In this document: positions 1-64,000 of the stretch, in pieces
Layout of the letters: each line of letters begins with the position of its first letter
How positions within the stretch are numbered: position 1 is the stretch's first letter
Assembly (NCBI GenBank): GCA_001600695.1
Contig: BCKQ01000015.1
Span: forward strand, 112,028-176,027
Length of the DNA: 64,000 bases
Source: Ascoidea asiatica JCM 7603
Lineage: Eukaryota > Fungi > Ascomycota
Direction of reading: 5' to 3'
Translations under genes and position numbers: made by a program
The notes under the pieces: generated by a model
Told to the model about the DNA's origin: nothing
What the model saw: only the letters and a program-made list of their open reading frames with translations
Database searches by the model: none

Positions 1-97
1 TATTGTTATCACTATTGTTATCACTATTGTTATCACTATTGTTATCACTATTGTTATCACTATTGTTATCACTATTGTTATCACTATTGTTATCATT
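1..97. repeat. 12-bp tandem repeat (TATTGTTATCAC)n, about 8 copies, running off the window edge
   Basis: Exact repeat units read directly from the sequence. Confidence 0.95.
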
Positions 98-143
98 ATT
101 CGTTTCTTTCCTGATTGAAATTAAGAAGCAGGGAAAATAGAAA

Positions 144-155
144 TCCCCATGGGGA
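144..155. promoter_or_regulatory. Palindrome TCCCCATGGGGA upstream of sugar porter copy 1
   Basis: The same CCCCATGGGG core occurs at 9943-9952, upstream of the paralog. Confidence 0.45.
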
Positions 156-816
156 GATGCGCTTCAAGTTTGTTTTCTAAAGTTGATTAAGAGAATAAAT
201 TTATAAAAAAAATTAATGGTTTTAATAATTAACTTATATTAAAAATATACTATTAAATTTCTAAATTTAAAACAAAAAATGGCTTATTAATAATCCGTTA
301 ATTGTTATTTTACTTTAAATCTTAAAATTAAATCAAAAGGATTCAAACAATTCAAACAACTCGAAGAATTAAAAGGGTTAAAAGGGTTTAAACTTCCTTC
401 AATTTTTTATAGAAATTATATAGGAAAAATGGTTATTATAGTAAGATAATAAATTAATCTAAATTTCTTAATAAATCAAATTTTTGTTTAAGCGATAAGA
501 ATGACAATCAAAATCTTTTTAAGAGAATTAACAATAAAAATATACTAAAAATCATATTAAAAGAGTTTGTATTCAACTATCAAAAATACTCCGAATTTTT
601 GAAAAAAAAGTTTTCCTTGAATTTAATTCATTTACTATTCAAAAATCATTTTTTTTCACTTAAACTATGAAGATACTAATACTGAAGTATATTATTAAAA
701 AAAAATTAATTTAGAATGAATTCTTTCTGATCAATATAAATATTGCCAAATACTCCATTCTTTTTCTAAAAGCAAAAAAAAAAAAAAAAACAGATAACTT
801 ATTCATATAATTGAAA

Positions 817-2460
817 ATGTCGAATGATCTTGAAAATAAATCTATTCATTCAATATTAAATGATGATATAAAATTATCAAAAGAAGAATTAAATTCAAAA
901 CTTCACATTCCAATAACTTCAATTGAATCAAAATCTATTATTAATCAATTAAAAGAAGCAAGATATGCAATTCCAAAATTATTTATTGTATTTTTTGCAG
1001 CTATTGGTATTGGTATGGATTCAATTATTTTTAGTTTATTATTAGGTGTTGAATCTTTTAGAAAAAAATATGGTTATTGGAATGAAAATTCTCAAGGTTG
1101 GGTTATTAAAGCAATTTATCAAAGTAGTTGGAATGGTGGTTCAATGGGTGCTCAAGTTATTGGATCATTTTTTGCAGGATGGTTTGGTGATAAATTTGGT
1201 AGAAAATTAACTTTAGCTGTATCATGTATTATAACAATTGCAGCAACAACAATGGCAATTGAAGCTCCAAATGTTAAAGTTTTAGTTGGTAGTAAAGTTT
1301 TAATGGGTTGTGGTGTTGGAATTTTAGTTGCAATTGTACCACCATATCTTTCTGAAATTGTACCACCAATTTTAAGAGGTATGGGAGCAATTGGTGTTAA
1401 TTTATCAATTGCATCTGGTCAATGGTTAGGTTCAATTGTTGTAATGGCAACAAATAGAGATTATCCAGATATTGATGATAATAAATCTTATAAAATTGCA
1501 ATTGGAACTCAATATATTTGTGTTTCATTATATTTAATATTAATGTGGTTATTACCAAAATCACCAAATTTTTATATTAATAATGATCAACCAGAAGAGG
1601 CAAAAAAATCACTTGAAAAATTATTCAATCTAAAAAAAACAGGATATGATATTTATTCACATTTTAATATTTTGAAAAAAGAAAAAGAAATTGAAGATAT
1701 GGCAAGACATTCAGAAGGTAAAGTTACAATTTGGTCATATTTTGAAGTTTTTAAATTAAAATATATTAGAAGAACAATAATTTCAATAATTGCATTAAAT
1801 GGACAAGTTTGGGTTGGAACTGCATTTGTATTAATATATATAAATTATTTTTTTGAATTAGCAGGAATTTCATCATCAAATGAGAAAACAGTTGGATTAT
1901 TTACTGTTGGAGTTGGTGGTAATATTGCATCATATTTTTTTATTAATAGAATTAGTAGAAGAACATTATTTACAACTGGGGTTGGATTATGTTCATTATT
2001 TAATTTAATTATGGCATGTATGGCATATTCAAGTTCAAATACTGCTGGATATGTTATTGTTGTTTTTACATTTTTTTGGTCATTTGTTTATACAGTTGGA
2101 GTTGGAGCACCAGCATATGCAATAATGGTTGAAGTACCAGAATCAAGATTAAGAGCAAAATCAGTTGCAGTTACATCAAATGTTAATTCATTAGTTACAT
2201 TTGGAGTTAATTATTTAGTACCATATTTATTTAATCCAGATGAATTAAATTTAGGTGTAAAAATTGAATTTGTTTGGTTTGGAACTGGATTTATTATTTT
2301 TATACTTTGTTTATTATTATTACCAGATACTAATGGTAAAACAGGACCAGAAATTGATTAATTATTTGAAAATGGAATTCAAGCTTGGAGATTTTCAGAT
2401 GCTAAATTTGATAATGATGGATTTCTTATTTTAAAAAGTTGTAAAAAAACAAAAGTTTAG
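817..2460 (+). pseudogene. MFS sugar porter (maltose/alpha-glucoside permease-like) with premature stop at 2359-2361; ancestral stop at 2458-2460
   Basis: Sugar-porter motifs GDKFGRK, YLSEIVPPILRG, EVPESRLRAKS, PYLFNP. TAA stands where the paralog has CAA (DQLFENG), and the downstream codons still match the paralog C-terminus. All TM helices lie before the stop, so the gene may still function. Confidence 0.8.
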
Positions 2461-2814
2461 TCTTCTTTATCTTATTTTACTTTCCTTTTTTGCTTTTGAA
2501 GAATTATCCAACCATGATTAAGAAATACATTTTTCCTATATTGTTTGCTATAATAAATCAATTCTTCTTTGTTTTTATTTTATTTTTATTTTTAATTTAT
2601 CTTTATTTTTTACTTTAGTTATGATTATTTAATGAATTTATGTCCAATTAACGATTCCTTTGTTTACTTTTACATTGTACTTGTATTTGTATTTATTAAG
2701 TTTCTTTAAAAGGACGTTCCGAGGGTCGATTTCCGGACGGTAAAATTTTATGTTTTGACCTACCTCTATTATGCAAAATCTGAAAACACAAATTTCATCA
2801 TTTTTAACAACAAG

Positions 2815-2886
2815 GCCTCTTTAGCTTAGTGGTAGAGCGTTGCACTTGTAATGCAAAGGTCGCTAGTTCAATTCTGGCAAGAGGCA
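2815..2886 (+). tRNA. tRNA-Thr(UGU)
   Basis: GCCTCTT/AAGAGGC acceptor stem, TTGCA-CTTGTAA-TGCAA anticodon arm, GTTCAATTC T-loop. Confidence 0.95.
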
Positions 2887-3144
2887 TTTGCAAGTTGTTT
2901 TTTCTTTTTATATTAAACAATGTTTGTTAATTTTTTTTATATTTGAATGTTTTATTTTTACTTTCTCATTGATTAAATAAACAATATATTAAAAAGGAAT
3001 TGTAGAAAAGTGATCATTTGAAGATTTATTGACATGTATTAGTGGAAATATATATATATAAAAATATATACTTAGATAGATGTTAATTGAATGGTAATAG
3101 TTATAAAAACTAGATAACTATATAACTACATATTAAATTATTAT

Positions 3145-3543
3145 TTAATAACCAAAATCTTGTTTACCTTCTTTAAAAAATTCAACAGTAGGTTTCATAT
3201 TATCAGGTAAAGTATAATTATTTTCTGGAGTTTTGAAAGTATAAGCAGAAATAAAATCATTACCATCACAATCACAATGAACTTTAGTCATTGTACCACA
3301 ATTTGAACAAAAAAATCTTGATTTTGGTTTTCCAGATGCAGTATCATACATTGTATATTTACTTTCTTTTGAATTTAAATCAATTTTTTTAACATCTTTT
3401 GGATTATAACCAACTAATGAAGGACCATTGGCAGAAGATGGAATTGTACAATGATTACAATAACAAGTTTCATTAACAAAAGGTTCACCAGTAACTTCAT
3501 ATTTAACTTCACCACAAAGACATTGAGCTTTATAAACTGTCAT
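3145..3543 (-). CDS. GFA/CENP-V (Mss4-like) zinc-binding protein
   Basis: CxCGxV, CxCxxC and FCxxCG cysteine motifs. Confidence 0.9.
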   Translation of the reverse strand: MTVYKAQCLCGEVKYEVTGEPFVNETCYCNHCTIPSSANGPSLVGYNPKDVKKIDLNSKESKYTMYDTASGKPKSRFFCSNCGTMTKVHCDCDGNDFISAYTFKTPENNYTLPDNMKPTVEFFKEGKQDFGY

Positions 3544-4427
3544 TTTGAAATTTATTTGAAATTGATTATTATTTTTGATTTGTATTAAAATAAAAGGTAT
3601 GTAATTATTAATGTATATAATGAAATAAGAACAATGAATAATAGGATAATTGAATTAAAAAAGGAATAGTGTAAATTGAAATAAAAAAGTAGAGATTATT
3701 ATCTATTTATATATAATTTTATATTCTTTCAAATTATTTTATATTCTTTTATATTATTTTCTAGTAAAATAATGGAATTTCTGGACTCAACATTATTGCG
3801 AGTCCACTTCCTTAAATCTAGGATAATTCTGTTTCATGACTAGTATTAAAAGCAAGTCCAAAATTTCAATTCAATTCAATTCAATTCAATTCAATCTAAT
3901 ACTAACATGCTTTCAATATTCTCAACACTTTCACCAATTTCACTGCTTTCTTTTCTTTCATTTCTCCAATTCTTTCATTCTTCTTTTTTGTCTTTTCTCC
4001 AAGTTCCAAAAAGGCCTCGGAGTGCTATGAAATGGCAAAAACCGGAAAGTGTAAATTCTTTGAATATCGAAAATGGAAAGATATTTTACTTTTTATGGGT
4101 TTTATGGTGACTTACTAAAGTATAAAAGCGGGGATGAGTGCAGGTATCATTTACCTTGACTGTTCTGTTTTCACGGGTATTATTTTTGTTTTCGGACTTT
4201 TTTAAAAATTTCATCCGATTTTTTTTTTGTTTCCGACGTTTCCGATTTTTAAAGCCGTTTTTGAGGCCAAGTTTGCGGTACTTCTTTTTTATATATTTCA
4301 TATTTGAATAAATAAAGCTTTAATGATTATTATTTTAATTATACAATATTATTAGAAATGTTTATTTGAGAGAATATAGAATTAAAGAAGTGAAATGAAA
4401 TTAAAAAAGAAAAAAAAGGAGAGTTAA

Positions 4428-7061
4428 TTATTCAATTATTTTAAAAATGAAACTTAAAAAAGTAGCTAATGCAAAACAAAAACAAATACTATTTGGACCA
4501 ATTTTATCATAATAATTTACTGCTTTTTTTTTACGAATATTTAAAACTCTCCAAATATATAAAAATGTTGAATATAAAATTATACCAATACTTAAAATAA
4601 AAAATCCAATTGAAGCAGAAATTGCACTTAAATTACTATTATAAGTTAATAAAGATGTTGAAATTCCACCTAAAATTAAAGATATTGATAACCATGATAA
4701 AAATGTTCTTTCTGTTGCAAAATAAACTTTTGGTTCAATTCTTATTGGTATACAAATTTCTTTACCAGGTGGAGCTGTAAATCTTGTTTCAAATTTTGTA
4801 CCTTGAGGTACTTTAAAAACTCTATCATCATTAAAATAATGATCAATAAAACTTAAAATTTTACCAATTTTAGAATTTTCATTTATTTTTTTACCAAATA
4901 ATGTAATAGTATTAAAATTATTAAAATTGTTATTATAAATTAATGGAGTTGATTCATCATCTTCTAATGGAGAAATATTTGTATTAGTAATATTTGTATT
5001 TGAATTTATATTTTCTGGAATTAAATTACCATTATAACCATTACCATTTTCATTTTCAATTTCAATTTCAATTTCATTATTATAATTACCACCTAATAAT
5101 TCTTCTTCATCTAAATTATTTCCATTAGAAGTATTAGTATTATTATTAATATTATTTGTAAATTTTTTTAATTGATTATTATTTCTTGAAATTCCAATAT
5201 TTTCATTAATATTTTCAATTTTTGGTTTTTTAATATCAATATTCATTTGTGGTAACCAAAATGGAATTAAATTAATTTTTTCAGGTAATAAAGTTGAAAT
5301 ACCATGAATAAATTTTGAAAATTTTGGTACAGCTTCAACTAAATGACTTGAAACTAAATTTCTAATCCAAGTTGGAGGTTCTTGACCTAATTGAGTTTGT
5401 AATTTAACTTCTAAGATTGCATATGGAAATCTACAAATATCTTTATCATTTAATTGATTAAAAGGATAATCAATACCAATATCCATTCTTCTCCAATTTT
5501 TTAAAGTTCTATTAATACCATCAAAATTATCTTCTCTAATCATTGATAATTCAGTATCTAAAGAAATTCTAACTCTTGCATCACCAGGTAATTGAAAAGC
5601 AGTTCTATTATAAAAACTTCTAATTACAGGTCTTAATTTTTTTTTAATTATAGTATATTGAATTTCATTTGCTAAATTTTCTAAATTTTTAATTTCATTT
5701 ATTGATTTTTTTTTATCTTTTTTTAATTTTTCAAAAATTTGATTAACATTATAATTACCTTTTAAAAATTGATTAATATATTTTTCTTTTATTGGAAATC
5801 TTTGTTTTACAGAATTTTCACCAGTCCAATCTTCTCTATGAGTTTTTCTTTCAATAAATATTGTATCAGAATCCATTGAACCATACCAACGTAATCTATG
5901 AGCTTCAGCACCTTCATCTTTTCTTAATCTACCATAATATAAATCTAAATTTTTATTATCAAAATATATTGAAGTTATTGCAGAATCTTCTTTATTAAAA
6001 TCTTTATTTGAATTAAAAACTAAAACAGGTAAATGTTTTAAAATTATTAATTTTAATTCAGTTATATTATCAGGATGAATCCAATATTTAGTTGTTTGTC
6101 TTATAAAATTTTGTTGATTACCACCAGAAGATGAATCACCTTTAATTGGATTACCTTTTGTTCTAACTAAATCATATAATTTTGAAATATTAATAATTAA
6201 AATTTCATAATTTATTTTAAAAAAAGGTTTTGAATTTAATCTAATTTGAAATATTGGTTTTAAAATATAATTTTTTTTATTATTATTATTATTATTTAAA
6301 TATTTTGAAGTTAATTTATCATGTTTTTTTAAAATTTTTTGAAAACCAGTATAATTTAATCTTGTAAAATTTTCTAAATCATGAACATCAAGAATAATAT
6401 CACTTAATTCTTGTTCACAATCTTTGAAATCATTTTCTAGTTTTCTTTTATTTTTAATTAATTTTTTTAAAAATAGTTCTTTATTAATACTATTATCATC
6501 ATCATCTTCATCATCGTCGTCATTATTAGTTGTTGTTGTTGTTATATTTGTATTTGATTGATTATGTAAGTGATTATGTAAGCGAGGATTTACATTATTA
6601 TTATTATTATTGTTATCAGTACTATTAGTAGTATTATTATTAGTTCTATTGTTAATATTATTATTATTATTAGAGCTATTATTATTTAATTCATGTTCTA
6701 ATTGAGAATTAATTTTATTAAAATCAATAATTGATAAATTATTATTAATAAAATCATTATAAATTAAATCATTTTTTTGAACAGATTTAACTAATTTATT
6801 AATTAAAATTTCTGAATTTTTAATTCTTCTTAAAATTTCAATTTTTTTTAAATTTGTAAAATTATAAATTTTATCTAAATTTTTTTCTAAAGATGTTAAA
6901 AATTTTTCTTCACTTTCATTTGTCCAATTTATTGAATTTGTTAAATTATTATGAATTAAATTTTTTTTTAATTCATGTTTTAATTCATCATAATCAATAT
7001 AATAATATTTATATTGACCATAATAATTTATTGAATTTATTAATTGTTCACCAAATTTCAT
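4428..7061 (-). CDS. VTC4: Vacuolar polyphosphate polymerase Vtc4 (SPX + VTC + DUF202 TM domains)
   Basis: MKFG start, [60 protein letters not shown]. Confidence 0.97.
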
Positions 7062-7421
7062 TGTTTTTTTTTTTTTAATTGTATGTATGAATGAATGAAT
7101 ATAATTGATTGAATATTAAGAATAAAAGAAATTAAAAAAGCTTAGGGGAATTGAATAGATATTTATAAAAGAAAAGTTTTTGAAAAGTTTTTGAAAAGTT
7201 TTTGAAAAAGTATATGAATAAAAAAGAGAATAAACAAAGGAAATTAGTAAAAATAAGTCAAATGAAGTAAAAATAAAGGTGTTTTTGTAACTGATTTGTT
7301 TGTTAAGGCTGGTGAAATGAAATCCCACGGGCAAAAAGCGGGAAAATTAAAACGAGCATCGAAAAGTTGGAAGAAAATGGGAAGAAACAGCCACCGGCAG
7401 AGAAACAGGCAGCAGACAGGC

Positions 7422-7429
7422 CACGTGGG
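7422..7429. promoter_or_regulatory. Pho4-type site CACGTGGG about 360 bp upstream of VTC4
   Basis: Motif is in the sequence; VTC4 is a PHO-regulon gene in yeasts. Confidence 0.55.
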
Positions 7430-7612
7430 CAGGGACAGAGCAGGCAGCAGCAGGAAAAAACAGACAAGAGCAGACAAGAACAGGAAGCAAGCAGGAAGAG
7501 AGAAAGCAGCAGCGGCGAAGAAAGAGAGAAGAGAAGAGAAGAGAAGAAGGGTAACAGATGCAGAAGAAGAGGCAAAAATAAAAAAAGATAATAAGCAACA
7601 AAGTAAAAAAGA

Positions 7613-7684
7613 AGGTCGTACCCGGACTCGAACCGGGGTTATCCGGATCAAAACCGAAGGTGATCACCACTACACTATACAACC
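7613..7684 (-). tRNA. tRNA-Gln(UUG)
   Basis: Reverse complement GGTTGTATAGTGTAGTGGT...TTCGG-TTTTGAT-CCGGA...GGTTCGAGTCC...ACGACCT. Confidence 0.95.
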
Positions 7685-7924
7685 TTTTTCGCTGTTTTTT
7701 TGTTTTTTTTTGATCGTCCTTGAGGAGCATGACTGTTATTCGAGGCCAGGTTTGTGGATGGCCTGTTCAAGGTGTGTTTACTGATATTTATCTTACAGCT
7801 AGTCTATTAACAGTATTAAGTTACAGTACTTTTTTATGTTCAATATATTCATAGTTTCAGTTACTTTATTATATTATAGTTTAAGATAATAGGATAATAG
7901 GATAATAAGATAAAATAAAGATGT

Positions 7925-9461
7925 TTAAACTTTTGTTTTTTTACAACTTTCTAAAATAAGAAATCCATCATTATCAAATTTAGCATCTGAAAATCTCCAG
8001 GCTTGAATTCCATTTTCAAATAATTGATCAATTTCTGGTCCTGTTTTACCATTAGTATCTGGTAATAATAATAAACAAAGTATAAAAATAACAAATCCAG
8101 TTCCAAACCAAACAAATTCAATTTTAACTCCCATATTTAATTCATCTGGATTAAATAAATATGGTACTAAATAATTAACTCCAAATGTAACTAATGAATT
8201 AACATTTGATGTAACTGCAACTGATTTTGCTCTTAATCTTGATTCTGGTACTTCAACCATTATTGCATATGCTGGTGCTCCAACTCCAACTGTATAAACA
8301 AATGACCAAAAAAATGCAAATATTACAATAATATATGCTGCTGCATTAGAATTTGAATATACCATACATGCCATAATTAAATTAAATAATGAACATAATC
8401 CAACTCCAGAAATATATAATGTTCTTCTACTCATTTTATTAACAATTAATCCTGAAATTATATTTGCTCCAATTCCAACTGTAAAAATTCCAACTGTTTT
8501 TTCATTTGATGATGAAATTCCTGCCAATTCAAAAAAATAATTTATATATCCAACTACAAATGCAGTTCCAACCCAAATTTGTCCATTTAATGCAATTATT
8601 GAAATTATTGTTCTTCTAATATATTTTAATTTAAAAACTTCAAAATATGATAAAATTGTAAGTTTACCTTCTGAATTTCTTGCAATATCTTCAATTTCTT
8701 TTTCTTTTTTCAAAATTTTAAAATGTCTTTCAATATTATATCCAGATTTTTTTGGTTTAAATAAAAAATTTAATGATTTTTTTGCTTTTTCATCTTTATT
8801 TTTATTTATATAAACTTGGAGATTCTGGTATAAAATACATTAAAATTAAATATAATGATACACAAATATATTGCATTCCAAGTGGAATTCTATATGATTT
8901 ATTATCATTAATATTTGGATAATTTTTTGCAGATCCCATAATTGCAAGTGATCCAAACCATTGTCCAATTGTAATTGAAAAATTAACTCCCATTGCACCT
9001 AAACCTCTTAATTTTGGTGGTACAATTTCAGAAAGATATGGTGGTACATTTGCAACTAAAATTCCAACACCACAACCCATTAAAACTTTACTACCAATTA
9101 AAACTTTAACATTTGGTGCTTCAATTGACATTGTTATTCCTCCAATTGTTATTAAACATGATATTGCTAAAGTTAATTTTCTACCAAATTTATCACCAAA
9201 CCATCCTGCAAAAAATGCTCCAATACCTAATAATAAACTAAAAACAATTGAATCCATACCAATTCCAATACCTGCTAAAAAAATTATAATAATTACTGGA
9301 ATTGAATATTTTGCTTTTTTAAATTCTTCAAAAATTGTTTCTTCTTCATATTCATTATTATTTTCATTATTAAATTCATTATCAAATTCATCTTTTGATA
9401 ATTTTTTCTCAATATCTTTTTCTAAAATAGAATGAACTGATTCTTCTGTTTCTTTATTCAT
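7925..9461 (-). pseudogene. Second alpha-glucoside permease paralog, frameshifted near 8810 and carrying a 37-codon in-frame deletion
   Basis: ORFs 8802-9461 and 7925-8713 are the N- and C-halves of the 817-2460 protein. The bridging sequence (YINKNKDEKAKKSL...) is in the downstream frame. SLLLG joins directly to IGAFF. Confidence 0.88.
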
Positions 9462-10646
9462 TTTGATTATTTTTTTTCACTTGAAATATTATCTCTAATT
9501 AAGTAACTAAGTAATTAAGTAATTTGAATATATAAATTAAATTGAAATTATCATTATTTGTTGATATATTTATAGAATATTGAAATTAGCTATTATATTT
9601 ATTTAGAATAGATTTGTTATTTATTAATTATAGATTTGCATATTATACGAGATAATTTGGGTAATGAAAATAAACCAAATAAATCAAATAAATCAAATAA
9701 ACCAAATATGGTTGTCTAAAATTTTAATAAGTAATATAAAATTCAATATAATCTGGGGTAATTCTTATCAAATCCGGTTAAATAAGATTTTCATTTCTTT
9801 TAATTGAAAATTATGACCGAAATTCCTCTTTTTTTTTTTTTTTTTTTCTTAAATATATTAAAATTAATTTGTTATTTGGAATAAAAATCCTAAAATGAAT
9901 AATTCAGTCAATCAATATACTGGCTGTAGTTTTTCTTGAAACCCCCATGGGGTAAAAGGGATTTGAAAAGTAATGATGTCTAATTTTTAGATTTTATTAT
10001 TTTTTCGGCAAATGAATAAAAGTAAAAGTGCAATAAATAGTTTTATGAAACTAAGATTAGAACCCAAATCTGGACTTGATTGAAATCTGAGAAATGGCAA
10101 TATGTAAAAAAATATAGTTGTGTGAATGTAGAAAAGTGTAGTACTCCTCATTTTTCAAAATGTAAAAGAATATTATCATTTATTAAAAAGGGAAATAGGT
10201 AGATACTTTAAGAATCTACTTTATGTTAAATTGTATTTAAATATTAGAATAAAAATGACTCCACTTTCCAAATTATTCAAGGAACCATAATAAACCGAGA
10301 CTAAAAATATGAAAGGTAATAAATTTCAAAAGGGAATTTCGTATAATTGTTAAATCTAACTTCTAGAGTTTATACAGTATATAGTGAATTTAAAAGATAC
10401 TTCCGAAATCAGCTTGTTATTGTTTATGACAATTTGATTTTAAAATCGTTAGTTTCGTATGTTCTTTGAATAGAAATCAGTTATTAAATAATAGTTATAA
10501 TAATAATTATAATAATAATATATTTAATATAGAGCATTTTAACAGCATAATACTATTACTGAATTGCAATTGATGCTTTAAGTTATTGAATGCAAACGTA
10601 GAAATTCTACTCTTTTATCATTTTCTTGAAGGGAAAAGTATCAAAA

Positions 10647-10714
10647 TCCGATATAGAGTAACGGTGATCATACCTTTCACCGAGGAGACCCGGGTTCGAC
10701 TCCGGGTATCGGAA
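10647..10714 (+). pseudogene. Degenerate tRNA-Glu(UUC)
   Basis: Relative to 39514-39585: 4-nt deletion in the anticodon stem, T>A in the D-stem, C>G in the T-stem. Confidence 0.9.
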
Positions 10715-10836
10715 TAGAAGCATGTTAATTAACATTTTTCTTTATATTTTTTTTCAAGTTCTTGTCCTACAATTATATATTTTTTGCCCTAAATAAAAAT
10801 TAAAAAAAAATAAAAATAAAACTAAAAAAAAAAGGA

Positions 10837-10930
10837 CTCCTCATTAGGGGCTCGAACCCTAGACATTTCGGTTGCTCGAAATTAACAAATCCCTAAAAGC
10901 CGAACGCTCTACCAACTGAGCTAATGGGGA
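10837..10930 (-). tRNA. tRNA-Lys(UUU) with 21-nt intron
   Basis: TCCCCATTAGCTCAGTTGGTAGAGCGTTCGGCTTTTA-intron-ACCGAAATGTCTAGGGTTCGAGCCCCTAATGAGGAG. Confidence 0.95.
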
Positions 10931-11114
10931 TGAGTCCTGTTTCTTGGGTCTCTTTTTGAATCATGATAGAATGGTGTACATTGATGGAGTTGTTTGGATT
11001 TTTTAAGTCATTAAATTAAGTATACAGTATACTGTCATAAGGAATTGATTATATATGAAATCATTTATTTATTTGTTTATTTACTTTATTTTTTAATGGT
11101 TATATACTTTTCTA

Positions 11115-11477
11115 TTAATTATCAGTTTTTATATCATCTTTAATAACATTTTCTATTGGAATATCTTTATCTAAAAGTCTACCTTGTCTTTGACCAGTTT
11201 CACCATTAATTCTAATTAAAATATTATTTGGTAATAATTGACCTTCTTCAATATCTTTCCAATCATTACTAGGTTTAAAGATATTTAAATTTTTTCCTTT
11301 TAAGTTTTCATTTGAATTGACATTTGAATTTATATAATTTTTATAATTTGATATAATTTCATTATTTAAATTAAAAATTTCACCATTTATTTGAAAAATT
11401 GTTAAAAAAATTATAATTATTATTAATATAATTAAAATATATTTACGATTATTTAAAATTTCTTGATTTGAAAACAT
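11115..11477 (-). CDS. Small signal-anchored protein with a Sil1/Sls1 N-terminal-like motif
   Basis: Hydrophobic residues 13-30. FKPSNDWKDIEEGQLLPNNILIRINGETGQRQGRL resembles the Sil1 motif FxPTxEWQxVxxGQxLPxGLHVRxNxxTGxKEAKL. Confidence 0.7.
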   Translation of the reverse strand: MFSNQEILNNRKYILIILIIIIIFLTIFQINGEIFNLNNEIISNYKNYINSNVNSNENLKGKNLNIFKPSNDWKDIEEGQLLPNNILIRINGETGQRQGRLLDKDIPIENVIKDDIKTDN

Positions 11478-12072
11478 CTTTTGAGAATTAAAATTACATT
11501 GATTTCAATAATTAAATTAAATAATTATAAAATTTAATTGATTTATTATCCATTCACTTTACAGTCTTTAAAAACAAATTTAACACTTATGATATATTAT
11601 TCTTATTTCTTATTCCTATTTCAACTATTATTATTACTTGTAATAGATATAAATATAAATATAAATATAAATAAAGGGCTTTAAATCATTAGCCTTAAGT
11701 GATTTGCAATAATATTCATCTATTATTTTTTTTAATATCTACAGTATTACATATAATCCTATTTACAATATATTATTATTCATAATAATTTCATCATTTT
11801 CAAAAGAATATCTGAATTCAATGGGCTTAAAAATAAACAAAATCTGATTACGTAAGTGACAATTATCAAAAAATGAAACGTTTAAAGAAAAAAAAAAAAA
11901 AAAAAAAGGGTTTTGGGGAAGTCCTGTCCTGAATATTTAAAAACTTTGCATCTGTTTTTAAGGTTTAGTGCATGATTCAGACGGCGGTACTGTGAAGTGT
12001 TTCTATGTGCTATAATAGGGTTGTACAGATTTGTGCACACTTTTGCCTGCTTTTGACGCAACGCAAAACCCC

Positions 12073-12414
12073 AACTGTGGCGGGATGTTTGTGTGGCGTA
12101 GCAGCGAAATACGGGAGAAAAGCGCGCACCAAAAGCGCCATTACGTAATTTGCAAATGCTGCCAAGCCCGCAAATTCCTTTAATTACGCCAATAATCGTT
12201 TTTCCACACTTTTTCACACTTTTTCACACTTTTTCAACAATTTCAATATATTTTTTATATATTTCTAGCTGCAATGCAAATACTTTTAAATTATCGAGTA
12301 AAATGAAATATTTCAATAATAATGACAATAATAATGACAAGAATAATAACAATAACAATAATAAAATAATGGACTAAAACAAAACATGAAGTCAATTCAT
12401 AAACAGCCACAGTT
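12073..12414. promoter_or_regulatory. Two Met31/Met32-like AACTGTGGC sites (12073-12081 +, 12406-12414 -) and a TTACGTAA (12141-12148) upstream of the FMO gene
   Basis: Motifs read directly; they match the core of the Met31/32 consensus AAACTGTGGC. Confidence 0.5.
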
Positions 12415-12691
12415 CCCCTCGTGAAAATGATTCTAATAAGTGCTGATATATAAAAAAAAAAAAAAAAACATACCATAATTCTTTGGTTAAGAATTCAGTT
12501 GATTTATCCTTAAGAAAAAGAAAATTAACAGAAGATTAAAAAAAAAAAGCAAAAAAGCAAAAAAGCAAAAAAGCAATTAAAAAGCTTTGATTATAAATAA
12601 GACGAAATGTAATTGACTTTGAATATATGAATAGTAACAATAAAATATAGTTATATATACAGTATATATATTAAATATTCATAATTACAAA

Positions 12692-14365
12692 ATGACAATT
12701 GAATCTCCAATCAAAGATATTGCAATAATTGGTGCTGGACCTTCTGGGATTTCAGCACTTTATGAATTAACTCATACTTTATCAAATGGTTCAACTTGTG
12801 TTTATTCAAATAATATTGCAAAAAATTCACCTTTTAATAAAATTACTGTTTTTGAAAGAAATTCAGATCTTGGTGGACTTTGGAATAATGAAATTATTGG
12901 TAAAGCTTTAGATCCAAGTTTACCTGATTTAAATGATGATAATAATAATGATAATGATAATGATGATGATAATGATAATGATGATTTTGATTATGATAAA
13001 CCTGAAAATGTATTTATAAAAACTGAAATTCCAGAAATTTTAAATTCAAAAGATTATAATAATGAACCAATAAAAATTGAAAGAGATTTAAAAAAAAGTG
13101 ATTATTATCAATGGAATGGTTCTGGAATTTATAAAGATTTATTTACAAATGTTGGTGAAAAATATATGAAATTTTCTTTTGATAATAATAATACTCAAAA
13201 AACTTTAGGTCCAAAAGAAAATAAATATTTAGGTACTTTAAGAACTTCAAAACAAGTTTCAAATTATTTAAAAAATTTAATAATTAAAAATAATTTATTA
13301 AATTATATTAAATTTAATACAAATATTGAAAATATTTTTAAAGATAAAATTTCAAATAAATGGATTTTAACAATTAGAAAAATTATTAAAATTAATTATA
13401 ATGAAAAAAAAATTAATGAAATTTGGTATAAAGAAAAATTTGATGGAATTATAATTGCAAATGGTAAAAATATACCATATATACCAAAATTTTTAAATTT
13501 TAAAAATTTTAAAAAAAAAATTATTAATTCAAAAAAAAATATTTTAATTACACATTCAAAATCAATTTTAGATCCAACAATTTTAAAAAATAGAAAAAAA
13601 ATTTTAATTATTGGTGGTAGTATAAGTGCAGTTGATTTAGTTCAATATGCATTTCCAAGAGATGAAAATGAAAATGAAAATGAAAATGAAAATGAAAATG
13701 AAATTTCAGTTTTTATTTCAAGAAAATCTAATCCAACATATGATTGGGTTAATCAAATTTCAAATTCAAAAGGTATTTCAATTTTACCAATAATTAAACA
13801 ATTTTTACCAGATTCTAATGAAATTGAATTTATTAATGGTAAAATTATTAAAGATTTTGATACAATAATTTTTGCAACTGGATATCATCAATATTTACCA
13901 TTTTTAGATAAAAGTTTAATAAATAAAAATTTAAATTTAAATTATGAAAATTTTTTTTTACATTGTTTTTCAATTGAAGATTATTCATTAGGATATGTTG
14001 GATATAATTCAGATATTACATTTTTTTTTAATAGAATTGAAGCATATTCATCAGCAATTGCAGGAGTTTGGTCAGGATATTCAATTGAAAAATATAATGA
14101 AATTAAAAAAGAAGATAAATTAAATTGGATTAAAAAACAAAATTTAATTGGTAATAAAGTTTATCATAAAGATACTGAAGAAATTATTAAAAATTATGTA
14201 AATGAATTAGTTAATTTTTTTCCAAAAGGTAGAAAAAGTCCATTTTCAGATGAAAGAATTAATGCTGCAAAGGATAGTATAATTTCAGTTAATGATATTT
14301 TAAGAGTATTTTCCGGTATTAAAAATGGTAGTTTAGATCCAAAATTAATTTGTTCTGAAGATTAA
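12692..14365 (+). CDS. FMO1: Flavin-containing monooxygenase (Fmo1-like)
   Basis: FAD motif IAIIGAGPSG, FERNSDLGGLW, degenerate FMO motif (F...THSKS), GGSISAVD NADPH motif, FATGY. Confidence 0.85.
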   Translation: MTIESPIKDIAIIGAGPSGISALYELTHTLSNGSTCVYSNNIAKNSPFNKITVFERNSDLGGLWNNEIIGKALDPSLPDLNDDNNNDNDNDDDNDNDDFDYDKPENVFIKTEIPEILNSKDYNNEPIKIERDLKKSDYYQWNGSGIYKDLFTNVGEKYMKFSFDNNNTQKTLGPKENKYLGTLRTSKQVSNYLKNLIIKNNLLNYIKFNTNIENIFKDKISNKWILTIRKIIKINYNEKKINEIWYKEKFDGIIIANGKNIPYIPKFLNFKNFKKKIINSKKNILITHSKSILDPTILKNRKKILIIGGSISAVDLVQYAFPRDENENENENENENEISVFISRKSNPTYDWVNQISNSKGISILPIIKQFLPDSNEIEFINGKIIKDFDTIIFATGYHQYLPFLDKSLINKNLNLNYENFFLHCFSIEDYSLGYVGYNSDITFFFNRIEAYSSAIAGVWSGYSIEKYNEIKKEDKLNWIKKQNLIGNKVYHKDTEEIIKNYVNELVNFFPKGRKSPFSDERINAAKDSIISVNDILRVFSGIKNGSLDPKLICSED

Positions 14366-14778
14366 TTAAGATAATTAAAATTTTGTTTATTTTGAATAAA
14401 AAATTCATCTTTTGGATACATAATTTTTGGTAAATTATAATTATTTTTAGGAATTTTAAATAAAAATGAATTTAAATAATAATTATTTAAATTTAAACCA
14501 GGACAAAAACTTTTTGTTCTTGTACCACAATTTAAACAAAAAAATCTTTTTTTTGGTTTACCAGAAGTAGTATTATTTAAAGTTATAGAAGTTTCAAAAT
14601 TATTTAAATCAATTAATTTAATATTTTTTTTATCATAAGTAACTAAAGAAACACCATTTGCAGAAGCAATAATTGTACAATGATTACAATAACAAATTCC
14701 AGTGTCAATTGAATCACCAATTACTTCATATTTCACTTCACCACATAAACATTGACCTTTATAAGTTGTCATTTTCAT
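14362..14778 (-). CDS. GFA/CENP-V zinc-binding protein, paralog of 3145-3543
   Basis: YKGQCLCGEVKYEV, CYCNHCT, SGKPKKRFFCLNCGT. Confidence 0.9.
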   Translation of the reverse strand: MKMTTYKGQCLCGEVKYEVIGDSIDTGICYCNHCTIIASANGVSLVTYDKKNIKLIDLNNFETSITLNNTTSGKPKKRFFCLNCGTRTKSFCPGLNLNNYYLNSFLFKIPKNNYNLPKIMYPKDEFFIQNKQNFNYLN

Positions 14779-14795
14779 AAAAAATATTCATAAAT

Positions 14796-14813
14796 TGATT
14801 GATTGATTGATTA

Positions 14814-14846
<33 letters not shown>
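14796..14846. repeat. (GATT)n microsatellite
   Basis: Read directly. Confidence 0.9.
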
Positions 14847-14849
<3 letters not shown>

Positions 14850-15008
14850 ATGAATGAATGAAATAGAAATTTTTGATTAGAACTTTTCAAGAGAAAGAGC
14901 TGATTTACTTGTATTCTATTCCTTTGTTTAAAGCTTTATTTGAATTTCTTGTCTATTTTAGCTATTTATCTATCTGCAGTATTAAGTAATGGATTAGGTA
15001 ATCAGTGA

Positions 15009-15055
15009 TTACGTAACAGATTACGTAAATGCAGATTATGTCATATATTACGTAA
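15009..15055. promoter_or_regulatory. Cluster of bZIP-type sites (3x TTACGTAA and 1x TTATGTCA)
   Basis: Sites at 15009, 15021, 15036 and 15048, about 230-280 bp upstream of the second GFA gene. Confidence 0.55.
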
Positions 15056-15361
15056 TTGTGCATAAAAGACCCGTTGAAGTGGTCTCCACTTTTCTGAAAT
15101 TGTAATAATCCAAAACAGGAAAATGTTGGTGGCTAATGGCTGAACTACTGAGGCGTAGAGTGCGGGTAACTGGAGCTACACGAAAACAGAAACAGAAACA
15201 GAAACAGAAACAAAAACAAAACAAAACAAAACAAAACATCTGCTGGCCAGCTGCAGCGATCTACGGCTGGCCAATCGCGTTGCCGAACGTCCAGCAGAAT
15301 ATCTGGTAAGCTAGCAGGAAGTGTGGCTAGTGAGAAAGGTGTGGCTGACGCTGGTGGTGCT

Positions 15362-15464
15362 TTTTACGCGACAGTGGCACCGCCAACGCGTAAAAGTTAC
15401 AAAAGCAAAAACACCAGCCACCAATTAAGCCACGTTTCCTGGAAAAGCAGAATTATTTTTCGCG
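15362..15464. promoter_or_regulatory. MCB/SCB-like elements upstream of RNR2
   Basis: Inverted pair TTTTACGCG...CGCGTAAAA containing ACGCGT, plus TTTTCGCG. Confidence 0.45.
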
Positions 15465-16331
15465 TCAGAGTGGCAATGCATGCTCTTATGCCGTGCTTTT
15501 TGAATGTAAATGGACATTATTGACCTCATAGTGGCTGTTTCGTGGCGCATTACTGCATATTCCTCTATTCGAAAATGGAAATCGAGAAAAAAGTGAAAAA
15601 AAGATGAAGTAATCAAAAAATAAAATAAATAACGAAATAAAACAAAAAAATAAAGGAATAAATTAAATGAATTAATTTTCGTATTATTTACAATTATTCA
15701 TCTGTGTTTTTACTAATCTTTTATAATCATTTTCGTGTTGTTTGGGGTGGTTTTAATATTTCATTGAATTATTTTCTATTACTTTAACTACTGTTAACTG
15801 TTAAAGAAAAAAAAAAAAAAAAAAATATACATATTCAAATGCATAAACAATAACAATATCAATAAGAAGAATAATAATAATAATAAAAAATATAATAATT
15901 TCTTGATTTGTCTCACTTTTATCGGTTTATCTAATAATATTTGTAATTTTTATCGTACAAATTTTGTTTAATTCTGTTCAATCACCTTTTTATCTTCTTA
16001 TTCTAATAATATTTTAATTATATTCTAATTATATTCTAATTATATTCTAATTATATTCTAATTATATTCTTATTATATATTCTAATCATATCTTATATTC
16101 ATTTTATATATAAGAACTGTTATTCTTCTCTTTTTTTCAATTTCAATTTCAATTTATTTTCTTTTATTTATTATTATTATTATTATTATTATAATTATCA
16201 ATTTTATTAGTATTCTAATATTCTAATATTCTCTTATAATTACATAAAAATTACACTCAAATCTTAAATTTCAATCTATTTAATCAATACAATCAATACA
16301 ATCAATATAATCAATACAATTTTATATTAAA

Positions 16332-17468
16332 ATGTCTTCTTCAATTAATCAAATTCAAGATAATTTATCATCAAATTTAATTAAAAAAAATATTTTAATT
16401 AAAGATAATTCAATTATTTCTGAACATGAAAAATTTTTAAATCAACATAAAGTTCATCGTCATAAAATTAAATTATGTGAAAATCAAGAACCTTTATTAA
16501 TGGAAAATAAACGTCGTTTTGTTTTATTTCCAATTAAATATCATGAAATTTGGCAAATGTATAAAAAAGCTGAAGCTTCATTTTGGACTGCAGAAGAAAT
16601 TGATTTAAGTAAAGATTTACATGATTGGAATAATCGTTTAAATAAAAATGAAAGATTTTTTATTTCAAGAGTTTTAGCATTTTTTGCAGCTTCTGATGGT
16701 ATTGTTAATGAAAATTTAGTTGAAAATTTTTCTGCAGAAGTTCAAATTCCTGAAGCTAAATGTTTTTATGGTTTTCAAATTATGATGGAAAATATTCATT
16801 CTGAAACTTATTCTTTATTATTAGATACTTATATTAAAGATCCAAAAGAAAATAAATTTTTATTTAATGCAATTGAAACAATTCCATGTATTAAACAAAA
16901 AGCTGAATGGGCTTTAAGATGGATTAATGATAATGATGCTTTATATGCTGAAAGATTAGTTGCTTTTGCTGCTGTTGAAGGTATTTTCTTCTCTGGATCT
17001 TTTGCTTCAATATTTTGGTTAAAAAAAAGAGGTTTAATGCCAGGTTTAACATTTTCAAATGAATTAATTTGTAGAGATGAAGGTCTTCATACTGATTTTG
17101 CTTGTTTATTATTTTCTCATTTAATTAATAAACCAAATCCATTAATTGTTCAAAAAATTATTACTGAAGCTGTTGATATTGAAAAAGATTATTTTACTGA
17201 TGCTTTACCTGCTTCTTTATTAGGTATGAATTGTAAATTAATGTGTCAATATGTTGAATTTGTTGCAGATAGATTATTAGTTGCTTTAGGTAATAAAAAA
17301 TTTTATAATGTTACAAATCCATTTGATTTTATGGAAAATATTTCTTTAGCTGGTAAAACTAATTTTTTTGAAAAAAGAGTATCTGATTATCAAAAAGCTG
17401 GTGTTATGGCTTCAACTTCAAAAACAAATGATTCTGAAGGTGGTTTTGCTTTTGATGAAGATTTTTAA
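16332..17468 (+). CDS. RNR2: Ribonucleotide reductase small subunit
   Basis: [48 protein letters not shown]-terminal FDEDF. Confidence 0.98.
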
Positions 17469-18598
17469 AACAAAAATTATCAATCTCCATCAATCAATTA
17501 ATAAATCCATTAATCAATTAATTTTTTGATTTTATGCTTATCTTTATGCTTATCTTTATGCTTATCTTTTTTTTTTTTTACTAAATGCCCTCTTTTAATG
17601 ATGTTCTTTAACTCAACTCAATACCTTTTTCTTTTTCTTTTTATTCTATTCAAAAAAAAGATAATAGTTTGAAATTTACTTTTTTTGTTATTTTTTTGTT
17701 ATTTTTGTATTTTATCATTTTATCATTTAACTTTTTTTTTTTTGGGAAATTTTATGCCATTTTTATCTTAGATTTTTATCATCTTATCTTTCTTTCATTT
17801 AATTCTTTTTTAATTCTTTTTTCTTATAAAACTTCAATCGACTGAATTACACTCTTTATAAACTTCATAAATATTTAAAATAAATAATAAAATAGCTTTT
17901 TTTTGTAATGCAAATTATTTATACTTAACAGTCATGAGTTCCAGAAACCTTAAACATTTCATGTGATCTACATCTAGGTATTTACTCATTACCCCCCACT
18001 TCAATCCTGTAAACATTATCCCGGTTTTCAAGGGCTTTCTGCTGTTTTCCTCCGGAAGAATCCAATGAGTTTGTCACCGGCTGCTCCAAACACAAAAAAC
18101 ACGGGAAAAACAAGAAAATTTGAAAAATTTCAAGAATAGATTACAAATTGAAAACTGTCAAAAAAATGTTCTTCGGTACAAAGAAATGGAAATAGATTTC
18201 AATCTTCTTCTCGAGACATTTAGCCGGGATTCTATTTTATAATTGATGAACTTATTTCCAAAATTTTATTAAGTCTACTCAGTTTCGGTTGTATTTCATT
18301 TAGCTTGTGGTTCCGATAATACTAATTACTAATCCGGATGAATATATCAAATTTTTGTGTTGTGCATTGATAAAGATTCTTTAGATATGATTCTAAATTT
18401 TAATTTTGATCAAAATTATCATTACAAGATAAAAAAAACTGTAATATGAAATATTTGATATAAATATGGTTCAATATCCAAAGAAATATAAAAATGAATT
18501 AATGTTATAATTATAATTATCATTTCAAATCAAATTTATTAAATAGTTCCTTAATTCTCTATTCAATTATTTATAATTCTAATTTCAACTCTCAAAAA

Positions 18599-19237
18599 AT
18601 GTCATCTACTTTTGGTACTGTTTATGCTATTTCTGCTTCTCCAAGATTTTTAATCTTAAAATATATTATTGAATCTTATAAATTACCAATAAATTTATCT
18701 CCAAGTGATGAAATTTTTAAAAAACAATTTCCATTAGGTAAAGTTCCAGTTTATATTTCAAGTGATGAAGAATTTAAATTACATGAAGTCATTGCAATTG
18801 TTCTTTATATTTCTTCTTTAATTGAAAAACCAGGTAATTTATTAGGTTCTTCAAAAAAAGAATATTTTGAAATTATTAAATGGTTATCTTTTATTAATTC
18901 TGATTTATTTTCTGCAGTTGAAGAACAATTAAATTTTTTATTCAATGAAACTTGTGATTTTAAAAAAGCTGAATCTGGTAAAAAAAATGTTCAAAAATAT
19001 TCCAAATTTATTGAAGATTATCTTAATGATCATACTTATTTAGTTGGTAATAAAATTACTTTAGCTGATTATTTTACTGCTGCTTTTGTTGATATGATTT
19101 TCAAATTTTGTTGGGATAAACAATGGTCAACTGAACATCCAAACATTGTTAAATGGTTTAAACTTGTAATTTCTGATCCATTATTATCTAATTATATTCC
19201 TTCTTTTGAACCAATTGAAAAGGCTCTTGAAGGTTAA
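18599..19237 (+). CDS. Glutathione S-transferase-fold protein (eEF1B-gamma N-terminal-like, stand-alone)
   Basis: FPLGKVP, LHEVIAI, WLSFINSD, TYLVGNKITLAD, HPNIVKWF. Confidence 0.88.
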   Translation: MSSTFGTVYAISASPRFLILKYIIESYKLPINLSPSDEIFKKQFPLGKVPVYISSDEEFKLHEVIAIVLYISSLIEKPGNLLGSSKKEYFEIIKWLSFINSDLFSAVEEQLNFLFNETCDFKKAESGKKNVQKYSKFIEDYLNDHTYLVGNKITLADYFTAAFVDMIFKFCWDKQWSTEHPNIVKWFKLVISDPLLSNYIPSFEPIEKALEG

Positions 19238-19830
19238 GTAATACTTCTTTTTTTCACTTTCACTTAAATAAAAAACATATTCTCTTTCTTATATATCTTA
19301 TTATATAATAGCAATAATAATAGAAATAATAATAATAATAATATTTCTAGCTAATTAATAAATCATTTCAATACTAAAACAAATATGGTATTCTTCTTTT
19401 TTTAATATTTATTTTCCGGATAGTAAAATTAACAGGACCCTCTATTATCAGGATACATATTACCTATTTCGGAAATCCGAGAAAACACCCTCGACCTTTT
19501 TCACCAGCCACATGGGTGTTTATTTTTACAGCACACTAGCCATTTACTGGTCCCTTTTTGGTCACATATTCCGGTTTTTATTCCCGGCAAGCCCCGCCGG
19601 GTAATTGACTTTCTCGCGGCGTGTGCATTTTTGTGTGATTTTTTCTCTGCAACCTGACTTTTTGGTAAAATTTTTTCCGATAGCCGCAAGTTTTTCAATT
19701 TCATTCATCCTTTTTATACAAGAAAAGAACAAAAAAATAAAAAAAAAAAAAAGAATATGTTCAATTCCTTAAATTCATAAATTTTTAATTGAACTTTATG
19801 AATTAAATTTGGTTATTTTTATTTGAGAAA

Positions 19831-22611
19831 ATGTATAAAAGAAAAAGAATTTCTAGAGCTTGTGATATTTGTAGGAAAAAAAAACAAAAATGTAATGGAG
19901 AAGAACCTTGTGAAAGATGTAAGATTTCAATTTTAACTTGTACTTATAATGATAAAAATAATAGATTCAAAAAAATTACTCTTGATAAACCTATTGGAAA
20001 GACTAATATAAAGACTGCCGAAAAGAACATTGAAAAGAACATTGAAAAGAACATTGAAAAGAACATTGAAAAAAATAATGAAAAAAATAATGAAAAGAAT
20101 ATAGGAAAGAATGTCGAGATAAAGAATGTCGAAAATAGTAAAGAGAAAATTTTATATGAGAGTACAAATGAAAATGAAAATAATACAAAAATAAATCCAG
20201 TAATATCTCAAAATGATTATATCAATCAATTTAAAAATTCTTCTCAAAATATAAATTTTATTGATTCAAAAGTTATATTATCAAAAAAAATCTCAAATTT
20301 AGAAAATAGATTAGTTAATATAGAAACTTCAATTAATACAATTTTATTTAATCTAGAATCAACTATTTTCAAAAAAATTAATCAAAATAATAAAATTGAT
20401 ATTAATACTATTCAAAATCCTTCAATTTCTTTAAATATATCTAATCCAATAAATAATCCTAATAATAATAATTATAATTCAAAAAAAAAATTATTCGCTC
20501 AATTATATTTATCCAATATTAAATATCCTTTTACTTTAAACTATTCAAATAAATTTCAAATGAATAATTTAAAAAATTATTTTAAATTTAATATAAATTC
20601 AATTGAAATCAATAAAAATATTCAAAATCATTTATCAGAATTAAATAATCTTAAAATTAAAACAAATTCTTCATTTTCTTCAAATACTTTCCAAAATAAT
20701 TTCAAACCATTTCAATTTCCTGAAGAAAAAACTTTAAATTTATTTATTTTTTTTGCATCTCATATTCCAATAGATTCAAAAATTATAAATAATATTCATT
20801 ACTTATTTGGTCAATATTATCATAATCCTGATTATAACTTTAATAATAATCATTATTTATTAATGAATAGTTTAATTTTATTAATATCAACAATTGCAAA
20901 AGAAATAATCTCATTTGATTTAGATATTAATTCAATTTTTAAAAGATCAAATATAAATTTAGAAAATTTAATTGATTTTAAAAAAAATTATTTAAAAAAT
21001 TCAATTTATTATTTGAATTTAATTTTAAAAGATTTTAAATCTTCTGATATAAATACTATTCAAGCTCTTTTTTTCTTATCTATTTTTTTTCAATTCAATC
21101 TAAATTCAATTTTATCATACATCTTAATAAAATTATCAATAAACTTTTCAAAAAATTATTTGAATTTAAATAATAATTTTAACTTCAATTCAATCAATTT
21201 TTTGAATTCTTCAAAGGATAAAATTGAAATCAATAAATTAACTTGGAATTATATTAATTCTTTTGATAAATTTTTATCTCTTCTTTTACATTCAACTGAA
21301 GATAAAAATAGTGATAGTGGTAATGATAGTAATAATGATAATAATGATAATAATGAGAATTTTAATTTCAATAGAAATAATAATTTTTTAAAAAACTATT
21401 CAATATCTTCAATTTCTACAAATAATTTAAACTCCAATGATTTTAATAAGTTTTATTGTGATTATTTATTAGAAATTCTAAATTTATCATTTAATTTAAA
21501 TAAAAATTTTCAAATTAATAAAAATAATAATATAATTTTAAATGAATTTCAAAAAAATTTAGGAAATTGGAGAAATTTAATTCCAAATCAAATAAAATAT
21601 GAAAATTTTAAAATTCATTCAAATACTTCAAATAATATAAGTAATTTCAGTAATTCTAATAATGTAAATAACATAAGTCAGGATTCTAAAGGGGATATTA
21701 ATGATAATGAATGTAATCTAGTTACTAATAATCTAAATTCGTTTGTTTTGGAATATAATAAATTCAAAATCTTGATTATTAACTTGACATATTATATTAA
21801 TTCAACTTTATTAAATGAGTTTAATATATTAGATAATAAAATAAATAAATCAGACAAAGCAAATATTGTTAAATACTATAGTTCAAACATTGAAAATTCA
21901 AGAGAGGTTTTGAAACTATTTAATTCATATTCAAATTATTCAATTTTTCAGAAAATTAATTTGAATAATTTCAAAAAGTTTTTTATAAGTTATTATATAA
22001 AATCATTTAAAATAATTTTCTTAAAATTGATCAAGATAAAGCATGAAATTTACAAAGAGGAGTCCAAAGTAAAAAAAGAAGATGAGATAGAAATAGACAT
22101 AGACATAGATATAGAAATAGAAATAGAAATAGAGACAAATAATCAGGATGATCATATAAAAACAGATGCAGAGGATTTGAAGTTAATATTCTTTAGTTTC
22201 CAGAATTTTATCTTAAATTTATCAGATTGGGAGACTAACTTGTATATTATGAATTTAAGAAATTCGATTTTTAAATTAATATTAATTTGTATAGAAGTTT
22301 TAAAATTCAAAAATATTAAAATTGAAGAAGATATTTTAGAATCAAGTTTGAAAATAGCGAAAACATTAAAGGAATCCGAACTTAGAAGAGCTAATAATAA
22401 TGAAGAATACTCAATTGATAATTTGCTAGGGTCATTTATAGAAAACATAGAAGAATTCATTATGAGTCATAGTAGAAAAGAAGAGAAAGAAAACATTTCA
22501 AATAGAAATGAAAAAAATAAAATGGACTATTTTGGAATAGAGATTGAAGAAGAATTATTAAAATCTTTTGATAAATCTATTATGAGTAATGATTTTTTCA
22601 ATTTCGAATGA
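19831..22611 (+). CDS. Zn(II)2Cys6 transcription factor
   Basis: RACDICRKKKQKCNGEEPCERCKISILTCTY; remnants of the fungal TF middle homology region (TIQALFFL, W...FDKFLS). Confidence 0.92.
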   Translation: MYKRKRISRACDICRKKKQKCNGEEPCERCKISILTCTYNDKNNRFKKITLDKPIGKTNIKTAEKNIEKNIEKNIEKNIEKNNEKNNEKNIGKNVEIKNVENSKEKILYESTNENENNTKINPVISQNDYINQFKNSSQNINFIDSKVILSKKISNLENRLVNIETSINTILFNLESTIFKKINQNNKIDINTIQNPSISLNISNPINNPNNNNYNSKKKLFAQLYLSNIKYPFTLNYSNKFQMNNLKNYFKFNINSIEINKNIQNHLSELNNLKIKTNSSFSSNTFQNNFKPFQFPEEKTLNLFIFFASHIPIDSKIINNIHYLFGQYYHNPDYNFNNNHYLLMNSLILLISTIAKEIISFDLDINSIFKRSNINLENLIDFKKNYLKNSIYYLNLILKDFKSSDINTIQALFFLSIFFQFNLNSILSYILIKLSINFSKNYLNLNNNFNFNSINFLNSSKDKIEINKLTWNYINSFDKFLSLLLHSTEDKNSDSGNDSNNDNNDNNENFNFNRNNNFLKNYSISSISTNNLNSNDFNKFYCDYLLEILNLSFNLNKNFQINKNNNIILNEFQKNLGNWRNLIPNQIKYENFKIHSNTSNNISNFSNSNNVNNISQDSKGDINDNECNLVTNNLNSFVLEYNKFKILIINLTYYINSTLLNEFNILDNKINKSDKANIVKYYSSNIENSREVLKLFNSYSNYSIFQKINLNNFKKFFISYYIKSFKIIFLKLIKIKHEIYKEESKVKKEDEIEIDIDIDIEIEIEIETNNQDDHIKTDAEDLKLIFFSFQNFILNLSDWETNLYIMNLRNSIFKLILICIEVLKFKNIKIEEDILESSLKIAKTLKESELRRANNNEEYSIDNLLGSFIENIEEFIMSHSRKEEKENISNRNEKNKMDYFGIEIEEELLKSFDKSIMSNDFFNFE

Positions 22612-23037
22612 TTCAATCTCGTAAACATGAATATAGATTATATAATTTATAATATAAAACTAAAATACACACACGATAAAAAAGTCAGTTGAAAGAGTTT
22701 TCAATAACTTTAATCAAATCATCAGAACTCTGAATAAAAACCAAAAGTATCGAATAACTGCGACTTAAAAATCTTCTGAATATTGTAAGACATACAAGAA
22801 ATAGTTTAGTTCTTTCATATCTTTATTTTATCCTCATTTTGAAGAATGTAACAGTACTTACCAAGACTATGTTTTGTAGCTTTATGGGCCAAGTGCAGGT
22901 GGGTTTATTTTAGGCTGCAAAAGATCCAATGCAAAGCTAATTCGACCATGGAAAAGGACCATTTTGGTATAAAAAAACAACAAGCTTTCTTCAAGATCAG
23001 AGCTATTTATTAACAACTGATATTTCAATCTCTTCAT

Positions 23038-23083
23038 TATATTCATATTCATATTCATATTCATATTCATATTCATATTCATA
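23038..23083. repeat. (ATTCAT)n microsatellite
   Basis: Read directly. Confidence 0.9.
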
Positions 23084-23127
23084 TTTGCATTCACTTTCAT
23101 ATTCACAGGTAGATAGATTACAGGGAA

Positions 23128-26100
23128 ATGAATATAAACCAAAGGTTTTACAAAAGGAATCTTTTGATTCTTGGTGATCAGAACATTGGCAAAACTACTT
23201 TTTTATTGAATTTGCAAGACGAAATAAATAATACAAATGGTTTGATCAGTTCCAAAGGGTTTGTTAGTACCAATGTTTCATCTCAATCAGAATTCAAAAG
23301 TAATTTGGATAGGGTTGACAAGCTCAGGAATTCAATTTCATCTGATTTGAATCAAATCAGACTTGACTGTAATAGTTCTTTGGACTCAGTTTCTTCTATT
23401 AATTCAAATTCTTTCATGAGCTCGGAAAGTTCTCTTAATTCTACAGTTTTCTATAATTCATTTAATTTAATCAACTCAATAGACCCTGATGATGCAAAAA
23501 GTTCGAAAAATAAAGATATGTATATTGAAAAATCGAATTTTGATTTCAATCTAGATAAAAATACATTAGTATCATTTGATTGTACAATATTAAATATCAA
23601 TAACTACTTCAAAAATGGTATTCAAACTTCACCTATTTCCCATAAGAATATTTCAGAAGTTTTTGAGAATGAATTAAATCAAGATTTAGTAATTCCAAAT
23701 TTAGTGTTTTTATGTTTTGCGAATGATTCTCTCACTTCATTTCAAAGCTTTGAAAATTATTATTTAAATTCACCTTTAATTCAACTTTTCATTTCCTTAA
23801 AAATCCCAATAATCTTAATTGGTTTAATTAATGATTTTAAAGATAATGCAGTAGATTATGAGAAATCAAAAAGATATAAATCAAGCCAACATCAACTTCA
23901 CAGTCAAAATCAAAATCAAAATTTTCCCAATACAGAAATTATTAATCGTTTACTTCAACAAAATAAAGATATCATCAAAACTTATTTTCCTATTTCGTAT
24001 ATTAGAAATGAAGAAGATTATTTGAATTTTCAAAATGTGCTAAAGTATTCTTCGAAATTAATTCTTGATTCAGAAATTGAGTCCAAAACTAATAAATATT
24101 TAAGTTTTAAAGACAAATTATTTGGAGGATTAAAATTTTTATCATTCAATATCAATTATTTTATCACTGACTTAAGGGATAAATTTGATGATTACATTAT
24201 GAGCCTTAATAGACTGAAAATGGCTTTTTATTACAATACTTCTTATTCTTTATCAAATGATTTATTCAATTCATATACTGAATTCAATAGAATTTTGATT
24301 AACTTCTTAAATGAAATTTATATAAATTCTAGTCTCTTAAAAATGATTTTACAAATTCAAAAATTTTTCTCAAATTTTTCTTTCGATTTCGGAAAGAATA
24401 CTTTTATATCAATTTTGAAAAAATTTTATGATTCAATAATTAATGTAGAAATATATTTGGATGTTTTTGATTCTAATTATAGTATAAATAGTGCAAATAT
24501 GAAAGAAATTGATGCTTTTAAATCATGGCAATCTAATTTACATCAAAAAAGTTTAAAATATCAAAATTTCAATTTTGATGAAAATTTATTTAAATCCTTA
24601 TGTAATGGAAGTAATTTTTTATCTTATTTATCAGATTATAGAGAACTTTTGATGCAAATTTTTAAAAATGAAATAAAAAAGCCAAAAATTAGAGACTTTC
24701 TTTTGAAGGAAGCCAGTAATATAAATGGATTTCGAAAAAATTTAATTAATTATATTAAAAAAAAAAAAACAGAAAAAGTTAAATCTTTAATTGAATTTAA
24801 TAATTTAAATTTATCAAAAGGGGAATTTATAAAAGAAGAGATTGAAGATGAAAAAACTTTTATGAACAATAATTATAACATTGAATTTCAAAAATTTTAT
24901 TCAATAGAAAGTTTTAGAACTGATGGTTCAATTGAGAAAAATAAAAGAAAAAAAATAGTATTATTATTCAATCAATTTTTTTTAATTTGTGAAATTAATT
25001 CAAACAATAATAAGTTTATATTAACAGAAAATTCTTTCAATATTTCAAATTTAAATAATAAATTAGATATAAATAATTTAATTATTTTTAATAATGATCA
25101 TTATTATACAATAATTGATCTAAAAAATTTTTTAAATCGAATTCCTGAGTTAAGTTATGAAAGTTATAATAATAGAATTCAAAATGGTGAACCATCTCTT
25201 TTGAAAAAAAATATTCAAAAATTATTATTAGTTCAATTTGATAATAAAAATCCAGGTATTTCATTTAGATTAAAGAATTTTAAATTAATAAGTTCAATAA
25301 GTAAATTTAATAAAGAAAATGAAGGTGATATTTTAAGTTTTCCAAAAAAATATTTTATAAAAAATTCAAAAAATTATAATGAATTGAATGAATATAATAA
25401 TGAAAATGCATATTATAAAGAAATTATCTTAGAATTATTTCAATTGATTAATAGTTATAGTTCTCCATATTTAGTTGATTATATTCTTTATGATAAACTT
25501 GGGAATAGTAATTGTAATAGTTTTGATTGGATTGGATTTTGGGAAATTTCCAAAAGAGATTTAAAATTAAATAATTTTAATTTAATGAAGTATGAAATTG
25601 AAATAAATAATGGATTTTTTTTTTTATTTTATAGTCAAGTTCAACTTTATAAAGATATTAAAAAATTTATTAGTCTTGGAGAAAAATGTTTAAATTTTTG
25701 TTTAACAAAGATTAATAGAGAATATTTAAGAGATTTTTTAGTTAAATCCAAATTTTGGTTTCAAAATTTTTCTAGGATTTCAAATAATATTTATTTTAAA
25801 ATTTTACTAACATTAGCAGAAAATTTAGTTCAAAATGGACCAATATTTTATGGTTATTATATTGAATGTTATAAAGAATATTTTAAAGAAGCTTCAAAAT
25901 GTTGGCTAGATTTTATTGAAGATTTTGTTGAAGTTAATTTATATTATAGAATTGGACTTGTTTTAAAAGAAAATAATAATAAATCTGAGTTTATAATGAA
26001 TGAATTATTTGAATGGATTGATAATTTACAAGATCAAAATGAGAAATATCTTGTGAAAATGATGTTTCAATCACCATTTCAAAAACTTTTTCCAATATCA

Positions 26101-26616
26101 GCAAAATTTGAAGAATTATATAAACTTCTTGAAAAGAATGAAAAAAAAAACGAATCTATTATTTATTTTTGTAAAGAAACTAAAGCTAAAGCATATCAAT
26201 TTCAAAATGTTTGTGATCATGGATTTGGTATTAAAAGTATTCAAGCAATTAAAAATATTATTCATCCTAATTCAAGTAATCTAATTTCAGGTATTAATTT
26301 TAATAATATTAATCTTTATCTTTCTTCTATAGTTTATGGATTTTATAAGAAAAAAAAACAAAAAATTCCAATTATAATTTTAGTATTATCAGAAGCAATA
26401 ATAATAACAGAAATTAGATGGGATAAATTGATTCCAATAAGAAATTCAATTTCAGTACAGAAATCAGAAATTGAAATAATTTCCTCTTCAAATACAACTT
26501 CCAAAATTAAAATTTATGATGATACAAATTATTCAAATTGTGAATATTATATTGAGTTTTTAGAGCATAAACTCTTGAAACCAATTAATGATATCAAAGC
26601 AAACAAAAAATATTGA
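23128..26616 (+). CDS. 1162-aa protein: degenerate Rho-like GTPase domain followed by putative DH/PH-like regions
   Basis: LLILGDQNIGKTT P-loop; LVFLCFANDSLTSF and IPIILIG resemble Rho. PFQKLFP...ELYK (DH-like) and IVLLFNQFFLICE (PH-like) are weak matches. Confidence 0.6.
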   Translation: MNINQRFYKRNLLILGDQNIGKTTFLLNLQDEINNTNGLISSKGFVSTNVSSQSEFKSNLDRVDKLRNSISSDLNQIRLDCNSSLDSVSSINSNSFMSSESSLNSTVFYNSFNLINSIDPDDAKSSKNKDMYIEKSNFDFNLDKNTLVSFDCTILNINNYFKNGIQTSPISHKNISEVFENELNQDLVIPNLVFLCFANDSLTSFQSFENYYLNSPLIQLFISLKIPIILIGLINDFKDNAVDYEKSKRYKSSQHQLHSQNQNQNFPNTEIINRLLQQNKDIIKTYFPISYIRNEEDYLNFQNVLKYSSKLILDSEIESKTNKYLSFKDKLFGGLKFLSFNINYFITDLRDKFDDYIMSLNRLKMAFYYNTSYSLSNDLFNSYTEFNRILINFLNEIYINSSLLKMILQIQKFFSNFSFDFGKNTFISILKKFYDSIINVEIYLDVFDSNYSINSANMKEIDAFKSWQSNLHQKSLKYQNFNFDENLFKSLCNGSNFLSYLSDYRELLMQIFKNEIKKPKIRDFLLKEASNINGFRKNLINYIKKKKTEKVKSLIEFNNLNLSKGEFIKEEIEDEKTFMNNNYNIEFQKFYSIESFRTDGSIEKNKRKKIVLLFNQFFLICEINSNNNKFILTENSFNISNLNNKLDINNLIIFNNDHYYTIIDLKNFLNRIPELSYESYNNRIQNGEPSLLKKNIQKLLLVQFDNKNPGISFRLKNFKLISSISKFNKENEGDILSFPKKYFIKNSKNYNELNEYNNENAYYKEIILELFQLINSYSSPYLVDYILYDKLGNSNCNSFDWIGFWEISKRDLKLNNFNLMKYEIEINNGFFFLFYSQVQLYKDIKKFISLGEKCLNFCLTKINREYLRDFLVKSKFWFQNFSRISNNIYFKILLTLAENLVQNGPIFYGYYIECYKEYFKEASKCWLDFIEDFVEVNLYYRIGLVLKENNNKSEFIMNELFEWIDNLQDQNEKYLVKMMFQSPFQKLFPISAKFEELYKLLEKNEKKNESIIYFCKETKAKAYQFQNVCDHGFGIKSIQAIKNIIHPNSSNLISGINFNNINLYLSSIVYGFYKKKKQKIPIIILVLSEAIIITEIRWDKLIPIRNSISVQKSEIEIISSSNTTSKIKIYDDTNYSNCEYYIEFLEHKLLKPINDIKANKKY

Positions 26617-26833
26617 TGTTTATCAGAATAAAGTGATGTAGTTTTAGGTTATAAAAGAAAAATCTCAAATGATTACCTTTTCTAAATCAACATTCAGTTT
26701 TATCATTTCTTTGTCTTAATAGAAATAATAAATAATTGCAAAAGTAGATTACTCACAAACCAGGAATTTAAGTCCAAATTCAGTTGTACAAACAAAATTA
26801 AAACGAGAAAAGGAAACAGAAAAAAAAAATATT

Positions 26834-26936
26834 CGTTACAGACAGGATTCGAACCTGCGCAGGATGAACCCAATGCCTGAACTGCTTTACACTGGGAATT
26901 AGCAGGGCATCGCCTTAACCTCTCGGCCACTGTAAC
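26834..26936 (-). tRNA. tRNA-Ser(GCU) with intron
   Basis: GTTACAGTGGCCGAGAGGTTAAGGCGATGCCCTGCTA-intron-AGGCATTGGGTTCATCCTGCGCAGGTTCGAATCCTGTCTGTAACG; long variable arm. Confidence 0.95.
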
Positions 26937-27306
26937 CAAGAATTGGAGTACCCAAGTCTGCAGCTAGCTGTACGCTGTTTTTTTGGTTTCGGAAAAACTC
27001 GAACTTAATTCTAAACTATAAATAAAACTTACATTGGAATACTGCTTTTGACATTTTTGTGCACTATTTAGGATAGACTGAGAAAGCTTTTCGAAATAGC
27101 CAGTAAAAGAACTTCAGAACTGCAGATTACACAAATTTCCAGGTGTGACAAAAATTAATTAGGAGACAGTTCAAAAATATTCAAATAATCATACAAGTAC
27201 CCCAGAGAAAGACAGAATTGGAATCTGGTACTACTATTTGAAGAAATATCTAATAATTTTTTTGTCAAAAAAGCATATTTGAAAAGAAAAACAATATTTC
27301 TGATAA

Positions 27307-29319
27307 TTAGGTGGTACTACCACTTTTTGGATTTGGTTCATCAACTTTCATACTCTCGATATCCTCAAATTTTATAATTGTATAATAAACTTTTCCTAAT
27401 TCATTCATCCCTGAAAATTCAATAAGATGCTTAGAAAGATTTATTCTTTGTAAATAAATTTGGAAATCAATTCCAGGAACAACAAATTTAGTTGAAAGTA
27501 ATGCTTCTTGAACTTCATTAAAATTTGTAAGCCAATATACAATATTTTTATTTTCAGGAAAATCAATCTGAAATTGATTTAATTTTTTTAAAAGTTTTAA
27601 TTCATTAAGTTTAAAATCTTTAAATCTTTTAATTTTATTTTCTGTTAAATTTAATGAATTAAGATTAATTAAATTATTGAGATTTTTAACTTCATATATT
27701 GAATTCCAACTTAAATCTAAAGATTTTAAATTACTTAAATGATTTAAATTAGAAATTTTATTAATTTTATTATGAGATAAATTTAAATATCTTAAATTTG
27801 ATAATTTATCATTTTCAATATCTATAACTTCAATTAAATTTCCAGAAATATCTAATTCTTTTAAATTTTTTAATTTTGATAAATGTTTCATAGAAGAAAT
27901 TTTATTCCATGATAAAGATAAAGATATTAAATTATTTAAATTATTGATATTTTCCAAATTTTCAATTAAATTATTTTTTAATTCTAGAATTTTTAGATTA
28001 AATAAATTATTCAAATTTTTCAAATCTTTAATTTTATTATTTGATAATTTTAATACTTTTAAATTATTTAAATTTAAAAAATCAAAAGAAATTTCATTAA
28101 TTGAATTTGATTCTAAATTTAAATGAAAAAGATTTTTTAAATATTTTAAATTTTCAATTTTATCTAATGAATTGTAAGATAAATCAAGTAATTTTAAATT
28201 TTTGTAACAATTTTTTTTCAAACTAAATTTAAATTGATTAACATCATTATTTTTAAAATATAAAAATTTTAAATTATTAATAGTATTTAATTGTTTAAAA
28301 ACCTGAAAATTATTATTGAAAGAATTACTTGAAAGAGAAAGGATTTTGATTTTTTTTAAAAAATTTAAATTTTTTAATTCAAAAAGATTATTACCATCTA
28401 AATATAACTTTTCAATTTTATTATTAAGATTATCAAAAATAGTCAAAAAATTCAAATCTGAAATTTTATTTTGATTAAAATTTAAAAATTTTAAATTAAT
28501 TTTTGAAGAATTTAAAGTATTTTTTTGTATACAAGAAATAGAATTGAAGCTCAAATCTAAAGATTTTAACTTAAATAAATAAATAAAACAATTTTGATTT
28601 AAAAATGAAATTTGATTTTTAGATAAGTTTAAATATTTTAAATTAATTAATTGATTTAATTGAATTGGAATAGTTGATAAGTTTATATCAGATAAAGTTA
28701 AATTTGTTAAATGATATAAATTGAAAATTATATTACGAAATTCTGGATTTAAATTTGTAGAAGAATATATTTTAAGCCTTTTAAGTCTTTTGAATTTTTG
28801 AGAGACTTTAGAAATAAGTTCTAAAGATATTGATTGTGATTGAAATTGAATTAAATTTAAAGATTTTAAATTTTCATTGATAATAGAATTAATTATAATA
28901 TTTTGATTATTTAATAAATTAGAAAAATAAAGAGAATCTAAATTTATTATATATAAATTTTTAAGATTTAAAAATATATTTTTTGTTTGGATTGTAATTG
29001 TAAAAATTTTATATAAAAATAAATCACCAATTAAAATATTTTGATAATTATTAATCCATTTTATTTTTGATTTAAAAGTTGTAATATTATAAAAATCATC
29101 TTTTAAAATTAAAATATTTTTAAATTTGAATAATTTTCCATTAATTATATTTTCATAAGTTAAATCAGTAAAATAAATAAAAAAATAAGTAACTGAATTT
29201 AATTTTTGAATTGAAGCATTATAAATATTGATATTATCGGATAACGTAAATAACCAAGATATTCCAAGTGAAAGAGTATTGAATATTTTATTTAATATAT
29301 GAGAAGGATAATTTAACAT
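27307..29319 (-). CDS. Leucine-rich-repeat protein (SDS22-type LRRs) with F-box-like N-terminus
   Basis: Many LxxLxxLxLSxNxI repeats; ATG at 29319 (MLNYPSHILNKIFN). Confidence 0.9.
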   Translation of the reverse strand: MLNYPSHILNKIFNTLSLGISWLFTLSDNINIYNASIQKLNSVTYFFIYFTDLTYENIINGKLFKFKNILILKDDFYNITTFKSKIKWINNYQNILIGDLFLYKIFTITIQTKNIFLNLKNLYIINLDSLYFSNLLNNQNIIINSIINENLKSLNLIQFQSQSISLELISKVSQKFKRLKRLKIYSSTNLNPEFRNIIFNLYHLTNLTLSDINLSTIPIQLNQLINLKYLNLSKNQISFLNQNCFIYLFKLKSLDLSFNSISCIQKNTLNSSKINLKFLNFNQNKISDLNFLTIFDNLNNKIEKLYLDGNNLFELKNLNFLKKIKILSLSSNSFNNNFQVFKQLNTINNLKFLYFKNNDVNQFKFSLKKNCYKNLKLLDLSYNSLDKIENLKYLKNLFHLNLESNSINEISFDFLNLNNLKVLKLSNNKIKDLKNLNNLFNLKILELKNNLIENLENINNLNNLISLSLSWNKISSMKHLSKLKNLKELDISGNLIEVIDIENDKLSNLRYLNLSHNKINKISNLNHLSNLKSLDLSWNSIYEVKNLNNLINLNSLNLTENKIKRFKDFKLNELKLLKKLNQFQIDFPENKNIVYWLTNFNEVQEALLSTKFVVPGIDFQIYLQRINLSKHLIEFSGMNELGKVYYTIIKFEDIESMKVDEPNPKSGSTT

Positions 29320-29933
29320 TTTTTTGAATTTCAAAAAAAAGAAATAAAATAACACAATCTGAGGCTTCAACTCATAATACTTTGAGAAGGTTTATTGAAA
29401 CAGATATTAAAGTTATAAGATTATTGTAGCATCAAAGTATTATATTTTAAATAAGTCAAAGTTTTTACATTGATTTTCTTCAATATTTAAAAAGAAAAAC
29501 AGAACACACATATTCAAGTCTCATAAAGTGTTGGTGAATCCCCCTCTGGGTTGAAAACTGCTCAGAGACATGAAGAAGAAATAAACGATCATAAATCTAG
29601 ATATGAAAATTGTTTCTGAAAGTAACAAACCCAAGTAGCACTTCAGCACAAGGTACCAGACTCTTATTCAACACTACTTTCTTGCAGTGTTTATAATCTC
29701 AACCCCCTTATCGAATACTGCATTCCTTATAAGCATCATAATCACCCCTTACATTCATTTGCAATCATCTCATGAAACTAAAGTGTTATTGTTATCACCA
29801 TCATCATCATCATCATTATTATTATTATTATTATTATCTTTGTGTAAATATATATTTATTTCCCTTTGCTTTGATTCCATTGTTTTGTTGCCACTGGAAT
29901 TTATTTTTTTATAGTTTTATCAGTTTTTATGAG

Positions 29934-30065
29934 TACGTAAGCAATTACGTAATGATTATGTAAGATATTAGGTAATATTGATTATGTAAGCAATTATGTA
30001 AAACGGTTTTGTGTTTGTGGATCTGTTTCCTGATAGTGGACATAAAATCCGTTTGTTCACGTGAC
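29934..30065. promoter_or_regulatory. Array of six TTA(C/T)GTAA-like sites at about 12-bp spacing plus TCACGTGAC, in the divergent LRR/BMT2 promoter
   Basis: Sites near 29934, 29945, 29956, 29968, 29982 and 29994. Confidence 0.5.
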
Positions 30066-30258
30066 TACCCGATAAAAATGTAAGAGAAAAAAATATTTCT
30101 TTGTTTTATTGTCAAATATTTTAATTTTAAAGGTACTTTTTTTTAGTTTGTAAGTAGACCCTGGAATTGAAATATTTTTATATTCATATATTTATAGGTT
30201 CACCAGGGATATTCAATTGGATTCAAGCAAGAAATCAAACAAACAGGTATTTCAAGAG

Positions 30259-31392
30259 ATGGGTAAAGGTAAGAAAAGCAAGAAGCTTACTTTTTTTAAT
30301 AGTCGCTCTAAGTCTATCACAAATAATGATACTAAAGTTCATATACCAAGAACTGTTAAACCAGAAAATGGAAGAAAATTAATAAGAAGATTTCATTTAT
30401 TAATTAAAATTAAATCAAAAATATTAAGTAGAATTTCTCATAATGATCTGAAATTTAAAGAATTAAGTTCAATTGATTTAATAAAAACTGAATATAATAA
30501 TAAAAATATTATATTAAAACTAATAACTAAAAATGATCATTATTATGAAATTTTTATAAAATCAAAAAACAAATTTAAAAAAATTTCTGAAATTAAAAAT
30601 AAAATTAAAGATGAAAATTTGAGTGAAATTGATAAAATTGTAAATTATGATGAATTATATAGAATCTTAGGAGAAATTGACGCTGAAATTTATCTTTCTG
30701 GTGGTTTAAATACTTATCAAATTGCTTCAATTCATGGTCAAGATAATAATAGAGGTGGTGATTCTTCAAAAAAATTAGTAACTTGGTTAAATGAATTAGA
30801 TATAACTACAAATAACATCAATGAAAAAAATTCCCTAAATTTATCAATGTTAGAAATTGGTTCTTTAAATTTTGATAATAATATCTCAAAATCAAAATTA
30901 TTTAATAATATTACAAGAATTGATTTAAATCCAACTGATTCAAGAATAATTAAAAAAGATTTTATGAATTTTGAAATAAATTCAAATAATAAATTCGATT
31001 TAATAAGTTGTTCTTTAGTATTAAATTTTATCTCCGATTCTAATATTAGAGGTCAAATGTTAAAAAGAATTTGTTCTTTCCTAAAAATCAATGAACAAAA
31101 TTCAAATTTAAATTCAAATTCAAATTCATTTCCATTTTTATTTTTAGTATTACCTTTACCTTGTATTAATAATTCAAGATATATGAATAAAGATATTTTA
31201 ATAAATTCAATAATGAAACCATTAAATTTTACTTTATCTAAATCTTATGAATCAACTAAATTATCATATACTCTTTGGACTTGGAATGGTTTTACCAAAG
31301 ATACTGAACAAAATTTTGAAAAAGTTAAATATTCTAAAAAAGAAGTTCGATCTGGTTCAAAAAGGAATAACTTCTTAATTATCTTCACTTAA
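30259..31392 (+). CDS. BMT2: 25S rRNA (adenine-N1)-methyltransferase
   Basis: RKLIRRFHLL, GGLNTYQIAS, RGGDSSK, LEIGSL, RIDLN, FDLISCSLVLNF, RGQML, LPLPCINNSRY. Confidence 0.93.
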   Translation: MGKGKKSKKLTFFNSRSKSITNNDTKVHIPRTVKPENGRKLIRRFHLLIKIKSKILSRISHNDLKFKELSSIDLIKTEYNNKNIILKLITKNDHYYEIFIKSKNKFKKISEIKNKIKDENLSEIDKIVNYDELYRILGEIDAEIYLSGGLNTYQIASIHGQDNNRGGDSSKKLVTWLNELDITTNNINEKNSLNLSMLEIGSLNFDNNISKSKLFNNITRIDLNPTDSRIIKKDFMNFEINSNNKFDLISCSLVLNFISDSNIRGQMLKRICSFLKINEQNSNLNSNSNSFPFLFLVLPLPCINNSRYMNKDILINSIMKPLNFTLSKSYESTKLSYTLWTWNGFTKDTEQNFEKVKYSKKEVRSGSKRNNFLIIFT

Positions 31393-32203
31393 TCAATTAT
31401 ATTATAATTTATATACACAAAAAAACAATTGAAAAATTAAAAAATCTAGCATTATTTTTCTCATAAAAAAATAAATATAAATAAATTATAAAAGAAATGA
31501 AAAATCGAAATTTATTGAGCTAATGTCTTATAATATGAATACCAATTAAACTATTCAGGCAAATAATTGCAAATTGTGATTATGAAATGTATAAAAAATT
31601 TTGATTGTCTGTATTAAAAAATATCTGAAAGTATTATACAAAACAAGAAATATAACTCATTTTATATATTTTTCTTAAAAGTTATATAATCTAATATTTC
31701 TTATTTGATTAACCTTTTTATGACAGTTCTGATAAGGTTAAACTCTTATTTAAAAAAAGCTCAAATTTGAAAATGAAATCCATGAAGAACATGGCTTTAA
31801 TAGTTTAGATTCATTTTCTTTTCTCTTTTTTTGTTTGATTTTTGATTTCTAGTTTGGAGAAGTATTTTTGTTGATTTAATGATCTTTGAGAATCTCAACG
31901 TTTTAACTAATAGAATCAATTCTATTTCAACAGTCAAAATTAACAATATTATGAAAAGTTATCTTTAAATAATTAACTTTAATATAGTTAAAAGTTTATG
32001 TAATAATTTACAACAGAAGAACGAAAATTTTTCAAGATTATTGAATACCTGAATCTAATAATTTTAATTTAAAAAAAAAAAAATAATATATAAAATAAGT
32101 AACTAAAAATATTAAAAAAATAAGATAAACAAATAAATAATTTATTCTCTATAATGTACAGTAAACATTGTTATGAAAAAAAAAAAATGTTGAACATGTT
32201 TAA

Positions 32204-34489
32204 TTAAGCAGGAATAATTTCCCTTTTATCAGTTAATATATTAGAAGTATCTTCTTCTGTTTTTAATTCAATTTCAATTTCTTGTTTTGAGGATTCCATT
32301 TCTGATTGAATTATTTTTTCCTCTTCTTTATGTTTTACCTCCTCTTCTTTTAGTTTTTCCTCTTCTTCTTCTTCTTCTTTTTTAAGTTGTTTAAATCTTT
32401 CGTAGAATTGAATATCTTCAGTAACAATAGTATGAGTATGACCTGGAGCATTCAAAGCTTTTCCATGAGCATCTTCTGTACAAAATGATAATGATAAAAA
32501 CCAAGGATCCTTATAAATATCTTCCATTGTTGCTCTTTTAGTATGATCAACTTCTAAAATTCTTGAAATTATTGGTCTTGCAGCATGAGGTAATAATCTC
32601 ATTAATCTATATGGACCTTCAAGTGGTTTTCTCTTTTGACAACCTGTTGTATTAGTTAATGGTTGTTTTTGTGAATTATTTCCAATTTCATTAACTTTTT
32701 CTGTTGATTTATTTGAAGATTTATCTATTTTATTGTTAATTAATCCATCAGATTTAATAGATTTATCTGATTTTGCCAAAGAATCAGTTGAAATATCAAG
32801 ATGTTTTTCAACACTATTATCATCCGAACATTTAATTGTTTCAATTGTTTTATTCAATTCATTATTAGTTTTTTGATGAATAGTTTCTTTCATTGATGGT
32901 GTTAATGTTGTAATTATATCAACATCTTTTTCATTGATTGTTTTGTTTTCAATTTCTGTAGTACATACACAAGAAGATATAGTTTGATTATTACTTTCAT
33001 CATCATTATTATCATCTTGTTCCTCTTTTATTGAATTTATTTTAGTTTTGGAGTTATTAATATTAATAATATTGTTAAAATTAGTTTTTTTTTCTTTATT
33101 TTCAATATTTTCATCACTTTCTTCAATATTAACTTTTATCTTTAATTCATCTTTTTTATCATTACTATTATCATTTTGGTCATTATTATTATTAATAATT
33201 TTATTTTCATCTGAAATAGTAGATTTAATTGTAGTTTTAATTTCAATAGATTTATTAATATTGTTTAAAATTTTTTTATCTTTAGGTTCAATATTTGTTT
33301 TTTCAATTTCTAATTCTTTTTGTTTTTCTTTTTCTTTTTCTTTTTCTTTTAATAATTTTTCTTGTCTTCTTTTATTAATTAATTTATGATGATCTTCAGC
33401 ACTTTTAATATAATCATGAGGATGTTCATCAGGAGATGAATATAATTTAAAAGAAGTATCATTTAAATCAGGTTTTTTCCATGGAAATCTTTTTAAAGTC
33501 ATACAACAATAAATTATACCTAAAGACCAAATATCAACAGGAGTTGCATCATATTCTATTTCAGATAAAACTTCTGGAGCTAAATATGGATCACTACCAA
33601 CAATACCTTTTGCTTTATGAGATTTATTTTCAAATGGATTTCTAAAAAGAAAAGCAGAACCAAAATCAATTAATTTTAAAATTCCATTAAAATTTACAAC
33701 ACAATTATCTAATTTTAAATCTCTATGAGCTAAACCATTTGAATGTAAATAATTTACACCAGAAATTATTTGTTTAAAAGTACAATTAATTTCACTTCTT
33801 GTCATTTTACCACTCATAACTACAGCAAAAAAATCAATTGGACAATATTCCATAATTTCAAAATATCTTGAATTTTGATCATTATGAATAATATCCATAG
33901 TTTTTATAACATTTGGATGATTTAAAGTACTTCCAACACAATATTCAGTTGTACATTTTTTACTATATTCTTTAATTGATTCATTTTTTTTTTTTGGTCT
34001 AAATTCTTTAACAGCAAAAGTTAAATTATCAGTTTCTCTTGTGATGACTCTAACAGAACCTCCAGCTCCAGAACCTAAGATTTTTCCAGATAATTCACCA
34101 TTTGTACCAATTAACCATTTATCATGATTTTTTTTATCCTTTAAAGGTTTACCATTATTGGAATTAGTATTTGTATTTGTATTGGTATTATGATTATTAT
34201 TATGATTTGGAGTTTGGTTATGGTTATGATTATGATTATGATTATGATTATGATGTTGGATATGATTATGATTGTTGTGATTGTGATTATTAATATTATT
34301 ATTATTATTATTAATATTAATAATATTTTTAGAATTTATAGATGAAGAAGATTTATTATGATGAGCGAATTTAAAGAAAGTTGAGATTGAAAGTGAAGAA
34401 CTATGAGAAAGATCTTTTGATAATTTATAATCATTATTGTTATTGTGGTTATTATTGTTATTATTATTATTATTAATATTTTGAATATG

Positions 34490-34521
<32 letters not shown>

Positions 34522-35185
34522 TTAAAGAAGAAGAACTATTTGAATGAATTGAATGTATTAAGTTATTATTATTATTATTATTATTATTATTTGAATGAGA
34601 TTTTAATTGAAAAGGTTTAAAGAATCTTTTTAATTCAACCATTGAAGAATTATTTGAATTATTAAAAATATTTAATTTTTCATTACTTGAATTATTTAAA
34701 TTATTTGAATATAATATATTTGTATTTGTATTTGTATTTGAATTTGTATTTGTATTTGAATTTGAATCAATTGGAGATTTTATTGAAGATTTTATTGAAG
34801 ATTTTATTGGAGAATTTTGAATTGAAGAAGGACAATTTTGATGAATATGAATATAATTTTTATTATTATTATTATGATTATGATTATGATTATTATTATT
34901 ATTATTATTATTATTATGATGAATGAAATTAATATTTAAAGAAGAATTTAAATTACTTGGAGAATTACTTAAATCATTTTCAATAATATCATTATTTGAA
35001 ATATTTGAAATATTTGAAATATTAGAAGAATTAGAAATATTTGAATTATTAGACATATTAATTGTATTTGAGATTGATTTAATTGAATTTTCAGAAATAT
35101 TAGTTGAATTTGAATGTCTTCTATGATGAGTTAAAGAAGAGAAAGAGAAACCTCTTGTAAAAGAAGGACGATCATTATGTGGCAT
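32204..35185 (-). CDS. HRK1: Npr/Hal-family Ser/Thr kinase (Hrk1/Rtk1-like) with long N/H-rich N-terminus
   Basis: [61 protein letters not shown]. Confidence 0.85.
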
Positions 35186-36598
35186 TTTGATTTACTTTAT
35201 ATTATATTGTATAGTAATATGAGGTATTATATTATTATAGTATTATATTATTAGTATTATATATATAATTTATGAATTATATGTAAAACACCATTATATT
35301 ATATTATTTATATTATTTATATTATATTTGATTAAGATATATTCAAAAGAATTATTCTTTTGAGATCTTTAAGTTAAATAAAAATTGAATATAATTGAAT
35401 ATAATTGAATATAATTGAATAAAATTGAATGAAGTTAAAAATCTGATTTCAAAAGGCTTTTCTCTTTATAATATTAATATTCTTGTTATTATTAATAATA
35501 TTATTCTAGTTATGATAATTATTATATATATATATTATATATGTTGATTGATATGATGATTGATTAATGATAGAATAAAAATTGTTGAGATTTTATTCAA
35601 TTCACTTGAGCTTATTTTAGTTTATTATTTATTATTTATTTACTTTTTCTCGAGCTGCTTCAGACAGGCAGATTACAGAACATTTAGCCGTTACCGAACA
35701 TGTTCGAGAGTGATTCAGAGTGATCGTTAGTGATCGTTAGTGACTCATGCCAACTCCGAGCTCGTTGTCGGGGCTGCTGGGCTGTTGCAATGGCAACCAC
35801 TGCACCGCGCGGCAAAGAACTGTGCTGGCAGCTGCCATTTGTGCGGTCTCCTGCCAAGCGGATCTTGAGCCCCAGTCTGGTTCTTTTCTCTTTCTTTTCA
35901 GTTTCCTTCCGGGGCTTTTGTGGGTGAGCAACAGAACAAGCAAAACAGCAAGCAAAACAGCAAACAAAACAGCAAACTTGAACGAATAGCGAAAAAGAGT
36001 CGTGTGTAGTGCTGTATGTTGGAGTGTGTGGAAGTGCAAAGGCCAATCGCAGCATGGAATAATTTGAGGTATTTGAGTGAATTTCAGTGTTTTGAGTGGG
36101 CAAATAGCACGGGGAGCAGTGTCGTGTGGTGACTTGGACTAAATGGCTCGCGGTCCGGGTTTATCAGAGAAATATACATTGAAAATCAGTTAAAATATCC
36201 ACGATTTAACATTATCAGAACTTGAGAAGATTTGTTGGAATAAATCTTAACGAACGAGGGATGAGATTGGAAATGGTCGTGGAAATGGTCGTTAAGGATC
36301 TTGCTCTGTTAAAGAATCAACCAGGAATTAATATGATAATAAGTAACAAGATATTAAGTAACAAGCTACCAAGTAGATACCAAGTAGATACCAAGTAGAT
36401 ACTAATATCAATAGTAGTAGTAACAGTAGTAGTAACAGTAATAACACAAACCACTCACAACACAATCACAACAATTTTGTGTCAAGCTCAAACTTTTCTG
36501 ACCGGTCACATGACCATTGTCCTGATCTGCTACATCACGTGTCAAAATATTACAAATAAAATTACAATAAAATTACAATAAAAAAGAATGCTTTTATC

Positions 36599-36670
36599 TT
36601 CCGATGCCGGGAATCGAACCCGGATTCAGTCGGTGAGAGCGACTAGTGATAACCATTACACTACATCGGA
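36599..36670 (-). tRNA. tRNA-Glu(CUC)
   Basis: TCCGATGTAGTGTAATGGTTATCACTAGTCG-CTCTCAC-CGACTGAATCCGGGTTCGATTCCCGGCATCGGAA. Confidence 0.95.
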
Positions 36671-37303
36671 TTTTCCTTAATTTTTTTCATTTTCCACAAC
36701 ACCCTCGGTTTTTTTCATCTTACTTCCCTTCACGTGACTTTGTGTACTTATCTAATTAAGCTTTTTGCTAACATTAAAATCTAATACTCATATTCATACT
36801 CATATTCATATTTATATTCATATTTATTATCTTTAATATCAAATTATTCATATTCATATACTGTATAAAAATTTATTATATTATATTATATATAATAAAT
36901 CAAATCATAATGATCATCATTTACTTCTAAAATTTATTTTAAATTATTTTAAAACAATTTAATCATAAATAATGTTTTAAACGCGAATTTTATATTGAAA
37001 TTTAATAAAATCTTAATAAAGTTATATTATTTGTATTAATAATATTACATTCAAGTAACTATTTAATGTTATTCAATATATTTTCAATATATTTTCAATA
37101 TATTTTCAATATATTTACAATCTATTTTCTTATAATATATTTATTATATAAATTCAATTTATATTCTTCTAAAATTATGTTTTTTATACATTTATCCTCA
37201 TAAATTTATCCTCATTAACATATTCTTAACAAATCTTTTTATTCTTAAAAAGATATTATCAAATACATTAATAATTAACTTATTTTAATATACTATATAT
37301 AAA

Positions 37304-39028
37304 ATGTCATTTACTTCAATTAAAACATCTTCAAATACAACTACAACTACAACTGCTTATTCAAATCCAAATGATAAATATGCTTATATTATTTTTACTT
37401 TATCAATTTTAGATCCAATTTTATTCTCATTTTTAAGATCTCAATATTTTAATAAATATTTTAAAAATACAAATTCAATTTCAAATAAATTTTTAAAAAT
37501 TATTTCAAATCCAAATTTTTTTATAAGATCTTTAATTTGGTTAATAATTATTTCAATTTTATCATTTTTTAATTATACAAATGATCTTTTTTTTTTAATT
37601 ATTAAAAGAACTGGAAAATTAGCTTTTGCTTTATTTCCTTTAAATATTTTCTTAGCTTTAAAACCAAATCCATTACCAAATATTTATTATTTAGAAATTT
37701 TATCTTTACATAAATATTTATCAAGAATTATATTTATATTTTCAATTATTCATTCTTTTGGTTTTTTAATTAAATGGATTGAATATGGTACTTTTATTGA
37801 AAAAATTTTATTAATTTCAAATTTATTTGGTTTAATTTTATTTATTATATTTTTTTTAATGTTATTTTTAACTTTAAAATTAATTAGAAAAAATATTTAT
37901 AATTTTTTTTTTTTTTTACATATTTTAACAATTTTTTTATCAATTTTTTTAATACCATATCATGCAACTGGTGGTAAAAATTTTTTTGATATTTATTCAA
38001 TAATTTCAATAATTTTAATTACTTTATCAATTTTTTATAAATATATTTCATCATTTGAAACAATTTTAAATATTAAAAAAAATAAATTTTCAAAATTAAT
38101 TATAATAAAATTTCCAAGATCTTGTATTGGTGGTTATATTATACCTGGATCACATTTAAGAATTTCAAAAAATTATAAAAAAAATTTATTTTATTTAATT
38201 TTTTGGCCTTCACATCCTTTTACAATTGCTCAAGTTAATGAAAATTTTATAACTTGTATAATTTCAAAACCAAATAAATTTTATTTAAATAATGAATTTA
38301 AATATTCAATTTTTGGTTCATTTCCTTCATTACCACAATCTTTTTTTAATAATATTAAAGATATTATTTGTATTTGTGGAGGTTCTGGAATTGCATATGG
38401 TTTATCAATTTATAAAGAATTATTAAAAAATATGTTAAAAAATAAATGTAATATGAGAATAATTTGGATTATTAAAAATAAAGAAGATATTTATATTTTA
38501 AAAGAACTTGGTTATAATGGATCAAATTTATTAAATTTTGAAATTTATGTAACTTCAAAAGGTTATAAATTACCAAATTCAGAAACTGAAGCAATATTAT
38601 TTGGACCAGGTGGTGCAATTGATACATTTGATGAAATTCATTTAAAAAATGAAGAATTATCTTATGATAATAATAATGAAAATAATGAAAATCCATTTTC
38701 AATACCAATTCAAGATAATGAAGATGAAAAAAATAATTATAATATTCAAGTTAATTCAAGAAGTAGAAGTAATACAACTAATACAAGTAATTCAAATGAA
38801 CAAAAACAAAATGGATTTAAAATTAGATGGGGTAGACCAAATTTAAATTTATGTTTTCAACCTTTATTATTTGAAAATAGAAGAATTTCTCTGTCTTATA
38901 ATGATGATGCAACTGCAAATGCTGGTAAATGGATTATTGCTTGTGGTCCAAAACCTTTAATAAATGAAAGTAAAAAATGGTGTAAAGAAAATTCTATTCA
39001 ATTTTTCTCAGAAAAATTTGATATGTAA
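37304..39028 (+). CDS. AIM14: Ferric reductase/NADPH oxidase family protein (Aim14/Yno1-like)
   Basis: KRTGKLAFALFPLNIFLALKPN, HKYLSR...H heme ligands, HPFT, GGSGI, GRP, CGP. Confidence 0.85.
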   Translation: MSFTSIKTSSNTTTTTTAYSNPNDKYAYIIFTLSILDPILFSFLRSQYFNKYFKNTNSISNKFLKIISNPNFFIRSLIWLIIISILSFFNYTNDLFFLIIKRTGKLAFALFPLNIFLALKPNPLPNIYYLEILSLHKYLSRIIFIFSIIHSFGFLIKWIEYGTFIEKILLISNLFGLILFIIFFLMLFLTLKLIRKNIYNFFFFLHILTIFLSIFLIPYHATGGKNFFDIYSIISIILITLSIFYKYISSFETILNIKKNKFSKLIIIKFPRSCIGGYIIPGSHLRISKNYKKNLFYLIFWPSHPFTIAQVNENFITCIISKPNKFYLNNEFKYSIFGSFPSLPQSFFNNIKDIICICGGSGIAYGLSIYKELLKNMLKNKCNMRIIWIIKNKEDIYILKELGYNGSNLLNFEIYVTSKGYKLPNSETEAILFGPGGAIDTFDEIHLKNEELSYDNNNENNENPFSIPIQDNEDEKNNYNIQVNSRSRSNTTNTSNSNEQKQNGFKIRWGRPNLNLCFQPLLFENRRISLSYNDDATANAGKWIIACGPKPLINESKKWCKENSIQFFSEKFDM

Positions 39029-39513
39029 ATTTAAATTTACTGATTTATTTATTTATTTATTTCATTTAATTATTTCATTTAATTGCTTATATTCATTTTC
39101 AATGTTATCTTCCAAAATCTTTTTGTTTTCAATCTTGATTTTTATCAATTACCAATTACCAATTTCAATTCATAGTTTTTTCATTTCCATATTTTCATAT
39201 TTTATTATTTATATACTTTTATACTTTTATAATTTTATAATTTTATAATTTTATATTTTTTTTTTTCTAAGATTTTAATTTGAAAACCTTAGATGAAATT
39301 AATCTATATAATTTCAAAAGTATACTTAGGAAACTACGAAATCTCACAAACTTTGTCTTGTAGTCATATTTGTAAACACCAATGTATCCCCATAAATATT
39401 TTGATTCTTATACAATTGATTATACAATTGATTTTTTATCTTCTTTAGTTATTAAGTCAAGAAGGTATTTCCGAGACCCTTGAAATATTAATCCGGAAAC
39501 ATCTTAACATTAA

Positions 39514-39585
39514 TCCGATATAGTGTAACGGTGATCATACCTCGCTTTCACCGAGGAGACCCGGGTTCGACTCCCGGTATCGGAA
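39514..39585 (+). tRNA. tRNA-Glu(UUC)
   Basis: Complete cloverleaf; anticodon arm CCTCG-CTTTCAC-CGAGG. Confidence 0.96.
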
Positions 39586-39705
39586 TAGAAGCATGTTAAT
39601 TAACATTTTTCTTTATATTTTTTTTCAAGTTCTTGTCCTACAATTATATATTTTTTGCCCTAAATAAAAATTAAAAAAAAATAAAAATAAAACTAAAAAA
39701 AAGGA

Positions 39706-39799
39706 CTCCTCATTAGGGGCTCGAACCCTAGACATTTCGGTTGCTCGAAATTAACAAATCCCTAAAAGCCGAACGCTCTACCAACTGAGCTAATGGGGA
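39706..39799 (-). tRNA. tRNA-Lys(UUU) with intron
   Basis: Identical to 10837-10930. Confidence 0.95.
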
Positions 39800-40245
39800 T
39801 GAGTCCTGTTTCTTGGGTTTCCTTCAAGTTTACCAGATTAAACAAAAAGGGTCTTCTTCTGTAAGGGTCCTTTCATAAACCCTTTTTAGACCCTTTTTAG
39901 ACCCTTTTTAATTTTTTTAATTTTTTTAAGTTTTTTTTATGTTTTTACAATCCCCATTATTTGCTTTATATCCATTGGATTATATCCAGTTTTTCAAATT
40001 TCTTTGATTCTACAACTTAACAATTTCAATAATGATAGTCATGATTTTTTAAATCTAACGAAAGCTTGTATGTAGTTGTCAGCTATTAGACTTTACTTTG
40101 ATCTAAAGTTATTGCAAACATACATACACTTTTCATAATATCTTTTTTATTTTACACTATTTAACAAAAATTATAAAAATTCTGATTTTACTTTCTACCT
40201 ATATTGAAATCTAGAAGAAAATGTACATTAATATTATAGACAACA

Positions 40246-42126
40246 TCATTTTTTTTTATTCTTTATTTTAATATTTCTCTTATTCAATACCTTATAAATA
40301 TCTTCAAAAGTAATAGTACAATTAAAATTTTTATTTTTTTCATAATTTTCTTGAATATATAATAAATTTTCAATAAAATTTATGTTTTTTAAATCCAATT
40401 CTAAATTTTTATTTTTTTTAAATAATTTTAATTCATTAATATCTTTATTAAATTTTCCAAATCTTGAAGTCCACCAATAAATATTTTCCTTAAATGGAAA
40501 ATTACATTTTAAATTAATTAAAATATTTGCTTTTTTAAATTTTTTTAATTCAAGATCTTCAAAAATTTCTATAGAATTATTTAAAATTTCTAAATTTTTT
40601 AAATTTTGTAAATTAAAAATATTTTCAATTTTTTTAATTTTATTTGAATTTAAATTTAAATATTTAAGTTTTTTTAATTTATTTATATTTTCTAAGATTT
40701 TAATTTGATTATTATTTAAATATAAAATTTTTAAATTTTTTAAATGATTTAAATTTTTAATTTTAATAATTTTATTATAACTTAAATCTAAAAAATTTAA
40801 AAATGATAAACCATGAATAAAATCAATTTTTTCAATTTGATTATTATTTAAATTTAAATAATTTAAATTATTAATTTTTGATAAAGATCTTATTGAAGAA
40901 ATTTTATTATTTGATAAATTTAAAAATTTTAAATTAATTAAATAATCAAAATTTGGAATTTTTTTAATATTATTATTATTAAAATCTAAAAAAATTAAAT
41001 TTTTTAAATTTTCAAAATTTTTAATTTTAGAAATATTATTATGTGATAAAATAAGAAATTTTAAATTATTTAAATTTAAAATACTTTGAAAAATTTCATT
41101 AATTGAATTAAATTTTAAATTTAAATAATTTAAATTTTTAAAATTTTTAAAATCATTATTTAAATCTATTAATCCATCAGAATATCTACGACTTAGTTCA
41201 AGTTTTTTTAAAGTTTTTAAATTACTCAAAATTTCTATAATTTCAGAAATATTTAAAAAATTAGATTTTGAAAAATCAATTGATTTAATTTTTTTTAAAT
41301 ATTTTAAAGGTTTTAATAAATCATTAGAAATAGAATTTTTAAAAGAAATTGATTTTAATTTAATTTCAAAAATATTTGGTATATTTTTTAAAAAATTTAA
41401 ATTATTTAAAATTGTATAATTTAAATTTAAAATTTTTAAATTTTTAAAAGATTTTAAAAAATTATCTGGAAATTTTTCAGAAAAATTATTAAAACTTAAA
41501 TTTAAATATTTTAAATTTTCTAAATTATTTAAATTTGTTAAATTATTTAAAATAGTTAATGGAAATTTTAAAAATTCATTTGAAATTCTAATATTTAAAT
41601 ATTTGAAATTTTTATTTGAAATATTTTCTAATATTGAAAATAAAGAAGAATTTATTGAACTTTCATTATTAATATTATTAATATTCTTATTAACACTTAT
41701 GAAATATAAAGAATTAAGATTTTTAAATAAATTAATTTCATTATTTATAATATTTTTAAATTTATTATTATTATAAGAATTATTAATAAATAAATCACCA
41801 ATAATAATATTTTTATAAGATTTTATCCAATTTATATTTGATTTAAAAGTAAAATTATTATTATCATTATTATCATTATTTTGTTTTAATCTTAAAATTG
41901 AATTTGGTTTAAATAATTTAAATTTATTATTTTGATAAAATTTATTAAAACCAGCATTATAAAATTGATTATCAACAAAAGAGAAAAAAAAAGTAAATGA
42001 ATTTAATCTTTCAGATGAAATTTTATAAATATTAATATTATTAGATAAAGTAAATAACCAACATTTATCTAAAGTTATATAATTAAATATTAATTTTAAA
42101 ATATGAATAGGAAGTTTATTAATCAT
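40246..42126 (-). CDS. F-box-like/LRR protein, paralog of 27307-29319
   Basis: LPIHILKLIFNYI F-box-like start, shared WLFTLSxNINIY motif, SDS22-type LRRs. Confidence 0.9.
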   Translation of the reverse strand: MINKLPIHILKLIFNYITLDKCWLFTLSNNINIYKISSERLNSFTFFFSFVDNQFYNAGFNKFYQNNKFKLFKPNSILRLKQNNDNNDNNNFTFKSNINWIKSYKNIIIGDLFINNSYNNNKFKNIINNEINLFKNLNSLYFISVNKNINNINNESSINSSLFSILENISNKNFKYLNIRISNEFLKFPLTILNNLTNLNNLENLKYLNLSFNNFSEKFPDNFLKSFKNLKILNLNYTILNNLNFLKNIPNIFEIKLKSISFKNSISNDLLKPLKYLKKIKSIDFSKSNFLNISEIIEILSNLKTLKKLELSRRYSDGLIDLNNDFKNFKNLNYLNLKFNSINEIFQSILNLNNLKFLILSHNNISKIKNFENLKNLIFLDFNNNNIKKIPNFDYLINLKFLNLSNNKISSIRSLSKINNLNYLNLNNNQIEKIDFIHGLSFLNFLDLSYNKIIKIKNLNHLKNLKILYLNNNQIKILENINKLKKLKYLNLNSNKIKKIENIFNLQNLKNLEILNNSIEIFEDLELKKFKKANILINLKCNFPFKENIYWWTSRFGKFNKDINELKLFKKNKNLELDLKNINFIENLLYIQENYEKNKNFNCTITFEDIYKVLNKRNIKIKNKKK

Positions 42127-42460
42127 TATTTATTCTGGATTTACATTAAGTGAGTTTACAACTCTTACAACTCTTTCTTTTTGAATTGAGAACATTTTTG
42201 AATCATATATATTGTTTTAGAAACTGCAATGAAGTTTGTCTGGTAAACATTATTGGAACAATAGATAATAACTGATTAGAAAGAAGATGAAGAAGAAAGA
42301 GGAAAGAAAGAATAAATAAATAAATAAAGAATAAATAAATAAAGGTTACTTCAGAATGGTAAATATGAAAAAGAGAGCAGAAATTGTAAAATAAACAAGC
42401 AGCACGTGAACAAGGCACGTGATCCGCAAAGGTCAGGTGAAACGGCGGAGCCAGGTTAGA

Positions 42461-42625
42461 GGTACTTCTTAAGAGACCATAAGTTTGGGTGCCCTTAATT
42501 GAGGCCGCATAATTGGTACTCCTTGTTTGAGTCCAGGTAAATGGTACTTCTTATTTGAAACCATTGTTCTGGTACTTTTTATTTAAGCAGTAAGACCAAC
42601 TAATTGGAACTCCTTATTTGAATCC
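42461..42625. repeat. Degenerate minisatellite of about 27-28 bp, 6 units, core GGTACTYCTTATTTGARNCC
   Basis: Units start at 42461, 42488, 42515, 42543, 42571 and 42606. Confidence 0.8.
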
Positions 42626-43136
42626 ACGTTTATGGGTCTGACTACTACAGATATACTACTTCTGCTGAATGTATTTCTGTGGTTGTTCAGATATATTTCC
42701 AAAATAGAATTTATACCTTCTTTTTATTGTGTTTTATTTTTTTACGCGTCGCAAGAGAACAATAGAAATGCACTTAGTACAACCTGCTGTTTTATAGTGT
42801 GTGTAAGCACTCTTTTGTAATTCTATTTATTTAGACTTGTATTGATGATGGAATATAAATCATTTACAATTACTAGTACAAAGTTCTATGGAATAATATT
42901 TCTTGATAAGAAACTTTCTGTAAACTACAAACAAAGTACAACTAATTTTTTTCAATTGAATAAAATGTTTATAAAAGATAAATATGGAAAAAAATAGTAA
43001 ATAAATATAAATATATATATAATACGTAATATTTGATTATTCACAATCTATCAAAGAAATTACTTATTAAAAATAATACCTTTTAAAAGATTAGAATATC
43101 AATATTTTTATTTATTTATTTCTTTAAAGAATAAAT

Positions 43137-44246
43137 TTAACAAGAAGCACCTGAACCAGATGGAATACCAGAACATGTTTTTTTAGTTTTACCACCAGTA
43201 ATTGAAACTCCAGACCATGTCCAATCAGATGCACCTTTAACTAAAATATAAACTGGTTGTGCACTGCTAGCAACAGATCCAGTAACTTTTTCAATGGTTA
43301 AATCTGTAATTGGAACACCAGATGTTGCTGTACCAGTTGGAGAACCATTTTCATAATCACCTTCTATTACAATACCATATTTAGCAATATTACTCAAAGT
43401 AATATCTTTATATGAAACTCCAGTTACACTACCAGTTGCACCATAAACAGTTTTAATTCTAACACCATTATCTGAATCTTTAACAGTACAATCTGAAACA
43501 TAAACATTTTTAACAACATTATTACTTCTACCACCAACTGATCCAATAGAAATACCATGACCACCAGAACATGTATTACCAGAGAAATAAATATTTGTAC
43601 CTGAATTAACTGCTAAACAATCATCTTGATTTTTAATAACTGAATTTGTAATATGAATATTAGATGATGATCCAACATCAAATGCATCAGTATTATGACC
43701 TTTTGAAGTACCAGCAGAATTATCAAGTGTAATACTATCAACTGTTAAATCTGATGATGAATTAATTGAAAAACATTGAACTGGTGCATTTTTTATATTT
43801 AATCCAGAAACTTTTGAATTACTTTTAAGAGAATGTAAATAAACAAATTTTGGTTTTTTAACACCACCATTTGAACCTTTACCATCCCAATATTTAGCAC
43901 CATTACCATCAATTGAATGTCCAGATGCACCAGTAATTGTAATTCCAGATCCTGAAAATGACATTAATGGTCCTTCCCATGCTTTATAAGCAAAAGATGT
44001 TGCACCTTCAAATGTAACAGTTGTACCAGTTTTAAGACCAGTTAAATCTAATGTTTTACCTGCTGGAACTGTAACTGCATCAATAATAATTGATGTACAT
44101 GAAGCTTTAATAGAAGATAATGATGAAAAATTAGATGTTGTAACTGTACATGATGAACGTTTTTCTAAATCAGATCCAACTGGTGTACCAATAACAGCTG
44201 ATAAAAGTGTTAATAAAGCAGTAATTGAAGTGAATTTAAATTGCAT
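43137..44246 (-). CDS. PGU1: Secreted endopolygalacturonase (GH28)
   Basis: Signal peptide plus KR propeptide; catalytic motifs NTD, QDD, GHG, RIK. Confidence 0.97.
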   Translation of the reverse strand: MQFKFTSITALLTLLSAVIGTPVGSDLEKRSSCTVTTSNFSSLSSIKASCTSIIIDAVTVPAGKTLDLTGLKTGTTVTFEGATSFAYKAWEGPLMSFSGSGITITGASGHSIDGNGAKYWDGKGSNGGVKKPKFVYLHSLKSNSKVSGLNIKNAPVQCFSINSSSDLTVDSITLDNSAGTSKGHNTDAFDVGSSSNIHITNSVIKNQDDCLAVNSGTNIYFSGNTCSGGHGISIGSVGGRSNNVVKNVYVSDCTVKDSDNGVRIKTVYGATGSVTGVSYKDITLSNIAKYGIVIEGDYENGSPTGTATSGVPITDLTIEKVTGSVASSAQPVYILVKGASDWTWSGVSITGGKTKKTCSGIPSGSGASC

Positions 44247-46411
44247 TTTGAATTGATTTTTTTATTTTTTGAATTTTTAGTTTAAAGGAATGACTGAAAA
44301 ATTAAATTAATTTGAATAAATAATTTAATTATGATATAATATTTAATATTAATAATTGAATTTATAATTTATAAATATATTTTTTATAATAATTATAATT
44401 ATGATAATAATAATAATAAAAAAAAAAGAAATTGGATCTAAAAAAAAATAGGAAAGATTTCCCTGAATTTATATGGAATATAAAAAATAAGTAAAAATAA
44501 GTCAATTCAGAAAAGACAACTTACCTATTCTGAATTGGATATAAAATTCTAAAACTTTCAGTCAATAATTTCATAATTTCTTCAATTTTAGTTGGTAGCT
44601 GAATTTGGTAATTAAAGAGTTAATGAATAAACAAATTTTTAATCTTAAAAGCTAGTATTTACTATGTATTCTTCATAAAAATTAAATTTATTCAGTTTCC
44701 CATTGTTTTATAATTTGTTTCAATCAAATATTGACATTGATATTCATAAACTCAATCATACAGTTTATTGCTGATCATTATCTTAGGATTGTATAAACAA
44801 AAATTATATTAGTATTATTAGTATAAATAATTATAGTTAGTTACAAATAAATAAAAATTTTATTAATAAACTTATTTTCAAAAAAAGCTTAATTTTGGTT
44901 GATGATCTTAAAATTTTTTAATATTAATCTCTTTTACTCCATCAATTGATTTTCATTATTACCTTTAGAGAATTTAAGAATCCAATAATTCAATAATTCA
45001 AGAATTCAAGAATTCAAGCTTTTAAAAGCTTTTTGAACATTTTTGTAACTTGATTAGAAATTGAATGTGTCTCAACCTAATAAATATATATATTAGAATT
45101 TCAAAACTAGTAGTAACCAATTATTGATTATAAAGTATTGTAATTTTTCTACCTTTAAGAAATTAAATGGGTGAAATAGCCAATAAAGAAAATTGTTGAA
45201 AATATTTCATAAATCTCTGAAAAATTGATATTGTTATTCAAATTATTAATATTATTTTCATTTTATTATGCAAGTATTGTAATAGCACTAGAAAAACATA
45301 AGCAATTTCGAAAATGTAAAACGAAGCCCTTTTTAAAAAAAGTCATTGTTTATTGTTAGATAAAACAAGAAATTTCATTTGACAATAGGCTTACTTAAAG
45401 TACAATTTAATAAAAACAAAGGCTCATAGGCGACTATTACGACAAATGATGCAGATTAATGAAACTCTCAGTCTAATAGATCGTCGGTAGTGTTTTCAAA
45501 AAGCTTTTCAGGTATTCAAACATCTCTTGTTTTTATTCTTGAATCTTGTAATCATTAACCCACATTGAGCTACAAGGCAAATAAACCATAGAACTTCACT
45601 TACAACCTCCTTCTGATCCCAATCAAAACAAAATACAAAAGAAGGTCAAACACGAACAAAAATAACAAAAATAAATATTCCAACTCAACTTTGATTCTCT
45701 TTGTGTATGCTTTTGGAGGTTCGATATCTTTCCTTTTTTTTTTTTTAAGTCCGCTTCTGACTTACGTAAGCGACACGCACAAAACACAAACAGCGGTTTT
45801 GACCCCGGATCCTGTTATGGAGTTAAACTATTCCTGATTACAAAGACTTCGGAGAAATCCAGTTACAATCGAAAGTTTACTTTTTAAGATTATCCGGGAA
45901 ATGGATTATCCGAAAATAAGAGATGGATCCGAAGGACTGGTTTCTTATGAGTATTTCCGTTATTCTGGTGTAAAAGTTGATAAGTTTTTTATTTTCATTT
46001 TGAGTAATCAAACAGTCTGGTTAATAAACTTATCTCATAAAATAGAATACAAACAATGAATTTGAACAAGTGAGGGTAGATTAAATATAATAAGATGGAT
46101 ATTTGTTTTCTTTGCTACTTGCTGAAATTATTTTAAATAATTTTGAGCAAGCTAGCAATCAAAATCAATATGTGTATGAGCAATAAGGTTTTCTTCACTT
46201 ATTGTTTTCAAAAATATAAGCAATCAAAGAATAATATATGATATTGTTCAACTTATAAAAGTTCAGTTTTTCCTTTTTAAAAGTAAAATATAAAAATTAT
46301 CAAAAGTATTATAAAACTAAAGTTCTTTCTTCTATTCTTTTAAGTATATTTTCTATGTTTTTTCTTTAATTTAATCTTTTCCAAAAATTATTTCTTCAAA
46401 AATTTAACAGA

Positions 46412-48478
46412 ATGTCTAATTTAAAATGGGAAAATGATAATGAAAATTTTCAAATTGAAATTGTAATTTCAAGAGCAAAAAAAGTTAAATTACCAATTTT
46501 TTTATTATCTGAAAAGGAAAAATTATTAAATATTGCAAATTGTTCAGTTTTTGATGATCCTGAAATATTAAAAAATGAAATTGAAAGAGTAACTTCATTA
46601 AATGAAAAAGAAAATCAAAATTTTATAAGTTCTATTGATTCTTCAAAATGTTTACCGAATAGTTATTCTTGTATTAATACTGATTTAGGATTTTTACCTA
46701 AAAAAATAAAAAAAAAATATATACCTTCTAATAATGATATTGATAAAAATAATGATAAAGATTGTAATAATAATGATAATAATAATGATAATAATAATGA
46801 TAAAGATAATGATATTAATGACGATAAAGCTAACGAGAAAAAAGATGAAATATTCAGACATTCATTGGTTTTTATTTTAATTACTTATGGAAATGAAACT
46901 ATAAAACTTACTCCAGTAAAAGGTTCAATTTCAAATCCAATATTTAGAAAAGTAGTAAATTTTAATGTTAAAAATTACTCAAATAATATACTTATTGAAT
47001 TATTTTGCGATATTCCAAATTATTTAATTCCTAAGGAATATTTTGAAAAATATAAAGATGATTTTGATTTAAATTATCCAAATCAAGAAATATATATTGG
47101 AGAAAAAATCCTTTATTTAAATGAAGAATTTTTTAAAAATGATAGAAAAGCTAGAAAATTATTAAATAATAGTAATGTTCCACTTCTTGTTAATAATCCT
47201 GAACAAACTTCAACTTCATTTATTTCAATGTCAATAAAAGTTTTACCACCTTTTAAATTAAAAGAAGAGGAAATTAGTTTAAAAAATTTTAAAATTATGA
47301 AATTTATTGGTAAAGGAACATTTGGTGAAGTTTATCAAGTTTTAAAGAGAAATAATGGTAAAATATATGCTTTGAAAAGTATTGAAAAATTTCATATTAT
47401 AAAAAATATTGATAAAACAAACTATCATTCATATGAAACTGGAAATGGAAATGGAAATGAAAATGAAAATGAAATTCAAAATCAAAATCAAAATCAAAAT
47501 CAAAGAGAAGCAGAAATAGAAAAAGAAAAAAAAAATAAAATAATCAAAGCAATAATTGAAAAAAATATTTTAATGAAAATGAATAATCCTTTTATTATAT
47601 CATTACATTATTCTTTCCAAACTGTTAAAAAAGTTTATTTAATAACTGATTTTATTAATGGAGGAGAATTATTTCATCATTTAAGTAAAGAAAGAATATT
47701 TAATTTATATAGAAGTAAATTATATATTGCTGAAATTATATGTGCTTTAGAATATTTACATAATTCAAATATTATTTATAGAGATTTGAAACCAGAAAAT
47801 ATATTATTAGATCACCAAGGACATATAAAACTTTGTGATTTTGGATTAAGTAAGATTTCAGAACCAAATTTAAGAAAAAATAATGAAAATATAAAAACAA
47901 TTGCAAAAACATTTACATTTTGTGGATCTTCAAATTATCTGGCACCAGAAATTTTAAAACATAAAGGATATGATGAAAAAGTAGATTGGTGGGCATTAGG
48001 TATAATATTATTTGAGATGTTGATTGGTACTACACCATTTTATAAACCTAATTTAAATGAAATGATGAGATGCATAATTAATTCTCCACTTGAATTTCCA
48101 AAAGATTTTAATTCATCTGCTAAAGACCTTATTGAAAAATTATTGAATAAAGATCCTAATAAAAGAATTGGAGCAAATAATGGAAGTCAAGAAATTAAAA
48201 ACCATTCATTCTTTGAAAATTTGAATTGGAATAAAGTTATGAATAAAGAATATGAACCTTTATTTAAACCTGATGTAAAAGATGAAATTGATTGCAAAAT
48301 AATATCAAAATATTTGGAAGAAGTTGAAGAAACTGAAGAATTGAAAGAATTTCAAGAAAGGCTGGAAATCATTAAAGGAAAATATGAATATGAGTATTTA
48401 GGTAAATCTGATCAAGTTTTGTTCAAGAATTGGTCTTTTATAGGGGAAAGTGAATTTGAAAAACATCTGAAAGCTTGA
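46412..48478 (+). CDS. Divergent AGC kinase (Ypk1/Sch9-like)
   Basis: IGKGTFGEV, YALK, GGELFHHL, YRDLKPEN, LCDFGL, TFCG..YLAPE, C-terminal FKNWSF hydrophobic motif. Confidence 0.88.
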   Translation: MSNLKWENDNENFQIEIVISRAKKVKLPIFLLSEKEKLLNIANCSVFDDPEILKNEIERVTSLNEKENQNFISSIDSSKCLPNSYSCINTDLGFLPKKIKKKYIPSNNDIDKNNDKDCNNNDNNNDNNNDKDNDINDDKANEKKDEIFRHSLVFILITYGNETIKLTPVKGSISNPIFRKVVNFNVKNYSNNILIELFCDIPNYLIPKEYFEKYKDDFDLNYPNQEIYIGEKILYLNEEFFKNDRKARKLLNNSNVPLLVNNPEQTSTSFISMSIKVLPPFKLKEEEISLKNFKIMKFIGKGTFGEVYQVLKRNNGKIYALKSIEKFHIIKNIDKTNYHSYETGNGNGNENENEIQNQNQNQNQREAEIEKEKKNKIIKAIIEKNILMKMNNPFIISLHYSFQTVKKVYLITDFINGGELFHHLSKERIFNLYRSKLYIAEIICALEYLHNSNIIYRDLKPENILLDHQGHIKLCDFGLSKISEPNLRKNNENIKTIAKTFTFCGSSNYLAPEILKHKGYDEKVDWWALGIILFEMLIGTTPFYKPNLNEMMRCIINSPLEFPKDFNSSAKDLIEKLLNKDPNKRIGANNGSQEIKNHSFFENLNWNKVMNKEYEPLFKPDVKDEIDCKIISKYLEEVEETEELKEFQERLEIIKGKYEYEYLGKSDQVLFKNWSFIGESEFEKHLKA

Positions 48479-49044
48479 AGCAGTATTTAATTAATGACAA
48501 TTAATACATTTTTTTTGCTTTTTATCAATAAACATTTATTAAATAGCTGTAACTTGAATGTTTTACTGTTTTACTGTATTTGTATATTGAGCACAGGTAC
48601 CGAGTGTAGACACACACAAAAACAGCGGGTTGCACTAAGTGTATTTCCATTGTTCTCTTGCGACGCATAAAAAAATAAAAAACAACAAAAAGAAGGTGAA
48701 AGAATTCAATTTTGGAAATTCTTAACCAGACACAGAAATCCATTTGAATAATCATAAAATACTTGTTATACATACGTACGTTGTCTACTGACTATGATAC
48801 TATTCTCCATATTTGACATAGTTAAGTATCCTTCATTTACACTTTCTTCTTCTTTCCAAGCAGTTATATTAAACTATTCGAATAACGCTTAGCAAAGTCC
48901 ATTGGTTTTTTTTCAATAAATAATGTTATTTCTAATACAATTTAAATGACTCAAAAATGTTTTCAACTCAAAAAAAAGAGAAAGAGTTGTAAACTCACTT
49001 AAGCTTAAATACAAATTAAATCTTTTTTTGCATTCAGTAAATCA

Positions 49045-49150
49045 ATGATCAATAAACTTTCTCGTCATATTTCAAAACTAATATTTAAGTATATGACTTT
49101 AGATAAATGTTGATTATTTATTTTATTTGATAATATTAGTTTATACAAGG
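49045..49150 (+). pseudogene. 5' relic of the F-box/LRR gene
   Basis: Translates MINKLSRHISKLIFKYMTLDKC*LFILFDNISLYK versus MINKLPIHILKLIFNYITLDKCWLFTLSNNINIYK; TGA at 49111. Confidence 0.88.
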
Positions 49151-49746
49151 CTTTAACTAAGATATTTTAATTCCGGTGAAAATAAGAGTTCTTCAATTAG
49201 ATCCTAATATAAGGTAAATAAATTAAGCAAATTTAATTGAATTGAAGGCATTATATATAATAGATGATTTTAAAATAAAAAAACACATAACTTTGAATTA
49301 TGATCTAATATAAGGATATTCTTAACTTTTGTGTAATGGTCTAAAATTAAAAAGATCTTTTCAAGAAGAGTGTTGTGTTTGAGGTTTCTATATAACAAAG
49401 TAGGGTCCAATATATGGAGCTTGGAGGCTTTCTTGAAATATAAAAGATTACATTTATCATTATTGAGATTGTAAATTTATATGAATTCAAAAATTTCAAA
49501 AAAAATGGGATATGATTTATGTTTTAAATGGATAGGTAATCACTAAAAGAGTAATCCAGATTTCAACCAATATTTTCATAAAATATAGAAGAAATACAAG
49601 GAAATTGAATGGAATGAAAAAAGAATAAACATTCAAAATCATGTAATCTGAAAAAGAAAAAAATAAACCATTAAAAGAAATAGAAACAGAAGAGGACCCA
49701 TTTTTTAAAAACAGAAATTTCAAGGAGAACCAATAAACAGGACTCA

Positions 49747-49840
49747 TCCCCATTAGCTCAGTTGGTAGAGCGTTCGGCTTTTAGGGATTTGTTAATTTCG
49801 AGCAACCGAAATGTCTAGGGTTCGAGCCCCTAATGAGGAG
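49747..49840 (+). tRNA. tRNA-Lys(UUU) with intron
   Basis: Same sequence as the other three copies. Confidence 0.95.
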
Positions 49841-49971
49841 TCCTTTTTTTAGTTTTATTTTTTATTATTTTTAATTATTATCTAAGTTGGTTAGGGTAAA
49901 AAGTATAAAATTTCAGGACAAACAGTTAGAACAGGGAAAAAAAAAATAAACCTTCTGAATAGTAATTAGTG

Positions 49972-50043
49972 TTCCGATACCGGGAGTCGAACCCGGGTCT
50001 CCTCGGTGAAAGCGAGGTATGATCACCGTTACACTATATCGGA
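49972..50043 (-). tRNA. tRNA-Glu(UUC)
   Basis: Reverse complement identical to 39514-39585. Confidence 0.96.
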
Positions 50044-50165
50044 AAACCTTATAATTCTGTTTGGTTGTGTTTAAAGGTTGTCACGAGATGTTACTAAACC
50101 TATCACGTGTCTTGCTACTAATGTTTTGCTGGTGTTCCAGAGATAAAATCAACTAAGCATATTTT

Positions 50166-50181
50166 GCTGATTTAGCTCAGC

Positions 50182-50214
<33 letters not shown>

Positions 50215-50238
50215 TGTGTTCGATCCACAGAATTAGCA
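50166..50238 (+). tRNA. tRNA-Phe(GAA), intronless
   Basis: GCTGATTTAGCTCAGCTGGGAGAGCGTCAGA-CTGAAGA-TCTGAAGGTCCTGTGTTCGATCCACAGAATTAGCA. Confidence 0.96.
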
Positions 50239-51325
50239 GCTATTTTTTTTTAATTTGCTTTCTAATTGTTCTCCTCATTGTTATTTGTCAATCGTTTGTT
50301 GAAAGAAGGATTTTATGTGAAGATTTAAAGAACAAGTTTAAATTCCAAAAGAATATATTCATACTCAATTTGGTAAATAACAAGCTTTTTTGCTGTTATG
50401 TGTTTCAATCATCGATTATATTACTCTTAATTATATCAAAAAGTACAATTAAAATGGCAAATTTTGGTATCAAGAATTTAACTTGATGAGAATAATTTTA
50501 TAAACAAATCATAAGATTAAGTAAATATGATTTAACAAATTATATTTTAGATTGTAATATAATGGATGAAATGAAAAGTTGAATTCATTTCAATAAAATT
50601 ATTGCTTTTTAAAAAGACACTTTCATAAATTCAAATCCAAATCATGCAGATAATGAATTTAACTTTATCCCTATATTAAATTGAAGTTTAAAATCCAAAG
50701 TTTTATCAATTTTAGTTAAGGTTCCTTCAAAAATTATAATACTTTCTTACCAATAAAAATTTTAAAAAATGGTATCAATATTTAATACTTCAATAATATT
50801 TATATATAATCATCACATTTCAAAATTGAAGATACATGAAAAAAAAAATTCCGAAGATGAAAAATTAAAAAAAGGTAAACACTATATTAGTTTATTTTCC
50901 ATTGATATATGATTTTATTTTGAAATTGTTTAAACTAGGTAAAAGTGAAATCGATATTAAATAAAATAAAATAAAAAATTGAGACCAAAAGATTATTGGC
51001 TTTTAATGTAGAAAGAAAAATCTCAGGGTCTACTTTTTCAGCAAATATCTATCAACCTCTACTCAACTGTAGCTTCTATACACATTATTTCTATGTATTT
51101 ATTTGATTGAAAACTTACTGAAACAGGATTTCTTTCAAAATAATTTGAAGCAGATATTAAAAAGAAATCAACAGTTTCATCATTAGTAAAGGATATAGTT
51201 CAGAAATTAGATTTATTGAATTGAATCTCTATCAAAGAAAACTATTTTGTTTTGTGTATGTGTATCTACCCATCACTTATACGTTATATTGTCAATTCAG
51301 AGAAACTCCAAAAAGGCAACGAAAT

Positions 51326-51408
51326 GGAGGGTTGGCCGAGTGGTCTAAGGCGGTAGACTTAAGATCTACTGGGAAATTCCCGCGCGAGTTCGAACCTCGC
51401 ATCCTTCA
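51326..51408 (+). tRNA. tRNA-Leu(UAA)
   Basis: GGAGGGTTGGCCGAGTGGTCTAAGGCGGTAGA-CTTAAGA-TCTAC, variable arm, GTTCGAACC, ATCCTTCA. Confidence 0.96.
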
Positions 51409-51434
51409 TTCTTTATTTTTTTTCAGTGCTACTA

Positions 51435-53645
51435 TTTCAATGATCCGATTAAAGATGTTTCAATATCTTCACATAGAGATAATCTAGCTTTATTTGATAT
51501 TCCTCTAGGCTTAGATAAAGGTTTAGATTTTTCTTCTATATTATCTTTATCCGAAAAAACTAATAACAATAATGATTATGATGACGATAATAATAATAAT
51601 TTTGAAAATATTGCAAATATAGAAGATTTTAATGAAAATGATAACCGTATAATTGAATTGGATGAAAATTTAGATGATTTAGATATAAATTCAGATAATG
51701 ATGAAGCTAATGGTGAATATGGTGATTATAAATCAAAATCTTCAAAATTATCTAATCAGAACCAATCCGATAATAGAAAAAATGAAAATGATGAATTAGT
51801 ACCTCTTAATATTTCAATATCTTCTGCTTTAAAATCCGTTTCAAAATTAACAATTGAAAAATAAGAATTATGCTAATGTCGTTGATATTAATCATAAAAT
51901 TGATAATTTTAGTGATTTAGTACCAAATCCTACAAGAATTTGGCCTTTTGAATTAGATGTATTTCAAAAAGAAACCGTTTATCATTTAGAACAAAATGAC
52001 TCAGTATTCGTTGCTGCACATACTTCAATTGGTAAAACTGTTGTAGCCGAATATGCAATTGCTATGGCTCATAGAAATATGACAAAAACAATATATACAT
52101 CTCCAATAAAAGCTTTATGAAATCAAAAATTTAGAGATTTCAAAGAAATTTTCAAAGATATTGATATTGGTTTAGTTACTGGTGATGTTCAAATTAATCC
52201 TCATTCTGATTGTTTGATAATGACAACTGAAATTTTAAGAAGTATGTTTTATAGAGGTGCTGATCTTATAAGAGATGTAGAGTTCGTTATCTTTGACGAA
52301 GTTCATTATGTGAATGATATTGATAGAGGTGTAGTTTGGGAAGAAGTTATAATTATGTTACCTGAACATGTTAAATTTTTTTTATTATCTGCAACTGTTC
52401 TAAATACAATGGAATTTGCTGAATGGATTGGTAGAACTAAAAAAAAAGATATTTATGTGATTTCGACTCCAAAACGTCCAGTACCTTTAAAAATTTTAAT
52501 TTATACTAAAAAAAACAAGTATTCAAAGTTATTGATGGTCAACGAAATTTCAGTGAAATTCAATTTAAAAAACATAAAGAATTTTTTGAAAAAACTAATG
52601 AAAACTCAAATTATGATACTCGAGGAGGCCAAGGTAGCCAAAGAGGTGGAAAACCTGGAAATAATAATTATAGATCTGCTTGGGATGGTCCAAATAAAAA
52701 TACTTGGATTAATTTGGTTCAATTCCTTAAAATTAACAATCTTTTACTAGCTGTTATTTTTGTATTCAGTAAAAAAAGATGTGAAGAATATGCAGAAACT
52801 CTAATGAGTATAGATCTTACAACTTCTAAAGAAAAATTTCTTGTTAGAATGTTTATTGATAAAGCCGTTTCAAGATTGAAAAAAGAAGAAAGAGATTTAC
52901 CTCAAATTTTAAAAATGAGAGAATTTATAGCAAGAGGTGTTAGTGTTCATCATGGTGGTCTTCTACCAATTGTTAAAGAAGTTATTGAAAGTTTATTTTC
53001 AAAGTCTTTAGTTAAAGTTCTTTTTGCTACTGAAACTTTTGCAATGGGTTTGAATTTACCTACAAGAACAGTTGTTTTTGATAAACTAAAAAAAAACACA
53101 ACGGGATAAGTTTAAGAGATCTTTTACCTGGTAAATTTACTCAAATGTCTGAAAGAGCTGGTAGAAGAGGGTTAGATCCAATGGGTACTGTAATCGTAAT
53201 GACTTATAATAATCCTATAGATACAACCTCTTTCAAAAATGTAACGTTGGGAAATCCAACAAAATTGACTTCTCAGTTTAGGTTAACTTATATCATGATT
53301 TTAAATTTATTAAGAATTGAAGCTCTTAAAGTAGAAGAAATGATTAAACACTCATTCAGTGGAAATTCTTCAAGATATCTTCTTCCTGAACATGAAAAAA
53401 CTTTACTTAGTTTATAATTAAAAACAAAGCTAAAAGATATAAGCTCAAAATATGATAGTCAAGATTTTACTGATTGCCCTTACACTAAAGATGATCTTAT
53501 AAAAATGCATTCAATATTTACTGGTTATAATCTTTTAGTAACAGATATGGTAAAGAAGTCTTTCAGAAATCCTGTTCTTTTGAGAACATTTAAAGCTGGA
53601 AAATTAATTGTATTTGTGGATAATAATGGTTATTTAACACCAGGT
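51435..53645 (+). pseudogene. SKI2: Internal fragment of the SKI2 DExH helicase with multiple stops and frameshifts
   Basis: [83 protein letters not shown], spread over several frames. Confidence 0.92.
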
Positions 53646-53723
53646 AATTTTTGATCACGTTTTACTATTCAACAGAATAAAAAATTGAAAAAAAAAAAAG
53701 TGTTTGAAAATATCAAAAATATT

Positions 53724-53796
53724 TGGACAAGTCCGGAGTCGAACCGGAGACCTTCTGCACGCTAAGCAGACGCGCTACCAACTACGCCACATGCCC
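53724..53796 (-). tRNA. tRNA-Ala(AGC)
   Basis: GGGCATGTGGCGTAGTTGGTAGCGCGTCTGC-TTAGCGT-GCAGAAGGTCTCCGGTTCGACTCCGGACTTGTCCA. Confidence 0.95.
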
Positions 53797-55020
53797 AAAA
53801 CGATGTTTTTATTTTTATTATTAACACTAAGTTACAATGCGCTGTAAGAATTATTTTATTGCAATAAAATGATACGAAGTTGAATTGAGAAATATAAAGA
53901 AGAGCTTTGAATATTTCAGATTTGAAACAGTAAAATTAAATAATCAAATTCATTTTGCAAACATATGAATATGAACTTCATATTATAAGAAGAACCCATG
54001 TCAATATTAATTGCACCATACTTGCAAAGACTTGTTTAGCATCTTCAATTAATATGGAGCTCATTCTGGGTGCAAAAGGTCCGGGGTAAATTGAGGCCAA
54101 TAAAAAAAATAGGTACAGGATTTTCATATTATATTAATTTACTTGAGACAATAGAATTGAATGACTTAAATGTCCATGAAAATAGAGAGGATCTAGAAGC
54201 TAATATAAATGATCCAATAAACTGGATTTCTTCGTTGTAATCTATGCAACAACAATTAGGTTTGAAGATTAGTACTCTTATTTTTGAGGTTCCTTAAAGA
54301 ACAGCTCTTAATAGTGGAAGCCCTATTTTGAAATTACTAATATCGTATGTATCAGATTTATTATCTAAAAATTTATCAATTTCCTCATGCTTATTGGATT
54401 TAAATTTCACAACCGATATAATATTCAGAACAGAGTCCAGAAAGTTAGTTGACTCAAGGTTTTCAAATTTTATAAATAAGAGAGTAGGTATAAACACCAT
54501 AGATGTAATGAAGTTAATTTCGACTTGTAATCGATTTGATGTATCCTCCTTAGCTCAGTCTGGAAGTAGAAAATATTTATGATGAAAACAAAAAAATTTC
54601 AATATAAATTTTATAAAGGAATTATTTTCGGTGATTATTAGAAACTAATAAGTACCTTTTGTAGGAAATATGAAATCAATTACCATTGTTTTATTTTACA
54701 AAACATTTTCTTGAAGACCTTTTCTCTAGCAATATAACTGACTTATATTATCCTAATATATAGTTATTTCAGCATCTTTAACTCAATGATTATATTTTCC
54801 ATTACCCTTTCATATCTTAATCTTTATCTTGTTCATAGATTAAGAATACTGAATAATCTAATCATTAGCAAATATACAGTATAATAATTGTATCACAAAT
54901 ATCTAAATGAAAAAGAAAAAATCATGTTTGAAGTTTATCATAAAGAAGTCAACGCCACTAAAAGCTGGAAAAAAGAAGACAAGCAAGTAAAACACAAAAA
55001 AAATAATAAAAAATAAAGAA

Positions 55021-55099
55021 TGAAGGATGCGAGGTTCGAACTTGCGCGGAAATTTCACAGTAGATCTTAAGTCTACCACCGCCTTAGACTCGACCCTCC
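55021..55099 (-). pseudogene. Degenerate tRNA-Leu(UAA), inverted copy of 51326-51408 including about 35 bp of upstream flank
   Basis: D-arm deletions, a GGT insertion and a T-stem substitution; shared flank AATTCAGAGAAACTCCAAAAA..CAACGAAAT. Confidence 0.9.
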
Positions 55100-56222
55100 A
55101 TTTCGTTGTTTTTTTGGAGTTTCTCTGAATTAACAGTATGATCTTGCAACAGAAATGTATGATCTTGCAACAGAAATGCTTTCAATAAAAATTTTCTTTG
55201 TTTCAAATTCCTTACAAATGTTTCAATGCTTCAATGCTTCAATGCTTCAATGTTTAGAAAAGATTCCGCTCCGTGTCAGGATTATACTTTTCTAAATATC
55301 CGTAGTTGTTTCCGGGTGATTTCTTTTTATGTTTGGAACAGAATTAAAATGTTAATGAATTTAAACATTTTTAGATTTTTAGTTTTTTAAAATCATCAAA
55401 AGAAACAAGAAACTAAAAAAGTTTGAATCATGATTATAATTATAATTGACAATCATATTTATATTTCATTGTATTAAAACTTAAGTTTTTTCAATGATTT
55501 GGTAATCCTACTTTTATTTTAAAATATAATATTCATAAACATCTATGTTAAAAAGTATTTTGTGAAAAGGAAATTTAATTAATTTATCTTATAAAATTGA
55601 AAACAATATATAATAAGTTATCAAAACTGTGATTATTGTGATTATTGTTACTATTGTTATGATTATTCTAATTAACTTTTGAGAAAAAAAAAGGAGAGAA
55701 GTGAAAATTGATACTTGTAGCTTTGGTATTAGTGATAATTTTGTTTATCAACATCTTACTGAAAATAATGATAAAATTATTAGAACTTAAGTTATTATTA
55801 TCACCAAAAAAAGGTTGCATGAATTCTTTAATTCCATCTCTTTGATGTTTAATCTCAAGAGTTTAGATTAATGTTTTCTTCTCAAAAATCATTGATATTT
55901 TTTTTTTGCTTCTTTGAAATATTCTTTTCTCATAAATTTTATATTCTCTCAAGTGCTATTCATTTCATCTTATCTCATCTCATATATTTTATTCATATTT
56001 GAATTCTGTTAAAAAAAATCTTTAAAACGATAAGAAGAAAATCGATTTACAAATATTGCTATTAATTTAAAAAGAAAATAAAAACAGTTTATGTGATCTT
56101 TTGCTTTAATCTGTTTTATCTGCTTTATCCTTTAATTTATCTTATATCATTTGACTATATTCTATTTTGTTTATCACTTTATTTTTGTTTTTTTCTGAAT
56201 TATGGTACAAATTTAAGAATAT

Positions 56223-56408
56223 GTGAAATTTTTGAATGAAAAACTAGAGATAATTAAACAATTTACTCTTAGATCTATTATTGTTGGTTTAATTATTGGT
56301 TCTGTTGTTATAATTTCAATTTTTTTAATTTTTTTCACTGATGTTGAGAATGTATTTGTACAAAGTGTTGCAGTTGCAGTGGGTACTAGTCCTATAGCCT
56401 ATGGTTAA
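56223..56408 (+). pseudogene. Fragment of an OPT-family oligopeptide transporter (YGL114W-like)
   Basis: QFTLRSIIVGLIIGS joined to FTDVENVFVQSVAVAVGT; the normally intervening segment is missing and there is no ATG start. Confidence 0.75.
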
Positions 56409-56988
56409 AAACATTAAATACCTATGTTTTTACAATTTCTTGTTAACTTTCTGTTGTTACTTATCTCAAACAATCTAATTTACCAGATAATTCACTTATT
56501 TTTCTTACTAATCTGGGAATATACTGTATTTCAATTATTTATACTAATAGAAAACAAATTTCTATTTTTGCCACTTATAGTTTAGTTTAAGAAAATTTAA
56601 CTAAATTAATTTATGTCAAAATTTATTTATTATATTTACTGGTGATGTATTAATAATTGTACCAAAGTTATGTTTTATTTTTGATATATCAATTATCTCT
56701 TACATTAATTCAAATTTTTCTCAATTTAAAACAATTAAATTTGAAAATAAAAATCATCAGAAGCCTACTTTCTATTACATAACATTTTTATACATTATCA
56801 ATAAACAACTATTTTTACCTTTGAGACACACCATTGAATAAATTTTGAAATGGAAAAATTATTTCAATACTTCATGATTAAACAAGTTCTAATTCTAGTT
56901 CCAACTCCAATTATATAATTCAAACACTGAGTAATGTTTTGTTATAATAGCAAAATTTGACAAAGGAACAGCAAAAAAAAAATAAACA

Positions 56989-57012
56989 TGCTAATTCTGT
57001 GGATCGAACACA

Positions 57013-57045
<33 letters not shown>

Positions 57046-57061
57046 GCTGAGCTAAATCAGC
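56989..57061 (-). tRNA. tRNA-Phe(GAA), intronless
   Basis: Reverse complement identical to 50166-50238. Confidence 0.96.
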
Positions 57062-57183
57062 AAAATATGCTTAGTTGATTTTATCTCTGGAACACCAGCA
57101 AAACATTAGTAGCAAGACACGTGATAGGTTTAGTAACATCTCGTGACAACCTTTAAACACAACCAAACAGAATTATAAGGTTT

Positions 57184-57255
57184 TCCGATATAGTGTAACG
57201 GTGATCATACCTCGCTTTCACCGAGGAGACCCGGGTTCGACTCCCGGTATCGGAA
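57184..57255 (+). tRNA. tRNA-Glu(UUC)
   Basis: Identical to 39514-39585. Confidence 0.96.
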
Positions 57256-57387
57256 CACTAATTACTATTCAGAAGGTTTACTTTTTTTTTCCCTGTTCTA
57301 ACTGTTTGTCCTGAAATTTTATACTTTTTACCCTAACCAACTTAGATAATAATTAAAAATAATAAAAAATAAAACTAAAAAAAAGAA

Positions 57388-57481
57388 CTCCTCATTAGGG
57401 GCTCGAACCCTAGACATTTCGGTTGCTCGAAATTAACAAATCCCTAAAAGCCGAACGCTCTACCAACTGAGCTAATGGGGA
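57388..57481 (-). tRNA. tRNA-Lys(UUU) with intron
   Basis: Same sequence as the other copies. Confidence 0.95.
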
Positions 57482-58559
57482 TGAGTCCTGTTTATTGGGT
57501 CTCCTTGAAATTTCTGTTTTTAAAAAAAGGGTCCTCTTCTGTTTCTATTTCTTTTAATGGTTTATTGTCTTGAATTTATTGTTTAATTCTTTTCTTTTCT
57601 TTTTTTTTTGAGATTAAATGAAGTATTTTGAATTTATTTTTTATTAAATTCCTTTAATTTTATTAATCTACAATTTCAATAATAAGAACTGTATGCTTCC
57701 AGTAATGTTCTTTTCTATTCTTCCGTGAAAACAAAGAAAAGAATTCAAGAATAATAAATAAAGAATTCATTATAGTATTTAATCTGTATTCTTTTCTAGA
57801 AACATTATTTTTTCTTTTTTTTGTCAAAAGTTTTTAAATTTTGAATCTCATTAATTAAAAACCTTTGTTACTATACTTTTTTGTGAATATGTTTTTGATA
57901 AAACATTTAAAAATTTGAACAATTAACTCTCATAGAACTTTTTCATAGCCTACTAACTAGAATAATAAGTTCAATTTTAAATTCTAAATTCCATTGTTTT
58001 ATTATTATTATTCCAATTCATTGGGAAAAATTCTATTTTAAAACAAAAATTTTAATTTATGTGAATACACTGAACTTGGAAAACCTGTTTTAAGAAGAAA
58101 TACTATTACAACTCAACTGCTAGATAAATATATTGCTGTACAGACTTATTTACTCAGGTACCAGAACATTTTTATCTTTTCAATTTCATTAAAAATAGTT
58201 TTTCAAAATGTTTTTTTGAAAACTTTTTTTTATTTGAATTCTTTAAATAAATATCAAAAACTAAATATATGAATATCTCAATATTTCCAACATTTTAAAT
58301 TTTTATCTTTTCATCACTTATCAGTAATTACTTATTGTTCGCTTTTTTTATAAATTACTAATTAAACTTATTAATTGATTATTATCAATAATTAAAATAT
58401 AACTATTACTAGTAAAAATTAATAAATCCATTCACTCTTTTATAACATTTCAATTCCATATATCAATTTTTCTTTTATTAAAAACTAAAAGTGAATAAAT
58501 CTTTTTAGAACTAAAACAAAAATTTCAATACTTTTTTATTATAATTTTAAATTTCAAAA

Positions 58560-59129
58560 ATGTTTTCTTTAAAAATATTTTTATTAATTAATTGTTTATT
58601 ATTATTTTCTAATGCTTCTATTCTTTATTCAAGATCAGTAACTACTGTGACAACAAATTCCAACAATGATATAGTAAATGCAATTGTAGCTGCTTTACTT
58701 GATGTATCTTCATCAACTAATACAATAACTGATAATAAATCAAGCTCTTCAAATTCAGATTCAACAACAACAACAACAATAACAAATGATGATTTATATG
58801 TAGCTGATTATTTTACAAGCACACGAACAAGCACAAGTACCAGTACTAGTACCAGTACAAGTACAGGTACAAGCACATCCATAAGTACAATCTTAACTCC
58901 AATTTATTACACCAATTCATCTTTAAACACAAGTTATAATTATACTTCTTTAGATCTTAGTTTAGGAAATTTTTCATCCATATCTGTTCTGGATTTAACA
59001 AATGCTATTAATATCATTTATGAAGTTTCTTCTGCTGTAGCTATTGCTTCTTCAAAAACAAAAGTTAAAACCTCTGCTTCTAATGTTTCTGATTTTGCAA
59101 GCTCTCTTAAAAATTTATTAAAAAAATAA
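58560..59129 (+). CDS. Secreted Ser/Thr-rich protein of unknown function
   Basis: Signal-peptide-like N-terminus (…LLLFSNA), TS repeats, N-glycosylation sequons. Confidence 0.75.
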   Translation: MFSLKIFLLINCLLLFSNASILYSRSVTTVTTNSNNDIVNAIVAALLDVSSSTNTITDNKSSSSNSDSTTTTTITNDDLYVADYFTSTRTSTSTSTSTSTSTGTSTSISTILTPIYYTNSSLNTSYNYTSLDLSLGNFSSISVLDLTNAINIIYEVSSAVAIASSKTKVKTSASNVSDFASSLKNLLKK

Positions 59130-60508
59130 GTGTTGCAATAACTAAAACCTATGCCTAAAATTGGATTTTCGTTTTTCACTTTTTCCTTTTGTTTCTCTTT
59201 CTATTTCTATTTCTATTTCTCTTTTTTATTTTTTTTGTTTTTTTTGTTTTTTTGTTTTATTTTTATGAATTTTTCATTATTTTTCTATTCAATAATATTA
59301 ATTTACATTTCATTTTTTGTGAGTAATTTATAATTACCAATTTTCTTTTCATTTGAATTTTGATTCAATATTTATTTATCATTTCTACTATATTAAATAC
59401 AAGCTTAACTTTAAAAACAAACAAAACTAAAAAAATAAAAATTATCGAATGTCCTCTGTAGTATGAAAAACATCTTTAGCCTAATCTGGTTAAACATTAT
59501 TATAAAATACTAAGTTCTAAACAAAAGAAAGTTGTAAGATATTTTTTAAAAGTAAAAATTTATCCAAAGTAATTTTGTAAGACAATATATTCCTGAAAAA
59601 TATTTGTTCATAAATATTTTCCATATTGAGTTTTATTTCAATAATTTTCCAACAACTAATAAATTGTGATTTCATCATTCAATTTAGATGAGTGGATTCT
59701 GTATCTCAAATGTTACTTGCCTTAAAGAAAAGAAAAATAAACCTTTAAACTTTTGGAGTATCGGTAAAGCACTTTAATTCAAATACAGACATTTTGGGAT
59801 ATTCGAATTTAATTGTAAAATATATGAACATATATTCAAACAGATTTATAACAATAATTATAAACATCCTAGATAAGTTTCTTTATGTAGAAACAGAAAA
59901 ACAAAATTTTAATTTCTTTCAATTTAAGACAGAAGAAATTTCTTCAATTTTAAATTAATATTGTCTATAGCTTCACATGGATTAGAAGGTTTCCTTAAAG
60001 TTTTGTATTTGTCAAATATGTTAAAAGTTGGTAAGAGTTCTGGAGTTTGAAAGATAATAATTTCAATCATTGATTCTAATCACTTATTTATTCGAATCAT
60101 TGATTTAAATCAAGTGAGTTTGAGATAAGAATATTTTCTAAAGTGATGAAGTAATAATTTATTTTCTTAGTAAAAAAATTATTCTCAGTACATTAAAAGA
60201 ATATACTGTATGTTTCGATACTTTCCAATGGGTTTTCTAGTTGAATTGATTAGATTAAATTCAATACATTGTATTTTGTTAGTGAGTCATTAAAATTGAC
60301 TTCGGATTAAAAATAATTAAATAATAAATTTTGGTGGCGAATTAATTTGAATTAGAAGATAGATAAAAGAAAAACATGATTTTCTTGAAGATATAAAAAG
60401 GCAAGGAGAGTTAAAAATTTTAGTGTTTCAAAATTAATTTTTTTTATTTTTTTCATTTTCCAAGCAAAGAACATTGATTAAATTCAAGATATTATTGAAA
60501 TAAAAAAG

Positions 60509-61414
60509 ATGAACCAAGATTTTTATGGTAATAGTTATAAACCAGTAGGATATTTAGGCTCAGGACTGAACTATAATAATAAATTAATCAAAAATGGAAA
60601 TCCAAATTCAAAATATCTTACATCAGCCAATATTGCACCGGAATCTAATCATAATAATCAGTTAGTTCAAAGAAATAATAGTTATTATAACCAATTAGCT
60701 CAAATGAATAGTAATAGTAATACTGGTAATAATAATAATCATACTCATCATCATGAACATAAACATAAACATAAATCATCAAGGTTCAGTTCAATGATCT
60801 CTAGAAGATCATCTTCTTCAACTGGTCAATATAGTTATTATAAGGAAGAATTCAGTTATTCAAATGGATCAAATCAAATGGGTGGGAAATATTTAAAATA
60901 TCAAACCCAATCAAATGGTTCAGCACCTGTTGTGTATGAAAGAAAAGCATTTTATAAAGGAAATCCAAATTGTAATTCAAATCCAAATCCAAATCCATAT
61001 CCAAATCCATATCCAAATCCAAATCCAAATCCAAATCCAAATCCAAATACTAGTAGATCTATATTCAATAACAGTCTAATTAAAAGTAAAAGAAAAGATA
61101 GAACTAACGATAGAAATAATTACTCAAATTACAATAATCATGGTTCAAATTCAAGAGAAATGAATTCTAAGTATAATAATGAATATACAGAAGGAAGTGA
61201 CAGTGATAGTGATAGTGGTAGTGAAAATGAGGAAGAAAAAGTAAATAACTTTAATCAGTATAAGAATTTAAACTCAAACCAATTAATTAGCCAAAGACAA
61301 CTGATGAATCAAACTCAACCTTTTTTCACTAATCCAAATATTTACAATGATCCATTTTTTAGATCAGAATTTTTCGGAAATAGCAATTCATTTTTTGGAA
61401 ATTCACAGTACTGA
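60509..61414 (+). CDS. Low-complexity Asn/Ser-rich protein with (NP)n repeats and a His tract
   Basis: 301-codon ORF with A-rich ATG context and an upstream TATAAAA; no recognisable domain. Confidence 0.65.
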   Translation: MNQDFYGNSYKPVGYLGSGLNYNNKLIKNGNPNSKYLTSANIAPESNHNNQLVQRNNSYYNQLAQMNSNSNTGNNNNHTHHHEHKHKHKSSRFSSMISRRSSSSTGQYSYYKEEFSYSNGSNQMGGKYLKYQTQSNGSAPVVYERKAFYKGNPNCNSNPNPNPYPNPYPNPNPNPNPNPNTSRSIFNNSLIKSKRKDRTNDRNNYSNYNNHGSNSREMNSKYNNEYTEGSDSDSDSGSENEEEKVNNFNQYKNLNSNQLISQRQLMNQTQPFFTNPNIYNDPFFRSEFFGNSNSFFGNSQY

Positions 61415-61711
61415 AAATAAATTTAAATTCCTATACGATTAATCAACCTATAATATATATAATAAAATACAAATTATTTTACATTTTGAAACTTTTAATA
61501 ATTAATCTTCAAGAATACTTAAATGAAATTGTTGATCCTAATTTTACCGAGATAAATTAAAGTTAATCTACGTAACACCGGTCGATTGTTTAAAAAGCAC
61601 CGTGGTTTATCTACGTAACACCAGTTTCTTTAATCAAGAAAACTAGTCACGTTATTTCCCGTTAAGAGCAAAGTATTTTTTCTACCGTCCCACTGGATTC
61701 CCGATTATGAT

Positions 61712-62131
61712 TGTTAATCATTTTATTCTTTTATTGGAATTGTCTTCGAATATTCTAGGCTATTCTTAGACTTTCTAAGATTGCATAGATTGTTTTACGA
61801 CTACATTCTATTGCGTTCTCAGAACTTCCGTGTGCATGTTAAATGTACTAAAACGTTCTGGGTCTGCATTATTTATTCTTACTTCGAAGGTCTGCGTGCA
61901 TCTCGAATGAACTGGAATCTTCGTGGTTGTTCTCAGAATGATGTAGTGTCTTCTAGAACAATACTTTATTTTATTTCTTTTCTTAAGTATGGGAAGTGAA
62001 CTTTCACATACTAAATTTACAAATTTATTCTTAAGATGGGTTACCCGCTCCTATTTTCCACTAATATAAATAGGGCACTTACCTCCCACATTTTTGATAT
62101 AATTTTTATATATTTTATATTTTCATTAACA
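61712..62131 (+). mobile_element. Probable retrotransposon LTR (420 bp)
   Basis: TG...CA ends with inverted termini TGTTAATCA/TCATTAACA, internal TATAAATA near 62066, higher GC than flanks; no TSD found. Confidence 0.5.
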
Positions 62132-62169
62132 ATTGTTTATAATTTGAATTAGATATCCTCTTGGTAATA

Positions 62170-62775
62170 ATTAGATATTTCGTTCAAACTACATTCAATT
62201 ACAACAACGCCACTACCCTAACTTTACGGAAAACACTCGGTGTTCCCAAACTCAAAACCTCCCTTGTTTCCAATCCGACCATCCTATTTAAAAACATTTT
62301 ATCTCCTAAACCGTGAAATGTGTTCCACTCAGATTTTTACAAAAATTACAAAAGTTTTGTTCTCTTATTGAAGGGCGGTAAACATGCAATCCCTTTTTAC
62401 CAATGGAACAAAATAATCGACGACTATGCCTTTTTTTTGTTAACAAACAATTAAACAAACACAAATCTCGTGACTATAAAACAAACACTTTCACAAATGT
62501 GGTCTCCAATGACCAACCAAAATATGTCATATGATACGTTTATGTGTATATCGCATGAAGATGCTCTGCCAACGCATTAACAAAATGTATTAGATAAGTC
62601 TATCTAGATGATATTTAATATTGTAAAAATACTGATTGAAGCTATATATTTTGAATTACTTCATGCTTAGCATTGACATTAAGTTTGATAATTAAGGGAT
62701 TACTGACTTATATAAATGGGATAAATCCTACGAATTGATTGGTAATGACACCTACGGCAGATTGATCAATTAGTG
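62170..62775 (+). pseudogene. Possible decayed gag-like coding relic following the LTR
   Basis: Broken frames such as KNYKSFVLLLKGGKHAIPFYQWNKIIDDYAF with coding-like composition; homology not verified. Confidence 0.25.
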
Positions 62776-64000
62776 TTTATTACACCATCCTTCTCTTCAC
62801 AAGCGGCATCGAAGACGTTTGGAATTGATAAAATAAAAGTTGAATTTTAATGATGGAATCATTTTGTTAAAAATATTGAATTGATTGAAATTCTTGAAAA
62901 TGGAATTTTATAATATTATATCAGTGACGTTATTGAATTAGTTTTTAAATTGAGTTGCTCTAAACTTTTATTTTCTTCTCTCTGATGTGATTCATTGAAT
63001 ATTAGATTACTTTTTTGTTTGATTCTTTAACTATTCTACGTGTCTGTAATGCCATTATTGTCTTATAGTATTATTATATAATTATTTAGTTTCCTTTTTT
63101 TCTTAGTTTCCTATTATATTATTATATTATCACATTATTATATTGTTATATCATTATATTATTATATTATTATACTGCTTTATTATTAAATTATTATAGG
63201 ATTATATGATTATATTGATATATTATTATACTGTTATTTTATTATATTATTAACTGATTATATTCTTCTATGATTATATGATTAATTGATTATATTATTA
63301 TATGATTATATTATTATACTATTGATTGAATAACTATCCAAATGATAGATTTGTATGAAAACAGAAAACGTAATTTCTATAATAGTAGTGATAAAAATTG
63401 CTTGGTAGTTAAAAAATAAAACACCATAGTAAAGTCACGAGGTTTACGATTTCTGATTTTCAATTTTAGAAAATCACGTGTTAACATTATATGAATTTGC
63501 TAACAAAATTTCGAAAAATGAGAATTTGATTAACAAAATTGAATAAAAATTTGAAATTAAATAAAATTGAATTGATAAAAACTACGATAAAAAAATAAAA
63601 TAAAAAGGTGGAATAAAAAGAATAACTCTGGAATGATCATTAGCTTTTGTTGATTAAGCTAATCTAGTTATTTTATAAAAATAGTGTGTATAAAACTTTT
63701 TATGATTGAAAATGATTTACTAACTTTTTATTTGAAAATTATTTGTGAATTTTATAAGTTTTTTAAGTAATATACTAAGGGAAATATAATGAATAGGTTC
63801 ATTATGATGGTGAATTAATGGGAAATTGAAAGATACTATTATTTATGAAAAATGAGTTGAATAATGTGAAAATTTTTGATGTTGAATAAATTGTCTTTTT
63901 TTTTTGATATACTTATTTGTTCTTTAATAATTGTTGAAATTTTGAATAATTAAATAAATTTTAAATGTTATTATTAATTCCTTCCTCCCTCTTCTGAAAA

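What the first reader, a model, noticed from the sequence alone, without database searches (positions are those of the whole stretch)
10647..57566. A convergent tRNA-Glu/tRNA-Lys cassette behaves as a dispersed duplicating unit (4 copies, 2 subfamilies)
The Glu(UUC)->spacer<-Lys(UUU) unit occurs at 10647-10930, 39514-39799, 49747-50043 (inverted) and 57184-57481. Copies 1 and 2 share a near-identical spacer A. Copies 3 and 4 share a related spacer B. Homology between copies 1, 2 and 4 starts essentially at nucleotide 1 of tRNA-Glu, giving three unrelated upstream contexts. Copy 1 matches copy 2 only to about 20 bp beyond tRNA-Lys, and its Glu gene has decayed while its spacer has not. Yeast tRNA paralogs normally do not share flanks. 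I infer that tRNA pairs act here as SINE-like or recombination-mobilised modules that drive local rearrangement.
Basis: partly seen in the sequence, partly recalled or inferred. Interest (0 to 1): 0.8.

Follow-up and report, generated by a model that had tools for sequence, protein, structure and literature searches.

The report
Duplicated tRNA cluster, not mobile element
Four copies of a tail-to-tail tRNA-Glu/tRNA-Lys gene pair really exist in this yeast region, but they look like pieces of a larger tRNA cluster copied by ordinary local DNA duplication and then kept alike by gene conversion, not like a jumping SINE-like element.

Summary
Four convergent Glu(UUC)/Lys(UUU, 21-nt intron) pairs sit at the stated coordinates, with two spacer types and a dead Glu in copy 1. 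Short-read contigs from two studies bridge copy 1's junctions.

The interpretation mostly does not hold.
- The genome (very probably Ascoidea asiatica) has only five full cassettes, plus relics, on two contigs.
- There are no target-site duplications, tails or LTRs, and the flanks are single-copy.
- The real unit is a Leu(UAA)/Phe(GAA)/Glu/Lys cluster family.
- Copies 2 and 3 share up to 3.3 kb of Lys-side flank, so they are an old inverted duplication.
- Copies 3 and 4 are 98-100% identical over about 600 bp. The Leu block of the same palindrome is only 76-88% identical and one Leu is dead. This indicates recent gene conversion inside an old palindrome.
- Two contig-4 copies share a flanking transporter gene.
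- "Homology starts at Glu nt 1" is true of all 13 Glu paralogs.
- The roughly 20 bp beyond Lys is a conserved Lys upstream block, 85-95% identical even between spacer types that are only 66-69% alike.

What copies 1 and 2 share uniquely is the 120-bp spacer. That fits short-tract gene conversion or gap repair anchored in the two tRNA genes. A patch-type ectopic duplication of the pair is not excluded.

The finding is ordinary, of modest interest. The scan had already noted the same palindromes in this window.

The parts
10647..10714 (+). Copy 1 tRNA-Glu(UUC) pseudogene (T11A, 4-nt anticodon-stem deletion, T-stem mismatch)
   Evidence: Rfam 31.3 bits against 66.1 for intact copies. ARAGORN does not call it. 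Alignment. Read contigs confirm the sequence.
10715..10836 (.). Copy 1 spacer A: Glu trailer and T-run, a roughly 45-bp conserved core, then the Lys terminator A-run
   Evidence: 120 of 122 columns identical to copy 2. No other genomic copy.
10837..10930 (-). Copy 1 tRNA-Lys(UUU) with 21-nt intron
10931..10950 (-). Conserved upstream block of Lys, positions -1 to -20 (copy 1)
   Evidence: 85-95% identical among all cassettes. The last 8 nt are shared by nearly all 13 Lys(UUU) genes.
39514..39585 (+). Copy 2 tRNA-Glu(UUC), intact
39586..39705 (.). Copy 2 spacer A
39706..39799 (-). Copy 2 tRNA-Lys(UUU) with intron
39514..42812 (.). Copy 2 arm of the old inverted duplication (cassette, LRR gene 40246-42126, and beyond)
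   Evidence: Collinear blastn pieces against 50043-48602 at 70-84%. LRR Pfam hits.
48602..50043 (.). Copy 3 arm of the same inverted duplication. About 1.8 kb of the LRR gene is missing here.
49747..49840 (+). Copy 3 tRNA-Lys(UUU) with intron
49841..49971 (.). Copy 3 spacer B
49972..50043 (-). Copy 3 tRNA-Glu(UUC)
50166..50238 (+). tRNA-Phe(GAA), divergent from copy 3 Glu and part of the repeated unit
49662..50259 (.). 98-100% identity tract of copy 3 (Phe, Glu, Lys and 85 bp), inverted partner of 56970-57566
   Evidence: (I2, I4)
56970..57566 (.). 98-100% identity tract of copy 4
56989..57061 (-). tRNA-Phe(GAA) of copy 4
57184..57255 (+). Copy 4 tRNA-Glu(UUC)
57256..57387 (.). Copy 4 spacer B. 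No Rfam family and no stable fold.
57388..57481 (-). Copy 4 tRNA-Lys(UUU) with intron
51325..51409 (+). tRNA-Leu(UAA), inner marker of the copy 3 side of the palindrome
   Evidence: Leu(UAA) holds the same position in c5 and c7.
55008..55217 (-). Degenerate tRNA-Leu(UAA) pseudogene with flank, mirror of 51216-51421 at 76-88% identity
   Evidence: (I11). ARAGORN does not call it.

Best explanation
The Glu/Lys pairs are members of one tRNA cluster family, Leu(UAA) ... <-Phe(GAA) Glu(UUC)-> <-Lys(UUU). The genome is an AT-rich budding yeast, very probably Ascoidea asiatica.

How the family spread:
1. It spread at the DNA level by local, mostly inverted, segmental duplications that carried neighbouring genes along.
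2. The copies then decayed piecemeal: loss of Phe, death of Glu or Leu, loss of Lys, and divergence or replacement of the flanks.
3. Short-tract interlocus gene conversion (double-strand-gap repair) uses the invariant tRNA genes as homology anchors. It re-homogenises what lies between them, so the spacer hitch-hikes.

This gives the two near-identical pairs. Copies 3/4 are a converted core inside an old palindrome. Copies 1/2 share spacer A, copied between two pre-existing pairs, probably from copy 2 to copy 1.

Shown: the shared flanks, the identity steps, the copy number, and the absence of transposon hallmarks.
Inferred: conversion as the homogenising process, its direction, and that copy 1 was already a Glu/Lys pair before it received spacer A.
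For: 1. Copy number and spread. Only 5 full cassettes exist (4 in the window plus C4:1412157). Relics are C4:1139249 (Glu/Lys with an unrelated 287-bp spacer and a degenerating Lys), C4:1454636 (Phe/Glu without Lys) and C15:236992 (half a Phe, Glu, a spacer-B-like core, no Lys). Spacers A and B occur nowhere else.

2. Shared flanks.
- c2/c3 are collinear up to 3.3 kb on the Lys side at 70-84%, with a 1.8-kb deletion in c3.
- c5/c7 share a transporter gene at 76-79%.
- Leu(UAA) lies 1.2-1.8 kb beyond Phe in c3, c5 and c7, and as a relic beside c4.

3. Identity steps. In c3/c4, Phe, the Phe-Glu spacer (122/122), Glu, the Glu-Lys spacer (98%), Lys and 85 bp beyond are 98-100% identical. The Leu block of the same palindrome is 76-88% identical and one Leu is a pseudogene. 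Beyond the tract, identity falls to the ~0.55 background.

4. Incongruence. c2 groups with c1 by spacer (98%) but with c3 by flank. Spacers A and B are 66-68% alike, about the same as the c2/c3 flank divergence.

5. The apparent sharp ends are generic. All 13 Glu(UUC) paralogs lose similarity at nt -1. Lys -1 to -20 is 85-95% identical among all cassettes, and its last 8 nt are shared by almost all 13 Lys genes.

6. The four-gamete test fails between two sites 9 nt apart in the Lys intron.

7. c1 is real. Contigs of two studies bridge its junctions at single-copy depth.

8. Literature.
- tDNA clusters are unstable and linked to replication-fork barriers and rearrangements (PMC2888827).
- The sister genus Saccharomycopsis has many macro-palindromes with roughly 7-kb spacers (PMC13148404).
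Against: - For c1 I found no flank paralogy with any other copy at DNA or protein level. Its prior existence as a Glu/Lys pair is therefore inferred, from c6 as a precedent and from a few bases of residual similarity at Lys -20 to -31.
- The anchors are short: 72 nt of Glu, and 94 nt of Lys plus the 20-nt upstream block.
- c1's Glu has 3 changes in 72 nt against 1 in about 233 nt for the rest of the tract. That needs either a tract that began near the Glu 3' end or later mutation concentrated in Glu.
- The Glu-Lys spacer core is better kept between contigs (69%) than the Phe-Glu spacer (57%, background level). Conversion alone does not obviously explain this.
- No outgroup or second strain was available to show an occupied or empty site. 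X1, X2 and X3 show no differences and may be the same strain.
Confidence: 0.68

Rival explanations
1. Patch-type ectopic duplication. A roughly 310-bp DNA fragment spanning exactly the two Pol III units, from the Glu 5' end to about 20 bp upstream of Lys, was copied from c2 into a previously empty site at c1. The route would be capture of a fragment, or template switching, at a break. The two transcription complexes or fork barriers would define the fragment ends. This is the recombination-mobilised module in the reader's sense.
For: - c1 and c2 are 97% identical over 315 bp and background-level outside it. Both flanks are unique in the genome.
- c1 shows no flank paralogy to any family member.
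- Other tRNA-bounded blocks exist. The Lys genes at C2:2103890 and C2:2205996 share 381 bp that ends 14 bp past the Lys 3' end.
- Duplication ends in the window cluster near tRNA genes.
Against: - There is only one candidate event.
- The ends cannot be placed, because Glu and Lys -1 to -20 are conserved in all paralogs. The uniquely shared part is just the spacer.
- No informative microhomology or filler was seen at the junctions (2 bp at most).
- The relic c8 and the c6-related locus on contig 1 break inside the unit, not at tRNA ends.
Confidence: 0.15
2. SINE-like retroposition of a tRNA-derived unit through an RNA intermediate.
For: Homology appears to start at a tRNA 5' end, and the contexts of copies 1, 2 and 4 are unrelated upstream of Glu.
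Against: - The two genes are convergent, so no single Pol III transcript can contain both.
- The Lys intron is retained.
- Each gene is followed by its own T-run terminator inside the spacer.
- There is no A-rich or LINE-like tail at either end and no target-site duplication.
- Only 5 copies exist, on two contigs.
Confidence: 0.02
3. Selection rather than exchange. The Glu-Lys spacer holds a functional element, such as a shared terminator or insulator, or a TFIIIC- or origin-type site. The pair would then be conserved as a functional unit, and similarity would reflect constraint.
For: - A roughly 45-bp core between the two terminators is recognisable in spacers A, B, the contig-4 copy and the relic c8.
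- In the c3/c5 comparison the Glu-Lys spacer (69%) is better kept than the Phe-Glu spacer (57%).
Against: - Constraint cannot give 98-100% identity across T/A runs and trailers in c1/c2 and c3/c4 while types A and B differ by a third.
- c6 works with an unrelated 287-bp spacer.
- The spacer has no Rfam family and folds no better than shuffled sequence.
- The core was not found anywhere else in the genome.
Confidence: 0.1
4. Assembly artefact: the copies are collapsed or mis-joined repeats of a scaffold-level short-read assembly.
For: The assembly has 71 contigs and contains Ns (locus L011). The c3/c4 arms of about 600 bp at 98% cannot be phased by short reads, so the orientation of the 6.7-kb interior is untested.
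Against: - Contigs from two studies bridge both c1 junctions and carry the dead Glu at single-copy depth. The Lys unitig has about 8-fold depth, as expected for a multi-copy gene.
- Each copy has its own unique flanks and private differences.
Confidence: 0.03

Closest known systems
Concerted evolution of dispersed tRNA genes by intergenic (ectopic) gene conversion. The classic case is the S. pombe tRNA-Ser (sup3, sup9, sup12) dimeric tRNA-Ser/tRNA-Met genes, cited in PMC3113579 as Munz et al. 1982 and Kohli et al. 1984. The detail that they are dimeric is from my own knowledge.
   Same: Unlinked or distant tRNA gene units keep near-identical sequence while their flanks are unrelated. The exchanged tract is short and bounded by the extent of homology. 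A two-gene tRNA unit is the exchanged block.
   Different: Here the two genes are convergent and separately terminated, not a co-transcribed tandem dimer. Conversion is inferred from sequence patterns, not observed genetically. The non-coding spacer between the genes is what reveals the exchange.
Segmental and palindromic duplications in yeasts, and unstable tDNA clusters (PMC2888827; PMC2518615; macro-palindromes in Saccharomycopsis schoenii, PMC13148404)
   Same: The duplications are local, span tens of kb, are often inverted and carry genes. tRNA genes lie at or near the boundaries. Duplicated copies decay quickly.
   Different: The density is unusual for a budding yeast: 17 tRNA genes or relics in 64 kb. 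Orientation alternates (+, -, +) across three cassettes. No mechanism, whether fork barrier or template switch, was tested here.
tRNA-derived SINEs
   Same: There is a Pol III gene at the edge of a repeated block, and some copies sit in unrelated contexts.
   Different: The block is not a single transcription unit. It has no tail and no target-site duplication, its copy number is very low, and most copies share flanks.
Origin-dependent inverted-repeat amplification (ODIRA) type inverted triplication (PMC10766186)
   Same: Three copies lie in direct, inverted, direct order. The convergent tRNA genes provide short interrupted inverted repeats (the B-box regions).
   Different: The two turn-around regions are 5.8 and 6.7 kb of different, partly unique content. 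The three copies do not share the same segment, and their ages differ (66-84% against 98%).

Membership tests
SINE / tRNA-derived retroposon | One Pol III transcription unit spanning the whole repeated block | tested here: not met
   The two genes are convergent. Each has its own T-run terminator inside the spacer.
SINE / tRNA-derived retroposon | Target-site duplications and a 3' A-rich or LINE-derived tail | tested here: not met
   Junction sequences of c1 and c2 share no direct repeat of 5 nt or more. The ends are a tRNA 5' end and a Lys upstream block, not a tail.
SINE / tRNA-derived retroposon | Many dispersed copies | tested here: not met
   5 full cassettes plus relics, on contigs 15 and 4, with one relic relative on contig 1. 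The spacers have no other match.
Segmental duplication | Homology continues beyond the tRNA genes into neighbouring genes, collinearly | tested here: met
   c2/c3 share up to 3.3 kb. c5/c7 share a transporter gene. c3/c4 share the Leu block. Not met for c1.
Interlocus gene conversion (concerted evolution) | High-identity tract embedded in older, lower-identity paralogy | tested here: met
   In c3/c4, about 600 bp is 98-100% identical, against 76-88% for the Leu block of the same palindrome, where one Leu is dead.
Interlocus gene conversion (concerted evolution) | Conflicting relationships along the sequence | tested here: met
   c2 is nearest to c1 in the spacer but nearest to c3 in the flank. 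The four-gamete test fails in the Lys intron.
Interlocus gene conversion (concerted evolution) | The recipient locus existed before the exchange (c1) | tested here: inconclusive
   No flank paralogy for c1. The only support is the precedent of c6 and a few residual matches at Lys -20 to -31.
Ty3-like or LTR-mediated flank exchange at Pol III genes | Solo LTR or other repeat abutting the junction | tested here: not met
   The flanks of c1 and c2 are single-copy in the genome apart from simple repeats.
ODIRA-type inverted triplication | Same segment three times, with junctions at closely spaced short inverted repeats | tested here: not met
   The orientation pattern fits. However, the interiors are 5.8 and 6.7 kb with different content, and the copies differ in age.
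Structured RNA or known ncRNA in the spacer | Rfam match, or a fold better than shuffles | tested here: not met
   No hit better than E=9. z-scores ran from -0.4 to +2.7.

The most novel reading that the evidence does not exclude
A convergent tRNA pair, bounded on both sides by Pol III complexes or fork barriers, is excised or copied as a discrete roughly 0.3-kb DNA patch. The patch is then pasted into unrelated sites, with copy 1 as the example. This would be a transposase-free, RNA-free way of moving tRNA genes and seeding new palindromes.
Probability: 0.12. Interest if true: 0.7.

Novelty: new member of a known kind. Interest (0 to 1): 0.3.

Why it matters
The locus gives a clear worked example, in a little-studied yeast with an unusual genetic code, of how tRNA gene families turn over. 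They move by local inverted duplication and piecemeal decay, with gene conversion anchored in the tRNA genes themselves.

It also shows why sharp homology ends at tRNA boundaries should not be read as transposon ends. For annotation, it corrects the Lys(UUU) intron calls, flags two tRNA pseudogenes, and warns that this region needs long reads.

If the minority reading (patch mobilisation of a Pol III-bounded pair) were right, it would be a new route of tRNA gene dispersal.

Tried and rejected
- **Dictyostelid origin.** This was my first guess from 23% GC and the tRNA density. I rejected it: RNR2 is 83% identical to Ascoidea rubescens and the top hits are all budding yeasts. The 71-contig count matches the A. 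asiatica assembly listed in PMC6041473.
- **Synteny with A. rubescens.** The region around RNR2 there has no tRNA within 10 kb on either side and no shared neighbours, so it gives no empty-site test. An exact-protein look-up of the window's own RNR2 found nothing.
- **LTR or other repeats at the junctions.** None; the flanks are unique.
- **Residual homology upstream of Glu in c1, c2 and c6.** None above shuffles.
- **Protein-level paralogy of c1's flanks.** Only distant transporter-family similarity at 26-39% amino-acid identity. A tblastx hint of a shared GH28 gene beside c2 and c6 was not confirmed by tblastn.
- **Spacer as an RNA.** No family and no stable fold.
- **Genome-wide tRNA census through RF00005.** Only 63 of about 1,700 candidates were scored, so it is unusable for statistics.
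- **Centromere reading of the c3/c4 palindrome.** Unlikely. The interior is a decayed Mtr4-like helicase gene plus tRNAs. Centromeres of the sister genus are 26-34-kb AT-rich cores with Copia remnants.
Full report
**What the genome is.** The window is G000:C15:112028-176027 of a 20.3-Mb, 71-contig assembly with about 23% GC. Its ribonucleotide reductase small subunit is closest to Ascoidea rubescens (83% identity over 99% of the protein). All other top hits are budding yeasts. The Ascoidea asiatica NRRL Y-17576 assembly is listed as BCKQ01000001-BCKQ01000071, which is 71 records (PMC6041473). I therefore infer A. asiatica. This species decodes CUG ambiguously, but that does not affect anything here.

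**Checking the observation.** ARAGORN and Rfam find 17 tRNA genes or relics in the 64 kb. They include the four Glu(UUC)/94-nt-tRNA pairs at the stated coordinates.
- The 94-nt gene is miscalled Leu(UAG) or Ala(AGC) in the window. With the canonical intron position (after nt 37) the anticodon loop reads C-U-UUU-A-A with a 21-nt intron. ARAGORN calls near-identical copies elsewhere Lys(UUU) i(38,21).
- Copy 1's Glu scores 31 bits against 66. It has T11A, a 4-nt deletion that removes half the anticodon stem, and a T-stem mismatch.
- c1/c2 are 96.8% identical over 315 bp. c3/c4 are 98.2% identical over 599 bp. Type A versus type B is about 84% over the cassette and 66-68% in the spacer.
- Logan contigs of two studies bridge unique left flank, dead Glu, spacer A and the Lys 3' end (X1: 9860-10855; X2: 9188-10854; no differences). 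A 753-nt contig bridges Lys into the right flank. Depth is single-copy (about 48) on the flanks and about 8-fold on the Lys unitig.

The other three copies were not checked with reads because only one call was allowed.

1. The unit is bigger than a pair.
 - In c3 and c4 a tRNA-Phe(GAA) lies divergently 122 bp upstream of Glu, inside the 98% block.
 - A tRNA-Leu(UAA) lies 1.1-1.9 kb further on. It is intact on the c3 side and a degenerate relic on the c4 side.

2. The family extends beyond the window.
 - C4:1412157 (c5) has Thr, Leu(UAA), Phe, Glu and Lys with a third spacer type.
 - C4:1454636 (c7) has Leu, Phe and Glu but no Lys.
 - C4:1139249 (c6) has Glu/Lys with an unrelated 287-bp spacer and a degenerating Lys. 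A solo Glu on contig 1 shares about 190 bp of that spacer.
 - C15:236992 (c8) has half a Phe, the Phe-Glu spacer, Glu and a spacer-B-like core, with Lys missing.

3. Spacers A and B have no other match in the genome. The flanks of c1 and c2 are single-copy.

The answer is five full copies, no target-site duplications, no tails, no LTRs, and at least two relics whose homology ends inside the unit rather than at a tRNA end.

**Most copies share flanks.**
- c2 and c3 face each other across 9.9 kb. Their Lys-side flanks are collinear for 3.3 kb versus 1.4 kb at 70-84%. The c3 arm lacks about 1.8 kb of the LRR gene that sits beside c2.
- c3 and c4 face each other across 6.7 kb, with the Phe sides inward. 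The interior holds Leu, Ala(AGC), the Leu relic and a frame-broken Mtr4-like helicase gene.
- c5 and c7, 42 kb apart on contig 4, share a major-facilitator gene at 76-79%.
- The window holds other old duplications as well: a transporter gene pair in inverted orientation at 88.6%, with tRNA-Thr and tRNA-Gln 200-320 bp inside the inner ends, and an LRR gene pair.

These are segmental duplications, not insertions of a small element. The sister genus Saccharomycopsis is reported to have numerous macro-palindromes, some with spacers of about 7 kb (PMC13148404).

**Identity steps point to gene conversion.** Within the c3/c4 palindrome, the Phe gene, the 122-bp Phe-Glu spacer (122/122), Glu, the Glu-Lys spacer (129/131), Lys and the next 85 bp are 98-100% identical. 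Outside that tract identity drops to the roughly 0.55 that unrelated AT-rich DNA gives in the same alignment. The only other recognisable mirror block, around Leu(UAA), is 76-88% identical, and one Leu there is a pseudogene. A single recent duplication would not leave a dead, 12-24% diverged Leu next to a flawless Phe-Glu-Lys block. An old palindrome whose core was recently homogenised explains it.

Relationships also conflict along c2. By spacer it pairs with c1 (98%). By flank it pairs with c3. Its spacer differs from c3's about as much as their flanks do. Two polymorphic sites 9 nt apart in the Lys intron show all four combinations among the 12 intact Lys genes. This is weak support for exchange among Lys paralogs.

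**Why the sharp ends at tRNA boundaries are not element ends.**
- All 13 Glu(UUC) genes are (near-)identical, and none shares any upstream sequence with another outside the Phe-bearing copies. Homology starting at Glu nt 1 is what any two Glu paralogs show.
- On the other side, the 20 nt upstream of Lys are 85-95% identical among all cassettes, even where the spacers are only 66-69% alike. The last 8 nt recur upstream of nearly all 13 Lys(UUU) genes, solo ones included. That block behaves as a conserved leader or start-site region of this gene. Its function was not tested.
- What c1 and c2 share uniquely is therefore only the 120-bp spacer plus the Glu trailer. The exchange that made them alike could have begun and ended anywhere inside the two tRNA genes.

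Repair of a break or gap in one pair, templated by another pair and anchored in the Glu and Lys genes, would copy exactly that. If the tract began near the 3' end of Glu, c1's Glu could be an old pseudogene beside a freshly copied spacer. The alternative is that Glu mutated after a full-length copy: 3 changes in 72 nt against 1 in about 233 nt. Intergenic conversion among dispersed tRNA genes is long established in fission yeast, and gene conversion is the accepted way multicopy tRNA genes stay identical (PMC3113579).

**What remains open.**
- For c1 I could not show that a Glu/Lys pair pre-existed. Its flanks have no paralogy to any other copy, and the residual similarity at Lys -20 to -31 is a handful of bases.
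- A patch-type copy of the pair into an empty site is therefore not excluded. I give it about 15%.
- Duplication boundaries in this window do lie near tRNA genes more often than the 14% of sequence within 320 bp of a tRNA would predict. The events are few, paired and partly defined by the conserved tRNAs themselves, so I offer no p-value. The association agrees with published links between tDNA clusters, fork barriers and rearrangements (PMC2888827).
- The roughly 45-bp spacer core is kept better than the Phe-Glu spacer between contigs (69% against 57%) and is still visible in relic c8. It has no RNA family, no fold and no other genomic copy. Whether it is weakly constrained or merely hitch-hikes is unresolved.

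**Verdict.** The SINE-like reading is rejected. The locus is a tRNA cluster family shaped by local inverted segmental duplication, decay and short-tract conversion. That is a known kind of process, seen here in a new and unusually tRNA-dense yeast region. The scan's other notes on this window (palindromes at 39514-50043 and 49662-57566, and the LRR family next to tRNA genes) describe the same structures, and the checks above bear them out. Interest is modest (0.3).

Noticed in passing
window 11905-12205: A roughly 300-bp GC-rich island in otherwise 23%-GC DNA. It is bounded by a long A/T run on one side and three T5 runs on the other, and is single-copy. It has no Rfam hit at gathering score, and the best hit has E=0.48. 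It could be an unannotated Pol III or other small RNA gene.
   Followed up: partly
window 51854-53417 (+): Frame-broken remains of an Mtr4/Ski2-like DEAD-box helicase gene (DEAD, Helicase_C and MTR4 stalk domains spread over four successive ORFs). They lie in the interior of the c3/c4 palindrome, followed by tRNA-Ala(AGC) at 53723-53797.
   Followed up: partly
window 839-2497 and 7888-9442: Inverted duplication of a sugar-transporter (MFS) gene at 88.6% identity. tRNA-Thr(UGU) and tRNA-Gln(UUG) lie 318 and 203 bp inside its inner ends. One more tRNA sits just before the window start, at C15:111761.
   Followed up: partly
window 26834-26936 and 27307-29370; 39706-39799 and 40246-42126: Paralogous LRR genes (64-69% DNA identity). 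Each ends a few hundred bp from an intron-containing tRNA gene: Ser(GCU) and Lys(UUU) respectively.
   Followed up: no
L011 (G000:C2:2103890) and L012 (G000:C2:2205996): Two Lys(UUU) genes 102 kb apart in inverted orientation share 381 bp at 96%: the gene plus about 270 bp of 5' flank. The block ends about 14 bp past the Lys 3' end. L011 contains Ns.
   Followed up: partly
L007 (G000:C19:230392) and L008 (G000:C19:181470): A second repeated tRNA cluster type, Lys(UUU)->Ala(UGC)->...<-Leu(UAA), appears twice 49 kb apart on contig 19 with spacers of different length. Clustered and duplicated tRNA genes therefore look common in this genome.
   Followed up: no
L021 / G000:C4:1454636-1454707: A Glu(UUC) variant with two compensatory acceptor-stem changes (6-67 and 7-66 become G-C) and one A-C mismatch. 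It may be a distinct isodecoder or a decaying copy.
   Followed up: no
window 50100-50130, 57095-57125; L005 about 1440-1480: The divergent Phe/Glu intergenic spacer keeps a short motif (...CGTGAC...) and a CACGTGA-type E-box in copies that are otherwise at background similarity. This may be a shared upstream element.
   Followed up: no

What the first reader, a model, noticed from the sequence alone, without database searches (positions are those of the whole stretch)
49662..57566. Nested tRNA-armed palindrome enclosing a graveyard of gene fragments
The outer arms are near-identical ~577-bp Lys-Glu-Phe cassettes whose homology stops exactly at the 3' end of tRNA-Phe. The inner arms are tRNA-Leu (about 51291-51421) and its decayed inverted copy (about 55008-55134). 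The 6.7-kb interior has no convincing intact protein gene, only SKI2 and OPT fragments and tRNA-Ala. The left arm is also the right end of the older 39.5-50.0 kb inversion, so the duplications are chained. An inverted repeat around a gene-free core with tRNAs is also reminiscent of regional centromeres (Komagataella, fission yeast). It may therefore be a tRNA-driven capture and rearrangement hotspot, or a centromere or boundary domain.
Basis: partly seen in the sequence, partly recalled or inferred. Interest (0 to 1): 0.82.

Follow-up and report, generated by a model that had tools for sequence, protein, structure and literature searches.

The report
tRNA-armed palindrome holding gene fragments
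In an Ascoidea-like yeast, two almost identical inverted copies of a three-tRNA cassette enclose 6.75 kb with no working protein gene, only tRNAs and dead pieces copied from at least four genes elsewhere; it is a real but fairly ordinary scar of tRNA-anchored rearrangement, and probably not a centromere.

Summary
The arms 49664-50238 and 56989-57564 differ at 5 of 575 positions. Each carries tRNA-Lys(UUU, 21-nt intron), tRNA-Glu(UUC) and tRNA-Phe(GAA), and the homology stops at the discriminator base of tRNA-Phe. Inside lie an intact tRNA-Leu(UAA), its decayed inverted copy, tRNA-Ala(AGC) and no intact ORF.

The "graveyard" is larger than reported. It holds DNA-level copies of SKI2 (2.2 kb, 96%, three frameshifts), SEN1 (0.44 kb, 91%), an OPT promoter plus 5' end (0.65 kb, 87-92%) and an old FKS1-like piece (about 72-75%). 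Each comes from an intact gene on another contig, and their ages differ.

Contigs from two independent public studies carry the unique parts and the left-arm junctions, so an assembly artefact is unlikely.

The genome is a 20.3-Mb, AT-rich yeast of the order Ascoideales. Centromeres reported in that order are Ty5/LTR clusters or 26-34-kb AT-rich cores. This genome has copia clusters elsewhere, including on this contig, and none in the palindrome.

Best reading: recurrent ectopic recombination anchored in tRNA genes, with break repair that captured DNA fragments. This phenomenon is already known in yeasts. Other first-stage readers had already noted this same stretch.

The parts
49664..50238 (+). 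Left outer arm. It carries tRNA-Lys(UUU) 49747-49840 (+, 21-nt intron), tRNA-Glu(UUC) 49972-50043 (-) and tRNA-Phe(GAA) 50166-50238 (+).
56989..57564 (-). Right outer arm, the inverted copy. It carries tRNA-Phe 56989-57061 (-), tRNA-Glu 57184-57255 (+) and tRNA-Lys 57388-57481 (-). It differs from the left arm at 5 positions.
50239..51285 (.). Left spacer. It is unique in the genome, has no ORF, and shows no detectable similarity to the right spacer or to the contig-4 unit.
51286..51421 (+). Inner left arm: an intact tRNA-Leu(UAA) at 51325-51409 with its 39-nt 5' flank.
51441..53645 (+). SKI2 pseudogene fragment, covering residues ~146-903 of the 1282-aa parent at G000:C1:2318106-2320377. There are 71 mismatches in 2197 aligned bases, spread evenly over codon positions (29/22/20). 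It also has three frameshifting indels, a 72-bp deletion in the RGG repeat and a 6-bp in-frame insertion.
53723..53797 (-). tRNA-Ala(AGC), convergent with tRNA-Leu across the SKI2 fragment.
54125..54561 (+). SEN1 helicase fragment from the N-terminal domain (parent residues ~391-545). It is 90.6% identical to G000:C5:954229-954686.
54597..54829 (-). Old, decayed FKS1 (1,3-beta-glucan synthase)-like fragment, ~72-75% identical to G000:C2:621342-621568. It scores 73 bits, against at most 38 bits in 100 shuffles.
55008..55139 (-). Inner right arm: a tRNA-Leu(UAA) pseudogene that keeps the same 39-nt 5' flank as the inner left arm.
55755..56406 (+). OPT oligopeptide-transporter fragment: upstream non-coding DNA plus the first ~60 codons. 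It is 87-92% identical to G000:C6:483065-483938 and has three deletions that are not introns.
39514..39862 (-). Older cassette copy A (Glu + Lys, no Phe), inverted relative to the left arm. Its tRNA bodies are 100% identical to the left arm's and its spacers ~70%. Homology begins exactly at +1 of tRNA-Glu.
48610..49166 (+). Decayed inverted copy of the 5' end and upstream region of the LRR gene (matching 42033-42804). It forms the inner part of the older palindrome.

Best explanation
This is a tRNA-gene cluster in an Ascoidea-like yeast that has been rearranged repeatedly by ectopic homologous recombination or gene conversion anchored inside tRNA gene bodies. Its gene-free spacers have taken up pieces of genomic DNA from other chromosomes during break repair.

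SHOWN: a unit Lys-Glu-Phe ... Leu(UAA) exists on contig 4 and twice here, in opposite orientations. The outer Lys-Glu-Phe parts of the two local copies are about 99% identical, while the inner Leu parts are 88% identical and one of them is dead. Homology ends exactly at tRNA ends. Four fragments of intact genes located elsewhere (SKI2, SEN1, OPT, FKS1-like) lie in the core, with sharp junctions, different ages and neutral decay.

INFERRED: tRNA genes, which are multi-copy identical sequences and known replication-fork pause sites, act both as the homology anchors and as the break-prone sites. The outer arms were either duplicated recently or homogenised by intrachromosomal gene conversion after the SKI2 piece arrived. 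The fragments entered by end joining or template switching, not through RNA. The arms are long and similar enough to let the core invert by recombination, but nothing in the core would be regulated by that. The only working parts are the tRNA genes.
For: ARMS AND NESTING.

BOUNDARIES AT tRNA ENDS. The homology of the young arms ends at tRNA-Phe position 73. The homology of the older arm starts at tRNA-Glu +1, with unrelated sequence directly upstream. This is what is expected if the junction lies anywhere inside a tRNA gene that was already present at both sites.

CASSETTE FAMILY. tRNA bodies, including the Lys intron, are 100% identical among the local copies. Spacers are 97.9% identical for B-C, ~70% for A-B/C and ~64% against contig 4. 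A further direct copy lies at 10645-10955; it is 97% identical to A and has a dead tRNA-Glu.

SAME UNIT ON CONTIG 4. Lys-Glu-Phe, then 1.5 kb, then Leu(UAA). The right spacer is weakly collinear with it.

FRAGMENTS. Their parents are intact ORFs on C1, C5, C6 and C2 with no tRNA genes nearby. SKI2 substitutions are spread 29/22/20 over codon positions, and the fragment has three frameshifts. The OPT piece includes upstream non-coding DNA, and the segments it lacks have no GT..AG ends. The 66-72 bp that the SKI2 fragment lacks is in-frame RGG-repeat coding sequence. Junctions show 0-2 nt of microhomology.

DIFFERENT AGES. Divergence is 3.2%, 9.4%, about 8-13% and about 25%.

SECOND SINK. The contig-4 spacer holds a 220-bp, 90%-identical internal piece of a 744-aa ORF from C7.

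PRECEDENT. [quoted passage not shown] The mechanisms proposed there are recombination between tRNA copies, fork stalling and capture at break repair (PMC2675101).
Against: No direct evidence of breaks, fork pausing or gene conversion at this locus.

The left spacer (50239-51285) has no similarity to the right spacer or to contig 4. A single ancestral inverted duplication of the whole Lys-Glu-Phe...Leu unit therefore needs later replacement of that spacer. Alternatively, the inner and outer pairs arose separately.

Not every tRNA spacer holds fragments: the 3.2-kb spacer around the cassette at 10.8 kb shows none at high identity. The 'sink' idea rests on two loci, not on a genome-wide test.

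The dating (arms younger than the SKI2 capture) rests on 5 differences and on assumed neutrality.
Confidence: 0.7

Rival explanations
1. The structure is, or lies within, a regional centromere of the inverted-repeat type: a gene-free mid-core flanked by IRs, with tRNA genes as boundaries, as in Komagataella, Candida tropicalis, Barnettozyma or fission yeast.
For: The IR plus the 6.75-kb core without an intact protein gene is the largest gene-free gap in the window, about 10 kb from 48478 to 58560. Centromere structure changes quickly among budding yeasts, and IR types recur (PMC12711049; PMC5010909). A copia RT relic lies about 26 kb away at C15:195 kb.
Against: Centromeres reported in the same order are Ty5 clusters (S. 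fibuligera) or 26-34-kb AT-rich cores with LTR relics (S. schoenii, by Hi-C). This genome has copia-RT clusters on most large contigs and three sites on C15 itself, but none in the window.

The core has 21-32% GC and is not an AT peak; the AT extreme of the region is at 40.5-42 kb. The arms are only 0.58 kb. The core is made of recent ex-coding DNA of different ages and two apparently intact Pol III genes. The other copies of the cassette are not arranged as IRs.
Confidence: 0.05
2. It is a programmed invertible (flip/flop) segment, like the IR-flanked MAT regions of Ascoidea rubescens, Ogataea or Pachysolen, whose orientation controls expression of something.
For: The 575-bp, 99%-identical inverted arms lie 6.75 kb apart. 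The sister species A. rubescens uses 2-kb IRs for MAT flip/flop (PMC6692504).
Against: There is no intact protein gene, no MAT gene and no gene end inside or at the arm borders. Only tRNA genes are present, and their Pol III expression should not depend on orientation. No telomere or Ty cluster is adjacent within the window. Short-read contigs cannot phase across the arms, so there is no evidence for two orientations.
Confidence: 0.05
3. The gene fragments are retro-copies: cDNA made by a Ty reverse transcriptase and captured beside tRNA genes. They are not DNA-level copies.
For: The genome has many copia elements and a solo-LTR-like repeat 4 kb to the right. cDNA capture at breaks, and Ty targeting beside tRNA genes, are proposed in PMC2675101. 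The SKI2 and SEN1 pieces lie in intron-free coding sequence and so cannot discriminate between the two routes.
Against: The OPT piece starts about 0.5 kb upstream of the start codon, in AT-rich non-coding DNA, and the segments it lacks have no GT..AG ends; one of them is coding. The SKI2 and SEN1 pieces are internal, cut at both ends inside the ORF, and have no adjoining poly(A).
Confidence: 0.07
4. It is a composite or foldback mobile element whose terminal inverted repeats are the tRNA cassettes, carrying captured gene pieces in the manner of a Pack-MULE or Helitron.
For: Terminal inverted repeats around a mosaic of gene fragments.
Against: There is no target-site duplication at 49663/57565. 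No transposase or RT ORF was found, no second copy of the arms plus core exists anywhere in the 20.3-Mb assembly, and all non-tRNA, non-fragment core sequence is single-copy.
Confidence: 0.03
5. The inverted repeat is an assembly artefact.
For: The right-arm junctions were not checked against reads, and contigs cannot span the arms.
Against: The arms differ at 5 positions and the core is unique. Contigs from two independent studies match the unique parts exactly and bridge the left inner junction. They also end 30 nt into the arm, as a true repeat would make them do.
Confidence: 0.02

Closest known systems
tRNA-associated evolutionary breakpoints and gene-gain sites in the Saccharomyces lineage (Gordon, Byrne and Wolfe 2009, PMC2675101)
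   Same: Rearrangement boundaries and newly arrived DNA sit beside tRNA genes. The mechanisms proposed there (recombination between near-identical tRNA copies, fork stalling, capture during break repair) fit the exact tRNA-end boundaries and the sharp-edged fragments seen here.
   Different: Here the arrivals are dead sub-gene fragments rather than whole functional genes. Several of different ages are stacked in one 5-kb stretch. The tRNA genes themselves are duplicated as multi-gene cassettes in inverted pairs. No Ty LTR lies at the junctions.
Inverted-repeat centromeres of budding yeasts (Komagataella phaffii PMC5010909; Candida tropicalis; Barnettozyma, PMC12711049)
   Same: Inverted repeats around a unique core of a few kb that has no protein gene.
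   Different: The arms here are 0.58 kb rather than about 2-4 kb and consist of tRNA genes. The core is built of recent pseudogene pieces and active-looking tRNA genes. The structure is not repeated on other contigs. Relatives in the same order have Ty5-cluster or AT-rich centromeres. Cse4 binding is untested.
Fission-yeast centromeres with tRNA genes in the imr inverted repeats (PMC2288823; tRNA boundary function is from my own knowledge)
   Same: tRNA genes lie inside inverted repeats that flank a central domain.
   Different: There are no outer heterochromatic repeat arrays. No Argonaute/Piwi domain was detectable in this genome. The scale is about ten times smaller.
Flip/flop invertible MAT regions (Ascoidea rubescens, Ogataea, Pachysolen; PMC6692504)
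   Same: Near-identical IRs that can invert the DNA between them. The example is in the sister species.
   Different: There are no MAT genes or any other intact protein gene here, and no adjacent silencing region. Inversion has not been shown.
Capture of DNA fragments at repaired double-strand breaks in S. cerevisiae (mitochondrial DNA, Ty cDNA, genomic pieces; my own knowledge, and reference 48 cited in PMC2675101)
   Same: Short pieces (0.15-2.2 kb) of unlinked DNA with sharp junctions and little or no microhomology.
   Different: Those are laboratory events at induced breaks. Here they are fixed in a natural genome and clustered at one locus.

Membership tests
IR-type regional centromere of budding yeasts | Binding of Cse4/CENP-A and kinetochore function | not testable with these tools
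   No ChIP or Hi-C data were reachable. The runs found are DNA contigs only.
IR-type regional centromere of budding yeasts | Inverted repeats of a few kb around a unique gene-free core | tested here: inconclusive
   An IR and a gene-free core are present, but the arms are 0.58 kb of tRNA genes and the core is pseudogene debris plus two tRNA genes.
IR-type regional centromere of budding yeasts | One comparable structure per chromosome | tested here: not met
   None of the other cassette copies seen is paired as an IR. They lie at C4:1.412 Mb, C4:1.454 Mb, C15:122.7 kb and C15:151.5 kb, the last being the arm of the older palindrome. Instead, copia-RT clusters occur on most large contigs.
Ty5-cluster / AT-rich regional centromere (the type reported in Ascoideales) | Cluster of Ty5/copia elements or LTRs, or the chromosome's AT-rich peak, in a gene desert of about 17-34 kb | tested here: not met
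   No PF07727 hit in the window. The LTR-like repeat occurs only at 61708-62198, plus one 38-nt partial match at 11329-11364, and nowhere in the palindrome. Core GC is 21-32%, not a trough.
tRNA-associated rearrangement / gene-gain hotspot | Duplication or rearrangement boundaries coincide with tRNA genes | tested here: met
   The boundaries fall at tRNA-Phe position 73 and tRNA-Glu +1.
tRNA-associated rearrangement / gene-gain hotspot | Foreign (ectopic) DNA inserted beside tRNA genes | tested here: met
   Four fragments lie within 32-620 nt of tRNA genes or pseudogenes in the core. One more lies beside tRNA-Leu on contig 4.
tRNA-associated rearrangement / gene-gain hotspot | Statistical enrichment genome-wide | not tested
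   This needs the whole assembly, but only about 50 kb outside the window could be fetched. One control spacer (9462-12691) holds no high-identity fragment.
Processed (retro-)pseudogene | Loss of parental introns, 3' end with poly(A), no promoter DNA | tested here: not met
   The OPT piece carries upstream non-coding DNA. The missing segments are not introns. The SKI2 and SEN1 pieces are internal and have no poly(A).
Flip/flop mating-type switch | MAT genes at the ends of the invertible region, next to a silencing domain | tested here: not met
   There is no intact ORF and no Pfam hit other than the SKI2 pieces in the core.
Transposon with terminal inverted repeats | Target-site duplication, a transposase or other copies | tested here: not met
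   No target-site duplication. The core is single-copy and the arms' other copies lack the core.

The most novel reading that the evidence does not exclude
tRNA clusters in this AT-rich yeast may be systematic landing pads. Pol III-linked fork collapse at tRNA genes would repeatedly trigger template switching or end joining that pastes in sub-gene pieces of distant, often long, housekeeping genes (SKI2, SEN1, FKS1, OPT). Intrachromosomal gene conversion would keep the functional tRNA cassettes of a palindrome identical while everything between them decays. If general, this would be a natural, genome-wide record of templated insertions targeted to Pol III genes, and the palindrome would also flip between two orientations.
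Probability: 0.2. Interest if true: 0.55.

Novelty: new member of a known kind. Interest (0 to 1): 0.3.

Why it matters
It is a clean natural example of how tRNA genes shape yeast chromosomes. Duplication boundaries fall on the first or last base of a tRNA gene, cassettes are copied in inverted pairs, and a gene-free pocket collects dated pieces of other genes. It offers a datable series of events (about 25%, 12%, 9%, 3% and 1% divergence) at a single locus in a little-studied order with unusual genetics (CUG reassignment). For annotation, it warns that the SKI2, SEN1, OPT and FKS1 matches here are dead fragments, and that ARAGORN's default output mislabels the intron-bearing tRNA-Lys(UUU). 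It does not open a new kind of biology unless the centromere or the 'systematic landing pad' reading proves true.

Tried and rejected
- Dictyostelid origin. This was my first guess from base composition. It was rejected by fungal Zn2Cys6, Bmt2 and GH28 domains and long intron-free ORFs, and by the best SKI2 hit, Ascoidea rubescens at 64%.
- Retro-copy origin of the fragments. The segments 'missing' relative to the parents looked like introns but are an in-frame RGG-repeat deletion and plain deletions without GT..AG.
- Residual homology between the left and right spacers. Sensitive BLASTN gave only AT-rich noise, apart from a weak collinear match of the right spacer to contig 4.
- Synteny with A. 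rubescens. The nearest kinase homologue is only 40% identical. Its neighbourhood has LRR genes but no tRNA genes and no clear orthology, so this was uninformative.
- Whole-contig scan of C15 for other IRs and Ty clusters.
- Listing all tRNA genes of the genome. Only 63 of 1728 candidates were scored.
- Small-RNA reading. No Piwi domain was found in the assembly; absence in a draft assembly is weak evidence.
- Bacterial promoter/terminator scan. No enrichment, and it is irrelevant for a yeast.
- Evidence for a flipped isoform. Short-read contigs cannot phase across 575-bp arms whose innermost difference is 292 nt from the inner border.
- The look-up of encoding contigs for the window's GH28 protein. 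Not on record.

Full report
WHAT GENOME THIS IS. The window is G000:C15:112028-176027 of a 20.3-Mb, 71-contig assembly. It is very AT-rich: coding DNA is about 25-33% GC and spacers about 7-20%. Its long intron-free ORFs carry fungal Zn2Cys6, Bmt2, GH28, ferric-reductase and kinase domains. The intact SKI2 gene of the genome (L023:4967-8815, minus strand, 1282 aa) has Ascoidea rubescens as its best named relative at 64% identity, followed by other budding yeasts at 52-58%. I therefore treat it as a yeast of the order Ascoideales, probably another Ascoidea species. The species name is not proven.

- Outer arms: self-BLAST gives 49662-50251 against 57566-56974, 98.65% over 593 nt. The alignment shows a core of 575/576 bp (49664-50238 and 56989-57564) with five differences, none inside a tRNA body.
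- tRNA content: each arm carries three tRNA genes. The first is tRNA-Lys(UUU) with a 21-nt intron at the canonical 37/38 position. ARAGORN's default mode calls it Leu(tag) and its intron mode calls it Ala. With the 21 nt removed it calls tRNA-Lys(ttt), with one C·A mismatch in the acceptor stem.
- Inner boundary: identity ends after the discriminator base of tRNA-Phe, and the two downstream T-runs are unrelated.
- Inner pair: 51286-51421 against 55139-55008 is 87.8% identical. The left copy is an intact tRNA-Leu(UAA). The right copy has a 4-nt deletion in the D arm and further substitutions, and no tRNA finder sees it. The two copies share the 39-nt 5' flank more closely with each other (4 differences) than with the contig-4 copy, the only other copy whose flank could be read (about 9), so they are true local sisters.
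- Older palindrome: 39514-39862 matches 50043-49686, and 42033-42804 matches 49138-48610.

NOT AN ASSEMBLY ARTEFACT. Three public runs from two studies (2016 and 2023) hold 84-88% of the sampled 31-mers of 49000-58200. I laid their contigs on 49300-55299, keeping to the 6,000-letter limit.
- Unique segments match with zero differences.
- One contig bridges the arm/core junction (50209-51353 in X1; 50209-51310 in X2). Others bridge the left and right edges of the SEN1 piece and the inner-right arm.
- The contig coming from the left flank stops 30 nt into the arm, as expected where two different flanks enter one repeat.
- Contigs laid on the SKI2 piece with 'other letters' are the parental copy.
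- The right-arm junctions were not examined. Short-read contigs cannot tell the orientation of the core.

WHAT THE CORE IS MADE OF. A DNA search of the core against the whole assembly, refined by BLAST against fetched parent loci, shows that the non-tRNA matches are pieces of genes that sit intact on other contigs.
- 51441-53645 is 96% identical to residues ~146-903 of SKI2 on C1.
- 54125-54561 is 90.6% identical to the N-terminal domain of SEN1 on C5.
- 55755-56406 is 87-92% identical to the upstream region plus first codons of an OPT transporter on C6.
- About 54597-54829 is 72-75% identical, on the opposite strand, to FKS1 on C2. This match is weak but well above shuffles (73 bits against 38 or less).
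- Pfam identities of the parents are, and protein-level matches.

The SKI2 piece is dead. It has 71 mismatches in 2197 aligned bases, spread 29/22/20 over codon positions. It also has three frameshifting indels, a 72-bp deletion and a 6-bp in-frame insertion. The parents have no tRNA genes nearby. The remaining core sequence is single-copy and has no ORF of note.

DNA COPIES, NOT RNA COPIES. The gaps relative to the parents first looked like lost introns. The SKI2 gap is in-frame coding sequence of an RGG repeat. The three OPT gaps have no GT..AG ends, and one is transmembrane coding sequence. The OPT piece also begins about 0.5 kb upstream of the start codon. The SKI2 and SEN1 pieces are cut inside the ORF at both ends, without poly(A). 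Junctions are sharp, with 0-2 nt shared.

ORDER OF EVENTS (INFERENCE). The divergences are:
- FKS1-like: about 25%
- inner Leu pair: 12%
- OPT: about 8-13%
- SEN1: 9.4%
- SKI2: 3.2%
- outer arms: 0.9% overall, about 2% in spacers

The pieces therefore arrived at different times, and the arms were last identical after the SKI2 piece had arrived. There are two possibilities. An old inverted duplication of the whole unit Lys-Glu-Phe...Leu may have had its outer cassettes homogenised later by gene conversion. Or the second cassette may have been copied in recently. The same unit on contig 4 (Lys-Glu-Phe, 1.5 kb, Leu(UAA)), and the weak collinearity of the right spacer with it, favour the first. 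The complete lack of similarity of the left spacer is unexplained under it.

WHY I THINK tRNA GENES ARE THE ANCHORS. Two independent homology boundaries fall on the terminal base of a tRNA gene. The young arms end at tRNA-Phe position 73. The older arm A begins at tRNA-Glu +1, with unrelated DNA directly upstream. tRNA bodies, including the Lys intron, are 100% identical among the local cassette copies, while spacers are 98%, about 70% and about 64% identical. If a recombination or conversion junction lies anywhere within a tRNA gene that was already present at both sites, the visible homology ends exactly at the gene's end. A break at a random place would not give this.

There is also a direct pair: the cassette at 10645-10955 is 97% identical to A, and its tRNA-Glu is dead. 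The sister unit on contig 4 carries, 136 nt from its tRNA-Leu, a 220-bp piece that is 90% identical to the interior of a 744-aa ORF on contig 7. Fragment capture beside this tRNA unit has therefore happened at two loci. A control spacer around the 10.8-kb cassette has none. All this fits what is known for the Saccharomyces lineage, where breakpoints and gene-gain sites are about three-fold enriched at tRNA genes (PMC2675101).

THE CENTROMERE IDEA. It was reasonable a priori. Budding-yeast centromeres change structure quickly, and IR types recur (PMC12711049; PMC5010909). The evidence here points elsewhere.
- In the sister genus, putative centromeres are Ty5 clusters (S. fibuligera, cited in the preprint 10.1101/2025.04.25.647736) or 26-34-kb AT-rich cores with LTR relics located by Hi-C (S. 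schoenii, PMC13148404).
- In this genome, a six-frame search for the copia reverse transcriptase finds clusters of mostly broken copies on most large contigs. Examples are C11:577-634 kb, C7:754-822 kb, C14:290-358 kb, C4:1494-1551 kb and C1:1936-1965 kb.
- On C15 itself, copies lie at 195, 336 and 358 kb, but none lies in the window.
- Other first-stage readers independently flagged gene-free copia islands elsewhere in this genome as centromere candidates. These are unchecked notes, consistent.
- The core is not an AT trough, the arms are short, and the cassette's other copies are not arranged as IRs.
- I found no Piwi domain, which removes the fission-yeast-like RNAi component, with the caveat of a draft assembly.

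I put the centromere reading at about 5%. Only Cse4 ChIP or Hi-C can close it.

OTHER READINGS.
- A programmed flip/flop switch, as at MAT in A. rubescens (PMC6692504), lacks any gene to switch.
- A transposon lacks a target-site duplication, a transposase and other copies.
- Passive inversion of the core by recombination between the arms is likely in principle but could not be seen here.

VERDICT. The mechanism most consistent with the anatomy is recurrent tRNA-anchored ectopic recombination plus capture of genomic DNA at repaired breaks. It is a new instance of a known kind of yeast genome dynamics, of moderate interest.

UNEXPLAINED. A contig joint 51418->53724, with only 29 letters on the shorter side, appears in runs X2 and X3. 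It would excise the SKI2 piece exactly from the tRNA-Leu trailer to the tRNA-Ala 3' end. It may come from another Leu/Ala locus, from an adapter chimera (Nextera-like letters occur in X3 loose ends), or from an allele without the insertion. I could not decide.

Noticed in passing
window 61708-62198: A ~491-bp dispersed repeat with at least 35 copies at 92-95% identity on many contigs. Its end resembles an LTR tip (...CAACA), so it is probably a solo LTR. It lies 4.1 kb right of the right arm.
   Followed up: partly
window 62586-64000: This stretch is 84-88% identical to at least four other loci (C29, C8, C1, C32). It is a multi-copy element or gene family and was not identified.
   Followed up: no
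window 10645-10955: A further Glu-Lys cassette copy, direct and 97% identical to the one at 39512-39824. Its tRNA-Glu has a 4-nt deletion in the anticodon stem, so it is a pseudogene.
   Followed up: yes
window 51418 / 53724: Contigs of runs X2 and X3 show a joint that skips 2305 bp, exactly the SKI2 piece with its short flanks. Only 29 letters lie on the shorter side. It could be another locus, a chimera or an insertion-free allele.
   Followed up: no
window 40246-42126 (-) and 40500-41160: A 626-aa LRR-protein ORF lies in DNA of only 7-10% GC and has a 66-bp periodic repeat (6 copies). It has many 66-70% paralogues across the genome.
   Followed up: no
window 43137-44246 (-): This GH28 polygalacturonase belongs to a young family. 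Five paralogues are 81-89% identical at the DNA level, one of them only 6 kb left of the window.
   Followed up: no
window 26834-26936 (-): tRNA-Ser(GCU) with a 21-nt intron. It is found only when ARAGORN is run with introns allowed.
   Followed up: no
L027:5556-5907 (G000:C4:1410555-1410906): The spacer of the sister tRNA unit holds pieces, 90% and 79% identical, of the interior of a 744-aa ORF without a Pfam domain on C7:684.6-685.2 kb.
   Followed up: yes
window 12306-12386: A short dispersed repeat of about 55-75 bp with at least 20 copies at 81-92% identity on many contigs.
   Followed up: no
window 7925-9461 (-): Two adjacent ORFs (262 and 219 aa) match the C-terminal and N-terminal halves of one sugar transporter. 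This is probably a gene split by a frameshift or an intron.
   Followed up: no
L006 (G000:C19:228892-232033): Five tRNA genes lie within 1.5 kb, including a divergent inverted pair of tRNA-Leu(UAA) 485 bp apart. Part of this locus reads N because it is withheld.
   Followed up: partly
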